From: an uncultured Oscillospiraceae bacterium
GTDB taxonomy: Bacteria; Bacillota; Clostridia; Oscillospirales; Acutalibacteraceae
Assembly (NCBI GenBank): GCA_958354085.1
Contig: CATWUX010000001.1
Span: 1 to 39,323, forward strand
DNA: 39,323 nt
Direction of reading: 5' to 3'
The number at the start of each line of letters is the position of its first letter. The first letter of the stretch is position 1. A program made the position numbers and the translations under genes. The notes beneath the pieces are model-generated. The model saw only the letters and a list, made by a program, of their open reading frames with translations. It did no database searches and was not told where the DNA came from. Below, one piece after another: positions 1-39,323 of the stretch.

Positions 1-1
1 T

Positions 2-184
2 ACGGTGATCGATAACTTCACTGACTACGGAAATCAGGTCATGCAATACATTTACAACTATGGCAAAGCGTTGGATTTCTCGTACAGCGCCGCGTTATCC
101 TGGATCTATTTTATACTGGTACTGGCGGTCGTAGGCATTGTCTATGCCTTTGTCAACCGCCGTATCGCCTACACGGTTGATTAG
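2..184 (+). CDS. carbohydrate ABC transporter permease, C-terminal fragment (5' end outside window)
   Basis: Frame 2 is open from the window edge to TAG at 182-184. The translation ...LDFSYSAALSWIYFILVLAVVGIVYAFVNRRIAYTVD looks like the last TM helix and tail of a MalF/UgpA-type permease. The partner permease gene starts 12 nt downstream. Confidence 0.7.
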   Translation, partial: TVIDNFTDYGNQVMQYIYNYGKALDFSYSAALSWIYFILVLAVVGIVYAFVNRRIAYTVD

Positions 185-196
185 GGGGAACACACG

Positions 197-1189
197 ATGA
201 AATTATCCAAAAGCGCGAAATGGGAAAAATTAGATACTCAGCAAAAGCAGCATGTTCTGCTTCATCACAGTTCCTCCTTGACAGCAAAATTGATCCGTAC
301 AGTTTTTCTGTTCTGCATGTGCTTTGTTGTCCTGTATCCGCTGTTATATATGCTCAGCGTATCGTTCCGGATGCCGTCGGATCTCTATGATCCCACGGTC
401 ATCTGGATCCCGAAGCACTGGACGATCAGCAATTATACCGAAGTGATCCAAGCAATGAACTACGTTTCCACCCTGCTGAGTACCTTTCTCATCGCCACCA
501 TCGCCACACTGCTGAGCGTTGCCAGCTGCGCCATCGTCGGCTATGGTTTTGCCCGTTTTTCATTTCCCGGCCGTAATTTACTGTTTGCGCTGGTGATTTT
601 CACCATCATTATTCCGGCACAGAACATCTCCATCCCGCTCTTCGTACAATACAAGGATTTCGATTTTCTGTGGCTCGGGCAGATCGGCCGTTTGTTCACC
701 GGCAAACCTTTCACCGTTTCGTTGTTGGACTCGCCGCTGGTTTTGTATTTGCCCGCCGCCTTTGGTGTAGGTATCCGTTCCGGTTTGTTCATCTACATTT
801 TCCGACAATTTTTCCGCGGGATGCCCAAGGAATTGGAGGAAGCCGCCTATATTGACGGCTGCGGCGCCATCCGCACTTTTCTGCGTATCATGCTGGTTAA
901 TGCCGGCCCCGCGATCCTGTCTTGCGTTCTGTTTTCTTTTGTATGGTATTGGAACGATTTTTTCTTCACCGGCATGTTTTTTTCCAAGCCAATCACACTC
1001 ACGACGATGCTGGGTTCATTAGCCGATATGCTGCGCTCCTCCGGCAAGGACTTTTATTCCAACCCCTACATCATTGTCGCACAAATGCAGGCTGCTTGTC
1101 TGTTGGTCGTCGCCCCCTTAATCGTTCTCTATGTTTTTCTTCAGCGTTATTTCACGGAAAGCATTGACCGCACCGGCATTGTAGGGTAA
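197..1189 (+). CDS. carbohydrate ABC transporter permease (MalG/UgpE-like)
   Basis: 330-aa ORF with multiple hydrophobic helices and the EAA-loop signature EEAAYIDGCGAIRTFLRIMLVNAGPAI. GGGGGA lies upstream of the ATG. Confidence 0.9.
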   Translation: MKLSKSAKWEKLDTQQKQHVLLHHSSSLTAKLIRTVFLFCMCFVVLYPLLYMLSVSFRMPSDLYDPTVIWIPKHWTISNYTEVIQAMNYVSTLLSTFLIATIATLLSVASCAIVGYGFARFSFPGRNLLFALVIFTIIIPAQNISIPLFVQYKDFDFLWLGQIGRLFTGKPFTVSLLDSPLVLYLPAAFGVGIRSGLFIYIFRQFFRGMPKELEEAAYIDGCGAIRTFLRIMLVNAGPAILSCVLFSFVWYWNDFFFTGMFFSKPITLTTMLGSLADMLRSSGKDFYSNPYIIVAQMQAACLLVVAPLIVLYVFLQRYFTESIDRTGIVG

Positions 1190-1215
1190 TCTGTTTAAAA
1201 AAGGAGGTTATGTCT

Positions 1216-2481
1216 ATGTCAGAAGATTTTTTCAAAGGCTACGTCAGTGTTCTCGACTTTGGCGCACGCCCCAACAGCTTTGAAGATGATACCGCTGCTT
1301 TTCAGAAAGCCGTATGCGACGGGCGCAGCGTGTATGTCCCCAGCGGTATCTATTTTATCAGTGAGCCATTGCTGCTGACCAATCAAAACTTTGTGGGAGC
1401 GGGCAGCTTTGCCACACAGATTCTCTCGCTTTGCGAAGATCCTTCCCAGCCTATTTTGTATGCAGAACGCACCTGCGTTATAGCGGATATGGCGCTCGGA
1501 TATAAGCCCAACCTTATCACCGGCGAAGAAAAACAAGGCCAGCGCGTCGCTATCTTTACCGTCGGTGAGCTATGGTCTTTGCAGCGCGGTTCTACGATTC
1601 GCAATCTTCGCATTGAAGAATGCGGCACCGGAATTTACAGCCATGATTTGAACGGCCAATTAGGCGGACCATTCAGCGTTCTGTTTGAGTCCTTGGAAAT
1701 TTATAACTTTTCTTTCCGTGGCATAGATTTTACATCCCACAACCGTTCAGGCAATGTTTTGGAAAACATTTATATGTGTTCTGAAAAACCTCATGTGGAT
1801 GCGTTGATCAATCTGCAGGGCGAAGATAGCGAACTGGTCATTCATCAACTGAATCTGGAGCATACTTGCTGCCAAACCGCTTTGCGGTTCACCGACGTAT
1901 ATACCTTTTCGATTTCTTCTCTTCATATTCAAAACATTCAGGTACCCGAAAACGGAAACATTATGGAGCTGCACAATTCCGCAGGGCGTATAGATGCCCT
2001 GAGTATCTATTATCTCCCTGTCGCCTTTCCCGATATTCATCTGATCTGGCTTGGGGATGGTATATACGATCAGCATATTCCGGAACAGCCATGTCCCAAT
2101 ACCGTCTGCAAACTTTGGATCGGACAGCTGCACATTAAAGGAATCAACGATCCCACCAAGCAACGTCCGGATTGTCATTACGGTATGGATCAATATCGCG
2201 AGCTGCGTTTTTCCTTTTTTTACCGTCCCGAAAACGCACTGGGTGATTATCGGGTTCATGTGGAAGATTATATTTGGTACTCTTTTAAAAATGACTGGGA
2301 ATTCTATGAAACGATGCCTCGTGACCCCCACGGCCGCATTCAATTCACCAAGCTGGGTGAACTGCCGCTGAGCGGGCCGACCGATCAGCGGCCGACCAAC
2401 CGGCTATGCCCGTACTGTACCGGTTATTTTGATACCGATCTAAACCGTCATCTGGTCTATGACGGACAGTGCTGGAAATGA
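1216..2481 (+). CDS. cytoplasmic right-handed parallel beta-helix protein (pectate-lyase-superfamily / GH28-GH55-like)
   Basis: The ORF runs 1210-2481. AAGGAGG at 1201-1207 leaves an 8-nt spacer to ATG 1216 but only 2 nt to ATG 1210. The N-terminus VLDFGARPNSFEDDTAAFQKAV..SVYVPSGIYFI matches the FGAxxxxxxDDTxAxQxA...vxVPxGxY signature of Pectate_lyase_3-type beta-helix proteins. No signal peptide. Confidence 0.75.
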   Translation: MSEDFFKGYVSVLDFGARPNSFEDDTAAFQKAVCDGRSVYVPSGIYFISEPLLLTNQNFVGAGSFATQILSLCEDPSQPILYAERTCVIADMALGYKPNLITGEEKQGQRVAIFTVGELWSLQRGSTIRNLRIEECGTGIYSHDLNGQLGGPFSVLFESLEIYNFSFRGIDFTSHNRSGNVLENIYMCSEKPHVDALINLQGEDSELVIHQLNLEHTCCQTALRFTDVYTFSISSLHIQNIQVPENGNIMELHNSAGRIDALSIYYLPVAFPDIHLIWLGDGIYDQHIPEQPCPNTVCKLWIGQLHIKGINDPTKQRPDCHYGMDQYRELRFSFFYRPENALGDYRVHVEDYIWYSFKNDWEFYETMPRDPHGRIQFTKLGELPLSGPTDQRPTNRLCPYCTGYFDTDLNRHLVYDGQCWK

Positions 2482-3374
2482 CGGACGGAGGAGTTTATGT
2501 GAAAGTCAATTTAAATGAAAAATGGCAGGCTGTGTTGGAATGTTTCTCCTCGGCTGCCAGGCTGGATATTCTCCGGCTGCTTGCAGAGCAACCGCTGAAC
2601 ATTTCCGAATTGGCAGATCGCTTGTGCATATCCTCCCCTGTCGTTACGCGACATGTCGCACGTCTGGAAAACGCCGGATTGGTAACCTCTCGCATGATGC
2701 CCGGAAAGCGCGGGATCAAAAAAGTATGTGTATTGTGCGAACAGCAATTGATCATTGACTTAACCTGCGAAGATACTCCCCCGGCGGCCAACGCTTCAGC
2801 CGTTCTTCCCCTTGGCGCCTATGTTACAGCCAACGTTACCGCTCCATGCGGTTTGATGGCGGCCGGGCGTACACTGGGGCTGCAAAACGATCCCCGCTAT
2901 TTTCAAAATCCGGAGCGTCAGACGGCGGATATGCTTTGGTTCTCTTCGGGAACACTCAACTACATATTGCCGGATACGTTATCCTTGATCTGCAAGAACC
3001 TGGAAATTCAATTTTGGATGTGCTGTAAAACCTATTTTCATCAAAATGTCAGCCAGCTCTCCTTAACCTTCTCCTGCGGAGATTCCACAATCTGTACTGT
3101 CAGCGAAACCGTTCACGCTTCTTCGGAAGATAGTCCGGCGGGACATACACAGGCAGTTACACCTTTGGACATTCACGGCGAAAAACGCGTTCTCCGTATT
3201 ACAGAAACCGGTACATGGTATAATCAGGAGCGTGTTTCGGATTTCAGCAGTGCGGATCTATCCAGACCGCGTCTGTCATTGACCATATCCAGTAGCTCCC
3301 GTAATAACTTATTTTATCTCTTCGGCCACAACGGTACCGGATTTCTTCTGCAAACCGACCGTGTAAATGAATAA
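2478..3374 (+). CDS. ArsR/SmtB-family winged-HTH regulator with ~200-aa C-terminal extension
   Basis: ATG 2478 overlaps the upstream stop (ATGA at 2478-2481). An alternative GTG at 2499 lies 5 nt after GGAGGAG. LDILRLLAEQPLNISELADRLCISSPVVTRHVARLENAGLVTSR is an ArsR-type HTH. I do not recognise the C-terminal domain. Confidence 0.8.
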   Translation: MTDGGVYVKVNLNEKWQAVLECFSSAARLDILRLLAEQPLNISELADRLCISSPVVTRHVARLENAGLVTSRMMPGKRGIKKVCVLCEQQLIIDLTCEDTPPAANASAVLPLGAYVTANVTAPCGLMAAGRTLGLQNDPRYFQNPERQTADMLWFSSGTLNYILPDTLSLICKNLEIQFWMCCKTYFHQNVSQLSLTFSCGDSTICTVSETVHASSEDSPAGHTQAVTPLDIHGEKRVLRITETGTWYNQERVSDFSSADLSRPRLSLTISSSSRNNLFYLFGHNGTGFLLQTDRVNE

Positions 3375-3428
3375 AAATATCTCCGGCAAACGTATTATGG
3401 CGTTTGCCGGAGATATTTTTATTCATTT
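3365..3428. terminator. 28-bp perfect inverted repeat between convergent genes (bidirectional terminator candidate)
   Basis: AAATGAATAAAAATATCTCCGGCAAACG (3365-3392), an 8-nt loop, then the exact reverse complement (3401-3428). It sits between the ArsR stop (3372-3374) and the GH2 stop (3437-3439), and the stem ends are A/T-rich. Confidence 0.6.
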
Positions 3429-3436
3429 TACCACGG

Positions 3437-5680
3437 TCAGCATAACACCGATGCACCGTACAACAAAACCGCATATGGCTTTTGCACCCTCACGCAAAGT
3501 GAGGTCAGCGGCACTTGCGTCGGAAGCGAGATACGCAGCATCTGGATACGGTACAGCTCCGAAGTCTCATTCCAGCAAAGATCAATAACGGGTACGATTG
3601 CCGCACCGCGCGGATCAATACGGGTTGCGCTGCGCAGGCAGTGTACCGTCGCAATTTCTATGCCATTGCGCAGCGGAACGGTCTGAATGGTACCATCTGC
3701 AAATGTTAAGCGATATTCTCCCACCGTGTCTCCTTGCTTCCCAAATACCGGATAACCATCCGTCATGGAAGCCTGCCCGATCACATACAACTCCCGCGCG
3801 GCCGGGGCGGACAAGGCTATCTCCAGTTCTCCGGTGTTTGCATTAGCCACGAGCGGACGGCCGGCGCGAATCTGCACCGGCAGATGTCCCAGCTGTCTCA
3901 AAGGCTCCGGAATAACCGGCCCGTAATCCATATGCCACCACTTATCACAATAATCAATCCGCATATCCAAATAGCGGCGCACTTCGTAATCCCACGCCTG
4001 CTGCTGTCCGTCCAATTCTGCCGGATCCGGCAGTTCAACCGGGACATACCGGTTTCCCGGCGTTCCCACTCCGTAAATTTGAGCCCGGCACTGAGGCGCT
4101 TCCTCACAGGTATTGTGCTGCGTCATAACCTCGCGCAGCACCGTCATCGCCACCCGCGGACGGCGCTGCATATCGCAAAGCCCTTCGACCGTGATACCAT
4201 TTTGGCACCCTGCGCCCGGCTGACGGTTACGCTCATAGTAATCGGCAAAAACCCAATGGCAAGCGCCGGCCAACACAGGCTCCGTATCCGGGTTATTCCA
4301 CATGCGGAAAAATTCTTTGCAAAAGCGGCGCATCAATGCCGGATTATCCAGTACATAATAACCGCCCCACTCGGTAAATAACAGCGGTTTGTCATTTAGA
4401 TATTCACACAATCCCTGAATACTCTGCCACGGTACAATATACTGCCGTCCGGGACTGACACCGCCTGTAATCAGATCCAGCTCCGCGCCATAAGGATGAT
4501 AGGTATAAAAATCACAGTCCGCCTTATCGAACAGCGTCTTGGTCTGGAACTTATCCATGCAATTCGCACCCGAAACGCAGCGGCTGGGATCCAGCCGGCG
4601 TACTGTTTTCACAGCATCTACAATAAAGCTTTCCGTAAGCTCACATTCATTAAATGTCAGCCAAAATGCGACGGATACATGGCTGCGATCCCGCCGAATC
4701 ACACGTTCCATGACCTCCATGCCGCGCGCCAGCATAGCGGTGTCCTCCATTTTCACCCACCAATATCCGGGCTCTTCGCTCACTAACAAACCGAGTTTAT
4801 CGGCCCATTCCAGCACCCGGCGGTCATGGGGATAATGTACTAACCGCACATAGTTCAGACCCGCATCCTTTATCATACGCATATCTCGTTCAATCTGGAA
4901 ATCGGATTGCGTATGGCCGTCGGCATCGCCTTGCAGATCGTGCCGGCAGGAACCCATCAAAAACAGCGGCTGTCCGTTTAAATAAAAACGTTTTCCTTTG
5001 ACAGAAAATTCCTTAAATCCCACTTGGCGTATGTCTGTATGCGAGCCTACGGTCGTAAAAAGTGTATACAGCTCCGGTGAATCCGGACTCCATAGCCGCG
5101 GGTTTACAACCTCCATAGACAATACGGTTACGCCGTTTTGCGTATGTCCGCTTGCCTGCGCTATCGGCACGCCATCCTTCTCCAGATAGGCTTCCACCGG
5201 CGCATCGCCGCCTCGAAGGGAGATTTCCGCTTTGGCATGTGCCAAAGTATAGTCATTTTCAAAGGACACATGAAAAAATACATCCTCCACCGATACCGGC
5301 GGAACATACCGTATAGATACATCCCGTATAATGCCGCTGTAATTGCACCAACCGTTCATCGGCCCGAATACGGCGTCAATATCCAGCAGCGATACCTCCA
5401 GAGTATTCTCTCCTTCATGCACCAAATCGCTGATATCATAAGTATACTCCACATATGGCTCCATACGGGACAGCGTATGTCCATTGACCGTCGGCACACC
5501 TTCATAGCAAATGCCTTCAAAAGTCAACAAAATGCATTCGCCCTCTGTATTATCCACCATAAAGGATGTGCGGTATAAACACTGCCCGGTAGGAGGATAG
5601 GAACCGGGAACTTTACGTTTTTCAAAGGGTGCGCCCGGAATCGCAAAATCCCATAATCCCGCTAAGGACTGTATTTTCAT
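3437..5680 (-). CDS. glycoside hydrolase family 2 enzyme (beta-galactosidase/beta-glucuronidase-like), cytoplasmic
   Basis: 747-aa ORF with AAGGAG 7 nt upstream of the ATG. GH2-like blocks: NGHTLSRMEPYVEYTYDISDLVHEGENTLEV (sugar-binding domain), RLVHYPHD, acid/base-type FNECE and nucleophile-type FTEWGG. No signal peptide. Confidence 0.85.
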   Translation of the reverse strand: MKIQSLAGLWDFAIPGAPFEKRKVPGSYPPTGQCLYRTSFMVDNTEGECILLTFEGICYEGVPTVNGHTLSRMEPYVEYTYDISDLVHEGENTLEVSLLDIDAVFGPMNGWCNYSGIIRDVSIRYVPPVSVEDVFFHVSFENDYTLAHAKAEISLRGGDAPVEAYLEKDGVPIAQASGHTQNGVTVLSMEVVNPRLWSPDSPELYTLFTTVGSHTDIRQVGFKEFSVKGKRFYLNGQPLFLMGSCRHDLQGDADGHTQSDFQIERDMRMIKDAGLNYVRLVHYPHDRRVLEWADKLGLLVSEEPGYWWVKMEDTAMLARGMEVMERVIRRDRSHVSVAFWLTFNECELTESFIVDAVKTVRRLDPSRCVSGANCMDKFQTKTLFDKADCDFYTYHPYGAELDLITGGVSPGRQYIVPWQSIQGLCEYLNDKPLLFTEWGGYYVLDNPALMRRFCKEFFRMWNNPDTEPVLAGACHWVFADYYERNRQPGAGCQNGITVEGLCDMQRRPRVAMTVLREVMTQHNTCEEAPQCRAQIYGVGTPGNRYVPVELPDPAELDGQQQAWDYEVRRYLDMRIDYCDKWWHMDYGPVIPEPLRQLGHLPVQIRAGRPLVANANTGELEIALSAPAARELYVIGQASMTDGYPVFGKQGDTVGEYRLTFADGTIQTVPLRNGIEIATVHCLRSATRIDPRGAAIVPVIDLCWNETSELYRIQMLRISLPTQVPLTSLCVRVQKPYAVLLYGASVLC

Positions 5681-5709
5681 ACTTTTTCTCCTTATACTGC
5701 TGTTTCAAG

Positions 5710-5741
5710 AAAAAAGGAACACATATCTGTGTTCCTTTTTT
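5710..5741 (-). terminator. intrinsic terminator hairpin downstream of the 498-aa surface protein gene
   Basis: AAAAAAGGAACAC-atatct-GTGTTCCTTTTTT. A 7-bp GC-containing stem is flanked by an A-run and a T-run, so it could act in either orientation. It lies 23 nt after the stop at 5764. Confidence 0.6.
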
Positions 5742-5763
5742 CAAAACTTCACTCGCAATAAAA

Positions 5764-7260
5764 TTATTTCGTCTTGTTACGACTGGATACGGCAATGGCT
5801 GCCGCACCGGCCAGAAGCGCCAGTGCCGGAATTACCAGCGAAGCGGCACCGGTCTCCGGAACCTCGGGCGTACCGGCGGTCGTGGCGTTCGCGGCCGTGG
5901 TTGCAGCGGTGCTGCTGCTTGGCTCCGCAGTCTGCGTATAGCCGGGAATAATATCCTCAAAGACCGCATTGTATACTTTCAGATCGGTAACCACAGCGTC
6001 TACACGATCCCACGTAGTAAACTTGACACCAACCGACGCCGGGCCGTAATTTTCATTGGTTTCGGTATAACGCAATGTGGGGGTAGCCGGAAGTGCCGCG
6101 CCGTCTTCAAAGAAATACACGTTGAGCGTCGTATTGCTCTCGCCGACCATTCTCTGAATCGTCATCCGATAGGTTTTATTGGCATCCAAAACCGGCAGCT
6201 CCTCACCGGCGACATATTTCCAGTCAGGACTGTTCGGTTTATTCCCTTTATACAAGGTCAGAGCATAATCGGTATCCATGACACCACCGCTGTTTCCGCT
6301 GGCTGCGTCGCCGCCCTCAACGCGGAGCTGATAACCGCCCCAAGGGTTGCAATCCCAGCTGTCCAGATATAGAATCAACTGCGCCCAACTGCCCAGATCC
6401 TTGACCTTCAGCTTGTAATCAACCGTCAAATTCTTACCATACCATGATTCCTGTCCCTGCGGGATATAGGCAACGCCGTCCTCCCAAGAAGCATTGCCGG
6501 CGCTCTGAATATTCAGCGGACCGGCTTCAGATACCTTCGGCACCGTTACATCGGCGGTTTTCACTGCGACCTCGTAGTTATACAGCTTCAAATCAGTGAC
6601 CGACGCATCAATGCGATCCCATGAAGCAAATTTCACGCCTGCGGATCCGCCGCCGTAACTGGCATTATCCACCTCATACGTCAGCGTTGCCTTTTCCGGG
6701 ATACCCGCGCTCTTTTCAAAAAACCAAACCTTCAGCGTTGTGTTGGTCTCGCCTATCACGCGCTGGACAATCACACGGTAATCCTTGGATGTGTCCACGG
6801 CGCTCAAAGCCGTACCGGCTTTGAATACCCAGTCCGCATCCGGTTTTCCTCCCTTGTAGAGCGTCACAGCATAATCGCCATCCACAGCATTACCGCTATT
6901 GCCATAGGCCGCGTCGCCGCCCTCCAAACGAATTTGATATCCGCCCCAAGGATTGGAATCCCAGCTGTCTATGTACATAATCAGCTGCGCCCATTCGCCC
7001 TGATCTTTGATTTTCAGATCAAAGCTGACCGTCAAATTCTTTTCATACTGTTTGAACTCATCATCGGTTTTGGAAACATACTGCTCGCCCGCATCCCAAC
7101 CAGCGCCCCCGGCGCTTTTAATTTCGATAGGACCGGCAATCGTTTTGGTCGGGTTTACGCCGGCTTCGTCAATGCCCGGTACAGCAGTTGCCGAGACTCC
7201 AATACACAGCAGCGTACTCAGCATTATCACAGACAGAAGTATTGCTAGAATTTTTTTCAT
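5764..7260 (-). CDS. secreted, sortase-signal (VPETG) protein made of two tandem ~190-aa jelly-roll repeats
   Basis: The ORF extends to 7314, but ATG 7260 (MKKILAILLSVIMLSTLLCIGVSATA, signal peptide) follows AGGA and lies downstream of a TTGATT-17-TATACT promoter. The C-terminus has a Thr/Ala-rich linker, VPETG, a hydrophobic helix and RNKTK. Confidence 0.85.
   Translation of the reverse strand: MKKILAILLSVIMLSTLLCIGVSATAVPGIDEAGVNPTKTIAGPIEIKSAGGAGWDAGEQYVSKTDDEFKQYEKNLTVSFDLKIKDQGEWAQLIMYIDSWDSNPWGGYQIRLEGGDAAYGNSGNAVDGDYAVTLYKGGKPDADWVFKAGTALSAVDTSKDYRVIVQRVIGETNTTLKVWFFEKSAGIPEKATLTYEVDNASYGGGSAGVKFASWDRIDASVTDLKLYNYEVAVKTADVTVPKVSEAGPLNIQSAGNASWEDGVAYIPQGQESWYGKNLTVDYKLKVKDLGSWAQLILYLDSWDCNPWGGYQLRVEGGDAASGNSGGVMDTDYALTLYKGNKPNSPDWKYVAGEELPVLDANKTYRMTIQRMVGESNTTLNVYFFEDGAALPATPTLRYTETNENYGPASVGVKFTTWDRVDAVVTDLKVYNAVFEDIIPGYTQTAEPSSSTAATTAANATTAGTPEVPETGAASLVIPALALLAGAAAIAVSSRNKTK
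5965..7137 (-). repeat. intragenic tandem duplication (two ~190-codon units, 6571-7137 and 5965-6525)
   Basis: The protein repeats align block for block. For example, WAQLIMYIDSWDSNPWGGYQIRLEGGDAAYGNSG / WAQLILYLDSWDCNPWGGYQLRVEGGDAASGNSG and GVKFASWDRIDASVTDLKLYN / GVKFTTWDRVDAVVTDLKVYN. Confidence 0.8.
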
Positions 7261-7299
7261 TTCTCTCATCCTTTCTGTTTTCCTATTGTTGCTGCTTTC

Positions 7300-7328
7300 A
7301 GTATACAAAACCATAAGCGCGAAATCAA
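7300..7328 (-). promoter_or_regulatory. sigma-A-type promoter candidate for the 498-aa protein / GH2 pair
   Basis: On the minus strand, TTGATT (7323-7328), a 17-nt spacer, then TATACT (7300-7305), about 40 nt upstream of ATG 7260. Confidence 0.45.
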
Positions 7329-7501
7329 GGGAACAAACGCGTCCTTTTAAGGCACCTTTTCACATTTATAATAAACAGCATTCGCTGTTAATATGAAAAA
7401 TATATAATTTTTCTTCGCTTTTTAATACCCTATATGAAAAAGTAGTCTTTTCTTGGTATTGGAACAATTGCGCCGCTTTCATCGCTGTGCGTAAAAGGCG
7501 A

Positions 7502-8950
7502 TCAGGACTTTTTTTTCGGTTTGAGAACCGCCACGCCTATACAGACCAGCACGATGCTCAGCACAATCACAACTCCCGCCACAATAAAGACCGTATACAG
7601 AACGCTGTTCCCGGTACCGTTCAGCGTTGCTGTCGGTGATGTTTCCGAAGACAAAGGCGCCGTGGTAAGCGTTGCGTTGTTTTCACCGCTTGTTGTCGGA
7701 GCAGCTTGAACAAAGGTCGGTGTATTCTCCGGGAGTGATGCTGCACCTTCCATCCATTCCACCATTGCGCATACCAGTTTTGCATGATCCTTCACGTTGG
7801 GATCCTGCGGATTGTTAATCGCATACATGACCTTGCCATCCGCGCTGAACGCCATTGCGTTGCTGTATCCGCCATGATCCAGACTCGTGCGGTAAGGGAT
7901 AACATGCGGCGTTGTGCTCCAGGTTTTTCCCTTATCGGTGCTCAAGAAATAGTCAGTACCGGTTTTGCTGCTGCCCATACGCATAAACGTACCGCTGACA
8001 ATCAGCGTACCATCCGCACCGCCAACCGGTGTCCAAGCACAATACGGCGCAGAGCCCATGGCCTTTCCATCCACGCTGACAATTTCCGTTCCCAACCATT
8101 TGGGATCGCCCCAATCCAGTCCATCTTTAGAGGTGCGATACGTGACCGGATTATTGTTTTTGATTTCGTCATTGACCATCTCGTAGGTCATGAAATATGT
8201 GCCGTCGCCCAAACGTGTCACCACCGGCATGCCGGGTCGATCAGACTGACGCTCGGAAGCAACCACATCCACCGCCTCTCCCCAGGTGCGCCCATCCGCG
8301 GATACCTTATATACGATTTTCTGTGAATGTACAGTATTTTCCGTTGAATCGGAATAATAGCATACCAGCCGTCCATCGTCCAACTGAATCAGAAATGGCT
8401 CCCACACACCGGTCTCCAGGCCGCCGCCAACGGCAATGGTCACACCCTTTTCAAAGGTTTCACCGCCATCCTTACTGGCATACAATCGAATCGCCGACTG
8501 TTTGGCATGCGCGCTGTCAATCGAACAGGCGGCCAAAAAAATCGTACCGGCCGGATACTCCCCGCACGCGGCAGGCAGTTCAAACAAGGTCGGCTGCCAT
8601 TCAGAGCTGATTGCAGCCACCGTATCCTGTACAAAATTGATCTGAACCCATGTTTTTCCCTGATCTGCACTGCGGTAAATGGGATAGCCGGGCTGATAGG
8701 TCTCCAAACCGGCAGTGGCTTCTTCGCTGGTCGCCAGCAATACGTTGTTCTGTCCCAGCTGCGAGTGCTGCAGCACGATAACGCGGGGATACCCGATGCC
8801 GCAGCCCCACCACAAATCGCCGGAATAGGCTATGTCCGTTTGATATTTCGCGGTCAGTATAGTTTCCCCCGATACACGGCACGCTGAAAATATCAATACC
8901 AATAAAGCGATCATCCCCCCGCCAAAACGGGACATAACAGTTTTTTTCAT
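7502..8950 (-). CDS. BNR/Asp-box six-bladed beta-propeller glycosidase-like protein (sialidase fold, GH33/GH93-like), signal peptide + C-terminal TM anchor
   Basis: 482 aa with an N-terminal signal/anchor (MIALLVLIFSAC). Asp-boxes: YRSADQGKTW, YASKDGGETF, VSADGRTW, TSKDGLDW, LSTDKGKTW. A Ser/Thr-rich linker, a TM helix and KPKKKS follow at the C-terminus. The ATG overlaps the upstream stop (ATGA). Confidence 0.85.
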   Translation of the reverse strand: MKKTVMSRFGGGMIALLVLIFSACRVSGETILTAKYQTDIAYSGDLWWGCGIGYPRVIVLQHSQLGQNNVLLATSEEATAGLETYQPGYPIYRSADQGKTWVQINFVQDTVAAISSEWQPTLFELPAACGEYPAGTIFLAACSIDSAHAKQSAIRLYASKDGGETFEKGVTIAVGGGLETGVWEPFLIQLDDGRLVCYYSDSTENTVHSQKIVYKVSADGRTWGEAVDVVASERQSDRPGMPVVTRLGDGTYFMTYEMVNDEIKNNNPVTYRTSKDGLDWGDPKWLGTEIVSVDGKAMGSAPYCAWTPVGGADGTLIVSGTFMRMGSSKTGTDYFLSTDKGKTWSTTPHVIPYRTSLDHGGYSNAMAFSADGKVMYAINNPQDPNVKDHAKLVCAMVEWMEGAASLPENTPTFVQAAPTTSGENNATLTTAPLSSETSPTATLNGTGNSVLYTVFIVAGVVIVLSIVLVCIGVAVLKPKKKS

Positions 8951-10047
8951 CCGATTTCCTCCTCACTCATGGCGTCCGTACTGACGATGGCCAGACGGAT
9001 CTCGGCTTTTCCGGGATGATTCGCATCCGGCACATTGTTTACAGCATACAGCTTTGTACCATCCTCAGAAAAAGCAAAACTATTGCTGTATGCATACCCA
9101 TTCGCCGGATGCGGCAACGGATGGCCGGTGGTGTGCCAGGTGTGCCCCTGATCGTGGCTGATAAAATATTCCGAACCGGTTTTGCTTTCACCGGTGCGCA
9201 TGAACGACGCGCTCACGACCAGCGTATGATTCACCGGCGAATATCCGCAAAACGGTGCAGAACCCATCGTTTTTCCATCAACGCTTTCCAGCAAAGTACC
9301 CAGCGAGGTCGTATCGCCCCAATCCAATCCGTCCGGCGAACGCTTGTAATGAATAGGATTGCCGTCCAAACCGACTACCTCGACCACCATAAAATACGAA
9401 CCGTCTTCCAGACGGGTAACCACGGGCATTCCGGGGCGATGCGTCGGATCGGAAGAAGCGATCACGGTTACCGGATCACTCCAATGATAGCCGTCCCGTG
9501 TAGTTTTGTACATGATTTTTTGACTGTACATCTCCGCCTGACTTTCATCGGAATAGTAGCATACCAGCGTATTATCATCCAGCAAAATCAGGAAACCCTC
9601 CCAGACTCCGTGACCAACCCGATTACCATGGTTATAGTTCCCGCCCTGTACGACGCTGGACAGCCACGACCATGTATACCCACCGTCGCGGCTTGCATAC
9701 AGCTGAATAATGCTGTTGTCCTCGTCAATAGAAGTGCCGAGCAGCAGGATGGTGCCCGCCGGCAGATCACCGCAGGCACGAGGCAGTTCAAACAAGGTCG
9801 GGTTCCAGATCGGCGACAGACCGCTCACTTCCTCCCGTACATGTGCGATTTTTTCCCATGTACACCCATCATCGGCACTGCGTAAAATCCAAAAGCCGCA
9901 CAACTGATCCGGCACACGATTTTCCTCATAAGTCGCCAGCAAAACGCCCGGCTGCCCATGCAAAGGCAAAATACGCGCATACTGCACACCGATTCCGGCG
10001 GCATTAGCCGGCGGTCGTACCACCAAAGTCGTTGATTCCACTCTCAT
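8947..10047 (-). CDS. BNR/Asp-box beta-propeller paralogue, cytoplasmic (no signal peptide, no anchor)
   Basis: 366 aa. Asp-boxes: LRSADDGCTW, YASRDGGYTW, TTRDGYHW, RSPDGLDW, ISHDQGHTW. It shares the blocks GVWEGFL, CYYSDES, SQKIMY and RPGMPVVTRL with its neighbours. It starts 3 nt after the upstream stop. Confidence 0.85.
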   Translation of the reverse strand: MRVESTTLVVRPPANAAGIGVQYARILPLHGQPGVLLATYEENRVPDQLCGFWILRSADDGCTWEKIAHVREEVSGLSPIWNPTLFELPRACGDLPAGTILLLGTSIDEDNSIIQLYASRDGGYTWSWLSSVVQGGNYNHGNRVGHGVWEGFLILLDDNTLVCYYSDESQAEMYSQKIMYKTTRDGYHWSDPVTVIASSDPTHRPGMPVVTRLEDGSYFMVVEVVGLDGNPIHYKRSPDGLDWGDTTSLGTLLESVDGKTMGSAPFCGYSPVNHTLVVSASFMRTGESKTGSEYFISHDQGHTWHTTGHPLPHPANGYAYSNSFAFSEDGTKLYAVNNVPDANHPGKAEIRLAIVSTDAMSEEEIG

Positions 10048-10050
10048 TTT

Positions 10051-11637
10051 TTATTCCTTTCTGCTGCGACGAAAATATCGCGTAAACGTTACGGCCATCA
10101 CGACACCGCCGGCTGCAATCATCCCCAGACCGATTAACGTTAAGGGTAAATCCCACGGGTTCGCCGCTGCGGTATCCGCTGTCTGGGTGGTCACAGGCAA
10201 GCTGTTGGGCAAGGAGCTTGTGTAGGCGCTGGATGCGCTTCCGACGGTGTATGTAGTGCTCGTGTTTGTTGCTTCGGACGGCGCCGCTGTCGAACCGCCG
10301 TGGGAGCGATGTGCAGTCGTACTGCTTCCTTGCGTGCGGCTTGTCGTACTTCCCGAGCTCGTTGCAGTCGTGACATTGGAAGAAAACGCCGGCTGATTTT
10401 CCGGCAGCGAGGCTGCCCCCTGCACCAGTTCAACCAAGGCAAATTCAATGCGTGCCCGTGCATTTCGTCCTTCCGCCGGTGTCACCCCGTTCGGATCCGT
10501 CGGATTGTTCAGAACAAAAAGCAGCTTTCCGTCTGCCGACAGTGCCATGGGGCTGCTGTAACCGGCATAACGCTGGTCGTACGGAATCGGGTGAGCAGTC
10601 GTGCTCCAGCTCGCACCGTAATCCGTGCTGACGAAATAATCCGTTCCCGTTTGACTTTGACCGCTGCGCATAAAGGTACCGCCGACAAAGAGTGTTCCGC
10701 AGCTGCCTCCGACCGGCGACCAGATACAATACGGCGCAGAACCAAGCGTTTTACCGCCGCTGGCGAGTATCGTGCCGGTTGAAGCAACATCGCCCCAGTA
10801 TTTTCCATCGTTTGAAAATTTGCAACAAATCGGGTTGCCGTTACCGGTTTCGTTGTTCACCAGCTCATACACCATGAAATAGCATCCATCACCCATTCGC
10901 GTGATGATCGGCATACCGGGGCGATCGCTTTGTTTCGGTGAAGCTATTACATCCACCGGATGACTCCAGGAACGCCCATCCAGACTGCTGCGATAAACGA
11001 TTTTTTGGCTGTGCGCCAAATTTTCAGTGGAATCGGAATAGTAGCAAAGCAATTCGCCGTCCACCATCAATAAAAACGGCTCCCACACGCCGGTCTCCAA
11101 ACCGCCGCCGACCGCAATCGTAGATAAAAAACTCCAGCTATATCCGCCATCGGTGCTCTGATACAGCTGTAGGCAGCTGTGTTGGCTGTGTGCGGCATCC
11201 ACCGAGCATCCGGCAAGCAGAATCGTTCCCTTCTTTAAATTCCCGCAATCCTCCGGCAACTCATATAAAAACGGCTGCCATTCCGCCTGCTGCGACGAGG
11301 TGTTTACCGGATCATAAACCGTTGTGATATATGACCATGTTTTTCCGAGATCCGCACTGCGATAAATCGGATACCCGGGCGAGCCGGGGCCAATCCCGGC
11401 CTTGCCTTCTTCAAAAGTAGCTAAAAAGACATTGTTTTCGCCGCGGGTGCTGTTGTGCAATTGCAGCAGACGCGGATATCCTACGCCGCTCCCCCACCAT
11501 CCGGCAGGCACCTTATCCCGCACCACAGAGCTTCGCAGCGGAGAAGCGGACAAAGCCGCCGCTGTTCCGATCAGAATCCCCGCTGTCATAACGACTGCCA
11601 GCAATCTTCTCATTCCCTGTTGAAACGTATTTTGCAT
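10051..11637 (-). CDS. BNR/Asp-box beta-propeller paralogue, signal peptide + C-terminal TM anchor
   Basis: The ORF extends to 11676. ATG 11637 (MQNTFQQGMRRLLAVVMTAGILIGTAAALSA) follows AAAGGAA at 7 nt. Asp-boxes: YRSADLGKTW, YQSTDGGYSW, SSLDGRSW, FSNDGKYW, VSTDYGASW. A Ser/Thr-rich linker, a TM helix and RRSRKE follow. Confidence 0.85.
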   Translation of the reverse strand: MQNTFQQGMRRLLAVVMTAGILIGTAAALSASPLRSSVVRDKVPAGWWGSGVGYPRLLQLHNSTRGENNVFLATFEEGKAGIGPGSPGYPIYRSADLGKTWSYITTVYDPVNTSSQQAEWQPFLYELPEDCGNLKKGTILLAGCSVDAAHSQHSCLQLYQSTDGGYSWSFLSTIAVGGGLETGVWEPFLLMVDGELLCYYSDSTENLAHSQKIVYRSSLDGRSWSHPVDVIASPKQSDRPGMPIITRMGDGCYFMVYELVNNETGNGNPICCKFSNDGKYWGDVASTGTILASGGKTLGSAPYCIWSPVGGSCGTLFVGGTFMRSGQSQTGTDYFVSTDYGASWSTTAHPIPYDQRYAGYSSPMALSADGKLLFVLNNPTDPNGVTPAEGRNARARIEFALVELVQGAASLPENQPAFSSNVTTATSSGSTTSRTQGSSTTAHRSHGGSTAAPSEATNTSTTYTVGSASSAYTSSLPNSLPVTTQTADTAAANPWDLPLTLIGLGMIAAGGVVMAVTFTRYFRRSRKE

Positions 11638-11716
11638 GAGTGATTCCTTTCTATGGCAAGAAAAAACGTCGGCCACGACTTGCGCAGTCGGCGTTTTCTC
11701 AGCCCCTTTGGGACGC

Positions 11717-12847
11717 TTATGATTCTGTTGTATCCGTTGGCTTCTTTCCGGCTTTTCTCAGGATCAAAGCGGCTGCCACAGCGCCGCCCATAATCAGGAC
11801 ACCGCAGATCACCAACACAATCGGAAGAGCAGCATTGGGATTAGTGTCCGCCTGCGTCGCTTTTGTCGTCGTTGAAGCGGCGGACGACGCATTTGTCGCA
11901 GTGGCCGTGCCGCCGGATGTTTGCACCGGGGACTCCGAAACCGTTGTGTTCTCCGACGCATCAGAGGCAGCCGTGCTATCGCCGTTCTGAACGGATACGG
12001 TAGTGGCACTGTCGCCTCTATTTTCCGTGGTAACAGTCGTGTTCGGCGTATCCGTCGACATGCCGGGAATGGACAGCTTTTTGGGAGTCGGATCGGCTTT
12101 GTTAACAATGGAAGGCGCTCCGATCTCCATGTTCGACAGAACCGTGTTGCCAGCCCAGGATTGCCACTGGAAATCACCGGACGGTACATAGTTTTGCGCC
12201 GTATCAATGGTTGCCTGCAATGTCGGCACAGAGGGCATGGCGGTGCCGGCTTTATAGAACCACACTTTCACGTTGTTTTCGATCATCTGGATTTTCACAC
12301 GATAGGTAACGCCGATTTCAAACGTAAAATCTACATGCGCCAACGGCTTGTCAAAAATGCCGCCCGCATACAAGCCTAAACCCGGCTCTACCTTCTCCGA
12401 TACCGAAGAACCGATCATCATCAGCATATAGCTGTCCCATTCGTTTTCCTGACGGCTGCGAAACATCGCCCGATCCTGAATCCACTCGTTTTTTAGGGTG
12501 GTATAATCGAATGACCACCCGAAGTCGGTCATATAAAAATCCTGCACTTCTCCCTGCGCCGGCGGCGCGGTAATCCCATTTTTGGTACGCAACAGCATGT
12601 TGGAATCCAACATGGTATCTCCCTTGCCGTCGACATAATCCGGCGACATCAGGCTTCCGCCCTTATCGGCGATACAATATAATGTGCCTTCCGCTTCATT
12701 GTACTGAAATTTTGAACCGCGACCGGAAGTTCCCTCTCGTACAAACCAGGACAGCGGATCGCTGGTAATCGCCGCCTGTGCCGGCAATGCGAGGATCGCC
12801 GCCAGCAGTGTAACCGCACTAAGCCATACTGCCAAACGCTTTTTCAT
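11717..12847 (-). CDS. secreted membrane-anchored protein with one jelly-roll (DUF1080/LamG-like) domain
   Basis: 376 aa. GAGGAGG lies upstream and overlaps the previous stop. Signal peptide MKKRLAVWLSAVTLLAAILALPAQA. The block YRVKIQMIENNVKVWFYKAG...FQWQSWAGNTVLSNMEI resembles the repeats of the 498-aa protein. A Ser/Thr-rich linker plus a TM helix follow. Confidence 0.8.
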   Translation of the reverse strand: MKKRLAVWLSAVTLLAAILALPAQAAITSDPLSWFVREGTSGRGSKFQYNEAEGTLYCIADKGGSLMSPDYVDGKGDTMLDSNMLLRTKNGITAPPAQGEVQDFYMTDFGWSFDYTTLKNEWIQDRAMFRSRQENEWDSYMLMMIGSSVSEKVEPGLGLYAGGIFDKPLAHVDFTFEIGVTYRVKIQMIENNVKVWFYKAGTAMPSVPTLQATIDTAQNYVPSGDFQWQSWAGNTVLSNMEIGAPSIVNKADPTPKKLSIPGMSTDTPNTTVTTENRGDSATTVSVQNGDSTAASDASENTTVSESPVQTSGGTATATNASSAASTTTKATQADTNPNAALPIVLVICGVLIMGGAVAAALILRKAGKKPTDTTES

Positions 12848-12859
12848 GTTTGCTCCTCC

Positions 12860-13786
12860 TCAGCTATTTTTCTTTTTCACTGCCAGAAAAACGATGACAC
12901 CGCCGCCGATCAGGATAACAGCCGTTGCGGCAATCACAACCGGAATCCACGGAAAAACGAAATCATTATTTACGGTCGTTGCACCGGACGTTGTTGCAGC
13001 CGTCTCCCCGCCTACGGTAGTGCTCGTCGTGGTCGCCGCGCTTGTCGGCGTGGGGTCGGGGCCGTTGCCGGTATACCCAACGACTTTCAAATCGTCTACT
13101 GAGAAGTTCGCTCCCCAGGAGCAAAATGCGATAGTGCCGCCCTGAAAACGGTTTTCCTCATCCGTCATGTACACGCACAACTTATCGTTGACATACACCG
13201 AAATCTTGTTGGCGCGGCGGCTCATCTTAACGTTGTACCAAATGCCGTCGTTAAACTCAAAGCCTTCGTTCTCCATTCCCTCCACCAGCGGATTGTTCAA
13301 ATCATTCAAGCCGATATCGTTTTCTTTGATTGCGATCTTACCGCGCCATTGCCACATCTCAAACATGTAGCAGGCATTCTCCCATTTGCCGTCTTGCGCG
13401 ACTGTGCATATCTTGATCCAGTTATGATCCGGATTTTTGATATAATCCGGGCGTACCCGCAACGTGTAATCCCAGTCGCCCTCCATGTTCAGCGCCAGCG
13501 ATCCATCCTCCGCCATAGGTCCCCAAAAATGCAGATAACCATTTGCCTCATCCCCGTTATTGGTTACCAACTGCAAAAACTTATTGCCGTTTTCCTCCAC
13601 GATAGAGCTCGTACCGTCATTTTCGGGATTGGTATTGATAAACTCGTTTTTTCCGCTTTCAAAATTCTGCTCATACAGCACTTGTCCGGCATTCTCTGCC
13701 GCTGCCGCCATCGGCAGTATAAGGCTCATGGACAGCGCGGCTATTCCAGCCAGCGCCAACGACCGCTTTTTCATGTTCGTTTTCAT
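12860..13786 (-). CDS. secreted membrane-anchored DUF1080 (3-keto-disaccharide-hydrolase-like) / LamG-like jelly-roll protein
   Basis: 308 aa with a signal peptide ending PMAAAAEN. The core WYNVKMSRRANKISVYVNDKLCVYMTDEENRFQGGTIAFCSWGANFSVDDLKVVG fits the ...yxlxixxxgxxixxyxNgxxv...GxIGxxxxxxxxxFxNxxV pattern. A Thr-rich linker, a TM helix and KKKNS follow. Confidence 0.8.
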   Translation of the reverse strand: MKTNMKKRSLALAGIAALSMSLILPMAAAAENAGQVLYEQNFESGKNEFINTNPENDGTSSIVEENGNKFLQLVTNNGDEANGYLHFWGPMAEDGSLALNMEGDWDYTLRVRPDYIKNPDHNWIKICTVAQDGKWENACYMFEMWQWRGKIAIKENDIGLNDLNNPLVEGMENEGFEFNDGIWYNVKMSRRANKISVYVNDKLCVYMTDEENRFQGGTIAFCSWGANFSVDDLKVVGYTGNGPDPTPTSAATTTSTTVGGETAATTSGATTVNNDFVFPWIPVVIAATAVILIGGGVIVFLAVKKKNS

Positions 13787-13806
13787 CCTTTCACCGTGTA
13801 GATTCG

Positions 13807-15141
13807 TTATTCTTTGTTGGCAAGATCAATATTTGCCTGCAAAATCGGCGCATATTTTTCCACCGTGCTGGACCATGGGGTTTCAAACAATCCGACATCG
13901 CTCCACATGTTCCACATGCCTTCATCCGACGCCCAGTTGCCGATGCTCGCCTGCTGCGAAAACGCGAGCGTAAATTTGGAAGAATTCATTTCATCCTGCA
14001 GCGCAAACATTTCATCCGTATAGCCATACAGCGTCTTGTTCTTTTCACGCAGACGCGCACGCTGCGTTTCATCAATCGCCAGATAGCGGCATACCGACAG
14101 ATAGGCCATCGCTCCGCCGGGGTTGGCGCAGTTGGCGCCTACCCACGAGGTTTCGGCGCGGCCGCTGACATAGTATTTATCGGTACCGTCCACTTGCGGC
14201 GAGGGCGCAAATTCAATTTCACCGGATTTAATCTGCTCGCCCAAAGTCCCCATCAACCATGCCTCATACCACAGCATCGCGGTCTTTTTGGCATTAAAGT
14301 CCGCAATCACGTTGTATGCCATCAAACGGCTGTTGTCTACTGCGCTGCTGGTATTATACAAAAAATCAAAATACGGATTAAGACCCGGATCGCGCAGATT
14401 CATAACCCATTTCCCATTCTCATCCTTTTTAACCAGATCTGTACCAACGCAGTTCCATGTTTCTCCCGGATGCATTGCTATACCGTACATATCCACCAAG
14501 CCATCGCGATCGCTGTCGATCGTAACCTGTTTCATAAGCTCGCGCAGATCGGATAGCTTCCATTGACCCGCTTTATATTTTTCCAGCGGCGTCTGGAGCC
14601 CTGCATCGGTAAACACATTTTTCCAGTAGTATATGTAACTGTTATTGATTGCCTCGTGTACGCATAGGTAATATTTTCCGTTATAGGCAAACTGATCATT
14701 GATCTCTTTTGCACCAGACCACAAAGGATCGTTGAAATCAATGTAGCTGCTCATATCCTGTACCAAATTTTGTTTAATAAAATTATTGTAATCCTGTGGC
14801 CGATAGAAAATCAGTTCAGGAGAATTGCCACCCAAGACTAAAGAGGCCGCTTTCGTCGGCAGCTCATCATAGGTCGTACGAACAATCTCCAACTCACAAT
14901 TGTAATTCTGTTTCAGCAGTGTATTCACTTCATATAAATATTCCTCTTGATTCGTCAAGGCGCTTTTGCTGTTCCAACACAGCCACTTAACCGTCGGAGC
15001 GGAAATCGTATATTCCGGGAGCTTCAACTCAGCAGCCGTACCGCTTCCGGCTTCACTGCTGCTGTCGCTTGTTGCATTGCCGCAAGCGGTCATTAACGTG
15101 AACAAGGATATTGCCAATAAAACTGCTAAAACTCTCTTCAT
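13807..15141 (-). CDS. sugar ABC transporter substrate-binding lipoprotein (family 1 SBP), no cognate permeases adjacent
   Basis: The ORF extends to 15165. ATG 15141 is 9 nt after AAAGGAG. The lipobox is LFTLMTAC-GN. Length and W/Y-rich composition are typical of extracellular solute-binding proteins. Confidence 0.85.
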   Translation of the reverse strand: MKRVLAVLLAISLFTLMTACGNATSDSSSEAGSGTAAELKLPEYTISAPTVKWLCWNSKSALTNQEEYLYEVNTLLKQNYNCELEIVRTTYDELPTKAASLVLGGNSPELIFYRPQDYNNFIKQNLVQDMSSYIDFNDPLWSGAKEINDQFAYNGKYYLCVHEAINNSYIYYWKNVFTDAGLQTPLEKYKAGQWKLSDLRELMKQVTIDSDRDGLVDMYGIAMHPGETWNCVGTDLVKKDENGKWVMNLRDPGLNPYFDFLYNTSSAVDNSRLMAYNVIADFNAKKTAMLWYEAWLMGTLGEQIKSGEIEFAPSPQVDGTDKYYVSGRAETSWVGANCANPGGAMAYLSVCRYLAIDETQRARLREKNKTLYGYTDEMFALQDEMNSSKFTLAFSQQASIGNWASDEGMWNMWSDVGLFETPWSSTVEKYAPILQANIDLANKE

Positions 15142-15276
15142 CTTCTGCATCTCCTTTAGTATCACTCAAATTTGTAAACACTAGCAACAATAGGTTTCAT
15201 TCCGAGCATCCGGCATCGCCCTCCGACTCATTGCTTTTTTAAGCAACTAGTTAGAAGCTCTTCATGAACTAATTTC

Positions 15277-15305
15277 ATATTAGCAGAGGTGCCTGATTTT
15301 GTCTA
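15277..15305 (-). promoter_or_regulatory. promoter candidate for glycan locus A
   Basis: On the minus strand, TAGACA (15300-15305), a 17-nt spacer, then TAATAT (15277-15282). This would give a 5' UTR of about 130 nt. Confidence 0.35.
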
Positions 15306-15419
15306 TATATTTTTACTAGTTTTAAATCGCAAAAACACTACTTTTTAAGTACATCTTTTATCAGATTTTTTTCAACTCTTTTTTGTAACCAAAGGATAGC
15401 GTGCAAAGCATGAAGATAC

Positions 15420-15466
15420 AAAAAAGCCATCTGATGCCGATTCTTGAACGGCATCAGACGGCTTAA
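15420..15466 (-). terminator. rho-independent terminator of the B12-importer operon
   Basis: On the minus strand, GCCGTCTGATGCCG-ttcaagaat-CGGCATCAGATGGC followed by TTTTTT. The stem is 14 bp with one G-U pair and lies about 30 nt after the ATPase stop. Confidence 0.85.
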
Positions 15467-15496
15467 AATAAATTTTAATAAACCATGCTTTTGAGA

Positions 15497-16264
15497 CTAG
15501 CGTAAATTTTCCCAGATTTGAAGCGATTCCCGCATATAGTTTCCGACATTCATCTTGTAAACCGGTTCCAGAACAGACGAGACCAAAACCTGCTCCGGCG
15601 TACCGATCGCTTCGATCTTTCCGCCATTCATAAGCAGAATACGCTCGGAGAGTCTTACAGCAAGATTGATATCGTGAAGAACGCCGATAATGCTTTTTTC
15701 GCTCTCCTTGGCCCAATCTTTTAAAAAATCGATCAATTCGATCTGAAAATATAAATCCAAATGATTGGTCGGCTCGTCAAGAAGAATGATTTCCGGTTCC
15801 TGCACCAGCGCTTTGGCTAAGAGCACCCGCTGAAGTTGGCCGCCGGAAAGCGTCATGATGCTCTTTTCCCGTATATCCAGCAATCCCACTGCCTGCAAAG
15901 CCTGCTCAACGGCCTCCCGGTCACTCTTGTCAAAATCGGATAAAAGGCGCTGCTTTTTTTTGGCGTACCGCCCCATCATCACCGTGTCATAAACCGAATA
16001 ATCAAAATAGAGCGTCGTGATCTGGCTGAACAGGGCGATTTTCCCCGCCAGCCGTTTGCGGTTCATATTTTTAACCGATTCATTATCAATTTGAATGTCG
16101 CCGCAGAACGGAATAATATTGGCAATCGTGCGAAGCAAGGTCGTTTTTCCGCAGCCGTTCGGCCCGATAATGGACAGATTTTCGCCCCTTGGCACCTGAA
16201 AGGAGACACCGTGTAAAACGTCGTGTTCATCATAGCCGGCGGTCACGTTTTGTACGCTAAGCAT
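15497..16264 (-). CDS. ABC transporter ATP-binding protein (FecE/BtuD-type)
   Basis: Walker A GPNGCGKTT, signature LSGGQLQRV and Walker B IILLDEP. ATG 16264 overlaps the permease stop by 8 nt. Confidence 0.9.
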   Translation of the reverse strand: MLSVQNVTAGYDEHDVLHGVSFQVPRGENLSIIGPNGCGKTTLLRTIANIIPFCGDIQIDNESVKNMNRKRLAGKIALFSQITTLYFDYSVYDTVMMGRYAKKKQRLLSDFDKSDREAVEQALQAVGLLDIREKSIMTLSGGQLQRVLLAKALVQEPEIILLDEPTNHLDLYFQIELIDFLKDWAKESEKSIIGVLHDINLAVRLSERILLMNGGKIEAIGTPEQVLVSSVLEPVYKMNVGNYMRESLQIWENLR

Positions 16265-17282
16265 TCTTTTTACCGCCCTTTCCATGAAAATAGAGGTAAA
16301 TGAAGAAAGGGGCTCCGATCGCGGCGGTGACCGCGCCGACCGGCAATTCGACCGGTGCAGTCACCGTACGCGCGACCAGATCGCACAGCGTCATAAAAAT
16401 ACCGCCCATAATCGCCGCAGCCGGAATGACCAACTTGTGCTGTGAGCCAAAAATACGGCGCGCCATATGGGGAGTGAACAAATCCACAAAGCCGATAACA
16501 CCGGCGATCGAAACAGCACAGCCGGTGAGAATGGCGCTGACAGCCAGCAGCAGCCACTTCACCTTCAGAACGTTCACGCCGGACGCTTTGGCCTGTTCTT
16601 CTCCGAACGTCATCAGATCCATCTCACGCGAAAAATACAATACCGTGAGGATCCCGATAAGCGCGATCGGAAACAGCAGTGTCGGATGCATCCAATCCTT
16701 GAGGGCAAAGCTGCCGAGCTGCCAAAAGGTGATTTGTTGGGCAGATTTTTTGGCAAAGGTCATGATGAACGCAATAATCGCGTTGGCGAACATGGAAAAC
16801 GCCATACCGGTTAGAATGATCGTCATATTGCTCAAGGATTTATCCAGTTTGGCGGCCAGGGCAACCGCGGCAAAAACCGTAAGGAGACCAAACGTCAGCC
16901 CAAAAAACGGGAGCGTTAAAACACCGAAAAAATTCACTCCCAATAAGATGGCGATACTGGCGCCCACGGCGGCTCCCGAGGAAATGCCAAGCGTATACGA
17001 GGATGCCAGCGGGTTGCGCAGGACCGACTGTGTAAGCACACCGCTGACCGACAGCATCCCGCCGACGATGAATGCCAGCAGCGCGCGCGGCAAACGGATA
17101 TTCAGCAAAATGACGGCATGGGATTCCGGCGGCGGAACAGCAAACTCCGCGCCGAAAAGCCGGGAGGCGACGATTTTGAAAATATCCGACGGTGCAATAA
17201 AAACGCTTCCTAACCCGACCGCCAACAACAAAATCAGCAAAGCGGCAACAATTAAAATCAAAAATTTGATCGCTTTACGCAT
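16257..17282 (-). CDS. FecCD/BtuC-family ABC permease (iron-chelate / corrinoid type)
   Basis: 341-aa highly hydrophobic ORF with the typical FecCD layout (LGSVFI..., RLPRALLAFIVGGMLSVSGVLTQSVLRNPLASSYTLGISSGA). Confidence 0.9.
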   Translation of the reverse strand: MRKAIKFLILIVAALLILLLAVGLGSVFIAPSDIFKIVASRLFGAEFAVPPPESHAVILLNIRLPRALLAFIVGGMLSVSGVLTQSVLRNPLASSYTLGISSGAAVGASIAILLGVNFFGVLTLPFFGLTFGLLTVFAAVALAAKLDKSLSNMTIILTGMAFSMFANAIIAFIMTFAKKSAQQITFWQLGSFALKDWMHPTLLFPIALIGILTVLYFSREMDLMTFGEEQAKASGVNVLKVKWLLLAVSAILTGCAVSIAGVIGFVDLFTPHMARRIFGSQHKLVIPAAAIMGGIFMTLCDLVARTVTAPVELPVGAVTAAIGAPFFIYLYFHGKGGKKNA

Positions 17283-17292
17283 TTACGCAACA

Positions 17293-18261
17293 TCAGTCCT
17301 TATACAGATCCGGATAAACGGCCTTGGCCATTTGCTGCAACGCTTTAATAATGTTGTGCGACGGCAGAGAGCTGGCGTTATTATCAATATAATAGACCTG
17401 TTTGTTTTTCACCGCTGCGATACCGCTCCAATTGCTCCGAGACAGCACATCGCCCACCGGATCCGCCATATAGCCGGCATTGGTGAAGATCACGTCCGGA
17501 TTAGCGGTGATCACCGCCTCCTCCGATACGGAGATCCAGCTGGACTGGTCGGCAAACACGTTTTTGACGCCCACAATTTCGATCATCTCATTGAGGAACG
17601 TATCGGTCCCGAAGGTATACAGCGCCGGTTCCGAACCGATCTCAAAATAAACGGTCTTTTTCTCCGTAACAGAGGCCACCGCCTGCTTGATCTTGTCAAT
17701 TTCGCTCTGCATCGAGTTTACAAAAGCCTGCGCTTTCTCGGTTTGTCCGGTTACGTTGCCGATGAAGAGGATGCTTTTCTTGATTTCTTCGACACTGTTG
17801 GCGGACGGAATTTCTGCAACGCAAATACCGGCGTCCCGCACAGGTTTAAAAACATCTTCGCCGTTCAAATTGCTCATGCCGCTCACGAACACCACATCGG
17901 CATGTTGCGCGATAATTTGCTCGGTATCCGGCGTCATCTGGTCAAACTGCGGCACATCCGTCGGCGCACCCTCGATCGACGTGGAATACGTATCAATCGC
18001 CACCAGCTTATCCGCCAACCCTAAAGCCACGAGAATATCGGTGTTGGAAGCGGCCAGAGAAATGATCTTGTCCGCTTTTTGCGGAACGGTAATGGGGTTG
18101 CCCGCCAGATCTTCCGTAATTTGCGGAACGGTGCTGGAGGTCGAGGTGGTGGTTCCGGCAGAAGAGGAGCCGGAGGAGGAATTGTCTTGTGTGTTTTGAC
18201 AACCGGCCAGGCTGGCTGCCATCAGGGCAGCGGCAAGAAATGCAATAAGGCTTTTTTTCAT
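17293..18261 (-). CDS. periplasmic-binding-protein type 2 lipoprotein (BtuF/FecB-like), probable corrinoid binding
   Basis: The ORF extends to 18435 over the riboswitch expression platform. ATG 18261 lies 8 nt after AAGGAG and gives MKKSLIAFLAAALMAASLAGC (lipobox). It sits downstream of a cobalamin riboswitch. Confidence 0.85.
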   Translation of the reverse strand: MKKSLIAFLAAALMAASLAGCQNTQDNSSSGSSSAGTTTSTSSTVPQITEDLAGNPITVPQKADKIISLAASNTDILVALGLADKLVAIDTYSTSIEGAPTDVPQFDQMTPDTEQIIAQHADVVFVSGMSNLNGEDVFKPVRDAGICVAEIPSANSVEEIKKSILFIGNVTGQTEKAQAFVNSMQSEIDKIKQAVASVTEKKTVYFEIGSEPALYTFGTDTFLNEMIEIVGVKNVFADQSSWISVSEEAVITANPDVIFTNAGYMADPVGDVLSRSNWSGIAAVKNKQVYYIDNNASSLPSHNIIKALQQMAKAVYPDLYKD

Positions 18262-18333
18262 TTGAATACGCTCCTTTGTGTGATGTTTGGACTGCAAAAA
18301 CAAGGACTTTGCGAGTTCCACCTTTTCAACAGG

Positions 18334-18370
18334 AAAAGATCCCTGTCCGATAGGCAGACAAGGATCTTTT
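18334..18370 (-). terminator. riboswitch expression-platform terminator (attenuator)
   Basis: On the minus strand, AAAAGATCCtTGTC-tgcctatcg-GACAgGGATCTTTT followed by CCTGTT. It lies between the aptamer and the SBP start codon. Confidence 0.7.
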
Positions 18371-18464
18371 AACAACGCACAACAGAAAAGCACCGAGACA
18401 TTTTCCCGGTTCTGTTCAGCATATTGACAATCCAAGTCTTATAACCTGTAAGACATGTATGGAT

Positions 18465-18620
18465 CTTCGTATCGGCAGGTCTTACGACTTAGACATCCGG
18501 CATTGCTTTCGCCTTCCCGGAAAAAACCAGTGGCATTTGAAAGCAACTACGTCAATACGTCAGCAGGACTGTTCAGGATTCGCACCTGATTCCCTATTCT
18601 TGCAAGTATACTTGCAAACC
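18465..18620 (-). promoter_or_regulatory. cobalamin (B12) riboswitch aptamer
   Basis: The minus strand reads TTGCAAGTATACTTGCAA (hairpin), then GAATAGGGAATCAGGTGCGAATCCTGAACAGTCC, ...GCCACTGG-TTTTTTCC-GGGAAGGCG, ...AGTCGTAAGACCTGCC. These match the conserved GGGAA/GGTG-GAATCC core, the GCCACTG...GGGAAGGC element and the B12-box (AGACCTGCC). The boundaries are approximate. Confidence 0.8.
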
Positions 18621-18640
18621 GATACGCCTATTTGAATTGT

Positions 18641-18649
18641 ATTATATCA
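18641..18649 (-). promoter_or_regulatory. extended -10 promoter element (TGATATAAT) for the riboswitch operon
   Basis: TGnTATAAT on the minus strand about 20-25 nt upstream of the riboswitch 5' hairpin. The -35 is weak. Confidence 0.45.
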
Positions 18650-18770
18650 AGAGCGATCGAAAAAAGATAGCAATATCTTTCTATTTTTTGTATTTTTCAT
18701 CGCAATATACGGTTGATCGCTCTCTTTATAAGGAGTATACACCTTTTTTCGCAAAACTGCAACCGTTTTT

Positions 18771-18808
18771 CTGCATTCAAGCACATTTTCTGCATTCAAG
18801 CACATTTT
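18771..18808 (+). repeat. exact tandem direct repeat, 2 x 19 bp (CTGCATTCAAGCACATTTT)
   Basis: Copies at 18771-18789 and 18790-18808 are identical and abut. They lie immediately upstream of the -35 candidate at 18811. Confidence 0.95.
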
Positions 18809-18810
18809 TA

Positions 18811-18840
18811 TTGCTTTTACACCGATCGGTGCGCTATAAT
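18811..18840 (+). promoter_or_regulatory. promoter candidate for the TIM-barrel gene
   Basis: TTGCTT (18811-18816), an 18-nt spacer, then TATAAT (18835-18840), 68 nt upstream of ATG 18908. Confidence 0.5.
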
Positions 18841-18907
18841 AGGCGTATTGAAGGCAAAAAAACGATCGCCGCAAAATCGCGATTATAAAGATCAAGGAGA
18901 AAAAACG

Positions 18908-19708
18908 ATGATACCTCTGGGGATTTTTGCATGGTTTGGTTATGAATTACCGTTAACCGAATCGTTACCGCGGATTCGTGCCGCCGGTTTTGACCAGGTA
19001 CTCCTGTGGTGGGGAGAATTTGAGGGGGATATCCCGCTCATGAAACAACCGGATACCGTACGGCGTCTGGGGCTGGAGGTGGAAAACGCCCACGCGCCGT
19101 TTCAAGGCTGCAACGCCTTGTGGCTGGACGGGTTGGACGGAGACGCCTATGCGGAGCATTTGACCCGCTGCATCCACCAATGCGCCGACACAGGCGTCCC
19201 CACCTTAGTCGTGCACCTGACCGATCTGGCGCATCCCCCCGCCTGCAGCCGGTACGGTATAGAGCGGCTGAAGCGTGTGGTGGAAACAGCCGAACAGTGC
19301 GGCGTGATGTTGGCGTTTGAAAATCTGCGGCATACGCCGCATTTATACGCAACGATGGAGACATACAACTCTCCTTGCGTGGGTTTCTGTTATGACAGCG
19401 GGCATCACAACGGCTGGTGTAAGGACGCACCTTTTTTGGAAAAATTCGGCTCCCGTCTGGCCGCGCTGCACCTGCATGATAATGACCGCACGGCCGATTG
19501 GCACAGTCTCCCTTTTGACGGGAACATTGATTGGCCGGCTCTGGCTAAAAAGCTGGCCGCAACCGGCTATCAGGGCGGCGTCTCGCTGGAGGTGCAGGCT
19601 TCCGACAGATATAGGGATAAAATGGATGCGGAGACGTTTTTGCAGCATGCTTATGAGGCGGCGGCAGGCGTCCGCCGCCTGATGCAAAACAGCGCCCGCA
19701 GCCAATAA
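18908..19708 (+). CDS. sugar phosphate isomerase/epimerase family protein (xylose-isomerase-like TIM barrel, AP_endonuc_2 type)
   Basis: The ORF opens at 18713, but AAGGAGA 7 nt before ATG 18908 gives MIPLGIFAWFGYELPL. Typical blocks are ENAHAPF, VVHL, LAFENL, GFCYDSGHHN, LHLHDN and SLEV, including metal-ligand-type E/D/H/E positions. Confidence 0.8.
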   Translation: MIPLGIFAWFGYELPLTESLPRIRAAGFDQVLLWWGEFEGDIPLMKQPDTVRRLGLEVENAHAPFQGCNALWLDGLDGDAYAEHLTRCIHQCADTGVPTLVVHLTDLAHPPACSRYGIERLKRVVETAEQCGVMLAFENLRHTPHLYATMETYNSPCVGFCYDSGHHNGWCKDAPFLEKFGSRLAALHLHDNDRTADWHSLPFDGNIDWPALAKKLAATGYQGGVSLEVQASDRYRDKMDAETFLQHAYEAAAGVRRLMQNSARSQ

Positions 19709-19766
19709 AGCATCGCTTAGTCAGCAGACATTCAATCGTGAAAACCGCACTTTCCCGGAAACTTCA

Positions 19767-19813
19767 CAGGGGCGGCTGCAAACGGAGAACTTTCTCCTTT
19801 GCAACCGCCCCTG
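19767..19813. terminator. hairpin between convergent genes (terminator candidate for both)
   Basis: CAGGGGCGGcTGCAAAcGGAGAA ... TTCTCCTTTGCAaCCGCCCCTG. About 21 bp pair, with one mismatch and one bulge. There is no strong T-run. Confidence 0.5.
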
Positions 19814-19819
19814 TATGAT

Positions 19820-20272
19820 TTAGATGCATACCTTGAAAATTGCCTTTTTCAAAAGTGCGGGCTGTTCTACACAGCAGTTCGGATTATGAGCGTCGGAGGG
19901 ATACAGAATATAAAAATCCCCTGCGCCAAAACAAACCGTTTGACTGTTTGCGCCTTCCGCATAAAGACAAAAATCCTCTTTTTCATTATAAGGCTCGGTA
20001 ACATTCAGACCATCTATCGCCTCGTACTGCATACACTCCCTGCCGCTCAAAATATAGTGGACATCGATATGCTGTCGATGAGCTTCAAAAGCGCCCTTCT
20101 CCTTTGGATGGGTCATCATCTCTACCACTTTCAGTACCACACGAGAACCATCCAACTGTTTCTCCCCTACCGGTGCCTGTTCGTCCAAGGATTTCATAGC
20201 CTCCACAACGCTGGCTGGCAGAAAACGGTCGTGTTTCTCTTCATACAACTGCTTGATATTGCCGGCTACCAT
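19820..20272 (-). CDS. YhcH/YjgK/YiaL (DUF386) family protein (sialic-acid-operon-associated cupin; NanQ-like)
   Basis: 150 aa. HRQHIDVHYILSGRECMQ...GAGDFYILYPSDAHNPNC...LKKAIFKV parallels E. coli YhcH (HEQYIDIQLLLNGEE...PGMFAVFMPGEPHKPGC...IKKVVVKV). Confidence 0.8.
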   Translation of the reverse strand: MVAGNIKQLYEEKHDRFLPASVVEAMKSLDEQAPVGEKQLDGSRVVLKVVEMMTHPKEKGAFEAHRQHIDVHYILSGRECMQYEAIDGLNVTEPYNEKEDFCLYAEGANSQTVCFGAGDFYILYPSDAHNPNCCVEQPALLKKAIFKVCI

Positions 20273-20311
20273 ACATGTTTTCCTTCCTGTTATGGGATAA
20301 CGGAAAAAGCA

Positions 20312-21421
20312 TCAAAATCTCCACTGCGTTTCCGCTTTGTCAATTAACCGTTTGGCATCTTCCATGTCCATTTTGGGGAAATTAAAAAATATGCCTTCCG
20401 GTCCTACCGCTTTGACGATCTGATCCGCATGATAAATTGCTTCCTCCAACTCATACATTTTCAGACCGATCCACAATCCCTTCCCATGCTCTTTGACCGT
20501 TTTATAGAGCGGGAACCATTTTTCGCTGCCGGTCTGGTCGTTGCCAAAGCCCGGCGTCCACTGCAAAGCGTCCAGCTTATCCAGCTTCATAATGGCGTCC
20601 ACATGAACCAGACAATCCGGTCCATCCAAATGGTAGAGGGTGTTTTTGATTTCGTCGCACTGCCGCGCCAAAGACGGCAGAATATATTCCTCGTACTGAG
20701 AGGGAGACAGCAGTGCTGAACAGTCGCACTGGAGTTTGGCGGTCTTTCCGGTTCCCAAAATATTAAACGCCGTATAACTGCAGCAGTCCCGCTCCGTCTT
20801 GACGATGTTATAGATCGGATCGTAATACTGCATATACGTATCCTCGATATTTTTCAACGCCAAACGAAGCTCGTCCGGATAATCGTAAAAATCGAAGCAG
20901 CAGGTTTGGGAATCCCGCATAGAACATAAAATATCAATATTCTCGACAATATCCGGGATACACACCATCAGATCGCTGTTTTTTGCCAGCTCTACCTGCC
21001 GCCGAAGAATTTCCTGATGCCGCACCCACCAGATATTGTCCGGATCATAATGCAGCGGAAGCGCCTGTGTATAGTCCTCGATACAAGGCTGAAACCAGAT
21101 GGTATCCGGTGCAAATTTCGGACTCGCCCCCAGATAAAGCGCCATGGAGCCCGCGCCCAAATTCATGGAAAACTGCGGAAAAGCCTCCGCAACCGGTTCA
21201 TAAGCGTTATACTCATTCATGATCCGGGCATAATTCTTTTCCACATTCAGATAGGAATCGGCATCGTCGTCGAAAGGCTCCACCGTATATTCTTCAAACA
21301 ACGGTTTTTCCCGTTTAGCTAAAATATTGAGTAAAGGTCTGCCGGTATTTTTGTGCTGAAACCAGTCATCAAACCGTTCAATGGTTTCGTCCCAGTTTTT
21401 TTTGAATTGAATCTGTGCCAT
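20312..21421 (-). CDS. uncharacterised cytoplasmic protein (possibly URO-D-like TIM barrel; function unknown)
   Basis: The ORF extends to 21472. ATG 21421 (MAQIQFKKNWDETIERFDDWF) follows GAGGGAG at 7 nt and lies 22 nt after the upstream stop. It has no signal peptide. The YHLDGPDCLVHVDAIMKLDKLDALQWTPG block is reminiscent of URO-D/MtaA-like proteins, but I cannot confirm this by eye. Confidence 0.55.
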   Translation of the reverse strand: MAQIQFKKNWDETIERFDDWFQHKNTGRPLLNILAKREKPLFEEYTVEPFDDDADSYLNVEKNYARIMNEYNAYEPVAEAFPQFSMNLGAGSMALYLGASPKFAPDTIWFQPCIEDYTQALPLHYDPDNIWWVRHQEILRRQVELAKNSDLMVCIPDIVENIDILCSMRDSQTCCFDFYDYPDELRLALKNIEDTYMQYYDPIYNIVKTERDCCSYTAFNILGTGKTAKLQCDCSALLSPSQYEEYILPSLARQCDEIKNTLYHLDGPDCLVHVDAIMKLDKLDALQWTPGFGNDQTGSEKWFPLYKTVKEHGKGLWIGLKMYELEEAIYHADQIVKAVGPEGIFFNFPKMDMEDAKRLIDKAETQWRF

Positions 21422-21443
21422 GCTGATTCTCCCTCTTACCTTG

Positions 21444-23687
21444 TCAAAGCAATCCTGCTTTTTCACGTTCAATGACCACGCACCTGGCCCGCTGCTGATT
21501 GTGATAGGCTTTTTCCACCCGCTCGCTTTTGCCGTAACCGATGTACAAGGTATCCTTCAACGCCAAAATGGATGGATCCAAAATCTGATTCACGTCATAA
21601 GACCAGTCATGAGCCTCGCTGTTGATTTTATCTACGGTCAGCCGTTCCCGCCACTCCAAGCCATCCGTACTTTCCAGCAGCACCAAATGCGTTCGCGGAA
21701 AAAGGCTGCCTTTGGCATAGGGATGGTTCTTGACATACACAAGGAAATAGCGTCCTGCCTGCCGCGGATCCTCCGCAATGCCAAAGGAGGACATGGCGCA
21801 GGGAAACTGCGGCATCGTATAAAAGCCCGTAAACGTCTCACCGTTATCAAACGAGTCCGTATAGCAAATACAGCCGAAAGAATTGCGGGTATAAAACATC
21901 CGCAGCCGCCCATCGCTGCAGCGGATCACCTTGGATTCTGCCCAAGAGGAATTCGGAGCGGATTCAAAATGGGGGTATATGTTTCTGGTATCGCCGCGCG
22001 AGGGACACCACTCTCGCCCGCCATCGTCGCTGTAGTATACCTTTGTATAATGCCCCATGATGCGGCCGTCCACATACCGGCGTACCACCAGAGGCATGAA
22101 CAAGCGGGTGTGCCCGTTCTTCATGGCAATCTCCGTCATGGAAGAAACGTGAAACAACACCAGCAGCCGCCCTTCCTCATCGTACAGACCGTCCTCCGAG
22201 AGAATGCGTCCGATTGTATTCCACTGCTTCATGTCCGGGGAAAACTCGACCGAGGTATCTGCCAAAACCTGCAGATACCCTCCCGCAGCTAAGCGGTGAA
22301 CGGTACTGTATCCCCCTGTCCGATTCACTCCGGCATAAGCACCGGAAGTATCCCGCGTAAACCACAAGCCCCGGTTGTCCGAGAGATACACCCGCCGGTC
22401 GGATACGCCTAAAACGGTACCGTCAGGCAACTCCTCAAACTCCATATAATGCGAATACTCGTCCGGAATCACGCAGAGCTCCCGCACGCCGTCCGGTATC
22501 GGCCGGCCGGATGGCAGAGCACAAGTGAGTTTCTGAAGAGCGATCGGACAGCCGTCGCTGAATAGACCTATCCGCCCGCATCCGAGCTGAGTCGATTGCG
22601 AAAAATGCACCAATTGCGTGTGATTGATCTCCAAAGTAACCGAATCTCGCTGCGCCTGTAAATGTATAGCAAGCCAGGTATCCGTCGGAAGCGTGGTTCC
22701 CGATAATACCCAGTTTCGTTCCGAAGGAAAATCGACCCCTTTGGCGGCGTCTATAAAAAAGGCGCCTTTTTCAAAGGAGTAACCGATTTTTACACCGCTG
22801 TTTTCATGCGCATACCGAATCAGGAAGCCGCCCTCGCCCATGTTGGAATGGGGAGAGAACTTGACGCTGGCATACAAATCAACCGTTTCTTCAAAGCAGT
22901 GGAGCGTAGCCGCCGTATAGGTTTCGGCACGCAGGATGCCGAAAGCGCCCGTCTCTGTGACGCCCCATTCTGCTTTTTGACGGTCAAACTGCCAGTAACG
23001 CGGCCCATCCGGCCCTCTGAAATCCTCACAGGAAAAACTGGCCGGCGTTATGACCTCCGGCGCCGCTTTTGACGGCTCCATCGGAATGCCCCAAACTTCA
23101 AAATTTGCAAAGCTGTTGTCGCCCGATGCGATACGGAACCCGGCGGTGCCGCGGGAAAAACGATACAGAGGATCGGCATCCTCCCAGTCGAATACAGGGA
23201 TACCATCCACCTGGGCGTGCAAATGAAATGTCTCGCTGTACAGCGTAATAGAATGCCAGCTTCCCGGACGACTATCCAGCCCCAGAGCGGTCAGATTGAC
23301 GGGCGGGCACACCGGGTCGTAAAAAGAAGCGCTGGCATAGCTGCTTTTGGACAATTCCGCGTATAATGCGGGAGTGTCCTCGGATTCTGTCCGAAGATAA
23401 TAGAGCCGAAGCAGATACCCGCCCTCATAGCTCCAACAAGTTACAATGCCGCTGGAGGAAAGCGGCGAATCCAACCGGATCCGGCTGGATACCCGCCGGA
23501 TTTCGCCGATTCCCTCCTTACGGTACATCAAATTCGCTGCGGTACGCAGGGAAGGATCGTTTTTGACCCGCCAGTAACGGCACACGCCGTCCCGCCGTTC
23601 CCATCGTCCGAAGCCGGCGCCCACCTGCGTGGTCCACCCCGGCTCTTGACGCGAAAAATCATCCTGAAACAAAAGCGAACCTTCCAT
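21444..23687 (-). CDS. cytoplasmic protein: 2 x DUF1080/LamG-like jelly-roll + C-terminal BNR/Asp-box beta-propeller
   Basis: 747 aa with AGGAGG 7 nt upstream and no signal peptide. Jelly-roll ends: GTAGFRIASGDNSFANFEVWG and GRIGLFSDGCPIALQKL. Propeller: YLSDNRGLW, YYSDDGGREW, SFDNGETF, ESTDGLEW, plus the sialidase-like E-x-K-V-I-x-CSDGRLRMFYTRN strand. Confidence 0.85.
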   Translation of the reverse strand: MEGSLLFQDDFSRQEPGWTTQVGAGFGRWERRDGVCRYWRVKNDPSLRTAANLMYRKEGIGEIRRVSSRIRLDSPLSSSGIVTCWSYEGGYLLRLYYLRTESEDTPALYAELSKSSYASASFYDPVCPPVNLTALGLDSRPGSWHSITLYSETFHLHAQVDGIPVFDWEDADPLYRFSRGTAGFRIASGDNSFANFEVWGIPMEPSKAAPEVITPASFSCEDFRGPDGPRYWQFDRQKAEWGVTETGAFGILRAETYTAATLHCFEETVDLYASVKFSPHSNMGEGGFLIRYAHENSGVKIGYSFEKGAFFIDAAKGVDFPSERNWVLSGTTLPTDTWLAIHLQAQRDSVTLEINHTQLVHFSQSTQLGCGRIGLFSDGCPIALQKLTCALPSGRPIPDGVRELCVIPDEYSHYMEFEELPDGTVLGVSDRRVYLSDNRGLWFTRDTSGAYAGVNRTGGYSTVHRLAAGGYLQVLADTSVEFSPDMKQWNTIGRILSEDGLYDEEGRLLVLFHVSSMTEIAMKNGHTRLFMPLVVRRYVDGRIMGHYTKVYYSDDGGREWCPSRGDTRNIYPHFESAPNSSWAESKVIRCSDGRLRMFYTRNSFGCICYTDSFDNGETFTGFYTMPQFPCAMSSFGIAEDPRQAGRYFLVYVKNHPYAKGSLFPRTHLVLLESTDGLEWRERLTVDKINSEAHDWSYDVNQILDPSILALKDTLYIGYGKSERVEKAYHNQQRARCVVIEREKAGLL

Positions 23688-23704
23688 CGGCGTACCTCCT
23701 GAAA

Positions 23705-25843
23705 TTAAGCTTCCGGCAGCTCTTCCTTTTTCACAAGCAGAAGATGGCCGGCAACAGCCGCCAAGCTGATGGCTGCCAAAAGCAGCGGCAGGGCGATCGG
23801 TGAAACAGAACCGGTATCTACGTTATGCATGGTGGTCGTGGTGCCGGTTTGCTCGCCGCCGGCAGTCGTAGTAGAAGAGCCGCTGGGTTCTGTCGGAGTA
23901 GTGGGCGCTCCGCCGCCCAGTTTCTTCACCTCGATATTGCTGCAATACGAGGTGTAACCGTTGACACGGAAACCGATACTGCCGGTCGGACAAGAATCCG
24001 CAGAAGCGGTGATCACTTCTTTGCCGTCCAGATAGCAGGTGATGTTGCTGCCCTCCACGGTCATGGACATGTGATAGGCTTTGTTCGGCTCCAGATCCAT
24101 ATCCACCTGGGCCAGCGCTTTCTTTGCCTTCCGATCATACAAACGGACATATTTTTTGCCGTTGGTCTGGAAGCAGATACCGTACTCATACCCATTGGAA
24201 AGGCCGGTAGTCCGCGCTACCAGACAAAGCATATAGGTGGAAAAATTACCGGTCACCTGATCGGATATGAATACATCCGCGTCTACCGTATAATCCGTCA
24301 GCGATGTGTACGCCGGCTTGCCGTTCAGATAGCAACCGGTAATTTCGCTGGTCATCTTCAGCTGACCATCCACGATCTCCGGCAGATCTGAACTCCAGCC
24401 GCGGTCGGTAAGGGCGTTTTCAGCGGTGAAATATTCCTTGAAATAATAGCCTTCACCAAAGTCCGTTTCGTTGCCGTCATCCACTTTTGTGTAAGGGAAC
24501 ACCACCACATTATCATAGCCCACCAGCACGCCGCCGGTGCGCAGACCGACGCTACCTTTACGAGTAGCGTCATCCGCCACCTCGATGAGCAGACTGCCAT
24601 CCACCGAGCAGCGAATCGTCTCACCGGTGTGAGCAATCTTCAATCGGTAAATGTTCCCCGCCTGCACGGCAAAATCCTGTCGTTTCAGCTCTGTCTTCGT
24701 ATTGCGGTCATATAAGCGCACATAGGTATCGCCCGCTTGCGTAATACATAAGGAAAACTCGTAGCCATCGTCCTTACCGCTGGTCTTGGTAACGATTCCG
24801 GCGGTATTGGTTGCCAGCGAACCCGCAAACTGAGCGGAAATGGAAACATCCGCTTCCAGAATATACTGATTCCAATCGGCGGCACCTGTCAACTGATTGA
24901 GGTAAAGCATCTGCTTGCCCTCGTCAGTACTGGAGGTTTCAAAAAAGGCGTGCCCGTCTTTCAGCAGCGGGGAGTTGCTGTTCCAGCCTTTTTCGGTCAG
25001 CGTTTTGTCGCCGGAAAAGCTCTCGGAGAACAGAGCATTGTCCGGTATCTCTTTTTCCGAAGGCTGGAACCAGCTGTAGTCAGGCTCCGCGGGCTTGGAT
25101 GGCTCCGTGGGATCCGTCTCCGTGGTGGTGGGCTCCGTCTTTACCACCACGTTATCAAAATAGGTCTTATTCTTACCGACGGTCAGACCGATGCTTCCCT
25201 TGGGATGCGCGTTGTCTGCGTCGATAACCTCCATCACCAGTGCGTCATCAATGTAGCATTTAAAATGGTTGCCAATCGCCTCCACCTTCACGCGATAGGT
25301 TCTGCCCAACTCAATCGGAAAAGACGGCGCGTCCACGCCATTTACGTCCTTCAGATTTTTTTTGGCAACCATATTCCGAAAACGCAGCGTAGTTTTGGAA
25401 AGATCCTTTGAGACGGACAGACCAAACTCATACCCTTTGTTTCTGCCGGACGAACGAATCGCCACGGCCGATACGTTGGTGGCCTGCAACAAATTCGATT
25501 TATCGGCATCAAAGGTCAGATCGGTTTCCACCGTATAATCGGTCCAATTTTTGGCGTCTGCGTTGCCGGACAGATGCATCGTTATCTGGCCGGGAGGAGT
25601 CGAATCCGTTCTGAACAACACCAAGCGTCCGTTGTCAAAGCTCAGAGGGCCGGTGGTCTGATACCATACCCAGCCCTTTTCCTTCAGCGCTTCCTCACTT
25701 TGATCGGAAAAGTCCTCGCTGAAGGCGACCTCGGTGTGATCCGCGTCCACGGAGAAAATGGAAAGGCTGGTGATGAGGAGTAAAAACGCCATGCACAGCG
25801 CAAGCCAGCCTAGTCCGTATCTTTTTTCACTGTTGATTCGCAT
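23705..25843 (-). CDS. secreted anchored protein with three tandem DUF1080/LamG-like jelly-roll domains (NVDTG sorting-signal-like C-terminus)
   Basis: GTG 25852 and ATG 25843 are both possible starts; the ATG lies 9 nt after GGAAAGG. The signal sequence is GLGWLALCMAFLLLITSLSIFSVDA. Three domain ends are visible: GSIGLTVGKNKTYFDNVVVK, GSVGLRTGGVLVGYDNVVVF and GSIGFRVNGYTSYCSNIEVK. The C-terminus is NVDTG + hydrophobic helix + KKEE. Confidence 0.85.
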   Translation of the reverse strand: MRINSEKRYGLGWLALCMAFLLLITSLSIFSVDADHTEVAFSEDFSDQSEEALKEKGWVWYQTTGPLSFDNGRLVLFRTDSTPPGQITMHLSGNADAKNWTDYTVETDLTFDADKSNLLQATNVSAVAIRSSGRNKGYEFGLSVSKDLSKTTLRFRNMVAKKNLKDVNGVDAPSFPIELGRTYRVKVEAIGNHFKCYIDDALVMEVIDADNAHPKGSIGLTVGKNKTYFDNVVVKTEPTTTETDPTEPSKPAEPDYSWFQPSEKEIPDNALFSESFSGDKTLTEKGWNSNSPLLKDGHAFFETSSTDEGKQMLYLNQLTGAADWNQYILEADVSISAQFAGSLATNTAGIVTKTSGKDDGYEFSLCITQAGDTYVRLYDRNTKTELKRQDFAVQAGNIYRLKIAHTGETIRCSVDGSLLIEVADDATRKGSVGLRTGGVLVGYDNVVVFPYTKVDDGNETDFGEGYYFKEYFTAENALTDRGWSSDLPEIVDGQLKMTSEITGCYLNGKPAYTSLTDYTVDADVFISDQVTGNFSTYMLCLVARTTGLSNGYEYGICFQTNGKKYVRLYDRKAKKALAQVDMDLEPNKAYHMSMTVEGSNITCYLDGKEVITASADSCPTGSIGFRVNGYTSYCSNIEVKKLGGGAPTTPTEPSGSSTTTAGGEQTGTTTTMHNVDTGSVSPIALPLLLAAISLAAVAGHLLLVKKEELPEA

Positions 25844-25866
25844 GAATGTCACCCTTTCCGATATCC

Positions 25867-26736
25867 TCAGAAAAATTTACCATACAAGTCGTCCAGGAAT
25901 GCTTTTTCTTGTGCATTTAAAGGTGAAAACGGTCTCCGGGAATTTCCGCAGGGAATTCCTTTTTTCGTCAGTATATATTTGACTGAGCGAATCACATCCG
26001 TCCGAATCAGAGCCTCGGTGACCGTGTTGACCTGATGCTGCAAATCTTCCGCCGTTTTCATATCTCCCTGTTGATACGCGGCGCAAATAGCCTTATACTT
26101 CTTGACCATGATATTAAACGTACTGCCGATGGCGCCTGTGATTCCGACCGGCAGCGCATTGCACAGCAGTTCGTCGTGGCCATTGAACAATTTTAAATCT
26201 GGGAAGTGGCGATGGATTTTTTCCAGTTCAAACAAATCATATGAGGTATATTTCAGCCCCTGAATCTGTTTGTTTTCGAGAATCTTCTTGAGATTATCCG
26301 CCGTGAAGGATACCCCGGACAATGACGGAATCGAATACACGATCATGGGCAGGTGCGTCACGGAACAGATGTCGTTGTAATACTGAGCCAACTCATCAAA
26401 GCTGTACTTGTAGTAGAAAGGAGGCACACTGGAAACCGCGGACGCGCCCAATTGCGTGGCATATTCCGCCAAGGCTGCCGCTTTGGCAGTGGACATTTCG
26501 CCAATGTGGGCAATGACCGGTACCCGACCCGCTGTTTCTTCAATAGCCACCCGCAGAACTTCCCGACGTTCCTCGGTGGTCAGCAAAAAGCACTCACTGG
26601 TACTGCCGCCTACATAGAATCCGTCTGCGCCCTCCTCAATCAGATGATTGATCAGTTTCCGCAGAGCTTGAAAATCTACCTGTTCCTTGTCGTCAAATGG
26701 TGTGACCAACGCAGGAATAACTCCTTGAATATTCAT
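25867..26736 (-). CDS. nanA: N-acetylneuraminate lyase-like class I aldolase (DapA/NanA family)
   Basis: ATG 26736 follows AGAGGG. The protein is collinear with E. coli NanA: VIPALVTPF, GFYVGGSTSE, VIAHIG, SSVPPFYY, PMIVYSIPSLSG, GLKYTSYD (Schiff-base Lys context, cf. ALKQTSGD), LFNGHDE and GAIGSTFN. Confidence 0.8.
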   Translation of the reverse strand: MNIQGVIPALVTPFDDKEQVDFQALRKLINHLIEEGADGFYVGGSTSECFLLTTEERREVLRVAIEETAGRVPVIAHIGEMSTAKAAALAEYATQLGASAVSSVPPFYYKYSFDELAQYYNDICSVTHLPMIVYSIPSLSGVSFTADNLKKILENKQIQGLKYTSYDLFELEKIHRHFPDLKLFNGHDELLCNALPVGITGAIGSTFNIMVKKYKAICAAYQQGDMKTAEDLQHQVNTVTEALIRTDVIRSVKYILTKKGIPCGNSRRPFSPLNAQEKAFLDDLYGKFF

Positions 26737-26871
26737 GAATAACCCTCTTTTTTGCATTTAAGTTTCGCGGCCGCGTGAACAGCCGCCTTTTCCGTGGATA
26801 CCGCGCCCGGCGCGGATAGACCGGCGACGGGCGCAGTATTCATTAACGATTTTTGCTGTGGTCAACCATTG

Positions 26872-29800
26872 TTATTGAGCCGTTTTCTTTTTCTTACGAA
26901 TCAGGATAACCGTAATTACAGCGCCGGCTGCAACAATCACACCGGCCAAAACTCCCAGAATAATCCAGACGGTGCCGTTTCCGAGCTTACCGCCCAAGAT
27001 ACCGGAGGCTTTATCAAAGGTTACATCAATGGTCAGCTCCTGATTCACATTGCTGACCGTAAAGGTGTTGTCCGTGACCGCTGTTTCCTGACCGTTGATC
27101 AGAACCTTGGAAACGGCAAAGCCTTCATCGGGCTTCAAGGTAAAGACCTTAGTATCCCCTTCCAGCAGCTTCTTGACCATGGATTCCACGGTACCGCCCT
27201 CCGAGATGTTCCAAGTGACTTTGTAACCGCGGACAATGTCGATATCGTAGCTCAGCCGGAAGCCGTTGGGGTGATACAGGGTAATGGTGTGTTTGCCCAT
27301 TTCCGCCATGTTAGGCTCCTTCAAGAGAGGATACCCGATCATGGACTGCGTCCATGTCCGACCGTTAAAAGCGGTAAAGGTCAGCACGCCGCCGTTCAGG
27401 CTGAACAGATCGCCTCTGCCGTACTTTACCTGCGGCAAGGTCGTGATCTCCACCGTCTTGGGGAAGTTACTGTCCGCCAAGGTGGCGTCATTCCACGGTT
27501 TCACCGACAGTTTGGATTTTTCCACCCGCACCATCTGGGCGCGCTGCTCGTTGTGGGTTGCCACAGCGCCGGGACCGTATTCCTCATCGGAGCGGCCATA
27601 GGACACATAGATATAGTCCTTTGAAATGTACAGGCTGGGATCCAAAATCTGATGAACCGATCCCGTCTTCAGGGAGGCTACCGGGCTCATCCGATCGATG
27701 TCCATAAGGAACTCCCAGTTCTTGCCGTCAGTGGATTTTACGAGCGAAAGCCGGGTACGATATTGGAGATCATTTAAAGAAGCCGGGCTGTCGTTGACCC
27801 ATACCATGTAATACGTGCCTTTCTCATAAGGATCGGCAAACACGGCAAACGAAGATTTAGCGCATTGAAGCTCCGGCACCGGATACATGCCCTGCCATGT
27901 TTTTCCGTCGTCAAACGACTCGGTATACTGCATGCATCCATATTCGTTACGCGAATAGTACATCCGCAGGCTGCCGTCGCTGCACTTGATCACCTTGGAT
28001 TCCGACCAGGATACATTACTGGTCGGCGTATAGTTGGCCACCACGTCGTTGGTGTTGGTCTCCGAAGGCGTCCAAGTCTTGCCGTAATCGTCGCTGTAGT
28101 ACACCACGGTGTAATGGCCGCGGATCGACGCGCCGTTATAGCGACGGAAAGCCACGGGGAAATACAGCCGGGTGTTACCCTCGGCGGTCTTGGCCGAAGT
28201 CATGGTATTCACATGGAACAAAGCCAGCTGGTTGCCGTCGTCGTCAAACTGCTCCGATGTGGGCAGCACCTGACCGATCGTCTCCCAGTTTTTCATATCC
28301 TTGGACACCTGCACATACAGTTCATTATACAGAACCTGAATATACATACCATTGTCCATCTTCAGGATGCTGGCATAACCGGCGCCGCACACGGTCTTAT
28401 AATCCTGACCGGTGATGTTGGTCCAGGTCTGCCCTTTGTCCTTGGACAGGAACTGATATTTGGCAAACACGCCCAGCAGATTGCCGTTTGGCAGCTCTTC
28501 GATCTCCAGATAGTTAGAGTAGGTTTCGGGGAATACGGTAACCTCCACCACGCCATCTGTAACAGCGCCGCCGTTTTTGAAGGTAGCTTTAATATCGTCC
28601 ACATAGAAATCTGCGTTATCGCTGTAGACACCGATCCGACCGAAGCCGCAGTTATCGATCATATCCGGCGAGCTGAGCACCACTTTACCGTCTACCTTAA
28701 CCTCAATGCTGTGGCCGCTTGCCGCCACCTCGAAGGAATACCATTTGTTTTTCTCGAGAGCAAAAGTCTCGTCGGCATACACCCGCTGGGTATCAAAATC
28801 GACGCCCTCGGTGCCCTCCAGATACCATTTGGATTCCTTGAAATCATAACCCGCCCGGACATAAGCCGTATCAGACGAACGGCGGATATAGAAGCCCGCC
28901 TTGGCGTTGCTGCGGGTGCCGGTTACTTTAAATTTCGCCGCATATACGGGATCCTCTTCAAAGCCATGGAGCCAGCTGTCGGTATAGCCCGAAACGCCTT
29001 TGACGCCGTACACCTTGTTGTCGCCGTCGGCATACACCTTCCACTGATCCTTGCCGGAGGTCTCGATCCAGTGACTGGGGTTTTTACCCGCCGTTTCGTC
29101 GTCGAAATTGTCCTCGTAAACGGTCGGTTCAATCTGCGGGACATAGACATTGGCAACGGTTCCCCGCACCTTAAAGTTATCGAACTTGCCGTTGGCCTCG
29201 GAATTTCGCAGACCGAAACCGCCGCTGACATACTGGTTGCTGGACATGGATTCATCCTGCGTTATCAAAAGAACGTCGTCTATGTAGACCTTCAGGATTC
29301 CCTCCAGCAGTGTCATACGCAGATTGTGCCATTCGTGCGGCTGGATGGTAATATCATAATTGATGGGCAGCACCGATTGCAGCGTGACATGGCCGGAAGC
29401 CTGCTTTTTCAGCAGCTGTAAGGTGTAGGTCATGTTGCCATCTGAATCCTTGGTCTTGTTGGTCAAACGGACATGGTAATAGCCGTAGCTGCTGATATTG
29501 AAGCCGAAACCGATGTAGCAATCTTCCTCCGACATCATAATATCCGCTTCAGCGGATACGATATTGCCCTCGTAGCCGTTGGGAATAGCCCAGCCGCTTC
29601 CCACCAAAGCATAGGTAGCCATATCGTTCAGGTAATATCCGTTGCGGGTCAGCCATTTACCGCTGTTATTCTCATAGCTGTGGATGTACCGATGCGGCAA
29701 ATCCTGATTAAAGGTGTCCCGATACAGGACATCGTATCCGGCCAGCTCCGGATACTGTACCAGTTCCCATGCATCCCAGATGGCCTCATACTGCGTAACC

Positions 29801-32541
29801 ACCGACTCGGCCAGACTGTTGACCTCATACGGAGACAGAGAATCAAACAATTGCTTCAGCTCTTGTACCGTCTGCCGATCCGATTCAGACAAAGCAGCGG
29901 GATTGATCGCCTGCACTTTGGAAGCGAAAGCATCCAGATAGTCCTGACGGGACACCACCGTCACCGTAAAAGTCGTGGTGTGATCCTGATAGGAAGCGGT
30001 CACCTTATGTTGTCCCAGCACGGTGCTATCGAAATCCGACAGCATTTGCGACGTGACCTTCACAATCTCGTTGGTGCCATCGTCATAATTGATCTTCAGG
30101 GACAAATCCTCCGGCTCCAATACAAAACCCTGATACAGAGTCGTCGCGTTGTTGGCGCTTTGTACTTCCATGGAGGCGATGCTCTTCTTATGCAGGGGGG
30201 TAACCAGGTAATTGTCAATCAGTGCGCTGGTGTTGACAACCTTTAAGCCGCTGGCACCTTTCACCTGCGCAAACTCGCTGTCGTCAATGAATGTGCTGAC
30301 CAGTGCGTCGTTGAAATATACCTGAATCTCATTGCCGATGATAGCCAGCTTGATATTATACCAGACGCTGGTTGTCAGGCCCTCTTTCAAACCGGCTTTG
30401 GTTTGAAGCAAGGAGGCCGTATATTGCTCCAGACGTTCCGATCCGTTTTTGGAGAAACGATACAGCTCGCCTTTCATGGAACCGCGAGTCAAGTTCAGAC
30501 GGAACTCATAATAATAGGAATTGGTTTTTCGAGAGATAACGCCGATATATTCGCTGCTGGATTCCACATTCTTATCAAAACATACATCGGCAGAGACCGC
30601 GTAGTCGGTCCACTCCTCGCCGCCGTTAATATTGATAACATAGGAATAGGAAGAAACCGAACCCTGCGGTCGGTTGAAATCCACCTTCAGCATGCCTTTG
30701 CTCACTTTGTTGGTGAACTGCGCCGAGGCCGGGAAAGACCACAGACTGTTGGCGCTTTTATCAAAGGTATCTTTAAACAAATAAGCTGAAATAGTAAAAT
30801 CGAACGTGGTTGTCGCTTTTCCATAGGTGATCGTAATCGTCTGCTTTTTGGTAGACGTGGGGTTATAACCGGAGAGCATATTCTCCGTCACACCCATCAC
30901 ACCGATGGAATTGTCGGTGTAGTGCAGCAACAACGCAAAATTGGACACATCCAACGCTTTGGCTTCCAAACTGGTTACCGGTTCCAGTTTTGCGTTGACC
31001 AACGAAATTTTATCGATTGCGTCCGGGGACTTCTTTTCCGCGGTTACTACCTTGAAATCGTCAAATTCGCAGGAGCCGTTGATAGCGCGCAAACCCACAT
31101 AAGGGGTGGTTTCCGCCGTACTGAAATCGGAGGTTACAATGGCCAATTTATCGTTGACATAGCACAGTACGCCCTCGTCCAGCACAGTAACCTTTAATGT
31201 ATAGAACTTGTCCTTGCTGAAGGTGATGCCCAGATCACTCAACAGCGCGGAGCCCAAAAGAGTGGTATGACGGTACAGCAGCAGATTGCCGCTGGTGGTC
31301 AAACGCAGATTATACACCGCCGCACTGCCGCTGCCGGTGGCAAACTGCAAACCCGCCGCACCTTCACGCGCGGTGGCTGTGGTGGAATTACCCTTGGCGC
31401 GTACTTTGACCTGAACCGTATAGTTGTCCCAGTCGGCCGAGTCCGCGGTATTTACAAAAGCCTCCGCCGTAAGCGGTGAATTAAAGGCGCCTACATTGGG
31501 AAAGTCCACGACCATTTTGCCGTTTTCCGCTTTGAAAGCGTAGCTGAAACCGAATTCCGCGTTGTTGACCTCTTTGTATGTCCAGGCAGGCCGTCCATTG
31601 TCAAAGGATTCCTCCGCCAGCACGGTTTCCGGCAGGGACTTGACCACATTCACCTGGAACTGGGTAGTCTTTCCGCCATAAGAAACTGTAATGGTTTTGG
31701 TACCCACCGATCCATCCAGTCCCTTGAAGGTAACACCGGAAGTGGTCGAGGGAATGGTTTCGTTGCCGTACACCCCGTTATAAAACACTTTCAAATCGAA
31801 GCTCAGCAGGCCGGTAACCGAGATCTGCTCCGGAATGTTGATTGCCTCGATGCTTTCCACTACCCGATCCTCGATCTTGAGAATCTTGAAATTCTGAAAA
31901 GCGGCTTTGGTATACAGGGTACGTACGCCGGCAAAACCGCTCTCGTAGGATTTGTCGGTAACTTCGGTCACCAGCACATCGTTCAGATAGCACTGGATCT
32001 TTTCGCCTACGACCAGCATACGCAGTTCGTAGGTCTCGCCCTCTACAATCTTACCGTCCTTTGTGCCGGGAATATTGGTACTGGTCTGATACAGCACCTT
32101 ACCGGAGGATTTTTCCCCACGGCGATAAAGCCGGACAAAAGTGGTGCCGGAGGAGGTGATGCCGAGTCCGAATTCATAGCCTTCGGTCATAGACGCATTG
32201 GCTCTGGCGACGATTGCCGCGGTACCGGTCTGCACGTCGCCGTTTACGTCGGTGCCGCGTTTAATGGACAGAGAGCCGGACACCGCATAGTCTTTGTTTT
32301 CCGAGAGGCCGTTTACATAGTTTTTATCGCTGCCGGACAGCGAGTAGACGCCTCCGGCCACTTTGCCAACATTTGTATCTTGCCATTGTCCGGACAACCC
32401 GCTGGCGAATTCATCGGAAAACAATATCAAGGAATCTGCCTTTCCCAGTACAAAGCCAAAGCCGCTGAAAAGCGTGCAAACCAGGGCCAATACCGCAAAA
32501 GAGGATAGGATTCTCCTGGAAATATTTTTCATTTTATCCAC
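26872..32541 (-). CDS. 1889-aa multidomain surface protein: signal peptide, 5 DUF1080/LamG-like modules, 4 Ig-like modules, BNR/Asp-box propeller, InlB-B-like repeat, C-terminal TM anchor
   Basis: A single uninterrupted ORF with GTG at 32541 and an in-frame ATG at 32532. Jelly-roll ends: GFAGVRTLYTKAAFQNFKI, YVGLRAINGSCEFDDFKV, GASGLKVVNTSALIDNYLV, GGFGLRNSEANGKFDNFKV and GRIGVYSDNADFYVDDIKA. Ig-like (Big_3-like) ends: TITVSYGGKTTQFQVNVV, TITITYGKATTTFDFTI, KVTASYQDHTTTFTVTVV and TITLYHPNGFRLSYDIDIV. Asp-boxes: LSKDKGQTW, YYSDDYGKTW, SFDDGKTW, KSTDGKNW. The tail is WIILGVLAGVIVAAGAVITVILIRKKKK. Confidence 0.9.
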   Translation of the reverse strand: MDKMKNISRRILSSFAVLALVCTLFSGFGFVLGKADSLILFSDEFASGLSGQWQDTNVGKVAGGVYSLSGSDKNYVNGLSENKDYAVSGSLSIKRGTDVNGDVQTGTAAIVARANASMTEGYEFGLGITSSGTTFVRLYRRGEKSSGKVLYQTSTNIPGTKDGKIVEGETYELRMLVVGEKIQCYLNDVLVTEVTDKSYESGFAGVRTLYTKAAFQNFKILKIEDRVVESIEAINIPEQISVTGLLSFDLKVFYNGVYGNETIPSTTSGVTFKGLDGSVGTKTITVSYGGKTTQFQVNVVKSLPETVLAEESFDNGRPAWTYKEVNNAEFGFSYAFKAENGKMVVDFPNVGAFNSPLTAEAFVNTADSADWDNYTVQVKVRAKGNSTTATAREGAAGLQFATGSGSAAVYNLRLTTSGNLLLYRHTTLLGSALLSDLGITFSKDKFYTLKVTVLDEGVLCYVNDKLAIVTSDFSTAETTPYVGLRAINGSCEFDDFKVVTAEKKSPDAIDKISLVNAKLEPVTSLEAKALDVSNFALLLHYTDNSIGVMGVTENMLSGYNPTSTKKQTITITYGKATTTFDFTISAYLFKDTFDKSANSLWSFPASAQFTNKVSKGMLKVDFNRPQGSVSSYSYVININGGEEWTDYAVSADVCFDKNVESSSEYIGVISRKTNSYYYEFRLNLTRGSMKGELYRFSKNGSERLEQYTASLLQTKAGLKEGLTTSVWYNIKLAIIGNEIQVYFNDALVSTFIDDSEFAQVKGASGLKVVNTSALIDNYLVTPLHKKSIASMEVQSANNATTLYQGFVLEPEDLSLKINYDDGTNEIVKVTSQMLSDFDSTVLGQHKVTASYQDHTTTFTVTVVSRQDYLDAFASKVQAINPAALSESDRQTVQELKQLFDSLSPYEVNSLAESVVTQYEAIWDAWELVQYPELAGYDVLYRDTFNQDLPHRYIHSYENNSGKWLTRNGYYLNDMATYALVGSGWAIPNGYEGNIVSAEADIMMSEEDCYIGFGFNISSYGYYHVRLTNKTKDSDGNMTYTLQLLKKQASGHVTLQSVLPINYDITIQPHEWHNLRMTLLEGILKVYIDDVLLITQDESMSSNQYVSGGFGLRNSEANGKFDNFKVRGTVANVYVPQIEPTVYEDNFDDETAGKNPSHWIETSGKDQWKVYADGDNKVYGVKGVSGYTDSWLHGFEEDPVYAAKFKVTGTRSNAKAGFYIRRSSDTAYVRAGYDFKESKWYLEGTEGVDFDTQRVYADETFALEKNKWYSFEVAASGHSIEVKVDGKVVLSSPDMIDNCGFGRIGVYSDNADFYVDDIKATFKNGGAVTDGVVEVTVFPETYSNYLEIEELPNGNLLGVFAKYQFLSKDKGQTWTNITGQDYKTVCGAGYASILKMDNGMYIQVLYNELYVQVSKDMKNWETIGQVLPTSEQFDDDGNQLALFHVNTMTSAKTAEGNTRLYFPVAFRRYNGASIRGHYTVVYYSDDYGKTWTPSETNTNDVVANYTPTSNVSWSESKVIKCSDGSLRMYYSRNEYGCMQYTESFDDGKTWQGMYPVPELQCAKSSFAVFADPYEKGTYYMVWVNDSPASLNDLQYRTRLSLVKSTDGKNWEFLMDIDRMSPVASLKTGSVHQILDPSLYISKDYIYVSYGRSDEEYGPGAVATHNEQRAQMVRVEKSKLSVKPWNDATLADSNFPKTVEITTLPQVKYGRGDLFSLNGGVLTFTAFNGRTWTQSMIGYPLLKEPNMAEMGKHTITLYHPNGFRLSYDIDIVRGYKVTWNISEGGTVESMVKKLLEGDTKVFTLKPDEGFAVSKVLINGQETAVTDNTFTVSNVNQELTIDVTFDKASGILGGKLGNGTVWIILGVLAGVIVAAGAVITVILIRKKKKTAQ

Positions 32542-32684
32542 CCGTTTTTCTCACTAACTGGAATTTATCCGTTATTTCAATTCAAAAACCGCTTCTGTTT
32601 TCGCCGAAGAAGGCAGGAGCGTGTTTATCGCGCTTATGGCTTGCCAATAAAAGCGCCCCTGCCGCCGCAATCTCCTAATAGGCC

Positions 32685-34331
32685 TTATTTTGTCGCATTC
32701 GCATAAACGTCGTAGCTTCTTTGCAGGATTGCCAGATAATCGTCAATTCCCAGTTTCTTTATGGTGTTGACATAAGCGTCCCACTCTTGGTCGATATCAC
32801 TCTTATTGGTAATCCAATTGGCGCGCTTCGTATCCACCTGATAGAAAATATCCGTGGTCAGTGCATCCATGTCGTAGGCGTCGTCCGGCGCATAATACGG
32901 CCGCGGCCATACTTCCTTATTGATATAATCCTTGTAGATAGCATAGTTGTTCTGCTTAATAGCGTCGTTGCCGCCCAGGATGATCTGATTCTCATAAGCG
33001 CTGACCGGAATGCCGTGCGGAATGTTACCAATGATTTTGGTCAGAACCGGATATTCCTTGTCGATCGCTTTCTGCGTCTCGGAATCCAGTGTGAGGATCT
33101 TATATTTGCCGTCATCGGTTTTTTCCAGACGGCCTTCACCCACAAAACCGTAGTTGCAGGCCAAGGCATTTTCCAGATCATAGAATTTATCCATGAACGC
33201 CATCAGGACATCCACATTTTGGCACAGGTCGGTGACCAGGAACTGATTTTTACTGCCGTTGGTAGCGGGATGATAGTAGAATTTCGGCTCATAGCCTTCC
33301 ACCTTGGGAGGTGCAATGCAGATATAATCCGAGCTGTAAGCCGTGCTGACCGGAGCGGTGTTGGTGAACATACCGACTACGCAGGTTTCGGATTTCAGCT
33401 TGGCATTCAACGTGGTGGAGTTGCCGGTAAAGCATTCATTCCACATAAGGCCCTCGGTATACAGCGTACGGTACCACTTAATAGCCTCTTTATAAGCCGG
33501 ATCGATCGGTACGAATTTCACCTTGCCATCTACGACCTGTACAAAAGCGTCGGTGGTGCTGTCCTTGGTGGCAAGCCCCCACAGCCCTAACAGCGCCTCG
33601 GTGTGCATAAAGCTCTGACCGACGGCACACAGATAGGGAATTTCATCCTGAAGGTTATTGCCGTTGGGATCACGGGTAGCAAACGCACGCAGCACATTCG
33701 TCAGTTCGTCCAACGTCGTGGGAACTGCCAACCCCAAAGTATCCAGCCACTTTTTATTGATCCAAATCGGTGTTTCCAAATAGTGCCCCTGCAAGCCGTT
33801 GTTCTTCGGCAAAGTGTAAATTTTACCGTCGGTTGCCGTAACCATATTGTAAATCTGTGGATTTTCTTCCAGCTGTTTAGTGAAGTTGGGCATAACGGTT
33901 TTATTAAAATACCCGCCGATTTCCTGCAGCTTTTCAGCCTCGATATACTTGGACACGTCCAGATCGGTCAGCCACGGGCCGCCAAACCATACGTCGCCGT
34001 AATTGCTACCGTTGATCATTAACGCCAGCTTTTCAGCAGCTGCTGTACCGGCTCCCAGAAACTCAAACTGGATATTCACGTTGGTTTCGTTTTTGATCTT
34101 TTGCCAAAGCTGATTTTTTTCCAGATCCGATTTAAAGCTCTCCCCTTCTACGCCTCTTACCATGAATTTAAAGGTTACCGGCTCTTCCAGAGGAAATTTG
34201 ACCTCTTTCTCATGCATGACGGTCGACTCGGGAGTCGAGCTGCTGTCTTTGCCGCCGCTACAGGCGGTAAACGACAAAATGGAACATACTGCTAAGGTAC
34301 CTGCCAGCCAAGATCTTAACTTCGTTTTCAT
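32685..34331 (-). CDS. large sugar ABC transporter substrate-binding lipoprotein (LplA-like family 1 SBP)
   Basis: 548 aa with AAAGGAAG upstream and the lipobox ILSFTAC-SGG. Its size and position next to an LplB/LplC-type permease pair are typical. Confidence 0.85.
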   Translation of the reverse strand: MKTKLRSWLAGTLAVCSILSFTACSGGKDSSSTPESTVMHEKEVKFPLEEPVTFKFMVRGVEGESFKSDLEKNQLWQKIKNETNVNIQFEFLGAGTAAAEKLALMINGSNYGDVWFGGPWLTDLDVSKYIEAEKLQEIGGYFNKTVMPNFTKQLEENPQIYNMVTATDGKIYTLPKNNGLQGHYLETPIWINKKWLDTLGLAVPTTLDELTNVLRAFATRDPNGNNLQDEIPYLCAVGQSFMHTEALLGLWGLATKDSTTDAFVQVVDGKVKFVPIDPAYKEAIKWYRTLYTEGLMWNECFTGNSTTLNAKLKSETCVVGMFTNTAPVSTAYSSDYICIAPPKVEGYEPKFYYHPATNGSKNQFLVTDLCQNVDVLMAFMDKFYDLENALACNYGFVGEGRLEKTDDGKYKILTLDSETQKAIDKEYPVLTKIIGNIPHGIPVSAYENQIILGGNDAIKQNNYAIYKDYINKEVWPRPYYAPDDAYDMDALTTDIFYQVDTKRANWITNKSDIDQEWDAYVNTIKKLGIDDYLAILQRSYDVYANATK

Positions 34332-34356
34332 GAAAATCTTCCTTTCATTTCAAATT

Positions 34357-35247
34357 TTATCCTTTAATGGCTCCCACCATTACACCGCGATTGAAATACT
34401 TCTGAATGAATGGGTACAACAGACAGAATGGCAAAGCCGCCACCACAACGACACTGTATTTCAGCAGCTCCTTTTCCCGTTCAAATTCCAAAATCTGATC
34501 CGGCGTCATAGATTCCGACAAAGAAGAGCTCAGCGTCTGCGTCAGTTCTTGTATGATCACCTGCAGACTTTGCTTATTGGGGTCGTCGATATAAATGACA
34601 AAGCGCATATACTCGTTCCACCAGCTCAAAGCGCTGAACAGGAACAGTACCGCGATAGTTGCCTTGCACAGCGGCAAAGCAAACTGAAAGAAATAACGAA
34701 AATCGTTTGCACCGTCGATGGCCGCCGCCTCATACATGGTTTCCGGGAGAGAATCAAACGAGCTGCGCGCCAGAATCATATAATAGACGTTGAGTGACGA
34801 CGGAATAATCATGACCCATATGGTATCGAGCCAGCCGATGGATTGATGGAGCAAATAGGTTGGGACGATACCGCCGGTAAAATACATGGAGACAATGAAC
34901 AAAAAGTTGATAACCTTCCGCCCCTTCAGTTTTGTGCGGGACAAGGCATAGGCGGCCGGCAGAGTAACCGCCAGCGTGGCAAAGCTGCCCGCAAACAGAT
35001 AAAACAGGGAGTTGCGGTATCCAATCCAGATGCGGCTATTATCCAGCAAAGTTTTATAGGCACTGAAATTGATATCCTTTGGCCAGAAGATGACTTCGCC
35101 TCGGGCAATCGCCAACGGATCGCTTACGGAAGCGATAAGGACAAACCAGAGCGGGTATAGAGCAATCAGACTAATCAGGATCAGCAAAACGATGAATACG
35201 ATATCCGTGATTAAATCCACTCGGCTGCGCCGTTTTCTTTTCAGCAT
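34357..35247 (-). CDS. carbohydrate ABC transporter permease (LplC/MalG-like)
   Basis: 296 aa with GGAGGGG 6 nt upstream and the EAA loop YEAAAIDGANDFRYFFQFALPLCKATI. Confidence 0.9.
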   Translation of the reverse strand: MLKRKRRSRVDLITDIVFIVLLILISLIALYPLWFVLIASVSDPLAIARGEVIFWPKDINFSAYKTLLDNSRIWIGYRNSLFYLFAGSFATLAVTLPAAYALSRTKLKGRKVINFLFIVSMYFTGGIVPTYLLHQSIGWLDTIWVMIIPSSLNVYYMILARSSFDSLPETMYEAAAIDGANDFRYFFQFALPLCKATIAVLFLFSALSWWNEYMRFVIYIDDPNKQSLQVIIQELTQTLSSSLSESMTPDQILEFEREKELLKYSVVVVAALPFCLLYPFIQKYFNRGVMVGAIKG

Positions 35248-35262
35248 ATATACCCCTCCTTC

Positions 35263-36207
35263 TTAAAACAGCCCCGTGTCGGTAACCTTTTTGGCAATCC
35301 TATTCGAGATGATTACCAGAATCAAGCCCACCACATTATTGAACAGCGATACCGCCGCCGAAAAGCTGTACTGCTGTCCCTGAAGGCCGCTTTTATAAAC
35401 ATAAGTACCAATGATCTCCGAAACACCCAGATTCAGATCATTCTGCATCAACAATACCTTTTCATATCCCAGCGTGAGCATTTTCCCCATACTGAGGATC
35501 AGCAAAATGACGATCGTGGGTATAATCGTGGGGATATCAATGTGCCAGATACGTTTGATCTTGGAAGCGCCGTCAATAGTGGCAGCCTCAATCAAATCCG
35601 GATCCACCGCGGACAAAGCCGCAATATAGATCACCGCCTCGGAGCCCATGGATGACCAAATACCCGATATAAAATAAGACGGCAGAAAATACTTAGGATC
35701 CCCCTGAAAATAAATAGCTTCCAATCCGAATTTTTCGCGTAGGATATTCAGCAATCCGGTTTCCTGATTGGTGAACAGATTGATGATGCTGACAACAACG
35801 ACCATGGACACCAGATGCGGCAGGTAGGTCGCTGTCTGGCTGAATTTCCGTATTCCCTTAACGGAGCAATTATGTACCAGCAAAGCAAAAATGATCGGCA
35901 AGGGCCAGAGCAGGAAATTCTGAATAAAGGTGATAACCAGCGTGTTTTTCAGGATCGTGGTAAACAAACTGGAATTAAACAACCGCTCAAAATGCTTCAG
36001 TCCTACCCATCGGCCTTCCCAGAGAGCGTCTCCGATACGCAGATCCTTGAACGCAATGGTCAAGCCATACATGGGAATAAAATGAAATATCACCAGACAT
36101 ATCAATCCGGGCAGTAATAAAACATACAGCTGCCAGGACTGGATTACGCTTCGCAGTGTGCCGTTTTTCCGCTTATTCTGCAATGGGCTCTGGATGGTTT
36201 TAGCCAA
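35263..36207 (-). CDS. carbohydrate ABC transporter permease (LplB/MalF-like), TTG start
   Basis: The ORF track extends to 36342 and overlaps the upstream gene. AAGGAGGAG (36215-36223) lies 7 nt before TTG 36207, giving (M)AKTIQSPLQNKRKNGTLRSVIQSWQLYVLLLPGL, a typical LplB N-terminus. The EAA loop is IEAATIDGASKIKRIWHIDIPTI. Confidence 0.85.
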   Translation of the reverse strand: MAKTIQSPLQNKRKNGTLRSVIQSWQLYVLLLPGLICLVIFHFIPMYGLTIAFKDLRIGDALWEGRWVGLKHFERLFNSSLFTTILKNTLVITFIQNFLLWPLPIIFALLVHNCSVKGIRKFSQTATYLPHLVSMVVVVSIINLFTNQETGLLNILREKFGLEAIYFQGDPKYFLPSYFISGIWSSMGSEAVIYIAALSAVDPDLIEAATIDGASKIKRIWHIDIPTIIPTIVILLILSMGKMLTLGYEKVLLMQNDLNLGVSEIIGTYVYKSGLQGQQYSFSAAVSLFNNVVGLILVIISNRIAKKVTDTGLF

Positions 36208-36232
36208 GTTTTTTCTCCTCCTTATCCGGATA

Positions 36233-37681
36233 TTAATCCGGAATGTCCACGATGCCGCCCTTGGCGCGAATTTTTTTCCGCAGCAGCTGCACATCAATAT
36301 TTTTGAACGTTGTCTTCCCTTGAATCGCCATGCCGGCTGCAATCCCCGCCGCCTGACCGATCGCCATACAGGTGGACATGATCCGTACCGGTCCCAACGC
36401 CTGACCGTCAGCGGCGATACAGCGTCCTGCCGCTACAATATTACAGGAATTTTTCGGAATCATGGCGAAATATGGAATACAGGCAATTCGATTCTTAACA
36501 GACAACCCCTTATCCGCGAACGGCTGATGATCACCAAATCCCTCCGTCTGCGACTTCGCACCCCGAGCCAGATCAAAATGCCGCCCGGCCAGAGCAATGG
36601 TATCGGGAAAGCGCTTGCCTTCCAGCATATCCTCGGCCGTCAGCGTATACTCTCCCACGATTCTCCGGGTTTCCCGGACGCCCGGATAGGTAGCAGAAAG
36701 ACGCAAACGGCAATTTTCTGCACCGGGAATGTGTTTTCTGAACACATATTCCACCAAGTGTTTGGCGCGCTGACGGCCCATCAGGGCAATCTGGGTAAGA
36801 TCCTCGGCCGAAGTGCCATCATAACCGTTGTGTGTCGTACCGCCGTTGACCATAAACACTCCATCCTGTACCATGGGGAAAATGATCAGATTACGCGGCA
36901 GGCTCAGTTCCGGATGTTCCTCAATCGCCTTTTGACAGGCATCAAAAAACCACGGATGTCCGCCGGCATTCAGATACTGTTCGATAGCGCCGGCATCAAT
37001 ATTTTCAATGTGAATAACAAAGCTGATGCCCGCCATCTTACCGGTTTCCCGATCTCCTTTATAGGTAGCGTAACCGGCTCGGCTGATCAAATCCGCATCG
37101 CCGGTACAATCGACGACCGCTTTCACCGGGACGAAGGTCATCCCGTCTTTGTTGACAAGATAAACGCCCTTGACCACATTGTCCTCAACGCAAACATCTA
37201 AAGCCTGCGTATAAAATAGAATATCGACTCCTGCTTCGGTAACTACCTCGTCCAATACCCGTTTGCCGATTTCCAGATCAAAGGTAAACTCGTCGTGGCA
37301 GCCTAACCGGCTGAGTCCCGGATACTTGTCCGTCTGCCCCAATTTACAAGGGCCTACCCCACCGCCTTCACGCTTGATGCGATCCACGATTTCATCGAAC
37401 AAACCTGCTACCGCTTCCATCGGATGGGGCAAATTCTCATATTGCAAATTCTGTTCCACCATTTTCAAAAAAGGAATGGAACCCGATGTTTTTCCCAAGC
37501 AAAAAGGGAGTGCGCCCGCGGTCGATACACCGCCGAGCATGCCGGTACTCTCTACCAAAAGCGTTTTCAGCCCTTCTCGGCCAGCAGACACTGCTGCGCC
37601 GATTCCAGCCGGCCCCCCGCCCGCTATCAAAACATCGTATTCTTTCCTTGTGGCGACTTCCTTCGAATAGTGCATCACCAT
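36233..37681 (-). CDS. FAD-dependent oxidoreductase (FAD_oxidored / GIDA-like fold), cytoplasmic
   Basis: The N-terminal dinucleotide fold is YDVLIAGGGPAGIGAAVSAGREGLKTLLVE...GG. GGGAGGA precedes ATG 37681, and ATG 37675 is also possible. No signal peptide. Confidence 0.8.
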   Translation of the reverse strand: MVMHYSKEVATRKEYDVLIAGGGPAGIGAAVSAGREGLKTLLVESTGMLGGVSTAGALPFCLGKTSGSIPFLKMVEQNLQYENLPHPMEAVAGLFDEIVDRIKREGGGVGPCKLGQTDKYPGLSRLGCHDEFTFDLEIGKRVLDEVVTEAGVDILFYTQALDVCVEDNVVKGVYLVNKDGMTFVPVKAVVDCTGDADLISRAGYATYKGDRETGKMAGISFVIHIENIDAGAIEQYLNAGGHPWFFDACQKAIEEHPELSLPRNLIIFPMVQDGVFMVNGGTTHNGYDGTSAEDLTQIALMGRQRAKHLVEYVFRKHIPGAENCRLRLSATYPGVRETRRIVGEYTLTAEDMLEGKRFPDTIALAGRHFDLARGAKSQTEGFGDHQPFADKGLSVKNRIACIPYFAMIPKNSCNIVAAGRCIAADGQALGPVRIMSTCMAIGQAAGIAAGMAIQGKTTFKNIDVQLLRKKIRAKGGIVDIPD

Positions 37682-37730
37682 GGTCCTCCCAGTTCTATTC
37701 AATTTTCATCGGCCGCGATGCCGATAAACC

Positions 37731-38327
37731 TTAATCCATATTTTTGCCGCTCCACAAATGCTGCTTCAATTTTTCCACGGCGCGGTTGCGGTCATCATCC
37801 ATCATATCCTGCAGCAGCTGTACATGAGACTGGCGCCCTTCCGTAGTCAGCATTTGGTTGATACGGAAAAAAAGATTGGGAACCGCTGTGCGAACAAACG
37901 CATTGACTAATTCTTCATACCCGGCGAGCGCTACAAGGGATTTGTGCAGTTCCAAATCCAAAGTCCACATATGCATATTGCCCATCGTTTCTCCGCTGTC
38001 CAGCGCCGTTGCCATTTTGTAAAGCTCGTCATAATGCTTTTGAATATCTTCTTTCGTGTACCGCAAGGCGGCGGCACATTCGATGGCTTCCTTGAGGATC
38101 AGATGACCTTTAATATCCTCTCTGGTAAAGTACCGAACAATGGTGCCCTTCCGATCCATGGTCTTTAAAAAGCCTTCGTGTTCCAACTGCATCATGGCTT
38201 CCATAACCGGCGCCACACTGACATTGCACTCCTTGGCTACCTGCCTTCTGTTAATAATATCCCCAGGCTGCAATTGACCGTCCAGCAATTTAGACAGCAG
38301 AATGTTATAGACATTGGTTGAAAGCAT
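37731..38327 (-). CDS. GntR-family transcriptional regulator (FadR/FCD-type C-terminal domain)
   Basis: ATG 38327 lies 6 nt after GGGGGAG. The winged HTH is PGDIINRRQVAKECNVSVAPVMEAMMQLEHEGFLKT, and the C-terminal half is all-helical. Confidence 0.85.
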   Translation of the reverse strand: MLSTNVYNILLSKLLDGQLQPGDIINRRQVAKECNVSVAPVMEAMMQLEHEGFLKTMDRKGTIVRYFTREDIKGHLILKEAIECAAALRYTKEDIQKHYDELYKMATALDSGETMGNMHMWTLDLELHKSLVALAGYEELVNAFVRTAVPNLFFRINQMLTTEGRQSHVQLLQDMMDDDRNRAVEKLKQHLWSGKNMD

Positions 38328-38400
38328 CTTCAACTCCCCCTTTTGTACTTTTTATACTTTCATTTTTGAACTGCTAAAACGCATGCAGCCATCGGACATA

Positions 38401-38415
38401 TCAAGTGATATATCA
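38401..38415. promoter_or_regulatory. operator candidate 1 (TCAAGTGATATATCA, palindromic core TGATATATCA)
   Basis: Exact 15-nt copy of the motif at 38484-38498. It fits the GntR-type GT-Nx-AC palindrome logic and overlaps the -10 of a TTGACA-18-TGATAT minus-strand promoter. Confidence 0.55.
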
Positions 38416-38439
38416 GATTGCTTTATAAAATTTTGTCAA
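38410..38439 (-). promoter_or_regulatory. proximal promoter candidate of the GntR-headed operon
   Basis: On the minus strand, TTGACA (38434-38439), an 18-nt spacer, then TGATAT (38410-38415). Confidence 0.4.
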
Positions 38440-38458
38440 TACTTACCTTTTCGACTTA

Positions 38459-38487
38459 ATAGTAGCATAAGTTCCTTGCCCTGTCAA
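38459..38487 (-). promoter_or_regulatory. distal promoter candidate of the GntR-headed operon
   Basis: On the minus strand, TTGACA (38482-38487), a 17-nt spacer, then TACTAT (38459-38464). Confidence 0.45.
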
Positions 38488-38498
38488 GTGATATATCA
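38484..38498. promoter_or_regulatory. operator candidate 2 (TCAAGTGATATATCA; 12-bp perfect palindrome GTGATATATCAC)
   Basis: The second exact copy, 83 bp from the first. It overlaps the -35 TTGACA (38482-38487) of the distal minus-strand promoter by 4 bp (38484-38487). Confidence 0.55.
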
Positions 38499-38564
38499 CA
38501 TAAAATATCTTCTGCTTTTAAAAAATTTTCTCCTGTCTACCGACCAAAAATAGCTGCAATATGC

Positions 38565-38593
38565 TTGCATATACTATCAAATAAGCATATACT
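38565..38593 (+). promoter_or_regulatory. promoter candidate for the choloylglycine hydrolase gene
   Basis: TTGCAT (38565-38570), a 17-nt spacer, then TATACT (38588-38593), about 40 nt upstream of ATG 38632. Confidence 0.5.
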
Positions 38594-38631
38594 ACATTCA
38601 GTGGATCCCCAATGAAGTGGAAGGTGATTTT

Positions 38632-39323
38632 ATGTGTACAGCGGCAACTTACAAAACCAAAGACTTTTATTTCGGCAGAACATTGGATTATGAGTTTTCC
38701 TATGGCGATGAGATTACGATAACCCCACGCAATTATCCGTTTCATTTCCGAAATATGGGGATTATGAAAACACACCATGCTATGATTGGCATGGCCTATA
38801 TTACGGAAAATTATCCTCTTTATTATGAGGCGATTAATGAAAAAGGGCTTGGGATGGCAGGTCTAAATTTCGTGGGCAATGCCGATTACAAGAAAAAAGT
38901 GGCCGATAAAGACAATGTGGCCCCCTTTGAATTTATTCCATGGATTCTCGGACAGTGTGCCACGGTGAAAGAAGCGAGAAATCTATTACAAAGCATAAAT
39001 CTCATCAACACCCCTTTCAACGACGCCTTGCCATTGGCTCAGCTCCATTGGATTATCGCAGACAGTACCGAAGCGATAACCGTGGAGTCGGTCAAGGAAG
39101 GATTGCAGATATATGCTAATCCGGTAGGAGTTCTGACAAACAATCCGCCCTTTGATGAGCAGATGTTCCAGCTGAATAATTATATGCATTTGTCTCCCAA
39201 AGCACCGAAAAACCATTTCTCCGACCAGTTGCCTTTACAAGTATACAGCCGTGGTATGGGTGCACTGGGGCTTCCGGGAGATTTGTCCTCGGGGTCTCGA
39301 TTTGTCCGAGTTGCCTTCACAAA
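38632..39323 (+). CDS. choloylglycine hydrolase family protein (bile salt hydrolase-like Ntn hydrolase), 3' end outside window
   Basis: This gene is not in the ORF track because it has no stop in the window. GAAGGTG lies 5 nt upstream of the ATG. The translation MCTAATYKTKDFYFGRTLDYEFSY...NEKGLGMAGLNF...LHWIIAD...GVLTNNPPFD...GLPGDLSSGSRFVRVAF has the Cys2 nucleophile and is collinear with Clostridium perfringens conjugated bile acid hydrolase. Confidence 0.85.
   Translation, partial: MCTAATYKTKDFYFGRTLDYEFSYGDEITITPRNYPFHFRNMGIMKTHHAMIGMAYITENYPLYYEAINEKGLGMAGLNFVGNADYKKKVADKDNVAPFEFIPWILGQCATVKEARNLLQSINLINTPFNDALPLAQLHWIIADSTEAITVESVKEGLQIYANPVGVLTNNPPFDEQMFQLNNYMHLSPKAPKNHFSDQLPLQVYSRGMGALGLPGDLSSGSRFVRVAFT

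Follow-up and report, generated by a model that had tools for sequence, protein, structure and literature searches.

Organisation of the locus

The stretch of DNA analysed here (39,323 nucleotides, hereafter the window) contains eleven co-directional genes, which the ORF listing places on the minus strand from position 38327 down to 19820. All gene coordinates refer to refined starts and, unless stated otherwise, to this strand. Intergenic spacers measure about 15–55 nt except for a gap of about 143 nt between the genes of the solute-binding protein (SBP) and the 1,889-aa giant protein and one of about 132 nt between the giant gene and the aldolase gene. Both of these gaps contain hairpins, which are not clearly stronger than those of shuffled sequence (z = −1.5 and −2.2).

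The string is headed by a GntR-family regulator with an FCD-type effector domain (37731–38327; Pfam GntR 4.7e-13, FCD 4e-4), an orthologue of which heads the syntenic cluster in the related locus L012 (51% identity) while another is found in L021 (59% identity). The promoter/operator region (38401–38498, minus strand) contains two exact copies of TGATATATCACTTGA at 38401–38415 and 38484–38498, each with the palindrome TGATATATCA inside, and a TTGACA-17-TACTAT promoter-like site at 38487–38459 that is overlapped by the latter copy. With up to three mismatches, TGATATATCACTTGA matches the window six times (0.85 expected), a number reached by none of 100 shuffles. At the tail lies a G+C-rich hairpin (19767–19813, no strand assigned; −42.1 kcal/mol, z = −9.1), as good a fold as which was seen in none of 200 shuffles. 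It is common to the string and a convergent gene and is probably a terminator. The convergent gene encodes a xylose-isomerase-like TIM barrel protein (AP_endonuc_2, 18908–19708, plus strand; Pfam 1.2e-28) and is a possible accessory with a weak link to the string: the adjacency is kept in L002, and non-orthologous AP_endonuc_2 genes follow the FAD_oxidored and DUF386 genes in L013.

Two genes encode ABC permeases (BPD_transp_1 in Pfam). Permease 1 (35263–36207) starts with TTG after the ribosome-binding site AAGGAGGAG, and its orthologues in L012 and L013 share 60–64% identity; those of permease 2 (34357–35247) share 63–72% in the same two loci. The adjacent SBP is a 548-aa lipoprotein (32685–34331) with orthologues at 52–55% identity in L012 and L013. 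The Pfam scan returned no match for it, and its PDB matches include the ABC-transporter substrate-binding protein 5g5y (6e-38), which we take to be FusA, and AlgQ1 (1e-23). Judged by these matches, the SBP is of the large oligosaccharide-binding, FusA/AlgQ-like class.

Two other lineages share the core of importer, giant protein, NanA-type aldolase and FAD_oxidored protein, and further metagenome loci contain portions of it. L012 and L013 keep the order permease–permease–SBP–giant–NanA–DUF1080 protein plus FAD_oxidored, with protein identities of 35–72%. By comparison, the gene of a 369-aa cytoplasmic protein (20312–21421; originally listed as a 386-aa ORF) is an accessory confined to the cluster's closest relatives. 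The protein's family has no Pfam model, and the protein itself shows a faint resemblance to URO-D; some sources call its relatives “trimethylamine corrinoid protein 2”.

A preliminary description of this DNA had proposed an eleven-gene string wholly on the minus strand, with short spacers and two longer gaps flanking the giant gene, a GntR regulator with its own operators at the head, a hairpin at the tail and an SBP with two permeases inside. The ORF calls, operator copies, folding energies, Pfam and PDB matches bear out each of these features. They also agree with it on a YhcH-family member (DUF386) and on a FAD-type rather than another oxidoreductase, and, in line with its remark on nanK, nanE, nagA and nagB, none of the window genes scanned matched these families. 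The absence of nanK, nanE and AGE from the window bears on the fate of ManNAc and weighs against the explanation we favour below.

A NanA-type aldolase and a YhcH-family protein

The aldolase gene (25867–26739) encodes a predicted N-acetylneuraminate lyase of the NanA-type class I family (Pfam DHDPS 9e-83). The protein passes the NCBIfam equivalog NF003164 (337.8, cutoff 281) and scores 292 against TIGR00683, under that model's cutoff of 382. It matches E. coli NanA with an E-value of 1e-71 and DHDPS entries with 1e-40 or weaker, and its 31 best PDB matches are all (N-)acylneuraminate lyases. The motifs GSTSE, VYSIP, LKYTS, NGHDE and AIGST are retained, and with them the GSTxE motif, the Tyr and Schiff-base Lys, and the Asp-Glu/Ser responsible for binding the sialic-acid side chain. 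Like its counterparts in L012 and L013, the window aldolase keeps every Neu5Ac-binding residue of E. coli NanA; it also shares all catalytic residues, and we noted no notable difference. On this sequence evidence the aldolase is a true NanA type, as the preliminary description had proposed. A KDG- or DapA-type aldolase is ruled out by the NF003164 pass and the NanA-first PDB matches.

The YhcH/YjgK/YiaL protein (19820–20272; Pfam DUF386 7e-33) passes TIGR00022 and scores 95 against the NanQ equivalog model (cutoff 160). It is probably a NanQ-like sialic-acid anomerase.

Two propellers with a sialidase fold

According to Pfam, three proteins of the string contain 3keto-disac_hyd (DUF1080) modules. 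These resemble carbohydrate-binding or lectin modules more than they do enzymes acting on 3-keto-glycosides. The giant protein (26872–32541), characterised by Pfam, paralogy and signal/anchor analysis, combines an N-terminal signal sequence, several DUF1080/ConA-like lectin modules, Ig-like domains, a propeller (residues ~1312–1690, window 27472–28608) and a C-terminal membrane anchor; full-length orthologues (35–42% identity) occur in L012, L013 and L004. Besides three DUF1080 modules, the 715-aa protein (23705–25852; 3keto-disac_hyd 2.9e-21, three stretches) has Pro/Thr-rich linkers, a signal sequence and a membrane anchor at its C-terminus. It shows a weak match to TS_C, the trans-sialidase C-terminal lectin domain, and is probably a glycan-binding protein. 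The 747-aa protein (21444–23687) is a paralogue of giant-protein residues 1067–1677 (34% identity over 615 residues) and carries the same propeller (residues 385–747, window 21447–22535) along with two DUF1080 modules. The giant protein scores 38.8 bits for BNR_2, above the Pfam threshold of 31.4, and the 747-aa protein 30.7 bits, slightly under it. A signal peptide is absent from the 747-aa protein and from every listed member of the ~750-aa class, whereas the listed ~1,900-aa members mostly have a signal sequence and a membrane anchor, a few being N-terminally truncated or anchorless. The predicted location is thus cytoplasmic for the 747-aa protein and the anchored cell surface for the giant member.

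An AF2 model of the 747-aa propeller (pLDDT 91.9) found its best PDB fold match in the GH181 sialidase Amuc_1547 (E 1e-11, TM 0.6, 18–19% identity), followed by GH33 sialidases; identity to these nearest structures is 18–19% or less. A profile search matched NanI at 1.4e-19, aligning E584 and R601 of the family with the Glu and Arg at NanI chain positions 297 and 313, presumably E539 and R555. In hhalign, the propeller aligned with canonical FRIP-containing GH33 at 99.3% probability, with E584 on the GH33 Glu, R665 on the third Arg and R601 two residues off the second. Residues were mapped by profile alignment and by the order of the strands; the placing of the Tyr (L703/D704) carries an uncertainty of about one residue. 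Five Asp-boxes are retained, as are the Glu and two Arg from the GH33 catalytic centre. Alignment to GH33 shows four of seven canonical catalytic positions to be missing: neither the FRIP Arg nor the Glu stabilising the first Arg has a counterpart, and the nucleophile Tyr and the acid/base Asp loop are lost. CVIP and TVFP are present and an (F/Y)RIP motif is absent, as the preliminary description had noticed, and the N- and C-terminal thirds show no sequence similarity to solved sialidases. Given that nothing of the GH33 centre but the Glu and two Arg is kept, a water-mediated (inverting) reaction in the style of GH181 and GH58, or an eliminative one, would be expected rather than the retaining Tyr mechanism; the Tyr-less propellers are probably inverting.

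The family is small, with 383 matches among 1.84 billion representative proteins, and its HMM scores are bimodal: full-length members reach 336–486 bits, GH33- and GH93-type BNR_2 proteins of the same loci at most 59. Y460, H513, R528, E584, K586, D640, R665, Q701, D704 and H729 are invariant in the near subfamily. The two propellers belong to a distinct, undescribed family with a sialidase fold. By fold, profile, HMM scores and hhalign they are neither GH93 nor canonical GH33, in agreement with the earlier view that they are non-canonical. Neither the propeller family nor the FAD group has a member of known enzyme activity. The window also encodes three true GH93-like BNR_2 proteins (7502–11676; PDB 3a71, E 7.5e-49), 8–12 kb from the string.

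A flavoprotein linked to NanA-type aldolases and propellers

The cytoplasmic FAD_oxidored protein (36233–37681; PF12831, Pfam 3.3e-88) carries EYDVLIAGGGPAG, and its AF2 model (pLDDT 89.9) matched generic flavoprotein folds only in the PDB (TM ≤ 0.43). Close relatives (at least 53% identity) adjoin NanA-type aldolases in L024, L025, L030/31, L032, L035 and L038 and members of the propeller family in L020, L021, L023, L026, L027 and L032, whereas none of the 56 loci of distant relatives (~30% identity) has either. The FAD_oxidored gene is therefore no chance neighbour: its close relatives are tied to NanA-type aldolases and the propeller family in many independent loci. An N-acylglucosamine 2-epimerase gene follows NanA in L024, L032 has two canonical GH33 genes, and in L025, L035 and L038 the FAD group adjoins NanA-type genes with no other glycan gene visible. 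The varied contexts seen in related loci, with sulfatase, GH38, GH127 and FAA_hydrolase genes, weigh against the favoured explanation. Some FAD-adjacent aldolases of other loci are only 29–40% identical to the window NanA and vary at specificity positions (S208→G in L024, E192→Q in L032, GNTGE in L035), so the FAD/aldolase pair could serve a modified or different sugar acid.

Comparison with characterised systems

The best structural match, GH181 Amuc_1547 of Akkermansia muciniphila (PDB 8AXI/8HLS), is an inverting six-bladed enzyme of sialidase fold that lacks the nucleophile Tyr and one Arg and keeps two of three Arg and the Glu (PMC10067855). The window propellers differ from it in their low similarity (TM ~0.6, 18–19% identity), in lacking the GH181 B domain, Ca-binding insertion and C-terminal CBM-like domain, in having L703/D704 where GH181 has His-Gln at the Tyr position, and in their DUF1080-module context and cytoplasmic paralogue. 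With the GH33 exo-sialidases (C. perfringens NanI and NanJ, S. pneumoniae NanA) they share the fold, five Asp-boxes, the blade-4 inner-strand Glu, the second and third Arg and significant profile-level homology, but not the four canonical positions named above, and canonical GH33 genes from related loci score at most 59 bits against the family HMM. The GH58 phage endosialidase K1F endoNF is likewise an inverting Tyr-less propeller with a Glu, a near Lys, Arg and His; GH58 uses H350, R549, E581, R596 and R647 (PMC12632334). It acts endo on sialic-acid polymer, and similar endo-action would explain both oligosaccharide import and a cytoplasmic paralogue in the window system. However, its fold match ranks below GH33 and GH181 (K1E tailspike E 1.4e-7, TM 0.39), and the window propellers have no trimeric tailspike architecture.

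The nan clusters of R. gnavus, S. pneumoniae and E. coli with IT-sialidase and NanOx/YjhC (PMC10017367, PMC7315737, PMC8141875) follow the same gene-set logic of surface sialidase-fold enzyme, ABC importer, oxidoreductase, YhcH and NanA. In contrast to their NAD-dependent Gfo/Idh/MocA oxidoreductases, the window has a FAD_oxidored flavoprotein, together with a Tyr-less sialidase-fold enzyme, a FusA/AlgQ-like SBP, a cytoplasmic propeller paralogue and no adjoining nanK or nanE. Whereas R. gnavus imports a monosaccharide derivative, the oligosaccharide-type SBP combined with the cytoplasmic 747-aa propeller indicates oligosaccharide import and cleavage inside the cell.

Alternative explanations and a proposed pathway

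We favour, with somewhat better than even confidence, a conserved, non-canonical sialoglycan utilisation locus, and have weighed four other explanations. In one that we consider rather unlikely, the architecture serves a nonulosonic or ulosonic acid other than Neu5Ac (KDN, Neu5Gc, O-sulfated or O-acylated sialic acid, or legionaminic or pseudaminic acid from bacterial surfaces), with the FAD enzyme and the 369-aa protein handling the modification. The non-canonical catalytic centre, the divergent aldolases in L024, L032 and L035, the recurrence of sulfatases (L012, L021, L032) and esterases (L012, L013) and the sub-cutoff NanQ score of YhcH would fit, but the conserved Neu5Ac-binding residues of the three syntenic aldolases, the equivalog pass, and the AGE-type ManNAc/GlcNAc epimerase in L024 and canonical FRIP sialidases in L032, both typical of Neu5Ac pathways, do not. 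It is also unlikely that this is an ordinary nan cluster in which divergent exo-sialidases free Neu5Ac and the FAD_oxidored protein, unrelated to sialic acid, is an accessory for another glycan part or redox housekeeping. Whereas GH33 homology, the spread of PF12831 proteins through glycan loci of many phyla (such as L011, with GH130, CBM9 and sulfatase) and the lack of a described reaction for PF12831 speak for this, four of seven catalytic positions are gone, a cytoplasmic paralogue and an oligosaccharide-type SBP are ill-suited to importing free Neu5Ac, and the FAD group adjoins NanA-type genes even with no other glycan gene in view (L025, L035 and L038), as its distant relatives in the 56 loci never do.

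That the propellers are non-catalytic surface and cytoplasmic lectins, with cleavage by enzymes encoded elsewhere, seems quite improbable. The loss of Tyr, acid/base Asp and one Arg, the dominance of lectin-like modules and the natural inactive Tyr342His trans-sialidase-like lectin of T. cruzi (PDB 3pjq, among the fold matches) speak for it, yet 61 near-subfamily sequences of ~25–40% identity share inner-strand E584, K586, R665, D704, H729, H513 and D640 without exception, it is hard to see what purpose a cytoplasmic lectin paralogue would serve, and this same reduced set of residues suffices for activity in GH181 and GH58. Least credible by far is arabinan degradation by GH93-type exo-arabinanases, which the GH93-like proteins of the same window might suggest: neither the 60 sequence matches listed nor the top 50 fold matches of the giant/747-aa propeller include a GH93 structure, the window's GH93 paralogues score 28–40 bits against the family HMM where members score 336–486, and the adjoining aldolase is a NanA. 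Fold and sequence searches and HMM scores exclude a GH93 identity of the two propellers. The preliminary description had named GH93 plus a KDG/DHDPS-type aldolase as the opposing outcome, and neither assignment fits these propellers or this aldolase.

That description had also read the string as a sialic-acid-type system with steps outside the canonical pathway. This core agreed with every computational test applied, through the NanA identity, the propellers that are neither GH93 nor canonical GH33, and the FAD linkage, and needed amendment in that the SBP is of oligosaccharide type and the 747-aa propeller cytoplasmic; among its three interleaved DUF1080-like proteins, Pfam retained the 715-aa and 747-aa proteins and removed the 369-aa protein.

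Gene content, gene order, folds and residue conservation suggest the following pathway for the sialoglycan locus, whose genes would be co-transcribed. The ConA-like (DUF1080) modules of the surface-anchored 1,889-aa and 715-aa proteins would attach these proteins to a glycan carrying sialic acid, which the giant-protein propeller would cut in an inverting or eliminative reaction. The ABC importer would then take up the acidic oligosaccharide or a sialic-acid derivative, and the cytoplasmic 747-aa paralogue would complete cleavage. FAD_oxidored may act on a sialic-acid-derived intermediate in a step tied to NanA; YhcH would provide the open-chain form, which NanA would split into pyruvate and N-acyl-mannosamine. 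The GntR/FCD protein would act as repressor, governing the string from its two operators. The substrate could be Neu5Ac or another nonulosonic acid. Most likely, two steps of this locus from an uncultured human-gut Clostridia bacterium are undescribed, one performed by a flavoenzyme and the other by a sialidase-fold enzyme that lacks the Tyr and is probably inverting; if this is true, the locus would represent an unstudied way of harvesting sialic-acid sugars.

Organisation of the gene string

Eleven consecutive genes run on the minus strand from position 38327 to 19820, and open reading frames, Pfam matches and a strong hairpin behind the last gene (19767–19813, −42.1 kcal/mol, z = −9.1) bear out the preliminary description of a co-directional string with a GntR regulator at its head. 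Assigned by Pfam and NCBIfam scans, the products are a GntR/FCD regulator, a FAD_oxidored protein (36233–37681; PF12831, E 3e-88) that carries EYDVLIAGGGPAG, two permeases (BPD_transp_1), a 548-aa lipoprotein without Pfam match, an 1889-aa giant protein (26872–32541) with several 3keto-disac_hyd (DUF1080) modules, a GH59_C-like lectin module, Big_3 and BNR_2, a DHDPS-family aldolase (25867–26739), a 715-aa protein with three DUF1080 modules, a 747-aa protein (21444–23687) with DUF1080 and BNR_2, a 369-aa protein without Pfam match and a YhcH protein (DUF386). With refined starts, the spacers measure about 15–55 nt, and only the two that flank the giant gene are longer (about 143 nt and about 132 nt); the first permease begins with TTG at 36207, 25 nt past the FAD stop codon and behind a AAGGAGGAG ribosome-binding site. 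The two gaps flanking the giant gene (32542–32684 and 26740–26871, minus strand) hold G+C-rich hairpins of −40.9 and −48 kcal/mol, which barely exceed shuffled sequence in strength (z = −1.5 and −2.2); mRNA processing or differential stability may depend on them.

Upstream of the regulator, the operators previously noted comprise two exact copies of TGATATATCACTTGA (38401–38415 and 38484–38498), each including a 10-bp palindrome, and the copy at 38484–38498 overlaps a TTGACA-17-TACTAT promoter-like site. Family scans of the window genes also agreed with the earlier remark that nanK, nanE, nagA and nagB are missing: none of these families matched in the Pfam scan, nor did ROK, NanE or GlcNAc_2-epim, so that a canonical nanATEK-type arrangement (nanK and nanE, or AGE and RokA, beside nanA) is not found among the genes scanned, and the window lacks the ManNAc-processing genes. 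Three extra proteins had been described as built from DUF1080 modules, which does not apply to the 369-aa protein. The latter has no solved relative (a URO-D match is non-significant, E 0.07), belongs to a family of about 620 homologues without a Pfam model, some of which are named “trimethylamine corrinoid protein 2” in some sources, and is not a paralogue of the 376-aa protein, which likewise has no Pfam match.

The aldolase is of the NanA type

The aldolase passes the NCBIfam N-acetylneuraminate lyase equivalog NF003164 (337.8, cutoff 281), its best 31 matches in a PDB sequence search are all (N-)acylneuraminate lyases, and the match to E. coli NanA reaches 1e-71, with DHDPS entries starting only at 1e-40. 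The motifs GSTSE (GSTGE in E. coli), VYSIP, LKYTS, NGHDE and AIGST correspond column for column to those of E. coli NanA, in whose numbering we take them to contain Tyr137 (VYSIP), the Schiff-base Lys165 (LKYTS), Asp191/Glu192 (NGHDE) and Ser208 (AIGST), with Asp191, Glu192 and Ser208 being the positions for the sialic-acid side chain. The Schiff-base Lys, the Tyr, a GSTxE-type motif and the side-chain residues are thus all present. Score, PDB ranking and motifs substantiate the NanA-type assignment, and the KDG- or DapA-type aldolase that had been named as a refuting scenario is contradicted by the NF003164 score and by the E. coli NanA match. An exact look-up of the protein returned no identical record. 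The YhcH protein matches DUF386 (7e-33) and passes TIGR00022, and it scores 95 against the NanQ equivalog NF040884 (cutoff 160); YhcH is an anomerase feeding NanA (PMC8141875).

Sialidase-fold propellers that lack part of the GH33 catalytic centre

The 747-aa protein is a paralogue (34% identity) of giant-protein residues 1067–1677, which comprise two DUF1080 modules and the propeller. Because a word-indexed homologue search with this protein yielded only three relatives, an exhaustive HMMER profile search was needed; among 1.84 billion representative proteins it returned 383 matches at E ≤ 1e-3, 136 of them below 1e-30, nearly all of about 1200–2000 aa or about 750 aa. A related-locus search with a two-sequence alignment found a single genome locus, in an uncultured Clostridia MAG.

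Structure prediction of the 747-aa propeller (residues 385–747) and its comparison with known propellers, as proposed beforehand, placed GH181 nearest and GH33 next. The AF2 model, built on a 28-sequence alignment (pLDDT 91.9), contains 23 predicted strands of at least three residues, which we assign to six blades and which, with five Asp-boxes conserved in the family, match the Asp-box propeller of GH33. Its best PDB fold match is the GH181 sialidase Amuc_1547 (E 1e-11, TM about 0.6), followed by GH33 sialidases (E 1e-9 to 1e-10); GH58 was rejected as the closest fold because the match to a phage endosialidase in the viral library was weaker than those to GH33 and GH181. The family profile matches NanI at 1.4e-19, and the C-terminal third of the propeller found no meaningful match among PDB sequences. 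Against the family HMM, members score 336–486 bits, canonical GH33 and the GH93-like genes of the window at most 59 bits.

When the family was compared by hhalign with canonical FRIP-bearing GH33 genes from related loci (probability 99.3%), E584 (numbering of the 747-aa protein) fell on the GH33 Glu, R665 on the third Arg (“ERK” motif) and R601 at most two residues from the second Arg. The NanI alignment likewise sets E584 on the Glu at chain position 297 and R601 on the Arg at position 313, which we take to be E539 and R555. The position of the FRIP Arg is taken by C405/V406 (T/V in the giant protein) and is not conserved, so that the GH33 arginine triad is incomplete and the reported lack of an (F/Y)RIP Arg is confirmed. 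The acid/base Asp loop of blade 1 is a deletion relative to canonical GH33, with no conserved Asp. The region of the nucleophile Tyr, mapped by alignment and strand order and not by superposition of coordinates, falls on an invariant Q-I-L/V-D-P strand (L703/D704), the inner strand of blade 6, and the Glu of the “YE” motif on G719; of the GH33 pair of Tyr nucleophile and Glu, only the Glu is present (E584, 100% conserved). Within a near subfamily of 61 members, Y460, H513, R528, E584, K586, D640, R665 (100%), Q701, D704 and H729 are invariant and R601 is 95% conserved. By profile, hhalign, conservation and HMM scores, the family is thus homologous to sialidases yet falls short of four defining GH33 features. 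Tyr-to-Asp mutants of a Micromonospora sialidase reportedly turn inverting, and by this analogy an Asp at or beside the Tyr position would fit water-mediated hydrolysis.

The same pattern of losses and retentions, compared as a residue pattern, is seen in GH181, an inverting enzyme that lost the Tyr and one Arg and kept the Glu and two Arg (PMC10067855). Identity of the propeller to GH181 is only 18–19%, and the profile E-value of 3e-11 spans only about 80 residues. Neither the B domain nor the C-terminal CBM-like domain of GH181 was found in the propeller proteins: in the giant protein Ig-like domains come after the propeller, and in the 747-aa protein the chain ends there. The residue pattern also resembles that of GH58 endosialidases, which use H350, R549, E581, R596 and R647 (PMC12632334).

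In a distant propeller subfamily (loci L017 and L018; ERZ28654276/306), the second Arg is replaced by Trp and the genes form tandem arrays encoding 1480–1650-aa SLH-anchored proteins. Genome GCA_964620235.1 (L004, L006) carries one giant gene followed by four propeller paralogues of 758, 746, 745 and 440 aa, of which the two checked have no signal peptide. Neither the SLH-anchored subfamily (L017) nor the context of the 369-aa family (L014) offered a substrate clue.

A flavoenzyme linked to NanA

The oxidoreductase had been called a FAD-type enzyme, which its PF12831 match and GGGPAG FAD-binding motif corroborate. Sequence and fold searches returned only generic Rossmann/flavoprotein matches, with no close solved structure and no transferable function; PF12831 proteins recur in glycan loci, and we found no characterised member. 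A Pfam scan of the protein at E up to 0.01 gave no match to Gfo/Idh/MocA, the fold of NanOx/YjhC. These NAD-dependent enzymes convert 2,7-anhydro- and 2,3-didehydro-Neu5Ac to Neu5Ac (PMC7315737), and the FAD protein is possibly their functional analogue. The literature searched describes no flavoenzyme in sialic-acid catabolism, and none appears in a 2023 review of sialic-acid metabolism in the gut. An alignment of 38 FAD relatives of 57–88% identity contains the invariant motifs LGCHDEF, RETRRI, GRHFDL and GRC, with C128, C192, C421 and C438 invariant or nearly so and many invariant Arg; a site that binds a carboxylate, a metal or an Fe-S cluster could lie behind this conservation.

Two other lineages keep the core of the cluster. 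L012 (GCA_964319405.1) reads GntR, FAD_oxidored, sulfatase, two permeases, solute-binding protein (SBP), 1989-aa giant, DHDPS, DUF1080 protein, 792-aa BNR_2 protein and esterase; L013 reads two permeases, SBP, 1887-aa giant, DHDPS, DUF1080 protein, GH1, DUF624, FAD_oxidored, DUF386 and two AP_endonuc_2 genes, with a GDSL/GxDLY esterase upstream. Identities to the window proteins are 57–63% (FAD), 51–56% (NanA), 52–55% (SBP) and, over the full length of the giants, 35–42%. The AP_endonuc_2 protein of the window is not orthologous to those of L013, and the link of its convergent gene to the cluster is weak.

A metagenome scan with the FAD protein found about 19 distinct loci with relatives of at least 53% identity and 56 loci with relatives of about 30%. 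Among the close relatives, the FAD gene has a NanA-type aldolase gene next to it or nearby in L024, L025, L030/31, L032, L035 and L038, and the new propeller family occurs in L020, L021, L023, L026, L027 and L032; in L024 an N-acylglucosamine 2-epimerase (AGE) gene directly follows the NanA-like aldolase gene, and L032 has two canonical FRIP sialidases. In contrast, none of the 56 distant-relative loci has a NanA-type aldolase or a propeller. This distribution is the strongest evidence that the flavoenzyme would belong to sialic-acid metabolism and not be a chance neighbour, and it speaks against the rival reading of an ordinary nan cluster with an unrelated flavoprotein.

Some related loci encode a two-domain FAA_hydrolase of about 621 aa (L023:867-2774, L026:8120-9985, L027:8038-9966; the Pfam match is confirmed for L026, with which the other two cluster), located directly upstream of FAD_oxidored and beside the propeller family in L026 and L027 and about 5 kb off on the opposite strand in L023; a 603-aa FAA_hydrolase lies near a distant propeller in L005. 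There it might take the place of NanA or complement it, for example by beta-diketone hydrolysis after C4 oxidation. Sulfatase genes inside related FAD/ABC/propeller clusters (L012:4791-6131, L021:4413-5762, L032:4053-5465) and a radical-SAM/Fer4 protein after a NanA-like gene (L030:6862-7806) hint that the substrates could be sulfated sialoglycans, for instance mucin.

Proposed surface release and import

The listed members of the propeller family fall into two topologies: of those of about 1900 aa, most begin with a signal sequence and most end in a membrane anchor (a few look N-terminally truncated or are anchorless), whereas those of about 750 aa have no signal sequence. The 548-aa lipoprotein, the SBP of the importer, matches 5g5y, which we take to be FusA, at 6e-38 in the PDB search, and also the acidic-oligosaccharide binders AlgQ1 and AlgQ2. 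Surface-anchored and signal-less propellers together with an oligosaccharide-type SBP suggest that the surface enzyme would release an oligosaccharide or derivative, which would be imported and further cleaved by the cytoplasmic paralogue. The R. gnavus scheme differs from such oligosaccharide import and cytoplasmic cleavage.

Source and neighbouring genes

A human-gut metagenome contig (L019) encodes a FAD protein 100% identical to that of the window, with adjacent regulator and permeases at 98–100%, and a Logan assembly (L002) holds the same cluster at about 99%; relatives at 70–80% (L001, L003) come from MAGs, one labelled uncultured Clostridia. Divergent from the GntR promoter region lies the 5′ part of a choloylglycine hydrolase gene (bile-salt-hydrolase family, CBAH; 38632–39323, plus strand; Pfam E 2.7e-75), which together with the L019 match is consistent with a gut origin. 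Beside the cluster, 15497–18435 (minus strand) encodes an iron-siderophore or cobalamin-type ABC system (Peripla_BP_2, FecCD, ABC_tran) that is kept in L002. Its proximity to the gene for the 369-aa protein is notable, since names given to relatives of that protein sometimes refer to corrinoid or methyltransferase-like proteins.

Further along, 7502–11676 (minus strand) holds three BNR_2 paralogues (482, 366 and 541 aa) resembling GH93 exo-arabinanases (3a71, E 7.5e-49), two surface-anchored and one without signal peptide. The group, with 3437–7314 and 11717–15165, also includes a GH2 gene, a binding protein and surface proteins of the Laminin_G_3 and DUF1080 kinds, and it looks like a separate surface-anchored glycan cluster on the same plan of surface and cytoplasmic paralogues.

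Interpretation

The evidence best supports a locus for sialoglycan utilisation that has two undescribed parts, a Tyr-less sialidase-fold family present as a surface and cytoplasmic pair and a NanA-linked flavoenzyme. GH93 arabinanases, the alternative left by the preliminary description, are excluded for the giant and 747-aa propellers: no GH93 enzyme (Arb93A/Abnx) is among the 60 sequence matches listed or the top 50 fold matches, and the GH93 paralogues of the window, which do match 3a71, score at most 40 bits against the propeller family HMM. Its “non-canonical BNR propellers” stand as to the sialidase fold and the missing GH33 residues, and fold, profile and HMM scores speak against the arabinanase alternative. 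A rival reading takes the propellers as non-catalytic; the lost Tyr, Asp and FRIP Arg speak for it, the retained Glu and two Arg against it. Reading DUF1080, AP_endonuc_2 and the oxidoreductase as oxidative cleavage through 3-keto-glycosides is not favoured, because the DUF1080 modules sit lectin-like in extracellular multi-module proteins and the aldolase is NanA. A further rival reading, suggested by divergent aldolases, sulfatases and esterases in related loci, has a different or modified nonulosonic acid as substrate.

Known routes of sialic-acid foraging use sialidases of GH33, GH181 or GH156 and include a single redox step, that of NanOx/YjhC, and we found no description of a comparable system in the literature searched. 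A more far-reaching proposal, which we consider rather unlikely as a whole, is that the Tyr-less propellers represent a new family of glycoside hydrolases (or lyases) with a sialidase fold, whose surface member would cut sialic-acid polymers or glycans to oligomers or dehydrated or modified sialic acid, and that the NanA-linked FAD_oxidored would be a flavin-dependent counterpart of NanOx/YjhC making the product cleavable by NanA; this would amount to a third, undescribed branch of bacterial sialic-acid catabolism, occurring widely among gut and fermenter Clostridia.

In the gut, foraging for sialic acid influences how mucus is degraded, colonisation and cross-feeding. The distinct sialidase-fold family with its reduced catalytic centre comprises a few hundred representative clusters, all unannotated, with many members being very large surface proteins, and the PF12831 flavoenzyme group is tied genetically to NanA across many metagenome loci. 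If confirmed, the finding would add a new CAZy family and a first function within PF12831, and would reveal sialoglycan users that metagenome screens limited to GH33 overlook.
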